Below, piece by piece: positions 1 through 48,586 of a stretch of 48,586 bases of DNA. A program made the translations under genes and the position numbers. The notes beneath the pieces were generated by a model, which was given only the letters and a program-made list of their open reading frames with translations, was not told where the DNA came from and made no database searches. Numbering within the stretch: position 1 is the stretch's first letter; every line of letters starts with the position of its first letter. Source of the DNA: Bryobacterales bacterium (GTDB taxonomy: Bacteria; Acidobacteriota; Terriglobia; Bryobacterales; Bryobacteraceae); the NCBI GenBank assembly GCA_003136215.1, contig PLDO01000523.1, positions 16,708 through 65,293 of the forward strand, in the 5' to 3' direction.

Positions 1-264
1 CAAGCCCGTCTGCCAGTTAAATGCCTGGCTGAAAAGGCCGCTCGGATATCGCACCCATCCCGGTGAAAGCTCTGCCGCCAGATTGTTCAACCGGTAATCG
101 AAGAACTCCGCCGGAAAAACAACCTCGTCGTTGAAGCCACTGAAGCCTGAGTGGAGCGGAGTGGCGCGCGTGGTGTCGATGTCGATGGTGGCGGAAACCT
201 GCGCGGGCGCGCTCAAACTGGCCGCCACGAATGCCAGGGGGAGCCAGACGGGGAGAATTTTCAC
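1..264 (-). CDS. 5' part of a secreted protein that runs off the window start; possibly glycoside-hydrolase-like
   Basis: Absent from the ORF track because it is edge-truncated. The reverse strand reads GTG (264-262) then VKILPVWLPLAFVAASLSAPAQVSATIDIDTTRATPLHSGFSGFNDEVVFPAEFFDYRLNNLAAELSPGWVRYPSGLFSQAFNWQTGL, 88 codons with no stop down to position 1. The N-terminus is a typical signal peptide. 'RYPSG' weakly recalls the RYPGG motif of some (beta/alpha)8 glycosidases. Confidence 0.5.
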   Translation of the reverse strand, partial: MKILPVWLPLAFVAASLSAPAQVSATIDIDTTRATPLHSGFSGFNDEVVFPAEFFDYRLNNLAAELSPGWVRYPSGLFSQAFNWQTGL

Positions 265-352
265 GACAATCAAACCAACCCCCAGCTTCCGTTGAAGTTG
301 CGGAACTGCCGGTGCGACCGCAACTACACCCGGCGTCGCGGTTTTATCGAGT

Positions 353-2305
353 GTGATACAACGCCATCGAATTCTCCGCGCCAGCCTCGCCATGGTGCCG
401 GTAATTCTCGCGGCACTGCTGCTCACCGGCCGCGCCCCCACTCAAAATGCCCCGCCGCCCGCCGCTCCGCCCGGCCTCGAAAAGATCCAGCATTTCGTGT
501 TCATCATGCAGGAGAATCGCAGCTTCGATCACTACTTTGGGACCTATCCCGGCGCCGAGGGCATACCTCCCGGTGTCTGTGTTCCGGGCGCGTCCGGCAG
601 CGCCTGCGTTGCCCCCTCCCACGATGCCCAACTGGTCAACCAGGGCGGAGCCCACAATTGGGCCAACGCGCTGGCCTGCATCGACGGCGGGCTGATGGAT
701 GGCTTCATCGCCGGTTCCGCCCAAAAGCCCGGGGACGTGATGGGATGGCACGACTATCGCGAGCTTTCCAACTATTGGAACTACGCCCGCCTCTATGTGC
801 TTCAGGACCGCCTTTTTGAGTCCATCACATCCTACAGCCTGCCGGCCCACCTGTATATGCTGGCGGCGCAGAGCGGCGGATACATCGGCACCGGTCAGGC
901 CAGGCCGGTGTCTTACTCTATTTCCGAGATCACGCAACTCCTGGGCAGCGGCAAGATCGACTGGAGGTATTACGTGAACCGCGGCAAGACGGCGGGCGCC
1001 GCGGACGGCGGCGTGGCCGACGTCGATTCGGACGAAACCACCTACACCTTCTGGAATCCCCTTCCCGCGTTTCCAGCCGTCAAGAACGATGCCACCCAGT
1101 TTAGCCGCCTCACCGATGCCACCCAGTTCTACACCGATGCGCAGAACGGCACCCTGCCGCAGGTGAGCTGGATCATCCCCAACAGCACCCTCAGCGAACA
1201 TCCGCCTGCCAGTGTCGCCACCGGCATGAACTACGTCACCGGCCTGGTGAACGCGGTGATGAATTCCCCGCAGTGGAGTTCCACCGCGATCTTTATCGCC
1301 TGGGACGATTGGGGCGGATTCTACGACCACGTCGACCCTCCCAAAGTGGACCAGTACGGATTGGGCATTCGAGTCCCCGGCCTGGTCGTCAGCCCTTATG
1401 CCCGGCAGGGCTACGTCGATCACAAAACCTATTCCTTCGAGTCGTGGCTCCGGATCGTCGAGGAGCGATTCGGCGTCACACCCATGACGGGCCGTGACAA
1501 TACCGCCAACGATATGGCCGACGCCTTCGATTTCACCCAGCAGCCGCGCCCGCCGGTCCCGATGAACACGAACGGCTCCCCCTATCCGCCGGCGCCTCAG
1601 ACTCCGGTGCATGCCGCGGGGACGCTGGTCGCCACGAATTCCGCATACGGCACATACGCGCTCGCGCCCGAAACCATCGCCTCGATTTATGGCTCCAATC
1701 TGGCTGCGGCGCCGCAACAGGCCCCATCGCTGCCCCTGCCGACGACCCTCGGAGGCGTCACGGTCACGCTGAAGGACGCCAATGGCGGCGTGTTTCCGGC
1801 GCCGCTGTTTTACGTCTCGCCGAATCAGGTGAACTGCCTCATCCCCAGCGGCATGGCCACCGGAGCGGCTGCCGTCACGCTGGCCAATGGCGGCGCGACG
1901 TTCACCGGCACTGCGATGATCGCACCCACGGCTCCGGGACTCTTCACGGCGAACCTGAGCGGACAGGGGCCGGCCGCGGCACAGGTGACCAACGGCCAGG
2001 CCTACTCCAATACGTCGCAATGCAGCTCCGCTGGAAATTGCACCCTGGTTCCGATCGACGCGGCATCGCGACCTTACCTGATTCTCTATGGAACCGGAAT
2101 CCGCGGTGCGGCCCAGGTCAACGTAGGAGTCAGAATTGGAAACATCGACGCGGGCGTTACATATGCCGGTCCGCAAGGCACCTACACCGGCCTCGACCAG
2201 GTAAATGCCACTCTGCCGGGTACCCTCAAGGGGCGCGGGCAGCTGGTGGTCACCATCACGGTGAATGGCCAGGCCACAAATATGGGGCAATTGCTGTTTC
2301 AATAG
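353..2305 (+). CDS. Secreted phosphoesterase-family enzyme (phospholipase C / acid phosphatase, PF04185-like) with a TIGR03437-like C-terminal module
   Basis: GTG start at 353 (alternative ATG at 392) with a basic, then hydrophobic, signal peptide. Hallmark motifs are [23 protein letters not shown] and [12 protein letters not shown]. The last ~200 aa ([14 protein letters not shown] ... [11 protein letters not shown] ... [12 protein letters not shown]) match the Solibacter-type C-terminal domain. Confidence 0.9.
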
Positions 2306-2353
2306 AAAACCCATAAAATCGATCCAGATCATGGCTCTTCGGAAAGGGGCGCA

Positions 2354-2866
2354 ATGACCTGGGTATTCCTCATCGGCGGGGCGCTCGTGCTCCTCGTTGC
2401 CATCGTCGCTCTGGTGGGCGCCATGCTCCCCCGCGATCACCACGCCACACGCCAGGCCCGCTACCGGCAGAAGCCCGAAGCCATCTACTTCACTCTCGCC
2501 GGCCCGGTCGATTGGCGCAGCGATATCAAGGCCTTCGGTAGCCTGCCCGACCGCGACGGCCGGAAGCAGTGGTGGGAGCAGGATAGCCACGGACACAAAG
2601 TCGCCTATGAACTGGTCGAAGACAAAATGCCTTCGCGCCGCGTCACCCGCATCGCGGAAAAGAACCTGCCCTTCGGCGGCACGTGGACCATCGACATCTT
2701 CCCCGCGCCCGAAGGCAGTATCGTGCGCATTACCGAGGATGGCGAGATCCACAACGTAATCTTCCGCTTCATGGCGCGCTTTTTCTTCGGCTACACCGCA
2801 AACATGGAAGGCCTGCTCCGCGACCTCGGCCGCCGCTTCGGCGAACTCACCACTATCGAGCCGTAG
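2354..2866 (+). CDS. Small membrane-anchored protein, SRPBCC/polyketide-cyclase-like (weak family call)
   Basis: 170-aa ORF 48 nt after the upstream stop. It has an N-terminal TM helix (WVFLIGGALVLLVAIVALVGAML) and third-position GC bias like its neighbours. The family assignment is from general sequence resemblance only. Confidence 0.6.
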   Translation: MTWVFLIGGALVLLVAIVALVGAMLPRDHHATRQARYRQKPEAIYFTLAGPVDWRSDIKAFGSLPDRDGRKQWWEQDSHGHKVAYELVEDKMPSRRVTRIAEKNLPFGGTWTIDIFPAPEGSIVRITEDGEIHNVIFRFMARFFFGYTANMEGLLRDLGRRFGELTTIEP

Positions 2867-2908
2867 CCGCGCGGTAATCCGCCTGGCCCCGCGCGGTAGA
2901 ATCTACAG

Positions 2909-4204
2909 ATGCCCCGAACCCCGCTCGCGCTCCTGACGCTCTCCTTCGCCCTGTCCGCCGCCGACCAGACCTACGTCCTCAAAGCCGCCCACATGTTCGA
3001 CGGCAAGGGCGATCACGTCGTCTCCCCCGGCCTCGTCGTCGTCACCAACGGGAAGATCACGGCTGTCGGCGCAGCGGCGGCCTTCCCCGCCGGCGCCGAA
3101 ACCATCGATCTCGGCGACGCCACGCTTCTTCCGGGCCTCATCGACGCGCACACCCACCTCACTTACCCCTACGAGCGCGACTTCCGTAACGAGGAACTGA
3201 ACCTTCTCAAGAAGACCATCCCGGAGCGCACGCTGGATGCCGTCGATATCGTGCGCCGTACCCTGATGGCCGGATTCACCACGGTGCGCGACGTGGGCGC
3301 CGGCGATTACATTGATGTGGGACTGCGCAACGCCATTAACGCCGGCAAGATCCCCGGCCCGCGCATGCTCGTCTCCGTGAACGCCATCGGCGCGACCGGC
3401 GGGCATTGCGACTCCTCCGCCGGCTTCGCTCCCAACATCTTCGGCCGCGAGACCGGCATCGCCGACGGCGTCATCAGCGGTCCGGACCAGGCCCGGCAGG
3501 CCGTGCGCTACAACATCAAATACGGCGCCGACATCATCAAGACCTGCGCCACCGGCGGAGTGCTCTCCCTCACCGACGACGTCGATACCGCACAGCTCAC
3601 CCAGGCTGAAATGGACGCGCTGGTGGCCGAAGCGCACGCCCTCCGCCGCAAGACCGCCGCCCATGCCCACGGCGCCACAGGCGCCAAAATCGCCATCCGC
3701 GCCGGCATCGACTCCATCGAACACGGCAGCTTCCTGGACGACGAAGCCCTCGACATGATGAAAGCCCGAGGCACCTACTACGTTCCCACCCTGATGGCCG
3801 CCGAGGGCCTGAAGGAACGCCTCACCGATGGCTACCTGCCGCCCGTAATCGTGGTCAAAGCCCGCCAGGCCGTCGCCGCCCTCGACGCCACTGTTCGCAA
3901 AGCCATCGCCCGCAGGGTGAAGGTGGTGGTCGGCACTGACGCCACCGTCTATCCCCACGGCCGCAACGCCGAAGAGTTTCACCTGCTGGTGAACCTCGGG
4001 ATGAAGCCCGTCGACGCGCTCAAGGCCGGCACTTCCCTGGATGCGGAACTCCTCGGCGTGGCCGACCGCACCGGTTCGCTGGAAGCCGGCAAATTCGCCG
4101 ATATCGTAGCCTGCTCCGGCAATCCCGAGGAGAACATCCGGCAGGTGGAGCACATCCGTTTTGTCATGAAGGAAGGTGTGATTTATCGCAAGCCCGGGGA
4201 CTGA
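2909..4204 (+). CDS. Secreted amidohydrolase-superfamily metallohydrolase
   Basis: Signal peptide MPRTPLALLTLSFALSAA. The motif series LLPGLIDAHTHL (HxH), AHAHG, IEHG and VVGTDA is typical of PF01979 amidohydrolases. Confidence 0.9.
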   Translation: MPRTPLALLTLSFALSAADQTYVLKAAHMFDGKGDHVVSPGLVVVTNGKITAVGAAAAFPAGAETIDLGDATLLPGLIDAHTHLTYPYERDFRNEELNLLKKTIPERTLDAVDIVRRTLMAGFTTVRDVGAGDYIDVGLRNAINAGKIPGPRMLVSVNAIGATGGHCDSSAGFAPNIFGRETGIADGVISGPDQARQAVRYNIKYGADIIKTCATGGVLSLTDDVDTAQLTQAEMDALVAEAHALRRKTAAHAHGATGAKIAIRAGIDSIEHGSFLDDEALDMMKARGTYYVPTLMAAEGLKERLTDGYLPPVIVVKARQAVAALDATVRKAIARRVKVVVGTDATVYPHGRNAEEFHLLVNLGMKPVDALKAGTSLDAELLGVADRTGSLEAGKFADIVACSGNPEENIRQVEHIRFVMKEGVIYRKPGD

Positions 4205-4261
4205 CTTGACCCCCACCCGCGCGAGGGGTTACGGATTTGTTACCATAGTTATGCCCCATAG

Positions 4262-4282
4262 ACCGGACCCGGCCGGTTTTTT
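4262..4282 (+). terminator. Candidate intrinsic terminator after the amidohydrolase
   Basis: ACCGG-acccgg-CCGGT short GC stem followed by TTTTTT (4277-4282). The stem is weak and the T-tract abuts the next start codon. Confidence 0.3.
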
Positions 4283-4284
4283 CT

Positions 4285-5895
<1,611 letters not shown>

Positions 5896-5901
5896 AGAAA
5901 T

Positions 5902-5942
5902 CCGAGCTTCGCGCGGATGCACAAGGCGGAGCCTTATGCCAC
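5902..5942 (+). repeat. Copy 1 of a 41-nt double-hairpin dispersed repeat
   Basis: CCGAGCTTCGCGCGGATGCACAAGGCGGAGCCTTATGCCAC. It fills the 49-nt gap between the convergent stop codons at 5893-5895 and 5945-5947. By hand alignment it shares 37/41 positions with copy 3 and 38/41 with copy 2. Confidence 0.85.
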
Positions 5943-5944
5943 GC

Positions 5945-6640
5945 CTACGTTCTCTCCGTGATCCGGCCGTCGCGCATGTGGACCGTGGAATCGCCGTAGG
6001 CCGCGGCCTCGGGATTGTGCGTGATCATCAGGATGGTCTGCCCCAGCCGCCGGTTCAAGTCGCGCAGCACCTCCAGGACGGCCTTGGAATTCTCCGTGTC
6101 CAGATTCCCCGTGGGCTCGTCGGCCAAAAGTATCGCCGGGTGATTGACAATCGCGCGCGCAATGGCCACACGCTGCTGCTCTCCGCCGGAGAGCGCATTT
6201 GGTTTGTGGTCCAGCCGGTCGTTGATCCCAAGCAGGCGCAGCACCTCCTCGAACTCGGGTTCCGGTTTGGCGTCCGCGCCACCGATGAAGCGCGCCACCG
6301 CGATGTTGTCCCGCGCGGTCAGGTTGGGCAGCAGGTTGAACTTCTGGAAGACGAATCCCACGGTGCGTTTGCGCATGCGCGTGCGCTCTGCGTCGGTCAT
6401 CGCGGACAGGTCTTTGTTATCCACCACGACCTTCCCCGTAGTGGGCGGCGTCAACCCGCCGATGATGTGAAAGAGGGTCGATTTCCCCGAGCCGGACGGC
6501 CCGATGATGGAAAGGAACGCACCCTTCCGGACGTTGAGGTCCACGCCGCGAAGCGCCGGCACGTCCACTTTTCCCACGCGATAGGTCTTGCACAGATCGC
6601 GGATCTGAATGATGTCGCTGGGATTCACGCCGTTACTCAT
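5945..6640 (-). CDS. ABC transporter ATP-binding protein (MacB/LolD type)
   Basis: Walker A GPSGSGKST, signature LSGGEQQRVAIARA and Walker B ILLADEPTGNLD. Its start overlaps the permease stop by 8 nt (ATGAGTAA). Confidence 0.95.
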   Translation of the reverse strand: MSNGVNPSDIIQIRDLCKTYRVGKVDVPALRGVDLNVRKGAFLSIIGPSGSGKSTLFHIIGGLTPPTTGKVVVDNKDLSAMTDAERTRMRKRTVGFVFQKFNLLPNLTARDNIAVARFIGGADAKPEPEFEEVLRLLGINDRLDHKPNALSGGEQQRVAIARAIVNHPAILLADEPTGNLDTENSKAVLEVLRDLNRRLGQTILMITHNPEAAAYGDSTVHMRDGRITERT

Positions 6641-7736
6641 AGGACAGTGCCTCGATCGGATCGTGGGCCGCGGCCGTGAGGCCCGGGTACAGCGCGCCCA
6701 GCAGGGCTCCCAGCAGCGTAATCGCCCCAGCGCGAGGCCACCATTCGTAAACGATAATCATCGGCAGCGAGGCCGGCTTCAGGGCATGAATCAGGCTGGC
6801 CGCCCCGTAACTCATGAGGATGCCCAGGATGGTCCCGCCCAGCCCCAGGAGCAGCGCCTCGGTCAGGATGATCCCTAAAATGAAGCCCTTTGACGCGCCC
6901 AGGCTCTTCAGGATGCCGATCTCGCGCGTGCGCTGCAAGACCGCCATGTACATGGAGAGACACACTACCGCGAATCCGATCACCACGCCGATTCCCATCA
7001 CCACGGCAATGAATCCGGCCAGCGCGGGAACGTTGTCGACGTTGAGCAGGGAGGTGAACTCCTTCATGGAATAAATCGGGTAATCCTCCAGGCGGGCGGG
7101 GCCCTTCAGGTAATCGATGGTCGCTTGCGTGTACGCCGGGTCGTCCAACTTGATGTAAATGATATTGACGTTACCCTGGTTCCCGTTCCGCTCCCGCAGC
7201 GTGTCGATGGGCAGCACGATGTGCGAGAGCTTGCCGCTCTCCATAATGCCGCAGAGGTGCCACTTCGAATTCAGCAGGGTGATGGTGTCCCCCACGTGCG
7301 CCTTGGTCTGGTCGGCATAGTAATCGTCGATGATCACGTCGTCCGGCCGTTGGAAAGGTCCGCCGGAGAGAAATTTGAAGCCACCGCTCATCCTGGCGAA
7401 TTCCGGGTAGTTGATGCCGGTAGCGCCGAGGGTGACGCCTTCCACGGTCACGCTGAACACGCCCATAGCGATTTTCACGTGGGGCTGTTTGGCCACGTAT
7501 CCAACTAATTGCTGCGGAATTGGCGCCGCGCTCAGGCTGAGAATGGAAGAGGTTTTCGGGCGAATCAGGATGTCCGCCCCGATGCCGCGCGCGCGCCTCT
7601 GCGAATCCTCGATGAATCCGTGGCTGAGGCCCACCAGGCAAAGGATCAGCGTCACCGGTACGCCGATGAGCAGGATACTGAGCAGGCTGCGCATTGGACG
7701 GTGTTTGAGATTTTCTAAAACGAGCTTTCCGGTCAC
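6633..7736 (-). CDS. ABC transporter permease, FtsX/MacB-LolCE type
   Basis: I trimmed the track ORF (to 7970) to the GTG at 7736-7734, which overlaps the upstream TGA (GTGA). The N-terminus VTGKLVLENLKHRPMRSLLSILLIGV is typical. A large periplasmic loop is followed by three C-terminal TMs (FtsX fold). An alternative ATG lies at 7694. Confidence 0.85.
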   Translation of the reverse strand: MTGKLVLENLKHRPMRSLLSILLIGVPVTLILCLVGLSHGFIEDSQRRARGIGADILIRPKTSSILSLSAAPIPQQLVGYVAKQPHVKIAMGVFSVTVEGVTLGATGINYPEFARMSGGFKFLSGGPFQRPDDVIIDDYYADQTKAHVGDTITLLNSKWHLCGIMESGKLSHIVLPIDTLRERNGNQGNVNIIYIKLDDPAYTQATIDYLKGPARLEDYPIYSMKEFTSLLNVDNVPALAGFIAVVMGIGVVIGFAVVCLSMYMAVLQRTREIGILKSLGASKGFILGIILTEALLLGLGGTILGILMSYGAASLIHALKPASLPMIIVYEWWPRAGAITLLGALLGALYPGLTAAAHDPIEALSYE

Positions 7737-8668
7737 TTTTTCTTGACTCTTCCTTTGGCTGGGGGAGTGGGCGGCGGCGCCTGGCTGGGAACGGGCGCCT
7801 GCCCGACCACTTGCAGTGTCGACCCTTCGGGCTGCGCCAGCGTGAATTTTTCCTGCGATACGCCTTTGTTGATATCCATCTTGACCACGTCGATCACCAC
7901 CGCGTATTCGTCCCTGGGCCGGTTGATCTCGATGTGTTTCGGAAAAGCCACGTTGTCGTATGGCTTCCAATCGCTGTACCGCGCATCGGTGAGAATATTG
8001 CCCGTAGCGTCGAAAATGAACTGCCGGGCTATGGTGAGATTGTAGCGGTTGAACCAGATGCTGCGGCTGAGCTGCAACTGCCCGTTGCCGTTTTCATGCA
8101 CTACCGGGATGATGTAGAAGGCGTTGTCCTCATCGGTCAGGTTCATCAGCAGCACCTTCTCGGTCTTCAGGTCCACCGGCCGCACCATCATGGCGTCCAG
8201 AAAGTGCTGCGGGCGCAGGTTCTCGAGCTTGTTCGCCGACGGTTCGTCGATCTCGTTCTTGCCGACCAGGAAGCGATTGCGGGACGGAACGTAGAGCTTG
8301 AAATCGAGGCCGTTGGAGACCATGTCGAAGGCCTTGGTGCGCACCACGGGGTAGAGACCGATCAGGCGGATGTCCGACGGGCGGCGGAACAGGACATAGG
8401 CGCGGACGTCCTTGTACTCGGTAATCTTGCTCTTCTCGGCGGTTCCCAGGGCGGGCACCATATCGACTTCGGCATTGAAGTCGCGCACCGCTTCATACTG
8501 CCGCGTGACGCTGTCCAGCAGCGTCTGCCGGTCCGCGGTGAGCAGCGTCTGAGTGGTATTTTTTGCCCCTTTGCGCGCGATCAGGCGGCGGCGGGCAAAG
8601 CACGAGGAAAACCCCACGGAAAGCAGGCACACGACAACCACGCATATCGGGACGCGGCGGAACGGCAT
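7733..8668 (-). CDS. LolA-like outer-membrane lipoprotein carrier/sorting protein, possible lipoprotein
   Basis: Signal peptide ending in a possible lipobox (VGFSSC). It is the first gene of an operon with the FtsX permease and the ABC ATPase. The LolA/DUF4292-like call comes from general resemblance and context only. Confidence 0.6.
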   Translation of the reverse strand: MPFRRVPICVVVVCLLSVGFSSCFARRRLIARKGAKNTTQTLLTADRQTLLDSVTRQYEAVRDFNAEVDMVPALGTAEKSKITEYKDVRAYVLFRRPSDIRLIGLYPVVRTKAFDMVSNGLDFKLYVPSRNRFLVGKNEIDEPSANKLENLRPQHFLDAMMVRPVDLKTEKVLLMNLTDEDNAFYIIPVVHENGNGQLQLSRSIWFNRYNLTIARQFIFDATGNILTDARYSDWKPYDNVAFPKHIEINRPRDEYAVVIDVVKMDINKGVSQEKFTLAQPEGSTLQVVGQAPVPSQAPPPTPPAKGRVKKK

Positions 8669-8727
8669 CAGTTCATTGTAAGCAGCGGGTAAACCGGACT
8701 GTCAATTCGCACTCCGGCGGGCGGATG

Positions 8728-8736
8728 TGTTATATT
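8728..8736 (+). promoter_or_regulatory. Candidate extended -10 element upstream of tRNA-Ala
   Basis: TGtTATATT matches TGnTATAAT with one mismatch, about 100 nt upstream of the tRNA. No good -35 element is present. Confidence 0.25.
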
Positions 8737-8834
8737 CAGTTACGGATCAGCGGCTCTGGAACGTTTGCGGAAAGCGTGCCCTCGCCGAGGTCGGGTTTTC
8801 TCGATCCGGGGTTGCCCGGTCTGCCCTAAAAGAT

Positions 8835-8910
8835 GGGCCTGTGGCGCAGTTGGGAGCGCGCTTCCATGGCATGGAAGAGGTCGACGGTTCGAACCCGTCC
8901 AGGTCCACCA
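8835..8910 (+). tRNA. tRNA-Ala (anticodon GGC), CCA encoded
   Basis: Hand-folded cloverleaf: GGGCCTG/CAGGTCC acceptor with the G3:U70 alanine identity pair, D stem GCGC, anticodon stem CTTCC/GGAAG with loop ATGGCAT, T arm GACGG-TTCGAAC-CCGTC, then A73 and CCA. Total 76 nt. Confidence 0.93.
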
Positions 8911-9130
8911 AAATCCCCTCAAACAAGTCTAAAGACTTCCTGCGTAGCCCAGCACCCACCACCTCTCGCCGACGCCTCGTGATGTCCAAATGAGGTCCAC
9001 CCAAGGTCCATGGCCCATACGGGCGGTGGCGTTTGCCGGTGGCGATTCCAAGGTCTGGTCCGAGTGCCGGAGGCGGGGTCTGACGTTGGCAGGGTCACGT
9101 TGACGCATAATGGGATAGAGAATTGAGTTC

Positions 9131-9436
9131 ATGACGATCGCTGCTGGCATCGAATTGCCCGATACCGAGATCGCTGACATTTGCCGCCGCCATCAGGTCA
9201 GGGAGTTGTCCCTGTTTGGTTCGGCCGCGCGCGGCGAGATGCGCCCCGGCAGCGACATCGACCTCCTCGTTGATTTCCTGCCCGGCGCCCGCCCGGGCCT
9301 ACTGGGCGTTTCGGCGATGATGCGTGAGCTCACTTCCCTGCTCGGCCGCCGCGTCGATCTAGCCGTCAAGCCTGCACTGAAGCCGCTCGTCCGTCCCGGC
9401 GTGCTGGCCGAGGCCCGGTTGATCTATGCGGCGTGA
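9131..9436 (+). CDS. mntA: MntA-type nucleotidyltransferase antitoxin (type VII TA)
   Basis: LFGSAARGEMRPGSDIDLLVDF contains the GS-x(n)-DxD minimal nucleotidyltransferase motif. 101 aa, overlapping the downstream HEPN gene by 11 nt. Confidence 0.85.
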   Translation: MTIAAGIELPDTEIADICRRHQVRELSLFGSAARGEMRPGSDIDLLVDFLPGARPGLLGVSAMMRELTSLLGRRVDLAVKPALKPLVRPGVLAEARLIYAA

Positions 9437-9770
9437 TCAGCAGCGTCTGAACGACATCCTGGAGGCGTTGGACTGGATTGCGAAAACGCTCACCGGGCGG
9501 AGGGAGGCCGATTTCCTGGCCGATGAGACGCTTTGCTACGCCGTCGCCCAAAGGCTGACGGTCATCGGCGAAGCAGTCGCGCGGTTGAGCCCGGAAATCA
9601 CGGCGCGCCACGACTCGGTGCCGTGGGCCGACATCGTGGGGCTTCGGAACATTCTGGTACATGAGTACTTCGGAATCTACTGGCCGTTGGTGTGGCAAAC
9701 CGCGGTTGATCACGCACCGGTCTTACGGAAGCAGGTTGCGGAGATCATGAGCACTGAGTTTCCCGGGTGA
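9426..9770 (+). CDS. hepT: HepT (DUF86) HEPN-domain RNase toxin
   Basis: RNILVHEY matches the R-x4-H-x-Y HEPN motif. 114 aa, in the typical pairing downstream of an MNT gene. Confidence 0.85.
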   Translation: MRRDQQRLNDILEALDWIAKTLTGRREADFLADETLCYAVAQRLTVIGEAVARLSPEITARHDSVPWADIVGLRNILVHEYFGIYWPLVWQTAVDHAPVLRKQVAEIMSTEFPG

Positions 9771-9812
9771 TTGTGTACCATCCTGTCGGCGCCGTCGTAA
9801 GATGGTGAGGCT

Positions 9813-12800
9813 GTGCGGAAGTTGCTGCTATGCTGTGCCCCGGTGCTGTGCGCATTATGCGTCCTGCACGCGGCACGTCTGCCGATTCGCACTTATACGA
9901 CCGCGGACGGCCTGGCGCGCGACCATATCCTCTGCATCGCGCAGGACTCTCACGGGTTCCTGTGGTTCTGCACGGCGGAAGGCCTGTCCCGGTTCGACGG
10001 ATACCGCTTCACCAATTACACAACCGCGCAGGGACTGCCGGATAACGAGATTGAGGATTTCCTGGAGACCCGTGCGGGCGTGTATTGGGTAGCCACGGCG
10101 GGCGGACTGTGCCGGTTCGAGCCGGCCGGCGCCGGCGCTTCCCGCTTCCACTGCCTGGCTGTGACGGGGGCCGGAGGCGTCGCAGCACCCCTCGTCCTCT
10201 ATGAAGACCGCGCCGGCGCCGTGTGGGCGGGCGGCGGCGGCGGAGTGTTCCGCCTGGATCCGCACGACACATCTTTTCGCCAGGTCGAGTTGCCGCGCCG
10301 CGCGGACGCCATCGTCACCGCCCTCCTGACGGACCGGCGCGGAGTGTTGTGGATCGGCCTGTCGAGCGGGCTGTACCGGCGCGGTCCGGACGGGACCGTG
10401 AGGACGTACACGCGGGCCGACGGTCTGCCCGCCGATTACATCATGGCGCTGATCGAGGACCGCGCCGGGCGCGTGTGGATCGGGACGCGGGGCGGCTTGG
10501 CGCGCGTGGACGCTGCAACGGAGGCAGGAGGCCCGCGCGGCGGGCTGGGCGGATTGCGCGTGTACGGGACAATGGACGGGCTGCTTAACCCGCGCGTCGA
10601 GTCGCTGCTGGAGACGTCGGATGGGACGGTGTGGGTGGGGACCAGCCTGGGGATCGCGGAGTACACTCCGGCGGCGCACGACGGCGGCCGCGAGTTCCGC
10701 GGCTATACGCTGGCGCAGGGGCTGAGCGCACGGAGTGTGGGTGCGCTGGCCGAGGATCGCGACGGCAACCTGTGGATCGGCACCTTCGGGTCGGGCGCCA
10801 TGAAGGTGGCGCACAGCGGCTTCGTCACGTATGGCGAAGGGGATGGCCTCCCCTACGCGGTTTCGCTGATGGAGACGCGCCAGGGCGAATTCTGCGCCGT
10901 CTCGCGCGATGAATCCGGCGTTACCGTGGCGCGCTTTGACGGCCGGCGATTCCAACAGATCCGGCCGGCCTGGCCGCGGGACCTGACGTACTTTGGGTGG
11001 GGGAGAGGGCAGGTCGCGGTGCAGGACGAGGAATCCGAGTGGTGGATTGCCACCGGCCAAGGACTCTGCCGCTTCGGTGCTGCATCCCGGGTGGATCAAC
11101 TGGCCGGCGCCCGGCCCAAGAGGATCTACGGCACGCGCGACGGACTGGCGGGGGAGAACATCTTCCGCGTGTTCGAGGATTCGCGGTGCGACATCTGGAT
11201 CGGGACCATCGGACTGGATGGGGCCGACGGGTTGGCGCGGTGGCGGCGCAAGACGGGCAGGATCGAAGCGTTCTCGCCGGCCGACGGTCTGCCGGAGAAA
11301 CCCGTCCCCACGGCGTTCGCGGAGGATCGCTCTGGGAACGTGTGGATCGGCCTGTTTCACGGAGGGCTGGCGCGCTATAGGCCGGGCGGCAGGTTCACCA
11401 CGTTCACCGCCGCCGACGGGGTTCCGGGGCAGGTCCGCTCGCTCTACCTGGATGCCGGCGGAAGACTGTGGATCGGGATGACGCAGGGGCTGGTGCGGGT
11501 GGACGACCTGACGGCGGAGCGGCCCCGGTTCACTACGTTTACGACGGCCCACGGATTATCCAGCGCCTACATCGGGGCCCTCGTGGAAGATCGTTGGGGG
11601 CGAATTTACGCCGCAACGGGCCGCGGGATCGACAGGTTCGAACCGCAGCCCGGCGGACCGGGACGAATTCGACACTATACTACCGCGGACGGCGTGGCGC
11701 CGGGCGAGTTGGAACTGGCGCACCGTGACCGCCAGGGTGCTCTGTGGTTCAGCTCGCCGCTGGGACTCTCGCAGCTGGTTCCGTCTCTGGAGCGCACACG
11801 GGCTCCACCGCCGGTTCTGATCACCGGCCTGAGCGCGGGCGGCGTTCCGCGCGGCATTTCCGAACTGGGCGAATCCAGCGTCGCCGGGCTCAAACTGACG
11901 CAAAGGCCGATCCGGGTGGATTTCGTGGGACTGGACTATTCACCGGGTGAGGCCCTGCACTACCAGTACATGCTGGAAAACGCCGACCGCGAATGGGGTC
12001 CGCCGACGGATCAGCGTACGGTGGTGTACGCCAGCCTGGCCGCGGGCACGTACCGGTTCCTGGTGCGCGCGGTGGCGAGCGACGGTTCCGCGAGTCCGCT
12101 GCCGGCCGCCATTACCTTCACGATTCCCCCACCCGCGTGGCGCTCCTGGTGGTTTCTCGTGGGGTGTGGACTGGTGGGCCTGTTGATTCTGTTCGCGCTT
12201 CACCGCTACCGCCTGGCGCAAGCGGTGGCGGTGGCGGACGTGCGCACGCGGATCGCGACGGACCTGCACGACGACATCGGAGCCAGCCTCTCGCAGATCG
12301 CCATTCTGAGCGAAGTTGCGCAGCGCGCGGCGCTTCCGCCGGAGCCTGGCGCGCGGCTTCCGCTGACCGAGATCGCCGGCATTTCGCGTGCCCTGGTGGA
12401 TGCCATGAGCGACATCGTCTGGGCCATCAACCCGGAGCACGACCGATTGAGCAATCTCGTTTTCCGCATGAGGCGCTTCGCGATGGACGTTTTGGGAGGG
12501 CAGGGAATCGCCCTGCGATTCAATTCCTCGGTGCCGGAGCACGATCTGAGAATCGGGGTGGATGTCCGGCGGCAGGTGTACCTGATCTTCAAGGAAGGCG
12601 TGCACAACATCGCGCGGCATTCCGGTGCGGACCGCGTGCAAGTCGACCTCGATCGCGTGGCGGACCGCCTGACGCTGCAACTCCGCGACAACGGCGCGGG
12701 CTTCGATCCGCGGGCCGAATACCAGGGGCACGGCCTGGCCAATATGCGGAAGCGCGCCGCCTTGCTGCGCGGAAACGTGGAGTTCGTTTGCGAGCCGGGC

Positions 12801-12953
12801 AAGGGAACGTTGCTGCGCATGACGGTACCCCTGGAGGGGAAGACGATACTGGCAGCAGTGAGGGGGACGGCCGCCAGGGTTTCGAGTAAGCTGAGAGCTT
12901 GGCAAAAGCGAGTTCACCGACCGCAGGGGGGGCGCCGCGCCGGATCACGGTAG
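9813..12953 (+). CDS. Sensor histidine kinase with two-component-regulator propeller repeats, a Y_Y_Y domain, a TM segment, and HisKA_3 plus HATPase domains
   Basis: Signal peptide, then many repeats of the GL.rf../vW.gT.gGL type. The Y_Y_Y region is LHYQYMLENADREWG...GTYRFLVRAV. A TM segment (WWFLVGCGLVGLLILFAL) is followed by the H-box DLHDDIGASLSQI and ATPase motifs (VHNIARHS, DNGAGFD, GHGLANM). Confidence 0.92.
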   Translation: MRKLLLCCAPVLCALCVLHAARLPIRTYTTADGLARDHILCIAQDSHGFLWFCTAEGLSRFDGYRFTNYTTAQGLPDNEIEDFLETRAGVYWVATAGGLCRFEPAGAGASRFHCLAVTGAGGVAAPLVLYEDRAGAVWAGGGGGVFRLDPHDTSFRQVELPRRADAIVTALLTDRRGVLWIGLSSGLYRRGPDGTVRTYTRADGLPADYIMALIEDRAGRVWIGTRGGLARVDAATEAGGPRGGLGGLRVYGTMDGLLNPRVESLLETSDGTVWVGTSLGIAEYTPAAHDGGREFRGYTLAQGLSARSVGALAEDRDGNLWIGTFGSGAMKVAHSGFVTYGEGDGLPYAVSLMETRQGEFCAVSRDESGVTVARFDGRRFQQIRPAWPRDLTYFGWGRGQVAVQDEESEWWIATGQGLCRFGAASRVDQLAGARPKRIYGTRDGLAGENIFRVFEDSRCDIWIGTIGLDGADGLARWRRKTGRIEAFSPADGLPEKPVPTAFAEDRSGNVWIGLFHGGLARYRPGGRFTTFTAADGVPGQVRSLYLDAGGRLWIGMTQGLVRVDDLTAERPRFTTFTTAHGLSSAYIGALVEDRWGRIYAATGRGIDRFEPQPGGPGRIRHYTTADGVAPGELELAHRDRQGALWFSSPLGLSQLVPSLERTRAPPPVLITGLSAGGVPRGISELGESSVAGLKLTQRPIRVDFVGLDYSPGEALHYQYMLENADREWGPPTDQRTVVYASLAAGTYRFLVRAVASDGSASPLPAAITFTIPPPAWRSWWFLVGCGLVGLLILFALHRYRLAQAVAVADVRTRIATDLHDDIGASLSQIAILSEVAQRAALPPEPGARLPLTEIAGISRALVDAMSDIVWAINPEHDRLSNLVFRMRRFAMDVLGGQGIALRFNSSVPEHDLRIGVDVRRQVYLIFKEGVHNIARHSGADRVQVDLDRVADRLTLQLRDNGAGFDPRAEYQGHGLANMRKRAALLRGNVEFVCEPGKGTLLRMTVPLEGKTILAAVRGTAARVSSKLRAWQKRVHRPQGGRRAGSR

Positions 12954-13576
12954 CCATCGTCGAAGACGACCGGCTGATCCGCGAGGGGTTGTGCACGCTC
13001 ATCAACGGCGCCAAGGGGTACTGTTGCACCGGCGCGTATCGTTCCATGGAAGACGCCCTGGCGCGGCCATGGAGTGAGATCCCCCTGGTGGCGCTGGTGG
13101 ACATCGGGTTGCCGGGAATGTCGGGTGTCGAGGGGCTGCCCATCCTCCGCGAGAAATATCCGGATGTCGCACTGCTGATGCTGACCATCTACGATGACGA
13201 CCAGCGTATCTTCGACGCGTTGTGTGCGGGCGCCTGCGGCTATCTGTTGAAGAAGACGCCGCCGGACAAGCTGCTGGAATCGCTGGCGGAGGTGCTGGCG
13301 GGCGGCGCTCCGATGTCGCCCGAGATTGCGCGGCGGGTGCTGCGCCTGTTCCGGGAGATCCGGCTGCCGCAGACCGCCGGTGCGCGCCTGACTCCGCACG
13401 AACTGCGGTTGCTGAAGCTGCTGGTGGAAGGGCACAACTACCAGAGTGCGGCCGCGGAACTGGGTGTAAGTTTCAGCACAATCAACTTTCACATGCAGAA
13501 TATCTACGGAAAACTGCAGGTGCATTCCAAATCGGAAGCCGTGGCCAAAGCCCTGCGGCACCGGCTGGTACGATGA
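12899..13576 (+). CDS. NarL/FixJ (LuxR-type) response regulator
   Basis: Receiver domain (VAIVEDD ... VDIGLPGMSG ... LLKK) plus a LuxR HTH (LTPHELRLLKLLVEGHNYQSAAAELGVSFSTINFHMQNIYGKL). The only in-frame start is the TTG at 12899, which overlaps the kinase tail by 55 nt, so the start is uncertain. Confidence 0.88.
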   Translation: MAKASSPTAGGAPRRITVAIVEDDRLIREGLCTLINGAKGYCCTGAYRSMEDALARPWSEIPLVALVDIGLPGMSGVEGLPILREKYPDVALLMLTIYDDDQRIFDALCAGACGYLLKKTPPDKLLESLAEVLAGGAPMSPEIARRVLRLFREIRLPQTAGARLTPHELRLLKLLVEGHNYQSAAAELGVSFSTINFHMQNIYGKLQVHSKSEAVAKALRHRLVR

Positions 13577-13616
13577 CCCAGCGATTTGGCGCTACCGGAA
13601 CCCCTCGCTGACGCTC

Positions 13617-13636
13617 GGGGCTCAGATCGGAGCCCC
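13617..13636 (+). terminator. Hairpin downstream of the response regulator (possible terminator)
   Basis: GGGGCTC-agatcg-GAGCCCC, a perfect 7-bp stem 41 nt after the stop. No U-tract follows. Confidence 0.3.
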
Positions 13637-13796
13637 GACCGTGAGGGAGGGGTTGCCCTCGTGCAAAACATCCCGTGGTCAGGGCACCAGTACGGTAGCA
13701 CGGCGGCAGGCTCACAATACTAGCAGTGTTGAGGGGCCTCAAATAGATTGTCCCTTGTACAATCGCCACAGCTAAGTTACACCCGGAGGGTCCACA

Positions 13797-14087
13797 ATGC
13801 GCTTACTGACGAACCGAATCTCACTTTTGAAACTTGCCGGCGTCCTGCTTCTGATGGTAGGGCTGGCCCTTGCCCAAGCGCCGAAGCAGAACGTTTCCGG
13901 CGGCCGGCACCCCAACCTGGCAGCAGCTCAGCGGCTCAGCCAGCAAGCCTGGGAGAAGATTGTCGCCGCGCAGGAAGCCAACGAGTGGGACATGCAGGGG
14001 CACGCCCAGAAGGCCAAGAACCTGCTGGACGAGGTCAACAAAGAGCTGAAGATGGCTGCCGAGGCGGCGAATCACAAGGGCAAGTAG
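13797..14087 (+). CDS. Small secreted helical protein, unknown function
   Basis: GGAGGG lies 8 nt upstream of the ATG. Signal peptide LLKLAGVLLLMVGLALAQA, followed by a mature part of about 70 aa rich in charged residues. Confidence 0.7.
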   Translation: MRLLTNRISLLKLAGVLLLMVGLALAQAPKQNVSGGRHPNLAAAQRLSQQAWEKIVAAQEANEWDMQGHAQKAKNLLDEVNKELKMAAEAANHKGK

Positions 14088-14106
14088 GGCAGTAAGGGGC
14101 AGTCTC

Positions 14107-17100
14107 ATGAGAATGCGAGCGGCCTTGAGGACAACTGTTCTCGTTGTGATCGCCGCCGGCGCCGTTCTGCTGTGCCGGCGATTTCTTTCTCCCGCGGTTT
14201 CCATCCATGCCGCCACCACGACGGTGGCGCCGGCGCAGTCGTTCCTCTTGATCCTGGGGGTCGGCGACACGGCGGCCACCAACTGGGACGGATCGATTGC
14301 GGTGACGGGAGCGCCGGTGGAAATCCTGCGCGGCTGGCGATTCGAAGGAACGGATGCCATCAGCGGTACCACCAGTTGGAAGATGAGCACGCGGGTGACG
14401 CCCTCGCTGACCCCGCCCGGCCCGGTGCAGGAGAACGGGGTGATCGTGAAGGTGGGGGCTTCGGCCTCCCCGGTGAAGTTCGACGTCACCACCCCGCAAG
14501 GGAACTTCAGCTTTTCGTCGGCCGACGTGCCGTTCGGCGTGAGCAAGACGTTTCTGAGCGGCAAGGCGCTGGTGGCGCAGACGGGCGCGCAGTTTCAATT
14601 GACGTCGTCGAGCGAGGAGGAGGATTTTCCGTCGATGGCGCAGTCGGGCGATGACGTGTACCTCGCCTACACGGAGTTCGTGCACGGCGACCGAACGCTG
14701 GCCACCGGGCAGGGAACCACAACGCCCATCACCGACTTTACCTTCCTGGCGCGTCCGGCGGGCGGCGACCAGGTACTTCTGATGCACTACTCCGTGGCGC
14801 AGCGCACGTGGACAGGACCGCTCGCGGTGACCGCCGCCGGCGAAGACATCATGCGCACCGCGGTGGCAGTGGATGGACAGGGCCGCGCGTGGATTTTCTA
14901 CTGCGCCCGGCGGAGCGGAAACTTCGACCTCTACGCGCGCAACGCTCGCGCCGATGGAACCATGTCCGCCGAAATCCAGTTGACCACCGACCCGGGCACC
15001 GATCTGTTTCCCGCGGCCGCCACCGACTCGGCGGGCCGGGTGTGGGTGACCTGGCAGGCGTTCCGCAACAACAATCTCGAAATCCTGGCAAGCGTGCAGA
15101 ACGGGGACGCTTTCTGGCCGGAGACGACGGTTTCGTTCTCGCCGGCAAGCGACTGGGACCCGGCAATTGCCGCGTCGGCCGATGGACAAGTGGCGATCTC
15201 GTGGGATACCTACGACAAGGGCGATTACGACGTCTACGTGCGGCGGGTGCGATTCGCCGACCAGATCGCCATGGACGCGCCCATCGCGGCGGCGGCGACG
15301 GTCAACTTCGAGGCGCGCAGTTCGCTGGCGTACGATGCGCAGAACCGTTTGTGGATCGCCTATGAGACGGCCGGCAGCCGCTGGGGCAAGGACTTCGGCG
15401 CCTTCGATACCACCGGCTTGCCGCTGTATTCCAGCCATACGGTGCAAGTGGTCTGCCTGGTGGGCAACGACCTGTACAAAACCACCGACGACGTCGGGCG
15501 GGTGCTGCCCGGCGCGCCGGCGACGCACCTGTTCCTCAACGGCACCCAGGGGACAAGCTTTATCATGCAGCCCGACGCGACATTGTCCGCCCAGCGCACG
15601 GCGAACAATGGCGTGGGCCCGCCATCCGGCCCCAGAAACAGTTTCCCCCGCCTGGCGACAGACCCGGACGGCACTGTGTACCTGGCGTTCCGCACGCTGG
15701 TGGGCACTGGCCTTTCCGGGAGCCATTCGACCGGCGGGCTGAGCGTTGGCTCGATCTGGATCGGCCAGATGGTGTATTTCGACGGCGCCCAGTGGCACGG
15801 ACCTGGGGTTCTGGGCTTTACCGATGGCGTCAGCGATAACCGTCCTTCGATCGTGGCGCTGGGCTCCGGGCGGCTGTTGATCGCGCACTCCTCCGACCAC
15901 CGGCTCAACCCGTTGGCCCCCGGGACCCCGCAGAGCGACGGCGTCAGCTCTGACATTTTTCAATCCGAATTGACGGTCGCCCGGACCCAGCAACCGGCGC
16001 AACTGCAGCGCATCGGAACCATCGTGCCCGACCCTCCGGACCCGGGCGCGGCGGGGGAGCGGGCGGCCTCCGCGCTCAGCCGCGGCTACCGTCCCAGGAT
16101 GAACGGGCAGAGTTTGCGGCTCATGCGGGGAGACTTCCATCGCCACACGGAGATCTCCTTTGACGGGCGCGGCGATGGGCCGTTGATCGACGCGTATCGC
16201 TACTACATTGACGCGGCGTCGCTCGATTGGGCCGGCTGCTGCGATCACGATAACGGCGAGGCGCGCGAGTACACCTGGTGGCTCACCCAGAAATTCACCG
16301 ACGCGTATCTGCTGGGGCCGAAGTATGTCCCGATGTTCTATTACGAGCGCAGCGTGAGCTACCCGGAGGGACATCGCAATGTGATCTTCGCTCAGCGCGG
16401 CGTGCGCACACTGCCCCGGCTGCCGGTCACCTCGCCCACTTCGCCGGTGGCGCCTGCGCCGGACACGACCATGCTGTATGCCTACCTCCACTTCTTCGGT
16501 GGAATGAGCGCGCCGCACACCAGCGCCACCGATCAGGGGACGGACTGGCGCAACAACGACCCGCAGGTGGAGTCGTTCGTCGAGATCTATCAGGGCGATC
16601 GCCAGGATTACGAAATGCCGGGCGCGCCGCGCTCCAATACGTCCGCCGATTCCATCTCCGGGTACGAGGCCGCCGGATACGTTTCCAACGCGCTGGGCAA
16701 GGGCTATCAGCTCGGCTTCGAGGCATCCAGCGATCACATCTCCACGCACATCTCGTATACCAACATGTGGGTGACCGCGCCGACCCGGGCCGGCATCCTG
16801 GACGCCATGAAGAAGCGCAGGATGTACGGATCCACCGACAACATCGTCGCCGACTTTCGCAGCGGGAGCCATTTCATGGGCGAGGCTTTCTCGGCCGCCG
16901 GCGCGCCGGTGTTCACCGTGCGGCTGTGGGGGACGAATCCGTTCCAGAGCGTGGTAGTGGTCAAGGACAACAACATCGTCTATTCCACCAGCGGGGATCG
17001 CACCGTGGCCTTCAGCTGGCAGGATCAGACCGCGGTCAAGGGCAAAACCAGCTACTACTACGTGCGCGGCGTGCAATCCGACGGGCAGATCGTCTGGGTC

Positions 17101-17127
17101 AGCCCGATGTGGGTGACCATGCAATGA
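14107..17127 (+). CDS. Large secreted protein: N-terminal propeller-like repeats plus a C-terminal PHP/DUF3604-like metal-dependent hydrolase domain
   Basis: Signal/anchor peptide, then repeats such as DDVYLAYTEF, AWIFYCARRSGNFDLYARN, VWVTWQAFRNNNLEILAS and ISWDTYDKGDYDVYVRR. The C-terminal part carries a PHP-like metal ligand series: GDFHRHTEISFDG, CCDHDNG, SAPHTSATD, EASSDHISTH. Confidence 0.8.
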   Translation: MRMRAALRTTVLVVIAAGAVLLCRRFLSPAVSIHAATTTVAPAQSFLLILGVGDTAATNWDGSIAVTGAPVEILRGWRFEGTDAISGTTSWKMSTRVTPSLTPPGPVQENGVIVKVGASASPVKFDVTTPQGNFSFSSADVPFGVSKTFLSGKALVAQTGAQFQLTSSSEEEDFPSMAQSGDDVYLAYTEFVHGDRTLATGQGTTTPITDFTFLARPAGGDQVLLMHYSVAQRTWTGPLAVTAAGEDIMRTAVAVDGQGRAWIFYCARRSGNFDLYARNARADGTMSAEIQLTTDPGTDLFPAAATDSAGRVWVTWQAFRNNNLEILASVQNGDAFWPETTVSFSPASDWDPAIAASADGQVAISWDTYDKGDYDVYVRRVRFADQIAMDAPIAAAATVNFEARSSLAYDAQNRLWIAYETAGSRWGKDFGAFDTTGLPLYSSHTVQVVCLVGNDLYKTTDDVGRVLPGAPATHLFLNGTQGTSFIMQPDATLSAQRTANNGVGPPSGPRNSFPRLATDPDGTVYLAFRTLVGTGLSGSHSTGGLSVGSIWIGQMVYFDGAQWHGPGVLGFTDGVSDNRPSIVALGSGRLLIAHSSDHRLNPLAPGTPQSDGVSSDIFQSELTVARTQQPAQLQRIGTIVPDPPDPGAAGERAASALSRGYRPRMNGQSLRLMRGDFHRHTEISFDGRGDGPLIDAYRYYIDAASLDWAGCCDHDNGEAREYTWWLTQKFTDAYLLGPKYVPMFYYERSVSYPEGHRNVIFAQRGVRTLPRLPVTSPTSPVAPAPDTTMLYAYLHFFGGMSAPHTSATDQGTDWRNNDPQVESFVEIYQGDRQDYEMPGAPRSNTSADSISGYEAAGYVSNALGKGYQLGFEASSDHISTHISYTNMWVTAPTRAGILDAMKKRRMYGSTDNIVADFRSGSHFMGEAFSAAGAPVFTVRLWGTNPFQSVVVVKDNNIVYSTSGDRTVAFSWQDQTAVKGKTSYYYVRGVQSDGQIVWVSPMWVTMQ

Positions 17128-18896
17128 GGTGGTGTGCGGCGGTTCTGGCGGCGGCGGCGCTGCATGCGCAGACAACGCAACTGCGTCCGCTGCATGTTTC
17201 GGCGCAGGGAAGCATTTTGGACGATGCGGGCAAGCCGGTCGCGCTACGCGGCGTGAACCGGAGCGGCACCGGTTCGGGAAACGCCGAGGGCGGCGCCACC
17301 GATGCCGAGTATGCGGCGCAGAGCCAGTTGTTGGGCGGCAACCTGGTGCGGATTTTTGTCAATGCCGCATGGTGGACGGCCAATGTGCAGGTGCCGCTCG
17401 CCAATCAGAAGTATCAGGACTACATCGACGGGTTGATCCAGCGGTCGAAGAAGTACGGCAGCTATGCGCTGATCGTGAAGGCGGGCCAGTTCCCCGACCC
17501 GCCGTGCGGCGCGGACGGCAAGAATTGTCCGGCACCCAATCAGGGCGATCTGAACTGCCAGGCGAATTCCTCGCTGTGCGCCGCGCAGGATACCAGCGGG
17601 GCGGTGATTGATGCGGCGCTGCCGTTCTGGAGCGCGTTTGCCAAGCGGTATGCGACGGACCCGGCGGTGCTGTACGACACGTGGGAGAACATGTCGGTGT
17701 CCGATCTCGACGCCTGGAGCAATAACCAGAACCAGTTGATCGCCACCATTCGCACCTACAATACGCAGGCGCTGGTGTTTGTGGAGGACGGCGGCACGGC
17801 GTACGAAGCCATTGTCGCGGGCGCCATCCCGGATTTCGCCTGGCCGAACGTGGTGTGGACCTTTCATCTGTACAACGCCAGCGTGGCAGGTTGTACGGAA
17901 CCTGCTTCGCCGCGGTATGCGAACTGGCCGCAGAACCTGATTCCCGTGGTGAATTTCGCGCAGCTTCAAGGGCATGCCGCGGCATTCACGGAGTGGGGCG
18001 GCTGCAACGACAGCGAACCCTATCACACCAACATCACGTCCTTTGCCGCCACGCGCGGCGTGGCGCTCGCGTACTTCGACAGCGGCAACCTGCTGACGTT
18101 GACTGGCAGCGCCTGGCAACTCACCGCAACCGGGGCGAAGGTGGCGCAGGCGTACTCGACGATCGCATCGGGAAGCACGGCGCCGTCGGTTACGCTCGTA
18201 GCCAACGCCGAGGGCGACGTGCCGCTCATCGCTCCCAACACCTGGGTCGAGGTCAAGGGGGCGAATCTGGCGCCGGCGGGCGATACGCGCGTCTGGCAGG
18301 GCAGCGACTTTTTCGGCAGCCAGATGCCAACGCAACTCGACGGCGTCAGCGTCACCGTCAATGGCAAAAGCGCGTTCGTCTACTACATCAGCCCGCAGCA
18401 GATCAATGTTCTGACGCCGCCGGATGCGATGCAGGGAACGGTGCGGGTGCAAGTGACCAGCGCCGGCGTGGCCAGCGCCCTCGTGAATGTTGAGTCACAG
18501 GCTGTGGCGCCGGCATTCTTCGTTTTTAGCGGCGGACCGCAGGTTGCCGCGGAGCATGCGGACGGGAGTTTCCTGGGCTCAGCGACTCTCTATCCGGGGT
18601 TCACGACGCCGGCCAAGCCCGGAGAGACAGTAGTGCTTTACGGCAATGGGTTTGGCCCGACCTCCACGCCTGTGGTGAGCGGCGCCGCCGCGCAATCGGG
18701 AACGCTGCCGGTATTGCCCGCCATCAAGATCGGCGGCATGACGGCGACGGTAGTGTTTGCGGGGCTCATTTTCCCGGGTGAGTTTCAGTTCAACGTGGTG
18801 GTGCCGGACTCGCTTGCCGATGGCGATCAACCGATCACCGCGACGTACAACGGGGCGAGCACGCAACCCGGAACGGTGATCACGGTGAAGCGGTGA
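17124..18896 (+). CDS. Secreted glycoside hydrolase family 5-like enzyme with a TIGR03437-like C-terminal module
   Basis: The track ORF (from 16278) is trimmed to the ATG at 17124, which overlaps the upstream TGA (ATGA). Signal peptide MRWCAAVLAAAALHAQ. GH5-like elements are RGVNRSG, a DTWEN acid/base region and an AFTEWGG nucleophile region. The C-terminal ~210 aa match the same module as at 353-2305 (QQINVLTP ..., GEFQFNVVVP ..., ITATYNG). Confidence 0.85.
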   Translation: MRWCAAVLAAAALHAQTTQLRPLHVSAQGSILDDAGKPVALRGVNRSGTGSGNAEGGATDAEYAAQSQLLGGNLVRIFVNAAWWTANVQVPLANQKYQDYIDGLIQRSKKYGSYALIVKAGQFPDPPCGADGKNCPAPNQGDLNCQANSSLCAAQDTSGAVIDAALPFWSAFAKRYATDPAVLYDTWENMSVSDLDAWSNNQNQLIATIRTYNTQALVFVEDGGTAYEAIVAGAIPDFAWPNVVWTFHLYNASVAGCTEPASPRYANWPQNLIPVVNFAQLQGHAAAFTEWGGCNDSEPYHTNITSFAATRGVALAYFDSGNLLTLTGSAWQLTATGAKVAQAYSTIASGSTAPSVTLVANAEGDVPLIAPNTWVEVKGANLAPAGDTRVWQGSDFFGSQMPTQLDGVSVTVNGKSAFVYYISPQQINVLTPPDAMQGTVRVQVTSAGVASALVNVESQAVAPAFFVFSGGPQVAAEHADGSFLGSATLYPGFTTPAKPGETVVLYGNGFGPTSTPVVSGAAAQSGTLPVLPAIKIGGMTATVVFAGLIFPGEFQFNVVVPDSLADGDQPITATYNGASTQPGTVITVKR

Positions 18897-18935
18897 CAGA
18901 CTTGACGGGACAGAATACGCCCGCGAGCAGGCGCT

Positions 18936-18953
18936 GGCAGGCTCAAGCCTGCC
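18936..18953 (+). terminator. GC hairpin 1 after the GH5 gene
   Basis: GGCAGGC-tcaa-GCCTGCC, a perfect 7-bp stem 40 nt after the stop. Confidence 0.4.
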
Positions 18954-18987
18954 CCACCAATGCTGGCACAAGACTTCCCCTTGGTGG

Positions 18988-19007
18988 CGCAGGCGATTTC
19001 GCCTGCG
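18988..19007 (+). terminator. GC hairpin 2 after the GH5 gene / in the leader of the ATPase gene
   Basis: CGCAGGCG-attt-CGCCTGCG, a perfect 8-bp stem. The flanking CCACCAA (18954-18960) and TTGGTGG (18981-18987) could form an additional stem. Confidence 0.4.
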
Positions 19008-19047
19008 AACTACTCTTCTCAGTTTCCCAGGGAGGGGTTGTCATCTA

Positions 19048-21993
<2,946 letters not shown>

Positions 21994-21999
21994 AAGACG

Positions 22000-22890
22000 A
22001 TGCCGGAACAGTATCGGCGGTATTTGCCGCTGGCGGCGGGAGCGGCCGTGGCGCTGCTCGCGTACCTGACGTTTTTCGCCGTGCGCGAGACCGAGTTCGT
22101 GTTGGTGACGCAGTTCGGCCGCCCCGTGCGGACCGTCATGGAGGCGGGACTCGGCGTGAAGTGGCCGTTTCAAAACGCCATTTACTTCGACCGCCGGTTG
22201 CGCGTCTACAATCCGCGGCCCTCGGAATTCCTTACTCGCGATAAGAAGAACGTAGTGATCGAGAACTACGTGGTGTGGAAGATCGAAGATCCGAACCGCT
22301 TCGTGCAGACGGTCAGCGACGCTGCGTCCGCGGAAATGAGGCTGCACGATATCGTGTGGTCGGGCCTCTCGGCCGCGCTGGGCACCCACGATTTGGATTC
22401 GCTGGTGGGCACCGATGCTCCGGCGGTGCAGACGGCTTCACTGCTGGACAGCCTGGCGAGTCTGACCGGCAAGACGGCGCTGGAGCAGTACGGAATTCAG
22501 GTGGTGGACGTGCGCATCAAGCGGCTGAACCTGCCCGAGCAGAACAAGCAGAGCGTCTACGCGCGCATGCGGGCCGAACGCGAACGCATCGCGCGCCAGT
22601 ACCGCGCCGAGGGCGAGGAGCAGGCGCTGAGCATCCGCGCCGATGCGGACCGGCAGAAGGAAGAGATCCTCTCGGCCGCTTACCGGGAAGCGGAAAAGGT
22701 GAAAGGCCATGGCGACGCCGAGTCGACGCGGATTTACGGGCAGGCGTACTCGAAGAACCCGGGTTTCTACCGGCTTTTACGGACGCTGGAATCGTACCGC
22801 AAGGTGCTGGACGATAAGACCACGGCCATTCTGAGTTCCGACTCGGACCTGCTGCGCGTGCTGACGAAAGGGGAGTCGGCGGCGCGATGA
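22000..22890 (+). CDS. hflC: HflC-like SPFH protein
   Basis: AAGGAG lies upstream. N-terminal TM, then FVLVTQFGRPV, GIQVVDVRIKRLNLPEQN, YARMRAERERIARQYRAEGEE, GHGDAES and NPGFYRLLRTLESY, which track E. coli HflC closely. Confidence 0.9.
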   Translation: MPEQYRRYLPLAAGAAVALLAYLTFFAVRETEFVLVTQFGRPVRTVMEAGLGVKWPFQNAIYFDRRLRVYNPRPSEFLTRDKKNVVIENYVVWKIEDPNRFVQTVSDAASAEMRLHDIVWSGLSAALGTHDLDSLVGTDAPAVQTASLLDSLASLTGKTALEQYGIQVVDVRIKRLNLPEQNKQSVYARMRAERERIARQYRAEGEEQALSIRADADRQKEEILSAAYREAEKVKGHGDAESTRIYGQAYSKNPGFYRLLRTLESYRKVLDDKTTAILSSDSDLLRVLTKGESAAR

Positions 22891-23879
22891 GCACCATCCC
22901 GCTGGAGGTGGAGAGCGCTGGTTTAGAGACGGGGCTTCAGCCGCCGCGGCCCGGAGTGCGACGTCTCGCGCCGCGCCGGATGTGGTTCGCGCTGCCCGCA
23001 CTCTGGGCGGCATCCGGGCTGTATCTGGTGGGGCCCGACCAGCAGGCGGTGGAAACGCTGGCAGGCCGCGTGGTGGCGCCGCGGGTGATGCCCGGTCTGC
23101 ACTACGCGCTGCCCTGGCCCATCGAAAGCGTTACCAGGTTGAAGGTGCTGCAACTGCGGCGATTGGAGGTAGGCGGCGACCTGCCGGACCGCGTGCTCGG
23201 GCGGACGCAGTCGATGCGGTCGCAGTTCCTGACCGGCGACCAGAACCTGATCCATCTGCGCGCGGTAGTGCAGTATTCCGTCGGGACTCCGGCCGACTAC
23301 CTGTTCCGGTCGGACGACCCGGTGCAACTGGTGGGCGCTACCGTGGAGTCGGAACTGGCGCGAAGGGTGGCGCGACGCCCGGTCGACGCGGTGCTGACCA
23401 CCGAGCGGATTGCCATTCAGAACGACGTCCGGACGGCGGCCCAGAAGTTGCTGAACGACTACCGCGCCGGAGTCCTGCTCTCCACGGTCAACATCGAGAG
23501 CGCGGCGCCGCCTCCGCAAGCCGCCGAGTCCTTCCGCGACGTAGCCAGCGCGCGCGCCGATACGTCGCGCATCGTCAGCCAGGCTCAGGGTTACGCCAAC
23601 GACCTGATCCCCAGGGCGCGCGGGCAGGCCCGGCAACTCTTGGAGGAGGCCGCGGGGTACCGGCAGAGGAAGGTCGATGAGGCAGCCGGCGATGCCTCGC
23701 GCTTCAACCAGGTGGCGGCCGAGTACGACCGCGCCGCGCTGGTGACCCGGCGGCGGCTCTACCTGGAGACGATGGAGGAGGTCTTGCCGCGGATCCGGAA
23801 GCTGATCGTCGATCCGGCCGGAAATCTCGATTTGACAATCATTCGTAAGGGCGATGCGCCCGCGGGTGCCAAACCGTAG
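22887..23879 (+). CDS. hflK: HflK-like SPFH protein (second HflK paralogue of the locus)
   Basis: ATGA overlap with hflC. TM segment (MWFALPALWAASGLYLV), then LTGDQNLIHLRAVVQY, SFRDVASARADTSRIVSQAQGY, RRRLYLETMEEVL. Confidence 0.88.
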   Translation: MSTIPLEVESAGLETGLQPPRPGVRRLAPRRMWFALPALWAASGLYLVGPDQQAVETLAGRVVAPRVMPGLHYALPWPIESVTRLKVLQLRRLEVGGDLPDRVLGRTQSMRSQFLTGDQNLIHLRAVVQYSVGTPADYLFRSDDPVQLVGATVESELARRVARRPVDAVLTTERIAIQNDVRTAAQKLLNDYRAGVLLSTVNIESAAPPPQAAESFRDVASARADTSRIVSQAQGYANDLIPRARGQARQLLEEAAGYRQRKVDEAAGDASRFNQVAAEYDRAALVTRRRLYLETMEEVLPRIRKLIVDPAGNLDLTIIRKGDAPAGAKP

Positions 23880-24362
23880 ATGAAACGGAAAATGCAGGCA
23901 CGCGCATTGGCGGTGGCCGCGCTCGCGGCGCTGTTGGGACTTGGAGTCGCGCGTAAGGCTGGTTGGATCGGGCCGGCGGTCACGCCCGCCGGCACCGAGG
24001 ATGCGGTTTCCGCGGCCATCTATGCCACCATCGATGCGGCGCGGGCAGGAGACGCCAGCCGCTATCTGGCCGGCTATACGGGGCCGATGCGGGTCGCCCT
24101 CCAACGGTCGCTGGACGATGGCGGCGCTGCCGCGTTCGCCCGCTACTTGCGAAGCTTGGATGCCGGAGTGAAGGGCCTCGCGGTTTGGGTAGAAAGCGGC
24201 GCCGGGCGGGAAGCGAAGGCGCGGGTAGAGTATGTTTACCAGGAGCGGAATGAAGTGCAGGTGCTGCACCTGGAGAAGGACACGGGCATCTGGCGAATCG
24301 CGCGAACCGAGGGCGATCAAGCTGTCAAGGCGGCGATCCCGTACGGAACGCCGATCCGGTAG
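23880..24362 (+). CDS. Small membrane-anchored/secreted protein, unknown function
   Basis: The ATG is the nucleotide right after the hflK-like TAG. Signal/anchor sequence MKRKMQARALAVAALAALLGLGVA. 160 aa with no motif I recognise. Confidence 0.65.
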   Translation: MKRKMQARALAVAALAALLGLGVARKAGWIGPAVTPAGTEDAVSAAIYATIDAARAGDASRYLAGYTGPMRVALQRSLDDGGAAAFARYLRSLDAGVKGLAVWVESGAGREAKARVEYVYQERNEVQVLHLEKDTGIWRIARTEGDQAVKAAIPYGTPIR

Positions 24363-24517
24363 TTCGCCGCGGCCTTTGTCCGCGTCTTGCAGTGCGACGA
24401 GTCGAAGCGGCGGTTATCCTTATCCCTACGCGTCCTCTTCATCGGCCACCTCCTATGCGGCGATATAGACTGGAGTATCACACAGCACGAATTGAGACGT
24501 TGTCCAGGGATTCCGCG

Positions 24518-25501
24518 ATGAACCATGTCGAACGTTTTCGGGCGCTGATGAATTTCCATCCTGTGGACCGGCTGCCGCGATGGGAATGGGCCATGTGGTG
24601 GGACCTCACCATCGAGCGCTGGCACCGCGAGGGCCTGCCGGCGAACCTGAACGATGTCTTCGAGATCTCGCAACACTTCGGCCTGGACCCCTATAAGCAG
24701 TTCTGGTTCAGCACCACCCTTCCGACCATCGAGGCCGTCCAGCACCATGTCGAGGGCACTGTCTCCACCATGGACGACTACCTGCGCATCCGGCCCTCGT
24801 TGTATCCCGACCACCGTGCCGCGATCTCCGCCATGCAGCCCTGGGCAAGAAGACAGGCCGAAGGCGAGGTCGTCGTGTGGACCACGCTGGAGGGGTTCTT
24901 CTGGTTTCCTCGCACGCTACTCGGATTTGAGAGGCTGATGCTGGCGTACTACGATCAGCCGGAACTGATTCACCAGATCAACCGCGATCTGCTGGAGTTC
25001 AACCTGCGCCTGTTGGAACAAATCGGCCGAACCTGTGTTCCCACGTTCACCACCATCGCCGAGGACATGTCCTACAACCTTGGCCCCATGGTTTCGCGCC
25101 GCATCTGCGATCAGTTCTTGACTCCCTATTACGTCCGCTTGCTGGAGCAGGTCAAGGACATGAATATCATCACCGTGGTGGACACCGACGGCGATGTGAC
25201 CAGGCTCGTGCCGTGGCTCCAAGCCGTCGGAGTCGAAGGCGTTCTGCCTCTGGAACGGCAGGCCGGCGTCGATGGCATGACCCTGCGTGAGAAATATCCC
25301 ACGCTGCGGATGGTGGGCCACTACAACAAGCGTGTGATGCACCTGGGCGAGGCCGCCATGCGAGAGGAGTTCGAGCGGTTGGTCCCGTTGATGCGGTCGG
25401 GTGGCTTTCTTCCCAGCGTCGACCACCAGACCCCTCCGGAAGTCTCACTCGTTGACTATCGGTTGTATCTGCGGTTGCTGGAGGAGTACATGGCCCTCTG
25501 A
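24518..25501 (+). CDS. Uroporphyrinogen-decarboxylase (URO-D) family protein (weak family call)
   Basis: The track ORF is trimmed to the ATG at 24518 (MNHVERFRALMNFHPVDRLPRWE). Length (~327 aa) and overall pattern resemble PF01208-type URO-D/MtaA-like proteins. Recognition is from memory only. Confidence 0.6.
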   Translation: MNHVERFRALMNFHPVDRLPRWEWAMWWDLTIERWHREGLPANLNDVFEISQHFGLDPYKQFWFSTTLPTIEAVQHHVEGTVSTMDDYLRIRPSLYPDHRAAISAMQPWARRQAEGEVVVWTTLEGFFWFPRTLLGFERLMLAYYDQPELIHQINRDLLEFNLRLLEQIGRTCVPTFTTIAEDMSYNLGPMVSRRICDQFLTPYYVRLLEQVKDMNIITVVDTDGDVTRLVPWLQAVGVEGVLPLERQAGVDGMTLREKYPTLRMVGHYNKRVMHLGEAAMREEFERLVPLMRSGGFLPSVDHQTPPEVSLVDYRLYLRLLEEYMAL

Positions 25502-25545
25502 TCGCCTCCGTCACTTTCTCCTGAACATCTGGTAAAGTTGGGCTG

Positions 25546-26664
25546 ATGTTGTTCGTCCTCCTCTGTTTGCTGGTTGCGGCGCTATCCGGCGCAGACCTGC
25601 CGCGATGGCGGGAGACCACGGTTACCGGCTCCCTGAAGATGGGCTATCAGCTGGTAGTGGCCGACCTGAACCGCGACGGCCGGCCCGACCTCATCGTGGT
25701 GGATGAGCGCGGCACCGAACTCGCCTGGTACGAGAATCCCACATGGGAGCGTCACGTAATCGTCAAAGACGTGCCGCGCACCATCAATCTCGACGTCTAC
25801 GATTACGACGGCGACGGCATTCCGGAAATTGCCATGGGGCACAACTTTGAGACCGTGCCGGAGAAGAGCATAGGCAATGTGCTCATCCTCAAGAGTGGGC
25901 CGGACCCCCGGCAGCCCTGGACGGCGCGGGAGATCGACCGCATCCCCACCGTCCACCGTCTGCGCTGGATCGATCTCAAGGGCGATGGCAAGAAGGTGCT
26001 GCTGGTGGCGCCGATGATTGGGTCGAAGTCCACTCCGCCGGACTACGCGGACAACGTGCCGGTCTACCTTTATCGACCCGGCGAGTGGAAGCGCGAGCTG
26101 TTCACCAATCAGCCCCGCGGCATTCTCCACAGCATCACGCCGGTCCGCTGGCAGGGTCGCGGCGAGCAACTCATGACGGCCGACTTTCTCGGCATCCGCG
26201 TGTTCCTGGCCCACGGCCCGGTGGAGATCTCCAAGGGAGACCCAAGGCAGTGCCCGCAATGCGGCAGCAGCGAGATCAAGATCGGCCATCTGGGCAAGCG
26301 CCGGTTCATCGCCGCCATCGAGCCCTGGCACGGCAACCAGGTCGTGGTCTACACCGAAGAGGGGAAAGCCTGGAAGCGCCATGTGATCGAGGACGCCATG
26401 ATCAACGGCCACGCCCTTGCGGTCGGCGATCTCAATGGCGACGGCCGCGATGAGATCGTTGCCGGGTTCCGGGGCCAGGGATTTCAGCTTTACATATTCA
26501 CCGCTGACGACGAGACGGGAAGCCGGTGGACGCGCCACGTTCTCGATCCGGGGGGCATAGCCGCCGCGGACTGCAAGATCGCGGATTTCAATGGTGATGG
26601 CCGCCCCGCCGTCGCATGTTCCGGCGCGTCCACTGCGAACGTGAAACTCTACAGCCCACGCTAG
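25546..26664 (+). CDS. Secreted FG-GAP/VCBS repeat protein
   Basis: Signal peptide, then repeated Ca-binding-like motifs: VADLNRDGRPDLIVV, YDYDGDGIPEIAMG, IDLKGDGKKVLLVA, VGDLNGDGRDEIVAG, IADFNGDGRPAVAC. Confidence 0.85.
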   Translation: MLFVLLCLLVAALSGADLPRWRETTVTGSLKMGYQLVVADLNRDGRPDLIVVDERGTELAWYENPTWERHVIVKDVPRTINLDVYDYDGDGIPEIAMGHNFETVPEKSIGNVLILKSGPDPRQPWTAREIDRIPTVHRLRWIDLKGDGKKVLLVAPMIGSKSTPPDYADNVPVYLYRPGEWKRELFTNQPRGILHSITPVRWQGRGEQLMTADFLGIRVFLAHGPVEISKGDPRQCPQCGSSEIKIGHLGKRRFIAAIEPWHGNQVVVYTEEGKAWKRHVIEDAMINGHALAVGDLNGDGRDEIVAGFRGQGFQLYIFTADDETGSRWTRHVLDPGGIAAADCKIADFNGDGRPAVACSGASTANVKLYSPR

Positions 26665-26717
26665 GAATCCCTGGCGGCAGCCTCGCTGGGTGCGCGACAT
26701 AGAAGTGGATTGCAGGC

Positions 26718-26849
26718 CACGGATCAACACAGATGAACGCGGATAAGCCATTTGCTTTCATCAGTGTCCATCCGTGTATATCCGTGGCCAGTCTTCTTTT
26801 CTCACGTTCTCAGTAGCGGCTCTGCCCGAAGTAGGTTGTACGCACGGAT
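26718..26849. promoter_or_regulatory. Array of five CACGGAT/ATCCGTG heptamers in the low-GC spacer upstream of the biosynthetic cluster
   Basis: CACGGAT at 26718-26724, cGCGGAT at 26738-26744, ATCCGTG at 26770-26776 and 26780-26786 (10-nt phasing), and CACGGAT at 26843-26849. CCACGGAT (26717) and ATCCGTGG (26780) form an 8-bp inverted repeat. Confidence 0.45.
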
Positions 26850-26912
26850 AACCTCCATTGACGGGCGCTTGGGAGCCTCGCTCGAATCTAGTGTTACAGC
26901 GGTAAGTGATAG

Positions 26913-26918
26913 TATAAT
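26913..26918 (+). promoter_or_regulatory. Candidate -10 box (TATAAT) for the cluster operon
   Basis: A perfect TATAAT lies 62 nt upstream of the proposed GTG start. The only -35 candidate is a poor one (GTTACA, 14-nt spacing). Confidence 0.3.
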
Positions 26919-26979
26919 TAACGGCTTGGAGTCGTTGACGCAATCCGCGCTGCCGTCCGGCACAGGAAAAGGACCGAGG

Positions 26980-27945
26980 GTGGAGATCTCGGTGGTAGCT
27001 CCCGTATATAAGTGTGGCGATTGCGTTGCCGAACTCCACCGCCAGTTGGTATCCGCACTGCAACCCCTGGTGGCCTCCTTCGAGATCGTTCTGGTCAACG
27101 ACGGGTGTCCGGACAATTCCTGGGAGGCGGTCCGCGGGGTGGCCGCGCTCGACCGCCGGGTCAAAGCCATCAACCTCTCCCGCAATTTCGGCCAGTGTTA
27201 TGCGATTGCCGCCGGCGTCCATCACAGCTCCGGCAATTGGGTGGTGGTGATGGACTGCGACCTGCAGGACCGCCCCGACGAGATCCCCAACCTTTACCGC
27301 AAAGCCCTGGAGGGCTACGACATCGTCTACGCGCTGCGCCACAACCGGCAGGACACGTGGGGAAAGCGCGCCCTTTCGCGCGGCTTCGGGTCGCTTTACA
27401 ATCTTCTGAGCGACATAAAGATCCTTCCGAACGCCTGCAATTTCTCCATTGCCTCGCGGCAGGTGATCGAAGGCTACTGCCGTCTTAAGGAACTCAACCG
27501 CTCCTATCACCTGCTGCTGCGCTGGCTCGGTTTCCGTTACACGTATCTTCAGGTCGAGCACGCGGACCGTTTTGCCGGCGGCAGCGCCTACAACATCCGG
27601 CGGGGGATTCTGCTGGCCATCGAGTCGGTCACCTCGCAATCCAACAAACCGCTGATTCTGTCCATCCGCGCCGGCTTCCTGATGTCCGGCTCCGCCCTGC
27701 TGGTCGGTCTGTACTTCATCCTCCGTTACCTGGCGCACGGCATCGGTGTAACCGGGTGGACCAGCATGATTGTGGCCATCTTCTTCATCGGCGGGCTGAT
27801 TCTGGCCAACCTGGGGGTGGTGGGCTTATACCTGGGCAAAGTTTTCAATGAGGTGAAGGAACGGCCGCTGTACCTCGTCAAGGAAACGCTGAACTTCGAG
27901 ACTGCCGGGGCGGACGAAACTGTAAGCACTCCGACGAAGCCGTGA
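26980..27945 (+). CDS. GT2 polyprenyl-phosphate glycosyltransferase (ArnC/GtrB type)
   Basis: The track ORF (TTG at 26752) is trimmed to the GTG at 26980, preceded by AAAAGGACCGAGG. The product starts VEISVVAPVYKCGDC. Motifs are VLVNDGCPDNS, INLSRNFGQ and VVVMDCDLQDRPDEIP, with two C-terminal TM helices as in ArnC/GtrB. Confidence 0.85.
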   Translation: MEISVVAPVYKCGDCVAELHRQLVSALQPLVASFEIVLVNDGCPDNSWEAVRGVAALDRRVKAINLSRNFGQCYAIAAGVHHSSGNWVVVMDCDLQDRPDEIPNLYRKALEGYDIVYALRHNRQDTWGKRALSRGFGSLYNLLSDIKILPNACNFSIASRQVIEGYCRLKELNRSYHLLLRWLGFRYTYLQVEHADRFAGGSAYNIRRGILLAIESVTSQSNKPLILSIRAGFLMSGSALLVGLYFILRYLAHGIGVTGWTSMIVAIFFIGGLILANLGVVGLYLGKVFNEVKERPLYLVKETLNFETAGADETVSTPTKP

Positions 27946-27958
27946 TCCGACGACCGCC

Positions 27959-29497
27959 ATGCAAATCAATATCCTCGAGTACCTGGAGAAGGGCGCTGTA
28001 AGGCAGCACCCCGACAGGATTGCCATCGTCGATGCGCCGCGCTCCTACACCTTCGCCGAACTGGAGCGTTACGCAAAGCGGTGTGCTACCCTGCTGATCC
28101 GCCGGGCCGACGTCACCTCCCGGCCGGTCGCGGTGTTTCTGCCGAAGTCGGCGAGTGTGGTCTTCGCTGACCTGGGCATCGTCTACAGCGGCAACATTTA
28201 CGCCAATCTCGATATCAAGTCCCCGGCGCAAAGAGTGAAGGGGATCATCGGCAACATCGCTCCCGTCCTGGTGGTCACTTCACGGGCCCTCGCCCCGCAA
28301 CTTGCCGCCATCGGCGTGCCGGACGCCGATCTCTTTTTCATCGAAGAGATCGAGGACGAAGCCGTGCAGCCGGATGGGCCGGCCCTGTGGCGGCGCCTTG
28401 AATCCGTCATCGACACCGATCCGCTCTGCATCATCCACACGTCGGGATCCACCGGACTCCCCAAGGGTGTGGCGCTCAGCCACCGCGGCACCATCGACTT
28501 CATGGACTGGTGTTTCGAAAGGCTGAAGCTCGACGGCAGCGAGCGCATCGGCAGCCTGTCGCCCTTCTATTTCGACATTTACACGCTGGAATTGAACCTC
28601 TGCATCGCCAAGGGGGCCACGCTGGTCATCATCCCCGACCAGCTTGGTATCTTCCCCGCCAAACTGGTGGAGTTCCTGGCGGAGCAGGCCATCAGCTTCG
28701 TGTTTTGGGTGCCATCCATCATGGTCACCATCTGCAACCAGGGACTGCTGGAGGCGTTCGACCTATCGGCCCTGAAGACCGTTTTCTTCGCCGGCGAAGT
28801 CTTTCCCATGAAGCACCTGAACCACTGGCGCCGGGCGCTTCCGGGGGCGATGTTCGTCAACTTATACGGGCCTATCGAGATCACGGTGGATTGCACCTAC
28901 TTCGTGCTGGACCGCGAATTCGCCGACGATGAGGGTCTGCCCATCGGCTTCCCGTGCCGCAACACCGGCATCCTGATCCTCAACGAGAACAACCGGCCCT
29001 GCGCAGTCGAGGAGCGCGGCGAGCTCTGCGTGCGGGGCACTTCGCTCGCCATGGGGTATTGGAACGATCCCGAAAAGACCACGAAAGCCTTCGTGCAGAA
29101 CCCGCTGAACACGAGCTGCCCGGAGCTGATTTACCGCACCGGAGACCAGGTCTACCGCAACGCCCGCGGCGAAATCATGTTCGTCGGACGCCTGGACTTC
29201 CAGATCAAGCACATGGGCTACCGCATCGAACTGCCGGAGATCGAGTACCAGGTGCTGGCCATCGAGCAGATCGCCAACGCGTGCGTCCTATATAACAACG
29301 GTAAGAAAGAAATCACGCTCTTTTACGAGACCCGGGGCGAAGATCTATCGCCGGCTGCCATCCGCCGGACGCTCTCGCAGATCTTCCCCAAGTACATGCT
29401 GCCCACGGCGTTTCACCAGATGCAGGAACTGCCGCGCAATCCCAACGGGAAGATCGACCGCAACGGGTTGAGCGTCAAACTGGAGCAGATGGCGTGA
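27959..29497 (+). CDS. Stand-alone adenylation enzyme (DltA-like amino acid/carboxylate--carrier protein ligase)
   Basis: A-domain core motifs: IIHTSGSTGLPKGV, FAGEVF, LYGPIEITV, YRTGDQV, GRLDFQIKHMGYRIELPEIE, NPNGKIDRN. Confidence 0.92.
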   Translation: MQINILEYLEKGAVRQHPDRIAIVDAPRSYTFAELERYAKRCATLLIRRADVTSRPVAVFLPKSASVVFADLGIVYSGNIYANLDIKSPAQRVKGIIGNIAPVLVVTSRALAPQLAAIGVPDADLFFIEEIEDEAVQPDGPALWRRLESVIDTDPLCIIHTSGSTGLPKGVALSHRGTIDFMDWCFERLKLDGSERIGSLSPFYFDIYTLELNLCIAKGATLVIIPDQLGIFPAKLVEFLAEQAISFVFWVPSIMVTICNQGLLEAFDLSALKTVFFAGEVFPMKHLNHWRRALPGAMFVNLYGPIEITVDCTYFVLDREFADDEGLPIGFPCRNTGILILNENNRPCAVEERGELCVRGTSLAMGYWNDPEKTTKAFVQNPLNTSCPELIYRTGDQVYRNARGEIMFVGRLDFQIKHMGYRIELPEIEYQVLAIEQIANACVLYNNGKKEITLFYETRGEDLSPAAIRRTLSQIFPKYMLPTAFHQMQELPRNPNGKIDRNGLSVKLEQMA

Positions 29498-31146
29498 TCC
29501 GGGCTGAAAGTACTCCCCGGTCAGTAATCGTCGGGCAGGGTCCCCTGGCGCTTCACTGCGCCAATGTCTTGTCGAAGGGCGGGCACGAACTGGTGGCGGT
29601 GTCTACGGTTGACGATCGTTTCCGGAAGTGGGCGCAACGGCAGGGTATACCGGTAGTCGACGACCTCTCGGCCATTCCTTCACTTTCCCACTCCACCCCA
29701 TTCGATTACCTTTTTAGCATCGTGAACTACCGGATTTTGCCCGCTTCCTTGCTGAAGGCGCCGCGACGCTTCGCCGTGAACTATCACGATGCATTGCTAC
29801 CGCGATATGCGGGTACCTACGCCACAACTTGGGCGATCATGAACGGAGAAAGCCGGCACGGAATCACGTGGCATATCATGACGGAGGAAGTGGATGCCGG
29901 CGACATCTTGAAGCAGGTCGCTTTTCCGATTGGGCCTGAAGATACCGCCGCCTCCCTGAACGTGAGGTGTCACTATGAAGCCATCGGGGCGTTTTCGAGG
30001 TTGGTCGATGAACTGAGCGCTGGAACTGAACGTCGGATACCGCAGGATCTGAGCGCGCGCACGTACTTCGAGCTTTCGGCCCGGCCCGAAGCGGGCTGCC
30101 TGATTTCATTCGACTCGGCTGCACGGAATGTGGATTGTTTTGTCAGGGCGCTCACCTTCGGATCGCATCCAAATCCCATCGGCAGTCCGAAGATCAGCGT
30201 TGGCGAACGCTACTTCGCGGTTGGAAAAGCCGAGATCACGCCCTGCGAATCGACCGCAGCGCCCGGCGTCGTAACAGGTATAGATGATGATGCTCTACTT
30301 GTTGCCACCATAACCCAGAACGTCAGACTGAGCGGCGTTACTTCACTTCGTGGTGGCGAGATCACCACCGCAGTGTTGCGCGAACGCCATGAACTAGCAA
30401 TCGGCACGCATCTGAACAGCATCGATACGGTCTCCCGGGGTCGCATCACGACTCTCCATCAGCGCGCTTGCCGGCATGAAGGGTATTGGGCCGGGCGGCT
30501 TGCAGGAATTCAGCCGGCTGCCTTCGAAATCGAGGGCTGCACGTACACAAGGCCGCGCGGGCACTGGCGGACGCTGGAAGTCCATCTCAATGAAGCGTGG
30601 GCGGCAACGCTGGACTCGTGTTTCGGCGGGGTTTCCTGGGCTGAAGCGTTGCTGGCTCTAAGCGTGGTTTTTCTTTCGCAGGAGGCCAGCTTGGGCCGGG
30701 ACTTTGGGTTCGTCGACTCCGAACTCGCGGACGAATTGACGGGTTTGGAGGAACTGTTTGCTGTTTGCGTACCCGTGCACGTGGACAGTGCGTGCCCGGC
30801 GACGACAGCACGTCAGATGACCGAGTGCGTCCTGAAAGACCTCAAGAAACTGACGAAGCGCCAAACTTACCTGAGAGATATCGTCATTCGTTATCCAGGC
30901 ATGAATCTGACTGACTTGAACGGAGACCCCGGGAGTGATTCGCTGACCCTGTATCCCATCGTTTTCTGTCTAAACCATGGCGACCTAAACGATCGGTTGT
31001 TCGGGACTCAGATGACGGTTAGCATCGGTCTAAACCGGAAGTTATGCCAGTGGCACTACGATGGTGCGGCGATTCCGGAGACCTCCGTTGCGGCCCTCAT
31101 GGCGCGTTTTGTCCGATTCGCCGTACGCGCTCTTTCTGAACCATAG
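29494..31146 (+). CDS. Formyltransferase-fold domain fused to a C-terminal region resembling the second half of an NRPS condensation domain
   Basis: GTGA overlap with the upstream gene. The N-terminal part has VNYHDALLPRYAG (the N-x-H-x-x-LLP motif) and EEVDAGDIL (catalytic Asp region), as in Fmt/ArnA/sugar N-formyltransferases. The C-terminal ~250 aa (YWAGRLAGIQP..., AEALLALSVVFLSQE, DFGFVDS...LFAVCVPVHVD) resemble the C4-C5 region of condensation domains, but I cannot see an HHxxxDG motif. Confidence 0.8.
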   Translation: MIRAESTPRSVIVGQGPLALHCANVLSKGGHELVAVSTVDDRFRKWAQRQGIPVVDDLSAIPSLSHSTPFDYLFSIVNYRILPASLLKAPRRFAVNYHDALLPRYAGTYATTWAIMNGESRHGITWHIMTEEVDAGDILKQVAFPIGPEDTAASLNVRCHYEAIGAFSRLVDELSAGTERRIPQDLSARTYFELSARPEAGCLISFDSAARNVDCFVRALTFGSHPNPIGSPKISVGERYFAVGKAEITPCESTAAPGVVTGIDDDALLVATITQNVRLSGVTSLRGGEITTAVLRERHELAIGTHLNSIDTVSRGRITTLHQRACRHEGYWAGRLAGIQPAAFEIEGCTYTRPRGHWRTLEVHLNEAWAATLDSCFGGVSWAEALLALSVVFLSQEASLGRDFGFVDSELADELTGLEELFAVCVPVHVDSACPATTARQMTECVLKDLKKLTKRQTYLRDIVIRYPGMNLTDLNGDPGSDSLTLYPIVFCLNHGDLNDRLFGTQMTVSIGLNRKLCQWHYDGAAIPETSVAALMARFVRFAVRALSEP

Positions 31147-31191
31147 TGATTCGGAGTGTGTCCTTCCTGCAATGATCGTTGAATCCGTACT

Positions 31192-31446
31192 ATGAACTAC
31201 AATGGAGACACGGCTTCGATGAAAACTATCGTAGAAGTGCTTACCGCAATCCGCCCGGAATTCGATTTCACTACCTCACAGGATTTCGTCGGCGACGGAA
31301 TGCTGGACTCCTACGACATTGTGACGCTGGTGTCGGACCTGGACGCGGCTTACGGGATTTCCATCTCGGGATTGGATATCGTCCCGGAGAACTTTCAGAA
31401 CATCGCCTCCATCCAAAAGCTGCTGCAAAAATACGGACAAGCATGA
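31192..31446 (+). CDS. Carrier protein 1 (DltC/PCP-like)
   Basis: The GDGMLDSYDIV phosphopantetheine-serine motif sits in a 75-84 aa acidic helical protein. An alternative ATG at 31219 has GGAGA 10 nt upstream. Confidence 0.85.
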   Translation: MNYNGDTASMKTIVEVLTAIRPEFDFTTSQDFVGDGMLDSYDIVTLVSDLDAAYGISISGLDIVPENFQNIASIQKLLQKYGQA

Positions 31447-32510
31447 ACCTCGAATTCAGCCACCGCAAGATCAGCGGTCTGCTGGCTGTGGTCCCCGCCA
31501 ACGAACGCAGCTTCGTGGACGAGATGGCCAATTTCAATTCCCCGCCGGCTCGTTCCCTCAAGCTCATGAAGGTGATGGGCTACGATAAGCACCGCATCGT
31601 CGATGGCCCCGTCTGCGCCTCCGACCTGGCCTGTTTCGGCATGGAGCACCTTTTTGCCTCGGGCAAACTCGGCCGCGACGAGTGCGACGCCCTCGTCGTC
31701 GTTACGCAATCGCCGGACTATCTCATGCCACCGACCAGCTGCGTGATCCAGGGGCGGCTCGGCCTCAAACAGGATATGTTCTGCCTGGACATCAATCAGG
31801 GCTGCGCCGGCTTCCTCATCGGCCTGTTTCAGGCCTTCTCCCTGCTGGAACAGCCTGCGGTGCGCAAGGTGGCCCTGATCAACGTGGACGTGATGAGCCG
31901 GAAGACGTCGTCCAGGGACCGGAACAGCTATCCACTGATCGGCGATGCCGCATCCATCGCCATCGTGGAGCGCTCCATGGACGGAACTCCCATTCACGCC
32001 AGTCTGAAGATGGACGGAACGCGGCGCGAGGCACTCATGATTCCCGCCGGCGGCTTCCGCCTGCCCTGTTCGCCGGAAACCGCCGTCCTGGAGGACGATG
32101 GCGAGAACAACTTCCGCGCCAAGGACAACCTCCGCATGGACGGCACGGCAGTCTTCAACTTCGTGCAGGTGGAAGTGCCGCCGATGATTCGCGGCCTGCT
32201 CGAGACGGCGCAGGTCGAAATGGAGGCGGTGGATTACTTTCTGTTCCACCAGCCCAACCGCTTCATGCTCCAGAAGCTGGCGGACCAACTGAAAGTCCCC
32301 TACGAAAAGATGCCCAGCAATATCGTGGAGCACTACGGCAACTCCAGCGGGGTCACCATCCCGATGGCCATCGTCCACAACTTGCGGGAGCGGCTTCTGG
32401 CCGGATCCATCCACGCGTGCTTGGCCGGATTCGGCGTCGGCCTGACATGGTCGTCGATGCTGATGCGCCTGGGCCCGCTCGATTTCTGCGAGCTGATCGA
32501 CTACAAATAA
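31443..32510 (+). CDS. 3-oxoacyl-ACP synthase III (FabH-like KAS III)
   Basis: The track ORF is trimmed to the ATG at 31443 (ATGA overlap with the carrier protein stop). Catalytic triad context: NQGCAGFLIGL (Cys), FLFHQPN (His), YGNSSGVTIP (Asn). Confidence 0.9.
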   Translation: MNLEFSHRKISGLLAVVPANERSFVDEMANFNSPPARSLKLMKVMGYDKHRIVDGPVCASDLACFGMEHLFASGKLGRDECDALVVVTQSPDYLMPPTSCVIQGRLGLKQDMFCLDINQGCAGFLIGLFQAFSLLEQPAVRKVALINVDVMSRKTSSRDRNSYPLIGDAASIAIVERSMDGTPIHASLKMDGTRREALMIPAGGFRLPCSPETAVLEDDGENNFRAKDNLRMDGTAVFNFVQVEVPPMIRGLLETAQVEMEAVDYFLFHQPNRFMLQKLADQLKVPYEKMPSNIVEHYGNSSGVTIPMAIVHNLRERLLAGSIHACLAGFGVGLTWSSMLMRLGPLDFCELIDYK

Positions 32511-32519
32511 GGACTATCT

Positions 32520-32741
32520 ATGGAAGGCTTTTACGAGAAGATCGCAGAAATCCTGGAAGTGGATGCGGTCAATGGCTCCGATGTGTTGGCGGATTTTGAA
32601 GAGTGGGATTCCCTGTCCGTGCTTTCCGCAATCGCCATGATCGGTGCGGATTACGGCGTTAACCTGGCGGCCGCCGATCTCCGGGGCGTCGCCACCGCCC
32701 AGGCTCTGCGGGAGCTCGTCGCCGGCAGGCGCGGCAAGTAG
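32520..32741 (+). CDS. Carrier protein 2 (acyl carrier protein)
   Basis: AAGGA lies 7 nt upstream. 73 aa with an EEWDSLSVLS (DSL) motif. Confidence 0.85.
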   Translation: MEGFYEKIAEILEVDAVNGSDVLADFEEWDSLSVLSAIAMIGADYGVNLAAADLRGVATAQALRELVAGRRGK

Positions 32742-32745
32742 AGAA

Positions 32746-33501
32746 ATGGAACCCGCCGCCCCCTACACACTGGTTACGGGAGCCTCCTCCGGGCTCGGCC
32801 GTTGTGCGGCTGTCCGCCTTTCGGGAGAGCGCAACCTGATCCTGCACGGACGCAACTCTGAACGCCTGGAGCAAACGCTGGGGATGTGCCATCATCCCGA
32901 ACGTCACATCGTCTGGCCGTTCGATCTGAAGAACCCGGACGAACTCGCGGCTTCCCTCGCTCCGCTGCTCGCCGGGTCGGGCCGCTTCGTCGATGCCTTC
33001 GTGCATTGCGCCGGCATGGTGACGGTTCTCCCCATGCGCAGCGTGGACTACCGCACCGCGCAGGAGATCATGAACGTCAACTTTTTTTCCGCGGCGGAGA
33101 TCGTGCATTTGCTGCTGAAGAAAAAGGTCAACCACCAGCGGCTGACGAACATTCTGTTCATCTCCAGCATCTGGAGCCGGTTCGGCGCGCGGGGCCACAG
33201 CGCCTATTGCGCCAGCAAGGCGGCCCTGGATGGCCTGATGCGGGCACTGGCCGTGGAACTGGCGCCCGCTATACGGGTCAACTCCATCCTGCCCGGCGCC
33301 ATTCGAACGTCCATGGCCGCCCAGGGCTTCGATGATCCGTCCATCGTCGAAAAGCTCGAACGGGACTACCCGATGGGGACCGGGCAACCCGAGGATATCG
33401 CCGGCGCAATCGAGTTTGTCCTCTCCGGCAAGGCTCGCTGGCTGACCGGGCAGGAGATCGTGGTAGACGGCGGGCGAACCATCAATATGTCGCTGAAATA
33501 G
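32746..33501 (+). CDS. SDR-family oxidoreductase (FabG-like ketoacyl reductase)
   Basis: Trimmed to the ATG at 32746. Motifs are TLVTGASSGLG (TGxxxGxG), ISS and YCASKAAL (YxxxK), and PGAIRT. Confidence 0.9.
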   Translation: MEPAAPYTLVTGASSGLGRCAAVRLSGERNLILHGRNSERLEQTLGMCHHPERHIVWPFDLKNPDELAASLAPLLAGSGRFVDAFVHCAGMVTVLPMRSVDYRTAQEIMNVNFFSAAEIVHLLLKKKVNHQRLTNILFISSIWSRFGARGHSAYCASKAALDGLMRALAVELAPAIRVNSILPGAIRTSMAAQGFDDPSIVEKLERDYPMGTGQPEDIAGAIEFVLSGKARWLTGQEIVVDGGRTINMSLK

Positions 33502-33512
33502 AGGATCGGCAG

Positions 33513-34355
33513 ATGACGGATATTAGCCTGTTTCAACTCCAGGACGGTTCCTCGATCACCAGTTCGCACCTGCTTTCCCTCCTGGAAAAGGTCAAAGCGC
33601 AGGATGCCCGCGTGCTCTATATGCACACCGGCCTCACCTTCGGCGCGCCCAACCCGGGGCTCAGCCGCCAGGAACTGCTGGGACATCTTTATGACGTCGT
33701 TGCTTCGCTCGGGGTCCCCACGCTCCTGGTCCCGACGTTTACTTTCAGCTTCTGCAACGGCAACGACTACGGGGTGCAGACCTCGCGCTCGAAAATGGGC
33801 GCCCTCAACGAGTACATTCGCAAATTGCCGGGCGCAATCCGCTCCGTGGACCCGTTGATGTCTTCGGTGCTGATTGGGGAAGACCGCGATCTCGTCGAGA
33901 ACTTAGGGAAACATTCCATCGGCGCGAATTCCACCTTCGATAAGCTGCACCGCCGCGGCGCCGCGGTCAAGTTCCTGTTCGTCGGCACAACCGTGAGCGA
34001 ATGCTTCACTTACACTCACTACGTGGAGGAGCGTCTCGCCATACCCTACAGGTACAATCGCGATTTTACCGGCAGCATTACGGACGGAGATCGCTCTTGG
34101 GAAGACACCTACACTTTGTTTGTGCGCTACAAGGGAGTTATTCCCAGTTCCAGCGGGCTGCTGGAGAGCGACCTGCTGCGCCGTGGACTGCTGCGCAAGG
34201 TAGGCTGCGGCACAAGTTCCATCTCCTGCGTGGATGAGCCCGACGGGTACCAGACCATCGTGGAACACCTGCGGGAAAACGTCAGCTGCTATCTGGACGC
34301 CGACCCCGGCGACCGTAACACAGAATTCGCAGTATCTAACATGGTGGCGCTATGA
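33513..34355 (+). CDS. AAC(3)-family (Antibiotic_NAT, PF02522-like) N-acyltransferase
   Basis: VLYMHTGLTFG, LLVPTFTFSF and MGALNEYIRKLPGAIRSVDPLMS match the aminoglycoside 3-N-acetyltransferase fold pattern. In this context it is probably an amino-sugar N-acyltransferase. Confidence 0.8.
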   Translation: MTDISLFQLQDGSSITSSHLLSLLEKVKAQDARVLYMHTGLTFGAPNPGLSRQELLGHLYDVVASLGVPTLLVPTFTFSFCNGNDYGVQTSRSKMGALNEYIRKLPGAIRSVDPLMSSVLIGEDRDLVENLGKHSIGANSTFDKLHRRGAAVKFLFVGTTVSECFTYTHYVEERLAIPYRYNRDFTGSITDGDRSWEDTYTLFVRYKGVIPSSSGLLESDLLRRGLLRKVGCGTSSISCVDEPDGYQTIVEHLRENVSCYLDADPGDRNTEFAVSNMVAL

Positions 34356-35098
34356 AGATCGAGCGGATCTCAATCGATTCCCGGGTCCTGGGAGGAAACG
34401 TATTAGCCATTCAGGACTTTGACCCCGCCGCGGACTTCGCGGCATTTGAACGGGGCTACATCGCCGATTATGCGCCGGTGTACGTGTCCGCCAAAATCCC
34501 CCTGGAGCGGATCTCGCAGGTACACGCGCTCGAAAGTGCCGGTTTCCAACTGGCCGAGTGTCAGATCCGCTCGACGATCAAACTGCGCAAGTCCTACGAC
34601 GTCTCCACATTCCCTTACGATTTTGAACGGGTCGTCAGGGAAGAAGACCTCGGTGGGGTGCTCGATATCGCCGCCACGACGTTCGTGCACGACCGCTTCA
34701 CCGCAGATCGTGCCATCGACCCTGCCGCCTCCGGCGCGCGCTACCGGGGATATGTTCGACAGTCCTTCGTTTCGCCCGACGAAGCGGTCTACCGCCTGAT
34801 CGACCGTGAAGGCCGCACCCTTGCCTTCAAGACCCACCGGTATGTTAGCGGCACGGAGGTGCTTTTCCTTCTGGGCGGAGTACACGCGGACTACAAAAAC
34901 CTGGGCCTCGGCCTGATCAACGAGTACTTTGAGTTTAACGAACTCATCCGCAAAGGTATCCGGAAGGGGATTACACATATCTCGGCGGCCAACTATCCGG
35001 TCTTCAATCTTGAGATCGCCCAGTTGGGGTTTCGCGTACTTACCACGTTCGCAGTCATGCGAAAGACCTACAGTCGCGGCCTTGGGGGCAACGGTTGA
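34352..35098 (+). CDS. GNAT-like acyltransferase, WecD (dTDP-fucosamine acetyltransferase)-like
   Basis: ATGA overlap with the upstream gene. 248 aa; the two-domain layout and the HDRF...YRGYV / GLGLGLI region resemble WecD-type GNATs. Weak, from memory. Confidence 0.6.
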   Translation: MKIERISIDSRVLGGNVLAIQDFDPAADFAAFERGYIADYAPVYVSAKIPLERISQVHALESAGFQLAECQIRSTIKLRKSYDVSTFPYDFERVVREEDLGGVLDIAATTFVHDRFTADRAIDPAASGARYRGYVRQSFVSPDEAVYRLIDREGRTLAFKTHRYVSGTEVLFLLGGVHADYKNLGLGLINEYFEFNELIRKGIRKGITHISAANYPVFNLEIAQLGFRVLTTFAVMRKTYSRGLGGNG

Positions 35099-36924
35099 GG
35101 GAATCGCCGGCGCACCACACCGCTAAGTTGATCGCCTGCTCTCTATTCGTAGTCCTGTTCAGCGCGGTCACGGCGTACTATCGCGCTTTCGTCAGTCTGG
35201 CTACCTACGACGATGAAGGCACCATGATGTGGTCCGTGAAGCGCTTCTTCGAAGGGAGCCCGCTTTATAATCAGGTGGCCTCTATTTACGGCCCGGTGTA
35301 CTACTTCTATCAATGGTGCGCTCATGTCCTGACCGGTACGCCACTCTCGCATCATTCCGTTCGCCTGGTTTCGATTGCCTTCTGGGTGGCAGCCGCATTC
35401 ATCGTATTTCTGCTTGCGTATCGAGCTACCGGTTCGCTGCTGCTGGCGTCTTTCACGCACATCCTGGCGTTCCGTGCGATGGGATTTATCGGCGAAGAGC
35501 CGGCGCATCCTCAGGAGGCCGGCATTTTCCTGCTTGCGGCCCTGGGGCTTGCCTGTTTCGCCCGAAACCGCGCCTGGCGGGCAACCATGCTGGGGGCGCT
35601 GGCGGGCCTCGCGGTGTTAACCAAGGTCAATCTCGGAGTCTTCGTGATCGCCGCGGTCTCCACCGGCTTCGCATATGCCTTGCGTCCGAAATGGCTGCGC
35701 ACGGTTGCCTCCATCCTGGCGTCTTGCGGGATTCTGATGTTGCCGGTCCTCTTGATGTGGGGGCACCTGCCGGAGGGGTGGGCCGTGAAGTTCTGTGCCC
35801 TGGAGGTGATCTCGATCGCGTCCGCCATTCTGATTGTGTCCGGCGCCAGTGGGGATGTGCCCATCGGCTTGCGGGAACTCCTTGCCGCCGGTGCGGGCTT
35901 CGCGAGCGCCATTGCCGCTCTTTGCTGGTTTGCACTCGCGCATGGCAGCACCATCTCGGCAATGATCGACTGGACGATTATCAAGCCCCGGGCGAGCTTC
36001 GGCCAGAGTTGGTACCTGGAGCCCCACATCCGGCTTCTGGCGCCCCTATGGGCTCTGACGGCGCTGGTTCTGGCTTACTGTGCGCGGACGGGCCGCATCC
36101 CCGCGGCTTTTCTGGCCTTCGTCAAGGTGGGCTTCGCCGCTCTCGCGGTGGCGCTCTGCCTCACGGATCGCTATGAAGCGCTGATCAACTTCGGTCTTCC
36201 GCTTTTGTGGCTGATCGCCGTGCCTTCCGGCCATGCCGGCTCAGCCACGGAGGACCGCTCCGGCCGGGCCCTGCTGCTGTTAATGGCCGTCACACAGGTG
36301 CTGTACGCTTACCCGGTTGCGGGCGCCCAACTGCAATTTGCGGCGGTCCTGATGATCGCCGTAACCGCGATCTGCCTTTCGGATGGCCTGGCGTGGATTC
36401 GCAATTCCTGGTCCGGAGACAGGCCGTTCGTCCCGCGGACCGGGTGGGTGGCGTGGGGCGCCTGCCTGTTGCTCGGCGCGGCATACCTCGGTTTCGCGTG
36501 GCAGGCGGAAAGCACTTACGCGGGCTTCCAACCACTCGGATTTTCGGGAACCCGATCCATGCGCATTGAACCCGAGAGGGCGGCGCCTCTTCGCGCTCTC
36601 GTCGCTAAAGTGAACGCCAGCGGCTGCGGCACACTGATCACGGAGCCTGGCCTCTTCAGCTTCAACCTGTTCACCGGCAAGCCGGCCCCCACGGGCTTGA
36701 ACAACGGAGCGTGGATGGTATCTCTCAGCGCCGCCGAGCAGGAGAGCATCGTGCGCGAGGTAGCTCAGGATCCCGATGTATGCGTCATTCTGCGGCAGGA
36801 TATGGTGGATCAATGGACGCGCCGCGTGGACGTCTCTTCCCAACCTCTGGTACGCTACATCCGCGAGAATTTCCGCAGCGCACTCGAAATCCCGCACTAT
36901 TCATTCCTGGTCAGGAAGGACTGA
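35095..36924 (+). CDS. Polytopic membrane protein with a C-terminal soluble domain, GT-C (ArnT/PMT-like) glycosyltransferase candidate
   Basis: TTGA overlap with the upstream gene. About 12 hydrophobic segments span the first ~430 aa. An acidic motif (ATYDDEGTMMW) sits in the first loop, and the C-terminal ~170 aa are hydrophilic, which is the GT-C architecture. No homology search was done. Confidence 0.65.
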   Translation: MRESPAHHTAKLIACSLFVVLFSAVTAYYRAFVSLATYDDEGTMMWSVKRFFEGSPLYNQVASIYGPVYYFYQWCAHVLTGTPLSHHSVRLVSIAFWVAAAFIVFLLAYRATGSLLLASFTHILAFRAMGFIGEEPAHPQEAGIFLLAALGLACFARNRAWRATMLGALAGLAVLTKVNLGVFVIAAVSTGFAYALRPKWLRTVASILASCGILMLPVLLMWGHLPEGWAVKFCALEVISIASAILIVSGASGDVPIGLRELLAAGAGFASAIAALCWFALAHGSTISAMIDWTIIKPRASFGQSWYLEPHIRLLAPLWALTALVLAYCARTGRIPAAFLAFVKVGFAALAVALCLTDRYEALINFGLPLLWLIAVPSGHAGSATEDRSGRALLLLMAVTQVLYAYPVAGAQLQFAAVLMIAVTAICLSDGLAWIRNSWSGDRPFVPRTGWVAWGACLLLGAAYLGFAWQAESTYAGFQPLGFSGTRSMRIEPERAAPLRALVAKVNASGCGTLITEPGLFSFNLFTGKPAPTGLNNGAWMVSLSAAEQESIVREVAQDPDVCVILRQDMVDQWTRRVDVSSQPLVRYIRENFRSALEIPHYSFLVRKD

Positions 36925-36945
36925 TCCGGTTCTCCGCCGGCATCC

Positions 36946-38034
36946 CTAAAGGCCGCCCGTCACTAAGTGCCGAACACGAGTGCCCGCGCCCGCCGCCACC
37001 CTCGGACCCGCCGAGATGTATGTGCCGGGAGCGCTCTGGTTGCGGTACTCCGTGAGAATCCAGTCGGCGGATTCGGCCACCGCTGAGATACGCACTTCGT
37101 CGATGGCTCCAGGAAAGTGGGAAGTGCCGTTCGCGTACGCACCTATTCCCACCACGGGATTTATCGTTCCAAAGGTGGGGAGTCCCGTATGAGTTGAATC
37201 CAGTGCGCCATTCACGTAGAACGTCACGGATTTTGCCGTCAGATCGTAGACAAACGTGTACCAGTTCCATCCTCCGCCAGCGGTAGCGGCATAAATGCCT
37301 CCGTTCCAGTAAGTCCAAGCCCTCCCGCTGGTGTCGAAACTAATGCCCAAGTTTAACATTGCCGCGTCATCCCCGAAATAGATAGGGTGAGAGTCGGCCG
37401 GCGCGTTCGAAACTAACCACGCGGACACCGTAATTTGCCCCGTGATTGATATTCCGGTTGCAGGAGTGTTATAGTACCAGCCACCCGAAGAAGTGAAATC
37501 GGCGCAGCCCCCGACCTTGCCGGCAACTAAATTCGGCGCTCCACCTCCCGCCGTCAAGTTATTTACCCCGGTTGAGTCGGTCAGGCTGGTTGCACCAGCC
37601 ATATGCCAGATACCTTTGTAGTTGGCATTCCACACCGCCGATGCCGTGCTCTGAAAACTGCTAAACATACCGCCGTAGAACATTCCAATGGTGTCGTTGG
37701 TTGTGTGCGACAAGGTAGGCCGAAGTACGTGGGCGACGATTGCACCCGTCGTGGGGGAGTAAGACTCCATCTCCCACTTGAGCGCCGCCCCGGAGCCGGA
37801 GCAGTCGGCATAGAAGCCGATATCGTAACCGTTGGCGTTGTTCACCAGGCCTCCGTTGCCGGTGGTCCTCAAGTCCGCATCGGTCAGAATCACGGTCAAT
37901 GGGTAGTTCGTGAGGTCATTCGCGCCGGATACCATGGCGTGTTGCGTGGTCACCACTTTGCAGGAGCTATACCCGTTCGGGAAGGCCGCAATCGCCGGCA
38001 CTGCCAGTAGCGCCATCGCGAAGAGCGGCCTCAT
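36946..38034 (-). CDS. Secreted DUF2341 plus LamG/concanavalin-like domain protein
   Basis: Trimmed to the ATG at 38034 (MRPLFAMALLAVPAIAAF signal peptide). YPLTVILTD...GYDIGFY...LKWEMESY...VAHV...IGMFYG fits DUF2341. GAIDEVRISAVAESADWILTEYRNQ is typical of the LamG end. GC is visibly lower than in neighbours; two hand-counted 60-nt lines were 47% and 60%. Confidence 0.8.
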   Translation of the reverse strand: MRPLFAMALLAVPAIAAFPNGYSSCKVVTTQHAMVSGANDLTNYPLTVILTDADLRTTGNGGLVNNANGYDIGFYADCSGSGAALKWEMESYSPTTGAIVAHVLRPTLSHTTNDTIGMFYGGMFSSFQSTASAVWNANYKGIWHMAGATSLTDSTGVNNLTAGGGAPNLVAGKVGGCADFTSSGGWYYNTPATGISITGQITVSAWLVSNAPADSHPIYFGDDAAMLNLGISFDTSGRAWTYWNGGIYAATAGGGWNWYTFVYDLTAKSVTFYVNGALDSTHTGLPTFGTINPVVGIGAYANGTSHFPGAIDEVRISAVAESADWILTEYRNQSAPGTYISAGPRVAAGAGTRVRHLVTGGL

Positions 38035-38371
38035 CGCCCACGCTCCATCACGTGGCTTGGCCGCCGCCCGTGAGGCAACGGGCCGTTCTCCTTCGGCCCC
38101 GCCCGGGCGGCCGGAATCAAATCGATAATTTCCCGTGTGCGCGGAGCGATCTTCGTCTATCCGCGGACAGCGCCGATGGTCGCCCGAAGCCTCGCGAAAA
38201 CGCCTCAGTATGGTTCTATAGGACTTCATGATGGTTGACTCGTCTGACTGGCTGACCGGCTGCCAGTCCCTCTAAGCCGAGAATAGCTTGCCTACCCCGC
38301 GCCAAAATCCGGTGAGATCGGTCAAGTTATTGAGATCATTTGGCAAAATTAATTAAATGTTCGCGAAATGA

Positions 38372-38861
38372 CTGTTCCCAATACAGCCGCCCGCACGGTA
38401 TGTCACGAAGGGAAGTAGGACAGCGGGGGGTGCCCCGATCAACTCTTTCCACGGTGTCTGCTCCATGGAGGCGCTCGTGCATTGCGCGTACGATTTCATG
38501 CAACCCACGCCCGGAGCTTCGCTGGCCATAAACGTGGCCCGTGTATTTCTGCCGCGTAGAGGATGTCGCAACAGGGGTGGCCGGTCTCTGCCGCGGTCCG
38601 GCGCCCAATGGCGTGGTGACACTGGCATGCCCGGTCCCCGTCACCTTTAAAGCTTTCCTCCGCGGCATCGCAAAGAAAGACCGGATGTTCGTTATCCCGG
38701 TGCCCTACCAGCCCGTACTGTGGGGGCTGCGGATTGCGGAATCCCTCCATCTGCCCCTGAAGTTCCGCAGCGACAGCCTGATCGGACCCATGAACACCGA
38801 TCCCAGTCCGGATTTTTCCGCCTTTCGCGCTTGCGGTTTCCAGCCCCGGGCGTTCTTGTGA
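38372..38861 (+). pseudogene. Decayed remnant of an extended-SDR NAD-dependent epimerase/dehydratase
   Basis: Frame A (38372-38650) reads ...SMEALVHCAYDF....ASLAINV, an epimerase-like block. Frame B opens at 38532 and reads VYFCRVEDVATGV...VTFKAFLRGI...GFQPRAFL, an epimerase-like C-terminus. The GxxGxxG N-terminus and the YxxxK core are missing, and an AT-rich stretch lies at 38330-38370. Confidence 0.4.
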
Positions 38862-38865
38862 ACTC

Positions 38866-40020
38866 TCATCGGGCCGCCGCGCCACCGCACTCAAACTGCC
38901 GGACCGCGTCCACCACGTCCGCCTGATCCGCGTTGGAGAGGTCGTTATAGAACGGCAGACGTAAGATACAATCGCCGACCCGCTCGGTGACGGGAAACTG
39001 GCCGGGGCGTCCGCCGAATTCCACACCCATCGGGGAAAGATGGAGAGGGATATAGTGGAAGACGCTGAGGATTTCTCGCGATTTGAGGTGCTCGATCAGG
39101 CCCTGGCGGGCCGCCAGGGTGGGCATCACCAGGTAGAACATGTGATAAGCCTGCGCGCAATGCGGCGGCACGCAGGGCAGCCGCACGCCTTGTGCCTCGG
39201 CCCAGCCGGCGAGTTCCCGATTGTAGCATTCCCAGATCCGCTCTCGGGTAGCCGAAATCTGCTCGTACTTTTCCAGCTGCGCGCACAGAAACGCGGCCAG
39301 GATGTCCGACATCAGGTAGCTGGAACCAATATCGACCCACGTGTACTTGTCCACCTGGCCGCGATAAAACTTGCTTCGATTGGTCCCTTTCTCCCGCAGG
39401 ATCTCGGCGCGTTCCACCATGGCGGCGTCGTTGAGTACGATGGCGCCGCCTTCGCCGCAAATCACGTTCTTGGTTTCGTGAAAGCTTTGCGTCGCAATTG
39501 CGCCGAACGTCCCCAGGTAACGGCCTTTGTAGCGGGCGAAAAGACCGTGCGCGTTGTCCTCTACAACGGTGACGGCGTGCCGGCCGGCGATGTCCAGAAT
39601 TTCATCCATCTCGCATCCCACGCCCGCATAATGCACCGGAACGATGGCCTTCGTGCGAGGCGTGATCAACTCCTCGAGCCGCGATTCGTCCAGGTTCAGC
39701 GTGTCCGGGCGGATATCGATAAATACCGGCTTCGCTCCACGCAGCACGAACGCATTCACCGTCGAGACGAAGGTAAAGGACGGAAGGATCACCTCATCGC
39801 CGGGCTGGATGTCCAGGAGCAATGCCGCCATCTCCAGAGCGTGTGTGCAGGAAGTGGTGAGCAGGACTCGGGCAGCTCCCAGCGTCTCCTCCAGCATCGC
39901 GTGGCAGCGCCGTGTGAATGCGCCGTCGCCGGCCGCGTGGCCTTGCGTAATTGCGTCGGCTATGTAGCGCAGTTCGTTGCCCGTTAGCCCGGGCCGGTTG
40001 AATGGGATCCGATAAGGCAT
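38866..40020 (-). CDS. wecE: DegT/DnrJ/EryC1-family PLP aminotransferase, WecE-like (dTDP-4-keto-6-deoxyhexose 4-aminotransferase)
   Basis: The N-terminus IPFNRPGLTGNELRYIADAI, then TSCTHALEMAA, LPSFTFVSTVNAF and SFHETKN (PLP lysine), track E. coli WecE/RffA closely. Confidence 0.9.
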   Translation of the reverse strand: MPYRIPFNRPGLTGNELRYIADAITQGHAAGDGAFTRRCHAMLEETLGAARVLLTTSCTHALEMAALLLDIQPGDEVILPSFTFVSTVNAFVLRGAKPVFIDIRPDTLNLDESRLEELITPRTKAIVPVHYAGVGCEMDEILDIAGRHAVTVVEDNAHGLFARYKGRYLGTFGAIATQSFHETKNVICGEGGAIVLNDAAMVERAEILREKGTNRSKFYRGQVDKYTWVDIGSSYLMSDILAAFLCAQLEKYEQISATRERIWECYNRELAGWAEAQGVRLPCVPPHCAQAYHMFYLVMPTLAARQGLIEHLKSREILSVFHYIPLHLSPMGVEFGGRPGQFPVTERVGDCILRLPFYNDLSNADQADVVDAVRQFECGGAAAR

Positions 40021-40081
40021 AGCGGAATCGGGTTCTATGTCCGTCGCCTGGCGATGTGAACCACCGGTGACTCCGTAAGGT

Positions 40082-40158
40082 TGGTCGGGCTGCCGAGATT
40101 TGAACTCGGGACCTCTTGCACCCCAAGCAAGCGCGATACCAGGCTTCGCTACAGCCCG
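40082..40158 (-). tRNA. tRNA-Pro (anticodon GGG), CCA encoded
   Basis: Reverse strand: CGGGCTG-TA-GCGA-AGCCTGGTA-TCGC-G-CTTGC-TTGGGGT-GCAAG-AGGTC-CCGAG-TTCAAAT-CTCGG-CAGCCCG-A-CCA, 77 nt. C1:G72, A73 and G37 fit bacterial tRNA-Pro. Confidence 0.92.
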
Positions 40159-40333
40159 ATCCTATTCGGGAAGACACCCAGCGCATTTGGCCGCATTGCA
40201 GTTTGGGGTGGGCGGCGAATGCTTGCTGAGCTGATCTCAAGTTTATCACGGAATGAAAACCCATGCCGTATCGGCGTCATGTCAGCTTGCGCAGGTCGCT
40301 CGCCGGCAGGCTCAGCGCGTTCCTTGAGACTCG

Positions 40334-43300
40334 TCAGAACCGGAAGCGTACGGTTGCCTGCAGGGACCTCGGCCCCCCCGTTTGCAGGATGGGCGACAGT
40401 CCGCTGCCCGGACTGCCGGTGCCCAGCATCAGGTTCAACATCGAAGTGGATTGGCCGAATACGGCACTGCTCAGATACTTCACCGGGTCGCCGAAATTGG
40501 CCTGATTCAGGGCGTTGAAAGCTTCCAGGCGGAACTGAATGACCTTGCTGTCCCGCACGCGGAACTCGCGGCGCAGCGCCAGATCCACCTGTCCCATGCC
40601 GAAGCCGGGGATTGAGTTGCGCCCCAATGTGCCCTGCGTGCCGGCTGGGGCGGCTTGAAACGCTGCCTGGTTCAACCGCTTGCCTCCAGGGGCGGAGGCA
40701 TCGTCGAGCCAGATGGGCTGATTGAGGATGCGGTCGGGACGGAACGCGTTGGCCAGCGAAATGCCCTGATACTGCTCATTGAGCAGCACCGTGATGGGAA
40801 ACCCGCTGCGTACGCGCACCTGCGAGTCGATTGCCCATCCACCCAGCCACCGCCCCCAACCGGAGGGGCGCGAGGGGAGTTCGTAGGTCAGCGCGGCGGT
40901 CAGTGAATGGCGCAAATCGAAATCGCTGGAGGCGTGATCCCGCGCGGCGCCGGCATCCGGACCCGCCCACACCAGGTAGGCATCGCCCGAATCGTTATCC
41001 AGCGAGTGCGACCAGGAGTAGGATACCAGCGACTGCAAGCCGGCGAGCACTCTACGGCGATACTGCACCTGCAAGCCCTGGTATTCGGAAGCGCCGTTGT
41101 TGGTGGTGAGCGCGAATAGCGCCGTGGCGGTATTGCCCGGGCCGCCGACTTCGCGGCGGATCAGCCCGCTGCCCTTCGACCCGATGTATCCCACCGAGAG
41201 GACGTCGTGCGCGCCCAGCGCCTGATCGAGCGTAAAACTCCACTCGGTCAAACGGGGCAGCCGCAGATTCGGCGAGAAGGCGTAGCTCAGCAGCGACGAG
41301 AAGAGGCCGTATTTGCCGTTGGTGAAATAGGTGATATTGAAGGGCCCGCCATTGATCAGGTCGGTGGCGATGCTCAGGCTGGAATCGTAGAACAGGCCGC
41401 CGGAAGCGCGAACCACGGTCCGCCCGCTTTTGCGGATTCGCCAGGCCGCGCCCAGACGGGGCGCGAAATTGGTGTGCGGCACGGGCCAGAGCAGGCGGTT
41501 GTTTTTGTCGTAGAAGGTGCCGCTCTGCGGATCCAGGAAGTATGTACTGGCGGAAGCCGCCGGCGAGGGGTTCAGCTCCCATCGCAACCCGGGGGTGATC
41601 ACGATGCCTGGCGAGATCTGCCAGGTGTCCTGCGCCCAGAGCGAGAGTTCCGTCACCTCGGTGCCGGTACGGACCGCGGGCGAACTGCCCAGCCAGAGGT
41701 TCTTCTTGTCAACCAGGGCGGTCATGTCGTCGGCGAGGGCGCTGAGGATTCCGGTGGCATCGCGCCGGATGGGCACCATGCGCCGGTAATCCGCGCCAAA
41801 CCGTACCGTGTGGGAACCTCCCTTCCAGGCGGTGGATTCCACCGTTTGAAACTGCCGCTGCGTGCGTGTGCCCTCGCGGCCGGTCACCATCTGGCCGACG
41901 CCGCCGATGGAAAAACGCACCAGCTGGTTGCAGGTCCCGTCGGAGGGGAACAGATACGACGTCATCGGCTCCAGCGCGCATCCGGATGAATTGGCCTGGC
42001 CGGCCGGCGCCCAACTGGATTGCGCCTCCGCCTGGGATTCGTTGCCCCGCAAATCGATGGTCCAGCGCGCGCCGGGACGTAAGTTCAGTCCCAGAGTCAG
42101 GCTCCGGAAGCGGAGGTCCAGACGGTTGACCTGCGTGCTGCCGAATTCGTTAGAGGAGGGTGAGTCGTTGTAGCGGGCGAAGAAAGTCGCTCGCGAGGAA
42201 ATGGCATGATCGATACGCGCCAGGCCGCTATCCAGTTGCGAAGGCCGTACGTTGCGGCCATACCAGGTGGCCAGGGAGTTGCCCAGGTCCCCGCCGTTGG
42301 CTTGCGGGTAAAGGTCCAAACCCGGCTGGACCCAGGCCGGCGCGGCGGCCCGTGCCGCATCGGTGGGCACGGGTTGGGTGGAAACGTACGATCCGCGCAG
42401 CGTCATGTGCTCGTAGGAGAGAAAAAAGAAGGTGCGGTCGCGGCGCATGGGGCCGCCGAAGGACGGCGAGATATCGTGCAGCCGCAACGGACCGCGGCGA
42501 ATGCCGGCGACGTTGGCGAACCAGTCGTTAGCGGCCAGCAATTCGTTGCGGAAACGGTAAACCACCGAACCGTGGAATTCGTCGGAGCCGGAGCGGCTGG
42601 TGAGCGCCACGTTCGCGCCCGGCAGGCGGCCGAGTTCGCTCATGGCGTTGGAGGTCTGCACGCGAAACTCATCGACGGCCTCCACCGGCAGAAGCGAGTC
42701 CAGGCTGCCAAAGGCGCTCATCGCCGGCAGAACGCCGCCGGTAGCCTGCGCCGGTAAACCTCCGGCCGTGACGCCGGTATTGGCGCTGGCGCCGTCAACG
42801 GTGAAGTAGTTGGCGTTAGGCCGCTGCCCGTTGGCGGTGAACTGGCCGGCTTCCCCGCGTGTGGCTGGGGTGACGTTGGTGCCGGGAGACAGTTCCAGCA
42901 GACCCAAAACTCCGCGGCCATTCAGCGGAAGGCGCTGGATGTCTTCACGCGAGATGCGCACCCCGATGGCGGCGTCCTCCTGGCCTGGAACCGCCGCCAC
43001 GCCTTCCACGGTAATGGTCTCCTGCACGGCGCCGACGCTGAGCGTGAAATCCACCACCGCCGCCTCCAGATTCGCCACCTTCACGTTGAAGCGAATCATG
43101 GTGCGGAATCCGTCTTTCCGCACCGTGACCTTGTAGTCGCCGGAGTCGAGCGAACCCACCGCATATTCGCCGTCGGAGGACGTCTGCGTGACGCGGCGGA
43201 AACCGCTTTCCTGGTTGACGATAGTGATGTCGGCTTCCGGGACCACGGCCTGCGACGGATCGAGGACGCGACCGTGGATATAGGCCGAACGCTGGGCCCA

Positions 43301-43360
43301 AGCCGGCGAATTGCAGACTAGAAATGCGACTAAAACTGCGACCAGGGGGCCAGCATTCAT
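40334..43360 (-). CDS. Giant TonB-dependent-receptor-like outer-membrane protein with an N-terminal CarboxypepD_reg domain
   Basis: Signal peptide (...NSPAWAQ). The carboxypeptidase-regulatory-like region is IHGRVLDPSQAVVPEADITIVNQESGF...DGEYAVGSLDSGDYKVTV, followed by a plug-like ISREDIQRLPLNGR. The long beta-rich body ends ...ATVRFRF (terminal Phe). Confidence 0.9.
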   Translation of the reverse strand: MNAGPLVAVLVAFLVCNSPAWAQRSAYIHGRVLDPSQAVVPEADITIVNQESGFRRVTQTSSDGEYAVGSLDSGDYKVTVRKDGFRTMIRFNVKVANLEAAVVDFTLSVGAVQETITVEGVAAVPGQEDAAIGVRISREDIQRLPLNGRGVLGLLELSPGTNVTPATRGEAGQFTANGQRPNANYFTVDGASANTGVTAGGLPAQATGGVLPAMSAFGSLDSLLPVEAVDEFRVQTSNAMSELGRLPGANVALTSRSGSDEFHGSVVYRFRNELLAANDWFANVAGIRRGPLRLHDISPSFGGPMRRDRTFFFLSYEHMTLRGSYVSTQPVPTDAARAAAPAWVQPGLDLYPQANGGDLGNSLATWYGRNVRPSQLDSGLARIDHAISSRATFFARYNDSPSSNEFGSTQVNRLDLRFRSLTLGLNLRPGARWTIDLRGNESQAEAQSSWAPAGQANSSGCALEPMTSYLFPSDGTCNQLVRFSIGGVGQMVTGREGTRTQRQFQTVESTAWKGGSHTVRFGADYRRMVPIRRDATGILSALADDMTALVDKKNLWLGSSPAVRTGTEVTELSLWAQDTWQISPGIVITPGLRWELNPSPAASASTYFLDPQSGTFYDKNNRLLWPVPHTNFAPRLGAAWRIRKSGRTVVRASGGLFYDSSLSIATDLINGGPFNITYFTNGKYGLFSSLLSYAFSPNLRLPRLTEWSFTLDQALGAHDVLSVGYIGSKGSGLIRREVGGPGNTATALFALTTNNGASEYQGLQVQYRRRVLAGLQSLVSYSWSHSLDNDSGDAYLVWAGPDAGAARDHASSDFDLRHSLTAALTYELPSRPSGWGRWLGGWAIDSQVRVRSGFPITVLLNEQYQGISLANAFRPDRILNQPIWLDDASAPGGKRLNQAAFQAAPAGTQGTLGRNSIPGFGMGQVDLALRREFRVRDSKVIQFRLEAFNALNQANFGDPVKYLSSAVFGQSTSMLNLMLGTGSPGSGLSPILQTGGPRSLQATVRFRF

Positions 43361-43441
43361 TTGCGCTGCCTAAGGCCATCGTACGACAGAACACAGGAGG
43401 ATTGCCGGATGCGCCTTGGGAAACTGGCTGGAAAGGTACGT

Positions 43442-45112
43442 TTACCGGCCGTCGAGCAGACGCCGGCACTCTTCGGTGCCCCTGGAAAGTTGTGCCAGAG
43501 CGATGAGCAACTGCCCCGGGACATTGACCGAAGCATCCCCCGCGGGCGCGACGCCAAGCACAACAGCCAGCAGGCTTTCCGCGCGGCGCGCGGAGGCCAG
43601 CAGCTCTTCGCTGGCGGATTGCCAGTCTACAGGCTCCTGGCGCGCTTCAAGTTGTGTGACGCCTGTTCCGATGCCGGCCAAAACGGGATTGACGGTGACG
43701 GCGACGCGCTGCGCGTCTTTGGAAAAAGCCGCCAGATGCTCGCGGCCGAGATTGTGGAGGGTTTGCCGGTCTTCCGCCGTCATTTCATTTTCGGCCGCGG
43801 CGGAAAACTGCTGGGCCAGGCGGCGCAGCGCATAAGCGCGCGTCATTGCCGAATCGGTCCAATCCAATACCGAAGCGCTGAAACGCTCGAACTGCGGCCG
43901 GCCACCGAGGCGTTCTTCAATTCGCGCCGCGTATGTTGATTTTTCGGGGCCAGCCGCATCACGAGTTGCCGGTTCCGATGGAACCGGCATTGCGCCTGCG
44001 GGGAATTCGGGGTCGTCGAACCGTACTGCCACGTGCGGCAACCGGTCCAGCAGACCATGAATCTGTTGTTGCCGTTGGGGCGGAATCCCGGTGCCGGAAA
44101 CCAGCACCTGCCCGCCTTCCCGGCTGATTTCGATCGGGTCGCCCAGGTCGGCGCCCAACTGATGGAGCGCGGAGACCACCTGCAACTCTTCGGAGTACGT
44201 CGAGTGTTCGGTGGTTTCGGCGGGGACCGTGAGAGGACCCGGCGGCACGGCAGGTTGGCGAAGCGTGCCGCCGGTGGTTCCAGCTACTTGGCTTGCGGGA
44301 TTTGTTTGCTGGTCGACCAATTCCGTCATTTCCACCCAGTCGCGGTTGCGAAACTCGAAGCGGCCTTCCAGAGGTTCCAGGTCGCTGTTGCGGAGCTTAA
44401 GCGTCGCGCTGACGAGTTCGCTATCTTCTGTAGTGGTCTTGATGTCGTAAGAATTCGGTTGGGACGCGATGGCGTCCTGAAAGCGCGGCAGCCCCTGGCG
44501 CCATGCGGAGTACGATTTGGCGCTCAACGGATCGCTCCAATCGTAGTGGGCGGCATCGAACAGGCGGGCGATTTCGGTTTCCCGCGCCGGCGGCTTGTAG
44601 GAAGCGCCGAGGACGCGCGTCATCTGGCCGGTGCGGGTGGTGATGCGCAGGCGCTTGACGGCGGCGGGACGCGATTGGGAGGCCAGGACGGCCTTTTGCA
44701 GCAGGACGGCCGCTTCCACTTTGGGTGTTTCGCGAAGCTGTTGAACCAGGACGAAGCAGAGCGCCAGCACGGCGGCGCCGGTGAGGGCCCATCGCAGAGC
44801 GCCACTCCGCAGCGGCGAGAGGAAGCGCGCCATGCGAAGCCAAAGCGATTGAGTTGCCAGTTCGGCATCCACGCGTTCGAAATCCAGGCTGCGCCACGGT
44901 TCCGGCGCGGGCGGCAGGCCGGGGGCGAGCACATCCCGGCGATAGCGCACGCATTCGCCGATCGCGCCTTCGAACTCTTCCACCTGGGTGCGGCACTGCC
45001 AGCAGGCTTCCAGATGGGCCCGGACCCGGCGCGCCTTGCGCCCGGGCAATTCGCCATCCAGGTAGCGCAGCAACAGGCCGTCTTCGGGGTGGCGCAAGTC
45101 GAGATTACTCAT
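43442..45112 (-). CDS. Anti-sigma factor (zf-HC2 type) with a large periplasmic domain
   Basis: Trimmed to the ATG at 45112, which overlaps the sigma gene stop (ATGAGTAA). N-terminus DGELPGRKARRVRAHLEACWQCRTQVEEF (H-x3-C-x2-C). One TM segment (ALTGAAVLALCFVLVQQL), then ~420 aa outside the membrane. Confidence 0.85.
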   Translation of the reverse strand: MSNLDLRHPEDGLLLRYLDGELPGRKARRVRAHLEACWQCRTQVEEFEGAIGECVRYRRDVLAPGLPPAPEPWRSLDFERVDAELATQSLWLRMARFLSPLRSGALRWALTGAAVLALCFVLVQQLRETPKVEAAVLLQKAVLASQSRPAAVKRLRITTRTGQMTRVLGASYKPPARETEIARLFDAAHYDWSDPLSAKSYSAWRQGLPRFQDAIASQPNSYDIKTTTEDSELVSATLKLRNSDLEPLEGRFEFRNRDWVEMTELVDQQTNPASQVAGTTGGTLRQPAVPPGPLTVPAETTEHSTYSEELQVVSALHQLGADLGDPIEISREGGQVLVSGTGIPPQRQQQIHGLLDRLPHVAVRFDDPEFPAGAMPVPSEPATRDAAGPEKSTYAARIEERLGGRPQFERFSASVLDWTDSAMTRAYALRRLAQQFSAAAENEMTAEDRQTLHNLGREHLAAFSKDAQRVAVTVNPVLAGIGTGVTQLEARQEPVDWQSASEELLASARRAESLLAVVLGVAPAGDASVNVPGQLLIALAQLSRGTEECRRLLDGR

Positions 45113-45659
45113 CGCGCACCTTCTTGAGCCGCACCATGGCGCGGCGTAGAAATTCCCCCACCGCGCTCGGGCTGATGCCCAGCGTGGAGCCGATCTCCGG
45201 ATACCGCAAACCTTCCATGCGCAGAAACAGGCAGCGGCGCTGCTGCTCGCTGAGGCCCTCCACCGCGGCATGAAAACGCGTCATGCGTTCGCGCTCCAAC
45301 AGTTCGCTCTCGGGCGTCCCGTCCTGCGTGGTGGAGTGGGCGCTCAGTTCGGGGTTGAATGGCTCCTCGGAATGCTGCCGGGTGCGGATTTTGAGGCCGA
45401 GATTGTGCGCCACGCGGAAGATCCAGGCGCGCGGGTTTTGAATCTCCTCCCCTTTGCGCAGGGTGGCATACAGCCGCAAAAAAACTTCCTGCGCGGCCTC
45501 CTGCGCCTGCGGCGGATACAAACCCAGGGTGAGCAGATACCGGTACACGTCGTCCCGCGCCTCTTCGAACAGGCGGGAGACCTGATCCTGCAAAGACGTA
45601 CCGGTTTGGTCCTGGCGTATCAAACCCACGAGTTGTTCGTCGGACGCGAATGACGACAT
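45105..45659 (-). CDS. ECF-type RNA polymerase sigma-70 factor
   Basis: 184 aa. The region 2 pattern is DDVYRYLLTLGLYPPQAQEAAQEVFLRLY ... RAWIFRVAHNL. Region 4 is LSEQQRRCLFLRMEGLRYPEIGSTLGISPSAVGEFLRRA. Confidence 0.92.
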   Translation of the reverse strand: MSSFASDEQLVGLIRQDQTGTSLQDQVSRLFEEARDDVYRYLLTLGLYPPQAQEAAQEVFLRLYATLRKGEEIQNPRAWIFRVAHNLGLKIRTRQHSEEPFNPELSAHSTTQDGTPESELLERERMTRFHAAVEGLSEQQRRCLFLRMEGLRYPEIGSTLGISPSAVGEFLRRAMVRLKKVRDE

Positions 45660-45691
45660 TCCCTCTTCACCAAAGACCCCCGGGAAATATT

Positions 45692-45748
45692 TCCAACTAC
45701 ACCATTTTCAGGAATATTTTCGGTGCAGCTGGATTCAGTGTAGTTGGA
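45692..45748. promoter_or_regulatory. 11-bp perfect inverted repeat in the divergent sigma/GT2 promoter region
   Basis: TCCAACTACAC (45692-45702) and GTGTAGTTGGA (45738-45748) are separated by 35 nt. It is overlapped on the left by the 12-bp palindrome GGAAATATTTCC (45683-45694). Confidence 0.45.
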
Positions 45749-45790
45749 TTGGCGTCCGAAGAGTCTTTGAATTGAACAACGCCCAAACCA

Positions 45791-46843
45791 ATGACGGAAC
45801 CCACCGTATGCATTTCCATTGTCACATTCAATAGCAGCCGGTACATCCGTCGCTGTTTGAACGCCGCGCTGGCCCAAAAGGGCATCCAGGCGGCCGTGGT
45901 GGTGGTGGATAACGCCTCCGACGACGGTACCGGCGCAATCCTGGACGAATTCGGCAGCCGCATACAGGTGATCCGGAACCGCTGCAACGTGGGGTTCGCC
46001 GAGGCCCAGAACCAGGGGATCCGGTCCAGCCGGGCGGAATGGGTGTTGACGCTCAATCCGGATTTGTTGATGGAAGAAGATTTCGTGCGCCGCCTGGTGG
46101 ATGCCGGGGAGTTGGACCGCGGGGCGGGCGCGGTGTGTGGAAAGTTGCTCTCCATCGGCGCCGGGTTCCAGCCGTTAGCCGAGCCGCGGATCGATTCCAC
46201 CGGCCTGTTCTTTACGCCCGCGATGCGCCACTTCGACCGCGGATGGCATGAGCCGGACGATGGCGCCTACGACAGGGCCGAGTACGTCTTTGGCGCCTGC
46301 GCGGCGGCGGCGCTCTACCGGCGGCGGATGGTCGACGACATCTCCATTGGCGGCGACTTCTTCGACCCGGATTTCTTCGCCTACCGGGAAGATGCCGACG
46401 TGGCCTGGCGTGCGCAACTGCTCGGCTGGCGATGCATCTACACGCCGGCGGCGGTCGGCTGGCACGTCCGCAGCGTGGTGCCCGGGGAGCGGCGCTCTGT
46501 CACCCCGTCCATCAACATGCACTCCGTGAAGAATCGTTTTCTGATGCGCATCAAGAATGCCACGCCCGGTCTCTACCGGCACTGCTGGTTGCCCATGACG
46601 GCGCGCGACATGGTGGTAGTGGCCGGATGTCTGTTCCTGGAACATCGCTCGCTGCCGGCATTCTGGCAGGTGGCAAAGTGTTGGCCCGCCATGTGGCAGA
46701 GGCGCCGCGAGATCATGCGCCGCCGCCGGGTAAGCGACCGCGCGCTGATGCGCTGGTTCCGCTTTGAACTGGCGGGTGAACCGCTGACCCCCGAACCGGC
46801 GCCGGCCGCCGCCCCCCGGATGCTGGCGCCGGACGCGGCCTGA
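45791..46843 (+). CDS. Family-2 glycosyltransferase (rhamnosyltransferase/WbbL-like)
   Basis: ISIVTFNSSRYIRRCL, VVVDNASDDGT, NVGFAEAQNQG, LNPD and FAYREDADVAWR are typical of soluble GT2 enzymes. Confidence 0.88.
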   Translation: MTEPTVCISIVTFNSSRYIRRCLNAALAQKGIQAAVVVVDNASDDGTGAILDEFGSRIQVIRNRCNVGFAEAQNQGIRSSRAEWVLTLNPDLLMEEDFVRRLVDAGELDRGAGAVCGKLLSIGAGFQPLAEPRIDSTGLFFTPAMRHFDRGWHEPDDGAYDRAEYVFGACAAAALYRRRMVDDISIGGDFFDPDFFAYREDADVAWRAQLLGWRCIYTPAAVGWHVRSVVPGERRSVTPSINMHSVKNRFLMRIKNATPGLYRHCWLPMTARDMVVVAGCLFLEHRSLPAFWQVAKCWPAMWQRRREIMRRRRVSDRALMRWFRFELAGEPLTPEPAPAAAPRMLAPDAA

Positions 46844-46896
46844 CAGCCCTGGGGCTTGCAAACGGTGGCGCATGGGTGTAGATATCGTCCAGGGCA

Positions 46897-47559
46897 ATGC
46901 CGCAAAGCTCAGCACGAAGCGCACGGCCGAAACGGCCGCAGCGGGATCCGCGGGTCGCGCCATTGGCGGACGTGGCGGAACACAACTATGAATTGATTGG
47001 GGAAGTGCTCGCGGGACTTAGCGCCAGACGGGCGGGTGTGAGATTTGGCGCCAGTAAGGCGCTGCTGATATTGAGCGAGTTGGTGCCCGAGGCGCTGTAC
47101 CCGCACTTCGACTCTTTCGCGGCCATGCTGGACCACGAAAACCAGATCCTGAAATGGAATGCCATGCTCACCCTGGCCAACCTGGCGCGGGTAGATCGCG
47201 AAGGAAAGATCGAAGCCATCCTGGACCGGTACCTCGACCCCATCTCCGGGCCGGACATGATCAGCGCGGCCAATGCCATTAGCGGGGCTGTCGTCATCGG
47301 CGTGGCCAAGCCTCACCTCGTCCGCCGGATCCTGCTGCGAATCATGCGGGTGGAGTACGCGGAATATGCCACCCCGGAGTGCCGGAACGTGGCCATCGGG
47401 CACGCCCTGAAGGCGCTGGAACCGCTGGCCGACCTGCTGCCCGACCGGCGGATGCTGCGCTTGTTTGCGGCGCGCCAGTTGGGCAATCCGCGGGCGGCAA
47501 CCAGCGCCAAAGCGCGCAAATTCCTGAAGGCCCGCGGCAAACCGGCGCAGGTGGGATAA
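46897..47559 (+). CDS. Hypothetical protein, helical-repeat (HEAT/ARM-like) appearance
   Basis: 220-aa ORF with neighbour-like codon bias and repeated amphipathic helices, but no motif I can name. The start is uncertain. The last codons and the TAA stop lie inside repeat copy 3. Confidence 0.55.
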   Translation: MPQSSARSARPKRPQRDPRVAPLADVAEHNYELIGEVLAGLSARRAGVRFGASKALLILSELVPEALYPHFDSFAAMLDHENQILKWNAMLTLANLARVDREGKIEAILDRYLDPISGPDMISAANAISGAVVIGVAKPHLVRRILLRIMRVEYAEYATPECRNVAIGHALKALEPLADLLPDRRMLRLFAARQLGNPRAATSAKARKFLKARGKPAQVG

Positions 47560-47591
47560 GGCTCTGCCTTGTCCATCCGAGCGAAGCTCGG
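47551..47591 (-). repeat. Copy 3 of the 41-nt double-hairpin repeat (reverse orientation)
   Basis: The plus strand reads GTGGGATAAGGCTCTGCCTTGTCCATCCGAGCGAAGCTCGG. Its reverse complement is CCGAGCTTCGCTCGGATGGACAAGGCAGAGCCTTATCCCAC. Confidence 0.85.
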
Positions 47592-47890
47592 ACGCGATCC
47601 ACCCATGTCTCAACCGGGCAGACCGGGGGGGCAAACCAGGGCAGTATCCGCAAATCCCCATTCGCGGCCCCCACCAAACCCCAGGGCCTCGCCACCCAGA
47701 AACAGTGGTCCAACAAGGCCGCCGACGCCCTCCTCCGCAAAGCCGTAACCCAAACATCCATAAATATCCGCCCCCTGTTTCCAATCACTTACCGCCCTCC
47801 ACCCCCGAATCCCCCAAATCGCCCCTCTATCCTCAAGGTAGGACAGGCCGGGGTACCCTCTGGGTCCGCCTGTCCATTACCGGAGCCATC

Positions 47891-48553
47891 ATGTCCACTC
47901 TCCGTCAAATAGAAGCCAACCGCCGGAATTCCCAGAAGTCCACCGGCCCTACCTCCGTCGCGGGCAAGGCAGCCTCCTCCATGAACGCCCTCAAAACCGG
48001 CATCCACGCCAAATCCCTCGTCCTTCCCTCCGAGAAACTCGCCGATCTCGAACTCTTGATCGCCGAGTATTACCAGCGCCACCACCCCGCCTCCCCCGAA
48101 GCCCGCGCCCTCGTCGACGACCTCATCTACTGCGAGTGGCTCCAGCGCCGCCTCCGCGCCGCCGAAACCCAGCTTTGGGCATACGACCACCGCGACTCCT
48201 TCGAGCCCCATGACAAATATCCCCTCGGCCAGACCGCCAGCCACAAGTCCAAAGCCTTCGGCCAGCTCCAGTGGCGCTTCAACTGCACCCGCCGCGCCAG
48301 CCAGCGCGCCCTCCAGGACCTCAAAGAACTCCAGGCCGAGGCTCAAGCCGCCCCGCCGGCCCTCCAACCCCCGTCCCTACCTCATTCACCCCAAATCACT
48401 TCACCCCAAATTGGCTTCGTTCCGGCAATCCCCACCCCAGCCCCACCTCGGCCGGCGCCAACAACCTCGCTCAAGCCCCAAATACCGCTGGCTACTGGGT
48501 ACAATGGTGTTGGCATTCCGGGGACTGTCTTCCGGTCTTCGATACTGCCGTGA
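47891..48553 (+). CDS. Hypothetical protein with a Pro-rich C-terminus
   Basis: Trimmed to the ATG at 47891, with GGAG 5 nt upstream. There is strong third-position C/G bias. The N-terminal IEANRRNSQKSTGPTSVAGKAASSMNALKTGIHA resembles a widespread uncharacterised motif (NRRNA..STGP.T..GK..S..NA.KHG) that I recall from hypothetical proteins of soil phyla. Confidence 0.65.
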   Translation: MSTLRQIEANRRNSQKSTGPTSVAGKAASSMNALKTGIHAKSLVLPSEKLADLELLIAEYYQRHHPASPEARALVDDLIYCEWLQRRLRAAETQLWAYDHRDSFEPHDKYPLGQTASHKSKAFGQLQWRFNCTRRASQRALQDLKELQAEAQAAPPALQPPSLPHSPQITSPQIGFVPAIPTPAPPRPAPTTSLKPQIPLATGYNGVGIPGTVFRSSILP

Positions 48554-48564
48554 ATAGACCCTTA

Positions 48565-48586
48565 GGGCCCTTAGCTCAGCGGTTAG
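48565..48586 (+). tRNA. 5' fragment of a tRNA gene cut by the window end (identity undeterminable)
   Basis: GGGCCCT-TA-GCTC-AGCGGTTAG is a canonical acceptor strand, U8/A9, D stem and D loop. The anticodon lies outside the window. Confidence 0.55.

Follow-up and report, generated by a model that had tools for sequence, protein, structure and literature searches.

The locus raises the question of what a short two-hairpin element is that occurs three times in a 48,586-nucleotide stretch of DNA from a member of the Bryobacterales (contig PLDO01000523.1, assembly GCA_003136215.1; this whole stretch is hereafter the window). The preliminary description had viewed it as a 41-nt REP/BIME-like element or small structured RNA module and had counted three copies. 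This count is borne out: a degenerate pattern of the 41-mer has exactly three matches, at 5902-5942 (+), 20988-21028 (+) and 47551-47591 (-), i.e. three copies in 48.6 kb, and none of 100 dinucleotide-preserving shuffles of the window contains a match. A mismatch-tolerant Hamming scan of both strands of the window found no extra full or half copies.

The ends of the unit were defined from an alignment of 78 copies, each extended by 30 nt to either side. Conservation has abrupt limits, running from (G)T-CCGAGC to CCAC, and the flanks are unrelated; thus, the unit is 43 nt long, namely GT plus the 41 nt first described. On the opposite strand the consensus reads GTGG-GATAAGGC-TCC-GCCTTGTC-C-A-TCCGAGC-GMA-GCTCGGA-C, and shows a characteristic order: a GT[G/A]G foot is followed by a 9-bp imperfect hairpin (hairpin 2) and then by a constant 7-bp hairpin (hairpin 1, TCCGAGC/GCTCGGA, with an A/G mismatch in copy 1). 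Copy 1 itself, which is identical in four metagenome contigs of the same locus, reads GTGG-CATAAGGC-TCC-GCCTTGTG-C-ATCCGCGC-GAA-GCTCGGAT on the minus strand. GT[G/A]G placed directly before an imperfect palindrome is the signature of REPs (repetitive extragenic palindromes), short DNA repeats whose spread depends on a dedicated REP-associated tyrosine transposase (RAYT). While the foot is present by design in all 78 copies retrieved with hairpin 2 as anchor, the set anchored on hairpin 1 is unbiased for it, and here a GT[AG]G tetranucleotide (C[CT]AC on the other strand) stands at the hairpin foot in 115 of 133 copies with widely varying hairpin 2. It is conserved though unpaired. The features of the window are collected in Table 1.

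Table 1. Repeat units in the window and the gene ends next to copy 1
Feature	Position	Strand	Remarks
Copy 1, C..G subtype	5900-5942	-	Fills the gap (49 nt) of a convergent gene pair
REP core of copy 1	5915-5942	-	Foot GTGG (5942-5939) and 9-bp hairpin 2 with T·G wobble
TAA stop of family-2 glycosyltransferase gene (4285-5895)	5893-5895	+	4 nt from the hairpin-1 end of copy 1
TAG stop of ABC ATPase gene (5945-6640, minus strand)	5945-5947	-	2 nt upstream of the GTGG foot of copy 1
Copy 2, G..C subtype	20986-21028	-	In frame in the plus-strand P-type ATPase-SPFH gene 19048-21993
Copy 3, G..C subtype	47551-47593	+	Foot-first; GTG GGA TAA ends ORF 46897-47559
Related REP without hairpin 1, GTGG-GGCAGGC-TTGA-GCCTGCC	18932-18957	-	Just upstream of the ATPase gene

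The preliminary description had proposed a wider search and had staked its reading on the existence of further copies; more than 190 were found beyond the window, from at least seven MAGs of Candidatus Solibacter/Bryobacterales and from numerous metagenomes of soil and peat. They come from two scans with different anchors. An exact-pattern scan of genomes, one per species and anchored on hairpin 2, gave at least 72 loci, and all the genome loci listed belong to 7 MAGs labelled Candidatus Solibacter sp. or Bryobacterales. A metagenome scan anchored on hairpin 1 only (GTCCGAGCTNCGCTCGGATG) gave at least 120 loci from soil, peat and similar samples; the uncultured organism from which the window comes is also present in many metagenome assemblies. 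Among the matches listed, the copies are numerous, dispersed and mainly extragenic, and they lie near the 3' ends of genes, as is typical of REPs.

The two adjacent hairpins originally proposed are also the predicted minimum-energy fold, both as DNA and as RNA, with z-scores of -2.4 to -5.8 relative to shuffled sequences. The internal C/A mismatch ascribed to hairpin 2 is there on the strand that had been read, whereas the opposite strand carries a T·G wobble at this position and is fully paired; since C/A reads as T·G there, the 9-bp stem of hairpin 2 is uninterrupted on the GTGG strand only. The compensatory change from G..C to C..G noticed in hairpin 2 of copy 1 is real, and it is one of the recurrent pair switches of the family: across 79 copies (7 MAGs plus the window) the pair is C..G in 51, G..C in 26 and mismatched in 2, and both forms occur together in four of the seven MAGs.

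Each of the two scans provides an unbiased sample only for the hairpin that was not its anchor. Hairpin 2 is very diverse where hairpin 1 is fixed. In a set of 39 distinct sequences of the long-stem type, it shows two-sided switches at three pairs (GC/CG 18:16, AU/GC 29:8 and GC/CG 22:14) and a covariation score of 0.29-0.32 as against 0.12-0.15 for column shuffles, with none of 500 shuffles reaching the score and slid registers giving at most 0.135. Standard pairs occupy 93.7% of the cells on the GTGG strand and 83.5% on its complement, a difference due to the T·G that 34 of the 39 sequences retain; this asymmetry identifies the GTGG strand as the selected single strand. These data show that hairpin 2 is under selection and that this selection acts on the GTGG strand; the covariation itself represents a few subfamily-level events passed on to many copies and not dozens of independent ones. 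For hairpin 1, the first sample, in which the anchor fixed GGATG, part of the 3' arm, shows no excess (0.080 versus 0.075). Once copies are sampled by the hairpin-2 stem alone, hairpin-1 variants appear (GGCGAGC/GCTCGCC, CCGGGC/GCCCGG and GGCGACC/GGTCGCC), and in this broader sample without a fixed 3' arm the score is 0.174 versus 0.066 (0 of 500 shuffles); the support for covariation here is moderate and comes from few lineages. The earlier argument that the structure is under selection accordingly applies strongly to hairpin 2, and to hairpin 1 more weakly and in the broader sample only. As in REPs, the unit is a short imperfect palindrome with maintained pairing.

The position of the copies relative to genes was tabulated by taking as a coding-like gene end any open frame of at least 90 codons with strong GC3 excess, and by counting the stop-foot distance between the nucleotide that follows the stop and the initial nucleotide of the foot. 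At the foot end, coding-like genes end within 80 nt in 77 of 168 assessable copies, and for 49 of these 77 the distance is between -4 and +9, i.e. the base after the stop falls no more than 4 nt ahead of the foot and no more than 9 nt into the element. The stop directly abuts GTGG in 12 of the 49 and shares its last base with the foot in 9; the TAA within the element's own GGATAA is used as the stop in nine of them. Gene ends are rarer at the hairpin-1 end (42 of 172), where there is a small peak at 9 nt. Eight of these 42 genes reading into the hairpin-1 end have their stop exactly 9 nt before the GT (loci L001, L024, L025, L030, L039, L062 and L005/L066), and the 9-nt spacer is not conserved. 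Where a gene end lies at one side of a copy only, the copy is foot-first with respect to the upstream gene in 51 cases and hairpin-1-first in 19 (2.7:1); 16 copies lie between convergent genes, and 3 of about 196 are found within long coding-like frames, all three in frame and without a stop. Published REP families likewise lie close to gene 3' ends, provide stops through their termini and have in-frame intragenic copies (PMC3733652), and the tabulated positions as a whole agree with published REP behaviour (PMC3733652, PMC6006769). The sharp stop peak 0-2 nt before the foot, the weaker 9-nt peak at the other end and the same adjacency at the RAYT loci described below are not accounted for by simple tolerance. 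There is no motif indicative of a fixed insertion target beside the foot; only an A/T bias at -1 and -2 and a subfamily-specific CCA or TTT are seen.

The three copies in the window exemplify these contexts. As had been noticed at the outset, copy 1 fills the gap between two convergent genes; these encode a glycosyltransferase and an ABC ATPase. Two copies had been said to sit immediately at stop codons. Copy 1 lies between the TAA and the TAG of these genes; copy 3 does not merely abut a stop: the TAA of the conserved hypothetical gene 46897-47559 comes from its own GGATAA. Copy 2 is not at a stop codon and encodes VRAALGWTRRSLIP in a variable linker of ORF 19048-21993. The linker is too variable for an element-free site to be defined for this copy, the nearest homologue being 73% identical. 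The product of this 981-codon ORF is a heavy-metal-type P-type ATPase (E1-E2_ATPase and Hydrolase domains) fused to an SPFH/Band 7 (HflK-like) region; the fusion is kept in relatives, with homologues that span the junction, and JGI often labels fragments of it 'HflK protein'.

At the site of copy 3, close relatives have an element-free allele in which the upstream gene is 100% identical over the 159 residues called. There the gene ends ...CCGGCG TAG, as compared to ...CCGGCG CAG GTG GGA TAA in the window. More distant homologues also stop at the same residue, hence the three residues added in the window are derived. What separates the two alleles is a complex indel (about 205 versus 13 nt) and not a clean 43-nt insertion: the roughly 150 nt right after copy 3 (47594-47750) are also missing from the near-identical element-free allele (L220-L223), and have no other match in any repeat-bearing locus compared. 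Given this complex indel with its unique extra 150 nt, the comparison demonstrates gain or loss of the element, while transposition ends cannot be read from it.

An HUH/Y motif screen detected one HUH/Y protein among all the repeat-bearing loci compared, encoded at 5474-6004 of locus L107. It matches the Pfam Y1_Tnp model (7e-9), displays the motifs NHVH, WQ and YIEHNP, and passes the NCBIfam equivalog REP_Tyr_transpos with 89 bits against a cutoff of 80, as opposed to 27.6 bits with the IS200 model (cutoff 55). Among proteins of solved structure, E. coli TnpA-REP (PDB 4ER8) is its best relative. The gene is bracketed by three hairpin-1-bearing units, one upstream (5333-5375) and two downstream (6008-6050 and the inverted 6089-6131), such that the outer units are mutually inverted. 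Their hairpin 1 is identical to that of the family, whereas hairpin 2 is a sister variant, GGCATGC-TTCA-GCTTGCC. The locus recurs in four metagenomes (L216-L219). The protein has 3,313 homologues, many of which are named RayT by JGI or assigned to Bryobacteraceae; in seven relatives (57-64% identical) and two further ones on long contigs, the same hairpin-2 type brackets the gene in the absence of hairpin 1. All eleven RAYT homologue contexts inspected contain the GGCAAGC/GCATGCC hairpin, mostly without hairpin 1, and none contains the subtype of the window. On the long Bryobacteraceae contigs with RAYT homologues, REPs are found only at the gene, with no hairpin-1 units within 20 kb.

The hairpin-2 type linked to the RAYT and that of the window share contigs, and at L175 and L190 they are found within single tandem arrays that have a common hairpin 1. 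No RAYT was found in the 48.6-kb window or next to units of the window's own ACAAGGC subtype, and in 1.07 Mb of repeat-bearing loci a profile derived from 120 homologues recovered the L107 gene only; hence the RAYT link holds at the level of the family and is inferred for the window's subtype. The search for a RAYT/TnpA(REP)-like transposase suggested in the preliminary description yielded one such gene, with three units of the same hairpin 1 around it, though none beside the window's own subtype. In addition, identical RAYT proteins (P0006, P0017; L207-L209 and L210-L212) are found in different neighbourhoods, together with their bracketing REPs and a leader of about 95 nt, and one of these units adjoins a reverse-transcriptase gene. 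Their placements suggest that the whole REP-RAYT-REP unit moves.

The BIME-like part of the initial reading is corroborated by mosaic arrays and inverted dimers in the family. Eight tandem foot-first units at L148 4337-4775 have a changing hairpin 2 with a constant hairpin 1 and CTGYGTT linker; mixed tandem arrays are seen at L190 3864-4070 and at L175, and across the array loci the linker is constant, either CTGYGTT or 36-38 nt. These are BIME-type mosaic clusters, and the window has no such array. In all 11 inverted neighbour pairs the feet face outward, with gaps of 0-132 nt. Such pairs comprise about 22 of 199 copies (~11%), most copies, including the three in the window, being singletons; an inverted REP doublet, the replicating unit that defines REPINs, is not the unit here.

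Further repeats occur in the vicinity of the element. The repeat at 18932-18957, judged only by its resemblance, would fall in a wider superfamily with the element; a GGCAGGC-type hairpin is also joined to hairpin 1 in metagenome copies. Likewise upstream of the ATPase gene, at 18984-19013, is a 'double-foot' palindrome, GTGG-CGCAGGCG-ATTT-CGCCTGCG-AACTAC. A second family, C[ACG]GAGCCGCGACCGTNAGGGAGCG, often forms close inverted pairs (L001 5792, L013 1390/1418, L020 272/300, L030 134, L041 2982); it matches the published class 3 Y1 motif of Solibacter usitatus and was not seen in the window. Near some copies (right flanks of L002, L011 and L019; L101) is a palindromic motif, GCCGATTG(C/A)CAATCGGC, which may be another repeat module. 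Finally, a purine-rich, loosely conserved stretch, GCGGAGGA..GGAGAAAGAAGT, pyrimidine-rich on the foot-first strand, adjoins the hairpin-1 end in the left flanks of L019, L023, L037, L045, L059, L061 and L072, and may mark a subfamily in which the element is longer, or a tail under selection.

With foot and palindrome, abundance, covariation, gene context, arrays and a family-level RAYT all supporting the REP/BIME-like reading offered at the outset, the repeats are very probably a composite REP family of the Candidatus Solibacter lineage. The foot and the 9-bp hairpin would be the part recognised on single-stranded DNA by the RAYT, an HUH/Y1 enzyme, which in turn would copy or maintain the units without target duplication. 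Hairpin 1 would then be an accessory module, much as extra-REP motifs are in BIMEs. Units would persist where they are tolerated or useful, mostly right after stops and foot-first in the 3' end of the upstream mRNA, and there the two hairpins, joined in a minority of copies by a U-rich tail, probably stabilise the 3' end or terminate transcription.

The main competitor reverses the priority of these two roles: the repeats would mainly be a module acting at the level of RNA, either an intrinsic terminator or a portable stabiliser of 3' UTRs, with function in mRNA driving its spread and conservation and the RAYT association being incidental. The 51-to-19 foot-first bias relative to the upstream gene is in line with this, as are the copies that fill whole convergent-gene gaps. 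So is the sequence after hairpin 1, where in the foot-first direction at least 5 T in the next 8 nt are found in 28 of 193 copies (14.5% versus a background of 1.7%, i.e. 8-fold), as against 2 of 193 for a T-rich tail in the other direction. Nevertheless, about 85% of the copies have no clear T-run, such that the GC-rich stem followed by a U-run of a Rho-independent terminator is not the general configuration, and a simple terminator scan made no call at copy 1 or copy 3. The putative terminator-like role of copy 1 with respect to the ABC operon has partial support at the level of the family, in its T-tail enrichment. Pairing of the T·G wobble is confined to the transcribed GTGG strand, but recognition of single-stranded DNA by a Y1 enzyme predicts this asymmetry equally. 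Moreover, an RNA function leaves unaccounted for the foot that is conserved while unpaired, the RAYT gene bracketed by three units, and the near-identical units at different loci, which need a copying mechanism. We therefore regard an RNA module as the primary identity of the repeats as improbable; a secondary role of the composite REP at the RNA level, in 3'-end protection or termination when foot-first, is likely, judging from the 2.7:1 bias and the T-rich tail. An intermediate possibility combines both aspects: the composite unit of REP head, constant hairpin and pyrimidine-rich tail might be a 3'-end cassette spread by the RAYT, placed or selectively kept exactly at stops with a back-up TAA, and used by the host as a terminator or stabiliser; the stop peaks noted above would be in line with it. 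We consider this unlikely; were it true, a selfish repeat would have become a portable device of the host for ending or stabilising transcripts and, on occasion, for ending a gene anew.

Other mobile elements can be weighed in the same terms. Two adjacent hairpins lacking target duplications, in a lineage whose Solibacter members have several classes of Y1 enzymes (PMC6006769), could in principle be the left- and right-end transposase binding sites of a minimal element of the IS200/IS605 type, non-autonomous and dependent for its movement on a TnpA(IS200) and not on a RAYT. Yet neither end has the conserved tetranucleotide that such an insertion would leave, hairpin 2 occurs alone at RAYT genes, the flanking enzyme falls far below the IS200 cutoff while passing the RAYT model, and an IS200-like gene was not seen in the 1.07 Mb of loci; this origin is accordingly very doubtful. 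A MITE left behind by a DDE-type insertion sequence would also be short, dispersed, palindromic and mostly intergenic, but it should exhibit terminal inverted repeats and target-site duplications. In 193 copies flanking direct repeats equal the expectation from shuffled partners, as predicted for Y1/HUH-type mobilisation of REPs, and inverted runs in the flanks are 0 nt in 150 copies and at most 3 nt in the others; 43 nt is, furthermore, below the usual size of MITEs. Such an origin is hardly credible. CRISPR, tRNA-derived and coding-repeat readings were also rejected: the units are dispersed and single, match no tRNA model, and lie inside genes in only 3 of about 196 cases.

The conclusion that the repeats are a composite REP family leads to the question of whether this family has been described before. 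The preliminary description did not recognise it, and it is indeed unlisted: it is absent from Rfam and from the S. usitatus REPs in Table S1 of PMC6006769, and the survey of Di Nocera et al. 2013 did not cover Solibacter (PMC3733652). In Rfam searches of the window nothing relevant reached the gathering threshold, and around copy 1 no permissive match was better than E = 9. The sole hits at the gathering threshold in the window are two tRNA genes, at 8835-8907 (+) and 40085-40158 (-). The family adds a well-defined REP and a candidate RAYT to the Acidobacteria, an abundant soil phylum with few REP-RAYT descriptions. Its 43-nt signature can be used by annotators, as it explains repeat-supplied stops, 14-residue in-frame inserts and 49-nt convergent gaps in Solibacter MAGs, and its graded hairpin-2 variants on one constant hairpin are a natural data set for the co-evolution of REP hairpins and their transposases.

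A published precedent comes from the same genus-level lineage. In S. usitatus Ellin6076, the subclass 2.7 RAYT ABJ86258.1 is flanked by GTGG-footed REPs, GTGGGGCAGCCATTCCTGGCTGTC, and a second repeat, the class 3 motif CAGAGCCGCGACCGTTAGGGAGCG, has about 600 copies (Quentin et al. 2018, PMC6006769). The former resembles the GTGG-GGCAGGC hairpin at 18932-18957 of the window and the latter forms a separate family in the MAG loci; neither of these Table S1 repeats is the present element (PMC6006769). The GTAG-tagged superfamily, of which a GTGG variant is known (Opitutus terrae GTAG-20), shares with it the terminal tag, stems of 6-9 bp, in-frame intragenic copies, REPs between convergent genes within 20 bp of both ORF ends, and termini that supply stops (PMC3733652). 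In that superfamily the stop is supplied by the TAG of the tag, whereas the present family employs an in-stem TAA (GGATAA) or a stop directly before the foot. The REPINs of P. fluorescens likewise combine inverted dimers of fixed geometry with a RAYT (Bertels and Rainey 2011, PMC3116915); in contrast, only about 11% of the present copies are in dimers, and each monomer is already a two-hairpin unit.

A further comparison is with the REP/BIME system of E. coli. The E. coli REP has the sequence GTAGGCCGGATAAGGCGTTTACGCCGCATCCGGC, which is found at 40 or more places in each of 5,426 E. coli genomes. Both systems show a GT[AG]G foot and an imperfect GC-rich hairpin with a conserved non-Watson-Crick position, and both occur at gene 3' ends, between convergent genes and in mosaic clusters; moreover, E. 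coli TnpA-REP (4ER8) is the solved protein most closely related to the Y1/HUH enzyme of L107. A 9-mer, GGATAAGGC, is common to the E. coli REP (GTAGGCCGGATAAGGCG...) and the hairpin arm of the present element; this is a resemblance that may be coincidental, and is no evidence of homology. The present family differs in its mostly GTGG foot, 9-bp stem, 3-4 nt loop and acidobacterial host, and in the constant second hairpin, TCCGAGC-GNA-GCTCGGA, that accompanies about 85% of its copies. Thus, the element belongs to a well-known kind of bacterial repeat, within which it forms an unlisted family, and is no new kind of system; what sets it apart is that its second hairpin is constant, that its foot is mostly GTGG and that it is very tightly spaced with respect to stop codons.

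What the first reader, a model, noticed from the sequence alone, without database searches (positions are those of the whole stretch)
26980..40020. Arn-like lipid-linked amino-sugar pathway merged with carrier-protein acylation chemistry (10-gene operon plus a convergent aminotransferase)
Seen in the sequence: ten genes are packed with 4-nt overlaps or gaps of 45 nt or less.
1. ArnC/GtrB-type GT2 with two C-terminal TMs
2. DltA-like adenylating enzyme
3. Formyltransferase-fold protein
4. Carrier protein
5. KAS III
6. Second carrier protein
7. FabG-like SDR
8. AAC(3)-fold N-acyltransferase
9. WecD-like GNAT
10. A 609-aa GT-C-like membrane protein

A WecE-type 4-aminotransferase lies convergently at 38866-40020.

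Established knowledge: aminotransferase + formyltransferase + polyprenyl-P GT2 + GT-C is the logic of the ArnB/A/C/T lipid A aminoarabinose pathway. WecE and WecD make dTDP-Fuc4NAc.

Inference: the cluster would build a 4-amino-6-deoxyhexose that is N-acylated with a short 3-hydroxyacyl and/or aminoacyl group delivered from carrier proteins. The sugar would be loaded on polyprenyl phosphate and transferred at the periplasmic face to an unknown acceptor (lipid A, glycan or protein). I do not know a characterised system with this full combination.

No RmlA/RmlB, flippase, PPTase or deformylase is present in the window. The only nearby extended-SDR gene is a decayed remnant.
Basis: partly seen in the sequence, partly recalled or inferred. 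Interest (0 to 1): 0.75.

Follow-up and report, generated by a model that had tools for sequence, protein, structure and literature searches.

The report
Lipid-linked acylated amino-sugar decoration operon
A soil acidobacterium carries a conserved, still uncharacterised operon that most likely makes an amino sugar with an unusual carrier-protein-built acyl group and attaches it to the cell envelope through a lipid carrier; related strains swap parts of this operon as cassettes.

Summary
Ten co-directional genes (26980-36924) are packed with gaps of 45 nt or less or 4-nt overlaps, and a true WecE-type aminotransferase lies convergently. Family assignments hold: g1 is a GtrB/ArnC-type polyprenyl-phosphate glycosyltransferase, and g10 has a GT-C fold (AF2 pLDDT 91.6; all top PDB matches are GT-C enzymes). 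The genes are co-conserved: the order (WecE) GT2-A-cap-CP1-KASIII-CP2-SDR-NAT-WecD-like recurs in more than 20 metagenome and MAG contigs.

One part of the Arn analogy fails. The "formyltransferase" is not ArnA-like. It is a free-standing copy of the F-C* head of formylating NRPS initiation modules (F-C*-A-PCP; at least 1442 representatives). In operons that are 88-90% identical in DNA, exactly this gene is replaced by a GNAT.

Best reading: WecE and the WecD-like enzyme act on a dTDP-4-amino-4,6-dideoxyhexose. Its N-acyl group is built from a small amino acid (A, CP1), formyl-capped, and probably extended and reduced by KASIII/CP2/KR. The sugar is then loaded on polyprenyl phosphate and transferred by the GT-C enzyme to an unknown acceptor.

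Closely related contigs replace the whole g2-g9 cassette, as in serotype-type diversification. This is a new variant of known kinds; its chemistry and acceptor are unproven.

The parts
26980..27945 (+). g1: GtrB/ArnC-type polyprenyl-phosphate glycosyltransferase (GT2 domain followed by hydrophobic C-terminal segments)
   Evidence: Pfam GT2. NCBIfam best hits are PgfS (208 bits) and ArnC (159 bits), both below the equivalog cut-offs. Full-length PDB matches to GtrB sll0501 (5ekp, E 1.7e-62) and ArnC (9bhc/8vxh, E about 1e-43). Hydrophobic segments at residues 224-289.
27959..29497 (+). g2: free-standing amino-acid adenylation enzyme that loads CP1
   Evidence: TIGR01733 scores 328.6 bits against a cut-off of 317.4. 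Best PDB matches are LgrA A domains. Asp235 and Lys517 equivalents are kept. The hand-derived specificity code DILFFALVDK is conserved in 20 of 27 orthologs down to 54% identity.
29494..31146 (+). g3: F-C* protein. An N10-formyl-THF-type formyltransferase domain (about residues 1-310) is followed by the C-terminal lobe of a condensation domain (about 320-550, no HHxxxDG).
   Evidence: Pfam Formyl_trans_N/C. N96, H98 and D134 are invariant. AF2 pLDDT 90.7, with an FMT/ArnA-FT fold. In homologs the tail aligns to Condensation profile positions 191-456, and the tail profile hits only NRPS C domains in the PDB. At least 1442 representatives match at E<=1e-30; most of the best 150 listed are 1.1-6 kaa proteins matched at or near their N-terminus, and all five checked were F-C*-A, four of them with a PCP and two with a TE.
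31192..31446 (+). g4: carrier protein CP1 (Ser in LDSYD)
   Evidence: Weak PP-binding hit; translation. It lies directly upstream of KASIII in 19 of 20 loci.
31443..32510 (+). g5: KAS III-type condensing enzyme with a complete Cys-His-Asn triad
   Evidence: Pfam ACP_syn_III and ACP_syn_III_C. PDB 4efi E 4.7e-53, with aligned C/H/N motifs.
32520..32741 (+). g6: carrier protein CP2 (Ser in WDSLS)
   Evidence: PP-binding 21.1 bits against a cut-off of 20.8; translation.
32746..33501 (+). g7: FabG-like SDR ketoreductase
   Evidence: adh_short_C2, adh_short and KR hits. Present downstream of KASIII in 28 of 28 loci.
33513..34355 (+). g8: AAC(3)-family (Antibiotic_NAT) N-acyltransferase; substrate unknown
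   Evidence: PF02522 scores 88.9 bits. It always co-occurs with g9 in class I loci, 17 of 28.
34352..35098 (+). g9: WecD-like GNAT, the probable dTDP-4-amino-sugar N-acyltransferase
   Evidence: TIGR02382 E 5e-7 but only 29 bits against a cut-off of 195. Weak match to WecD 2fs5. A homolog forms the minimal set DegT-GT2-g9-like next to a PMT_2 gene in L083. It is also kept in the alternative cassettes of L006 and L008.
35095..36924 (+). g10: GT-C-fold glycosyltransferase with 14 hydrophobic segments in the hydropathy scan, a near-invariant DDEG motif after TM1 and a C-terminal periplasmic alpha/beta domain
   Evidence: AF2 pLDDT 91.6, pTM 0.92. The top six Foldseek PDB hits are all GT-C enzymes: DPY19, AglB, AftA and PglB. 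D39, D40, E41 and G42 are at least 90% conserved. The family is confined to Acidobacteriota MAGs (Bryobacteraceae, Solibacteraceae, Terriglobia) in the genome scan.
36946..38229 (-). Secreted LamG_3 protein (likely start near 38034). It is a recurrent neighbour of this GT-C family; its membership in the system is uncertain.
   Evidence: Laminin_G_3 hit. LamG homologs lie beside g10-type genes in L006/7, L008, L019 and L036.
38866..40020 (-). WecE-type dTDP-4-keto-6-deoxyhexose 4-aminotransferase
   Evidence: NF008687 scores 574.7 bits against a cut-off of 375, and TIGR02379 scores 527 against 435. Orthologs at 44-89% identity lie adjacent to the operon in L008, L023-25, L031, L038, L053-55, L058, L059, L064 and L067; L082 also carries a DegT-family aminotransferase at that position.

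Best explanation
This is a 'three-component-type' envelope glycosylation locus of an acidobacterium (probably Bryobacterales-like). It makes a lipid-linked, unusually N-acylated 4-amino-4,6-dideoxyhexose.

Sugar arm (inferred from family assignments): dTDP-4-keto-6-deoxyglucose comes from RmlA/RmlB encoded elsewhere. WecE transaminates it to a dTDP-4-amino-4,6-dideoxyhexose.

Acyl arm:
1. The free-standing A enzyme g2 loads a small alpha-amino acid (Gly, Ala or Ser-like) on CP1.
2. The F domain of g3 N-formylates the aminoacyl thioester. The catalytically dead C* lobe of g3 probably serves as the docking platform for g2 and CP1.
3. KAS III (g5) most likely uses this capped aminoacyl-S-CP1 as primer and malonyl-S-CP2 as extender.
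4. The SDR g7 reduces the 3-keto group, giving a 3-hydroxy-4-formamido-acyl-S-CP2.
5. The WecD-like GNAT g9, with the AAC(3)-like g8 as a second transferase of unknown target, moves the acyl group to the sugar amine.

Delivery: g1 transfers the acylated sugar to polyprenyl phosphate, an unidentified flippase exports it, and the GT-C enzyme g10 adds it to an unknown periplasmic acceptor (LPS, EPS or protein).

The locus is built from exchangeable modules: the cap gene, the whole acyl cassette and the GT-C gene. This fits diversification of a surface antigen.

Status of the steps: the family and fold of every protein, the gene order, co-conservation and the module swaps are shown. Every substrate, the KASIII primer, the roles of g8 and g9, the donor nucleotide and the acceptor are inferred.
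For: Folds and families:
- g1 matches GtrB and ArnC over their full length.
- g10 has a GT-C fold and a conserved acidic motif after TM1.
- WecE is above the equivalog cut-off.
- g3 is F plus the C-lobe of a C domain. The best 150 of its at least 1442 representatives at E<=1e-30 are mostly large NRPS-sized proteins matched at or near the N-terminus; five checked were F-C*-A, four with a PCP. Other F-C* genes lie beside an aaRS-like ligase plus an 82-aa ORF, or beside A-PCP-TE genes.
- g5 has the full condensing triad, and both CPs carry the serine.

Co-conservation:
- In 20 loci with enough upstream DNA, A is present in 19, CP1 in 19, a GNAT cap in 17 and a formyltransferase cap in 1.
- In 28 loci with enough downstream DNA, SDR is present in 28, CP2 in 25, and NAT plus WecD-like in 17. 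The last two occur alongside GT2 and WecE in the listed loci with enough flanking DNA.
- The minimal set DegT-GT2-WecD-like lies next to a PMT_2 gene in L083.
- RmlA is adjacent in L054/55 and L059.
- The same A-cap-CP1-KASIII-CP2-SDR cassette sits inside a Wzy-type capsule locus with Bac_transf, a PglD-like gene, DegT, RmlB and RmlC (L040). The cassette therefore serves amino-sugar acylation.

Module swaps:
- DNA of L022, L028 and L079 matches the window at 88-90% on both sides of g3, and only g3 is replaced by a GNAT.
- L053 keeps a formyltransferase cap together with KASIII, CP2, SDR, NAT and WecD-like at 43-64% identity.
- L006/L007 share 94-98% DNA identity up to the end of g1 and 82% from the g10 start, but carry a different cassette.

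A-domain code: DILFFALVDK, with the amino-group-binding Asp kept, is conserved across both cap types.
Against: - No flippase, RmlA/RmlB or PPTase is in the window.
- g10-type GT-C follows the cassette in only 4 loci. Elsewhere other large polytopic proteins follow, some with no detectable similarity to g10, so the GT-C pairing is loose.
- GtrB/ArnC-type enzymes are known (to my knowledge) with UDP-sugar donors. Use of a dTDP-6-deoxyhexose is assumed.
- g9 is only marginally WecD-like (29 bits; PDB E 0.27).
- The role of g8 is unexplained.
- The KASIII-primer step rests only on gene order and linkage. The characterised viosamine island makes plain 3-hydroxybutanoyl with KASIII/ACP/KR and needs no A enzyme (PMC3927599).
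- One F-C* homolog (L005) lies in a dTDP-sugar cluster with no A or CP within its 8 kb.
- The window is a metagenome contig, and no product structure exists for any relative.
Confidence: 0.6

Rival explanations
1. The overall pathway is the same, but the two carrier-protein arms are independent. KASIII/CP2/KR make (R)-3-hydroxybutanoyl from acetyl-CoA, as in the viosamine island. A/F-C*/CP1 make an N-formyl-aminoacyl group. The two transferases (g8, g9) install the two groups separately on the sugar, for example one on N-4 and one on a hydroxyl.
For: The viosamine island (vioA, vioS, vioR, acp, vioB) gives N-(3-hydroxybutanoyl)viosamine with the same enzyme types (PMC3927599). Two acyltransferases, g8 and g9, always travel together in class I loci, which fits two transfers. 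L008 carries a second KASIII plus two SDRs apart from the A-cap-CP1-KASIII block.
Against: A, CP1 and the g5-type KASIII are linked in 19-20 of 20 loci, with CP1 immediately 5' of KASIII. Such universal linkage is not needed for an acetyl-CoA-primed KASIII. Only one aminotransferase is present, so only one sugar amine is evident. In class II capsule loci the whole six-gene block moves as one unit with a single PglD-like transferase.
Confidence: 0.25
2. This is the strict Arn-like reading. g3 (or the GNAT in sister operons) N-formylates or N-acetylates the nucleotide-sugar amine, as the ArnA formyltransferase domain does. g1 then transfers the N-capped sugar to polyprenyl phosphate. The carrier-protein genes modify something else, for example by esterifying hydroxyls in a Dlt-like manner.
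For: The N-terminal 310 residues of g3 superpose on the ArnA-FT domain and on sugar N-formyltransferases. ArnC-type enzymes use an N-formylated donor. L005 has an F-C* gene among RmlB/C/D-like and GT4 genes with no A or CP in its 8 kb. L053 has a formyltransferase without the C* lobe at the cap position.
Against: The F-C* didomain heads F-C*-A-PCP NRPS modules; most of the best 150 matches are NRPS-sized proteins, and the tail is a C-lobe that in fused homologs runs directly into the A domain. g3 lies between A and CP1 with a 4-nt overlap. A WecD-like sugar N-acyltransferase is already present. No ArnD-type deformylase, ArnA-DH or ArnB equivalog is present. ArnA scores 95 bits against a cut-off of 777.
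Confidence: 0.1
3. The A/F-C*/CP/KASIII/KR genes form a small hybrid NRPS-FAS cluster for a diffusible metabolite, such as an N-formyl gamma-amino-beta-hydroxy acid or an acyl-amino acid. Their position next to GT2, GT-C and WecE would then be incidental.
For: F-C* homologs occur in NRPS/PKS clusters (L001, L002, L004). No condensation-competent domain or thioesterase is needed for a simple acid released by hydrolysis.
Against: GT2 directly precedes A in 11 of 20 loci, and WecE, NAT and WecD-like co-occur with it. The cassette also sits inside a Wzy-type capsule locus. Junctions of 13 nt or less, or 4-nt overlaps, tie GT2 to g2 and g9 to g10.
Confidence: 0.05

Closest known systems
Three-component periplasmic glycosylation systems (GtrA/GtrB/GtrC of Shigella and Salmonella; the pentofuranose systems of Kelly et al. 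2024, PMC11127046)
   Same: They have a GtrB-type polyprenyl-phosphate glycosyltransferase (g1 matches GtrB sll0501 over its full length) and a GT-C-fold transferase (g10). The GT-C is serotype-like and exchangeable.
   Different: No GtrA or SMR-type flippase gene is present. The sugar is predicted to be an acylated dTDP-derived 4-amino-6-deoxyhexose rather than glucose, galactose or a pentofuranose. An eight-gene acyl cassette lies between the two transferase genes. The acceptor is unknown.
Arn (PmrHFIJKLM) lipid A 4-aminoarabinose pathway
   Same: It uses a DegT-family 4-aminotransferase, a formyltransferase-fold protein, an ArnC-like GT2 (E about 1e-43 to ArnC structures) and a GT-C enzyme. 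An N-acylated amino sugar is carried on polyprenyl phosphate.
   Different: The aminotransferase here is a WecE equivalog, not ArnB (229 bits against a cut-off of 631). There is no UDP-GlcA decarboxylase, no ArnD and no ArnE/F. The formyltransferase here is an NRPS-type F-C* unit that a GNAT replaces in sister operons.
Viosamine island of Pseudomonas syringae flagellin glycosylation (vioA, vioS, vioR, acp, vioB, vioM, vioT; PMC3927599)
   Same: It combines a 4-aminotransferase acting on dTDP-4-keto-6-deoxyglucose with KAS III, ACP, a 3-oxoacyl-ACP reductase and an N-acyltransferase. Together these give an N-(3-hydroxyacyl) 4-amino-4,6-dideoxyhexose.
   Different: The viosamine island has no A enzyme, cap enzyme or second carrier protein. 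Its acyltransferase is named dTDP-viosamine acetyltransferase; VioB-type enzymes are left-handed beta-helix (LbH) proteins to my knowledge, not GNAT or AAC(3). The sugar is added by the modified-viosamine transferase VioT directly from the dTDP-sugar to flagellin glycans, not through polyprenyl phosphate and a GT-C enzyme.
Formylating NRPS initiation modules (LgrA F-A-PCP) and C* lobes (N-terminus of ACV synthetase, PMC7884236)
   Same: They have an F domain with the Asn-His-Asp catalytic set, an A domain and a carrier protein. An isolated C-lobe without HHxxxDG precedes the first A domain.
   Different: Here the three parts are separate proteins in the order A, F-C*, CP. They feed a KAS III and a sugar acyltransferase rather than a peptide assembly line. 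LgrA itself lacks the C* lobe.
ECA Fuc4NAc branch (WecE/WecD) and carrier-protein-dependent N-acylation of perosamine with tetronate in Vibrio cholerae O1 (RfbK-O; from my own knowledge, not retrieved here)
   Same: The ECA branch has WecE equivalent chemistry followed by a GNAT that acylates the 4-amino group. The V. cholerae system uses an ACP plus an AMP-ligase to build a non-acetyl N-acyl group; the alternative cassette in L006/L007 even has LuxC/LuxE-type genes.
   Different: g9 is far below the WecD cut-off. Those sugars enter Und-PP-linked repeat units through cytoplasmic glycosyltransferases.

Membership tests
Three-component periplasmic glycosylation system | GtrB/ArnC-type polyprenyl-phosphate glycosyltransferase (GT2 catalytic domain plus C-terminal TM hairpin) | tested here: met
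   Full-length matches to GtrB 5ekp (E 1.7e-62) and to ArnC structures. Hydrophobic segments lie in the C-terminal third.
Three-component periplasmic glycosylation system | GT-C-fold transferase encoded with it | tested here: met
   AF2 pLDDT 91.6. The top six Foldseek PDB hits are all GT-C enzymes, probability 1.00, E down to 1e-6, TM about 0.4. An acidic DDEG motif follows TM1.
Three-component periplasmic glycosylation system | Dedicated flippase (GtrA-like or SMR/ArnEF-like) in the locus | tested here: not met
   The window has no small multi-TM ORF. Pfam tables for L006, L008, L082 and L083 show no GtrA or SMR family. The flippase may be encoded elsewhere.
Three-component periplasmic glycosylation system | Polyprenyl-P-monosaccharide donor used at the periplasmic face | not testable with these tools
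   This needs biochemistry.
Arn lipid A aminoarabinose pathway | ArnB-type UDP-4-keto-pentose aminotransferase | tested here: not met
   NF008658 (ArnB) scores 228.9 bits against a cut-off of 631. The WecE model scores 574.7 against 375.
Arn lipid A aminoarabinose pathway | ArnA: formyltransferase fused to UDP-GlcA oxidative decarboxylase | tested here: not met
   PRK08125 scores 95 bits against a cut-off of 777. The tail is a condensation-domain C-lobe, not an SDR. No decarboxylase is in the window.
Arn lipid A aminoarabinose pathway | ArnC, ArnD and ArnT equivalogs | tested here: not met
   ArnC scores 158.6 bits against a cut-off of 529. No polysaccharide-deacetylase-type ArnD is present. 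g10 has a GT-C fold, but its PMT_2 hit is only 18 bits, and ArnT is not among its top structural hits.
WecE (dTDP-4-keto-6-deoxyhexose 4-aminotransferase) | Score above the NCBIfam equivalog cut-off | tested here: met
   NF008687 scores 574.7 against 375, and TIGR02379 scores 527.4 against 434.85. The C-4 stereochemistry (Fuc4N or Qui4N) is not resolved.
WecD (dTDP-Fuc4N acetyltransferase) | Score above the equivalog cut-off | tested here: not met
   TIGR02382 scores 29.4 against 195.1. PDB 2fs5 gives E 0.27. The protein is WecD-like in size and context only.
Viosamine-island-type N-(3-hydroxyacyl) amino-sugar module | KAS III with Cys-His-Asn, an ACP with the Ser motif, and an SDR ketoreductase next to a 4-aminotransferase | tested here: met
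   compared with PMC3927599.
Viosamine-island-type N-(3-hydroxyacyl) amino-sugar module | VioB-type acyltransferase (LbH fold, to my knowledge) and a VioT-type transferase that uses the dTDP-sugar directly | tested here: not met
   The operon has no hexapeptide-repeat protein and no VioT-like gene. It has GNAT, AAC(3), GT2 and GT-C proteins instead.
Formylating NRPS initiation module (F-(C*)-A-PCP) | F domain with the catalytic Asn, His and Asp | tested here: met
   N96, H98 and D134 are invariant in 20 sequences. The fold matches FMT and ArnA-FT.
Formylating NRPS initiation module (F-(C*)-A-PCP) | A domain specific for an alpha-amino acid, plus a carrier protein with the Ser motif | tested here: met
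   TIGR01733 is above its cut-off. Asp235 and Lys517 equivalents are present. CP1 has the DS motif.
Formylating NRPS initiation module (F-(C*)-A-PCP) | Domains fused in one polypeptide that continues into an assembly line | tested here: not met
   Here there are three separate genes and no C, TE or R domain downstream. The fused form is seen in P0286, P0289, P0291 and P0293.

The most novel reading that the evidence does not exclude
The six-gene block A-cap-CP1-KASIII-CP2-KR is a portable, minimal hybrid NRPS/type-II-FAS line. It turns a small amino acid into an N-capped gamma-amino-beta-hydroxy (statine-like) acyl group. The cap (formyl here, acetyl elsewhere) protects the amine during chain extension. 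Bacteria from several phyla would then display this acyl group on amino sugars of their envelope, either through a GtrB/GT-C lipid-linked route (this window) or through Wzy-type capsules. Cap, cassette and GT-C exchange would generate antigenic variety among near-identical strains. As far as I know, this class of sugar N-acyl substituent has not been described.
Probability: 0.3. Interest if true: 0.7.

Novelty: new variant of a known kind. Interest (0 to 1): 0.55.

Why it matters
Envelope glycans of Acidobacteriota, among the most abundant soil bacteria, are almost unknown. This locus and more than 20 relatives define a recurrent operon annotated entirely as hypothetical. It links three well-understood logics in one unit: lipid-linked periplasmic glycosylation, dTDP-amino-sugar synthesis, and carrier-protein acyl assembly.

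If the model holds, it would have several consequences. It would add a dTDP-derived acylated 6-deoxy-amino sugar to the donor range of GtrB-type enzymes. It would give the widespread F-C* NRPS head a role outside peptide synthesis. It would also offer a compact set of exchangeable parts (cap gene, acyl cassette, GT-C) for glycoengineering of N-acyl groups.

The nested module swaps in nearly identical backgrounds point to selection on a surface antigen, probably by phages or predators, in soil communities.

Tried and rejected
- A genome-contig scan with g3 as a single protein found no relative.
- Alignment A1 was too diverse to seed a scan. The narrower A3 worked.
- The Foldseek search with the full g3 model returned only formyltransferase hits, so it said nothing about the tail. 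The tail was resolved instead by Pfam on homologs and by a profile search of the PDB.
- Pfam on the g3 tail alone gave nothing.
- The promoter and terminator scan gave counts at or below shuffle expectation, so it is uninformative.
- The large membrane proteins that follow the cassette in L024 and L054 have no Pfam hit and no hhalign similarity to the g10 family. I cannot say whether they are GT-C enzymes.
- Literature searches for carrier-protein-dependent tetronate or 3-hydroxybutanoyl O-antigen genes found nothing usable. Only the viosamine paper was retrieved.
- Cluster look-up gave no organism names.
- The A-domain specificity code (DILFFALVDK) was derived by hand from the LgrA alignment. 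From memory, it resembles the Ser code (EntF, 6 of 10) and the Gly and Ala codes (5 of 10 each), so the substrate stays unresolved.
- I rejected the idea that the GNAT cap joins 3-hydroxybutanoyl to aminoacyl-CP1. A formyltransferase cap coexists with intact KASIII, CP2 and KR in the divergent L053.

Full report
**Observation.** Their junctions are +13, -4, +45, -4, +9, +4, +11, -4 and -4 nt.

Pfam and NCBIfam give these assignments:
- g1 (26980-27945): GT2.
- g2 (27959-29497): amino-acid adenylation domain (TIGR01733 328.6 bits, cut-off 317.4; DltA-like second).
- g3 (29494-31146): Formyl_trans_N/C in the first 310 of 550 residues.
- g4 (31192-31446) and g6 (32520-32741): small PP-binding proteins with the DS motif.
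- g5 (31443-32510): KAS III. Its Cys, His and Asn motifs align with those of PDB 4efi.
- g7 (32746-33501): FabG-like SDR.
- g8 (33513-34355): Antibiotic_NAT, the AAC(3) family.
- g9 (34352-35098): only a faint WecD signal (29 bits, cut-off 195).
- g10 (35095-36924): a weak PMT_2 hit.

The convergent gene 38866-40020(-) is a WecE equivalog (574.7 bits, cut-off 375). A secreted LamG_3 protein (36946-38229, -) lies between g10 and WecE.

Scans of the remaining ORFs and a hydropathy screen found no RmlA/RmlB, PPTase, ArnD-type enzyme or small multi-TM flippase in the 48.6 kb. The claimed decayed SDR remnant could not be verified.

**The two membrane enzymes.** g1 aligns over its full length with the solved GtrB (sll0501, E 1.7e-62) and with three ArnC structures (E about 1e-43). 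It has hydrophobic C-terminal segments. It is therefore a polyprenyl-phosphate glycosyltransferase of the GtrB/ArnC kind, but not an equivalog of either.

g10 was modelled with 36 homologs (pLDDT 91.6, pTM 0.92). Its six best PDB matches are all GT-C enzymes: DPY19, AglB, AftA and PglB, followed by Pmt1/2 and AftB. A DDEG motif after TM1 is at least 90% conserved. This fits the acidic first-loop motif of GT-C enzymes, which I recall from general knowledge. In the genome collection, relatives of g10 come only from Bryobacteraceae, Solibacteraceae and other Acidobacteriota MAGs. Together with the CarboxypepD_reg-OMP-barrel receptor at 40334-43360, this suggests an acidobacterial origin for the window (inference).

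**The 'formyltransferase' is an NRPS part.**
- N96, H98 and D134, the catalytic set of formyltransferases, are invariant in g3 and 19 homologs.
- The model of residues 1-310 superposes on FMT and ArnA-FT.
- The 230-residue tail is homologous to positions 191-456 of the Pfam Condensation model in P0006, P0008 and P0010.
- A profile of the tail hits only NRPS condensation domains in the PDB, at their residues of about 200-340 (bacitracin synthase E 2e-11, McyB 6e-9).
- In P0010 and P0033 the tail runs through the usual C-to-A linker into an A domain.

The tail is thus the C-terminal lobe of a condensation domain without HHxxxDG. The same kind of C* lobe is described at the N-terminus of ACV synthetase (PMC7884236).

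A search of 1.84 billion representatives gave 1442 proteins at E<=1e-30. Most of the best 150 listed are 1.1-6 kaa proteins matched at or near their N-terminus. Five that I checked are F-C*-A; four of them also carry a PCP and two a TE. So g2, g3 and g4 are the dissociated form of a common formylating initiation module, and g3 most likely formylates aminoacyl-S-CP1 rather than a nucleotide sugar. Other free F-C* genes sit beside an aaRS-like amino-acid ligase plus an 82-aa ORF, or beside A-PCP-TE genes. One homolog (L005) lies in a dTDP-sugar cluster with no A or CP in its 8 kb, which keeps the Arn-like reading alive at low probability.

**Co-conservation.** A metagenome scan with g5 returned 61 loci. 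I mapped them by tblastn with all window proteins.
- Of 20 loci with at least 4.3 kb upstream of KASIII: CP1 in 19, the g2-type A enzyme in 19, a 270-aa GNAT at the position of g3 in 17, a formyltransferase there in 1 (L053), and GT2 in 11.
- Of 28 loci with at least 2.7 kb downstream: SDR in 28, CP2 in 25, NAT and WecD-like together in 17.

Two classes emerge.
- **Class I:** (WecE) GT2-A-cap-CP1-KASIII-CP2-SDR-NAT-WecD-like. Examples are L022-25, L028, L031, L038, L053-55, L058, L059, L064 and L082. L017, a Bryobacteraceae MAG, is collinear with the window from the cap through CP1 to WecD-like, followed by a g10-type GT-C.
- **Class II:** A-cap-CP1-KASIII-CP2-SDR-SDR inside a Wzy-type capsule or EPS locus. 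L040 has EpsG, GT4, Bac_transf, a PglD-like gene, DegT, Wzi, RmlB and RmlC.

RmlA lies next to class I operons in L054/55 and L059. L083 shows a minimal set, DegT-GT2-WecD-like beside a PMT_2 gene. The cassette is therefore an accessory that supplies a special acyl group to a simpler core. The second refutation criterion, that the genes are not co-conserved, is also not met. The third criterion, a match to a known O-antigen or capsule locus of assigned structure, was not seen either, although I made no systematic comparison against characterised loci. The g10-type GT-C follows the cassette only in the window, L023, L017 and L008. Elsewhere other polytopic proteins follow; some are PMT_2- or GT87-like, and some have no detectable family.

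**Modular exchange.** At the DNA level, L022, L028 and L079 match the window at 88-90% over 26903-29506 and 31248-35120. The break is exactly g3, which they replace with the GNAT gene. L006/L007 match at 94-98% up to 27901 (the end of g1; the FG-GAP neighbour is 99% identical in protein) and at 82% from 35096 (the g10 start). Between these points they carry a different cassette: WecD-like, SDR, split transketolase, ACP, AMP-ligase, LuxE and LuxC. L008 has yet another arrangement. This is the pattern of a serotype-type variable locus.

**Mechanism.** Shown: folds, families, catalytic motifs, order, linkage and swaps. Inferred: all substrates.

Most likely, WecE makes a dTDP-4-amino-4,6-dideoxyhexose. 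g2 loads a small alpha-amino acid on CP1; the code DILFFALVDK keeps the Asp235 and Lys517 equivalents and is conserved in 20 of 27 orthologs. g3 formylates it. g5 condenses it with malonyl-CP2, and g7 reduces the keto group. g9 (and g8) acylate the sugar amine. g1 loads the product on polyprenyl phosphate, and g10 transfers it to an unknown acceptor.

Three observations favour the primer role of CP1:
- the near-universal A-cap-CP1-KASIII linkage, with CP1 immediately 5' of KASIII and CP2 immediately 3';
- the cap being interchangeable (formyl or GNAT) with everything else kept, including in the divergent L053;
- the six genes moving as one block into capsule loci.

An N-cap would also suppress lactamisation of a gamma-amino-beta-keto thioester (chemical reasoning). 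This is analogous to the aminoacyl protecting group in beta-amino-acid-primed macrolactam PKSs, which I recall from memory.

The main rival keeps the pathway but treats KASIII/CP2/KR as a viosamine-island-like 3-hydroxybutanoyl arm (PMC3927599) that is independent of the N-formyl-aminoacyl arm. I rate the general scheme at about 0.6-0.75 and the specific primer step at about 0.35.

**Comparison and novelty.** The locus works like a three-component glycosylation system (PMC11127046), but the flippase feature is not met. It is not an Arn pathway: the ArnA, ArnB, ArnC and ArnD tests are not met, and g10 shares only the GT-C fold with ArnT. Its sugar and acyl chemistry is closest to the viosamine island and to WecE/WecD. 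Its A/F-C*/CP unit is a split formylating NRPS starter.

Each logic is known. What has no characterised counterpart that I could find is their fusion into one conserved operon, the use of an NRPS F-C* head or a GNAT cap upstream of a KAS III, the AAC(3)-family partner, and the nested cassette exchange. I therefore classify it as a new variant of known kinds, with moderate interest (0.55).

**Limits.** All data are metagenomic. No product structure, acceptor, flippase or donor nucleotide is established. g8 has no assigned role.

Noticed in passing
L006/L007 2690-9964 (the site equivalent to window 27959-35098): Contigs sharing 94-98% DNA identity with the window over g1 (about 95% further upstream) carry a completely different cassette between the same GT2 and GT-C genes. 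It consists of a WecD-like gene (27% identity), an SDR, a split transketolase (N and pyr/C), a 78-aa ACP, an AMP-ligase, LuxE and LuxC. This suggests a different carrier-protein-built acyl group, hydroxy-acid or glycolyl-type.
   Followed up: partly
window 29506-31248, compared with L022, L028 and L079: This is a precise single-gene replacement. Operons 88-90% identical in DNA on both sides carry a 270-aa GNAT in place of the 550-aa F-C* gene. L053 has a 254-aa formyltransferase without the C* lobe at the same position, and L003 has both F-C* and the GNAT.
   Followed up: yes
L040 3262-19676 (also L035, L044, L046, L057, L072): The same A-cap-CP1-KASIII-CP2-SDR-SDR block occurs without GT2, NAT or WecD-like genes inside a Wzy-type capsule/EPS locus. 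That locus has EpsG, GT4, Bac_transf, a PglD-like LbH acyltransferase, an MBL-fold hydrolase, DegT, Wzi, RmlB and RmlC.
   Followed up: partly
window 36946-38229 (-); L006 11993-15424; L008 16263-19724; L019 51-1088; L036 1044-2336: A secreted LamG_3 protein recurs beside g10-type GT-C genes. In L006 and L008 it comes with a secreted protein of about 770 aa and no known family, which the window lacks. It could be an acceptor or an accessory protein; this is untested.
   Followed up: no
L019 3404-7257; L010 186-1976 and 10001-11755: The g10 GT-C family is expanded in Bryobacterales MAGs, with tandem or duplicate copies. Most copies have no adjacent GtrB-like GT2 or acyl cassette.
   Followed up: partly
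window 19048-23879 (+): A P-type ATPase (E1-E2_ATPase plus HAD domains) carries a C-terminal SPFH/Band_7 domain and is followed by two further SPFH genes (22000-22890, 22887-23879). This is an unusual fusion.
   Followed up: no
window 38230-38865: This 636-nt gap between the LamG and WecE genes contains only short ORFs. In L023, WecE follows the GT-C gene directly.
   Followed up: yes
L074 2150-5295 and L003 6391-9372: Some cassette variants insert 2-oxoacid-dehydrogenase-like genes near the A/cap/CP genes. L003 has a lipoyl E2 gene by Pfam, next to a 617-aa gene with no hit on record. The L074 E1/E2 assignment rests on my reading of the translations only. This hints at further acyl-group chemistry.
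   Followed up: no
window 4285-7970 and 16278-18896: Other envelope or polysaccharide genes lie in the window: a 536-aa membrane GT2 of synthase type, a MacB/FtsX-like permease (6633-7970, -), and a GH5 cellulase with a TIG domain. No link to the operon was seen.
   Followed up: no
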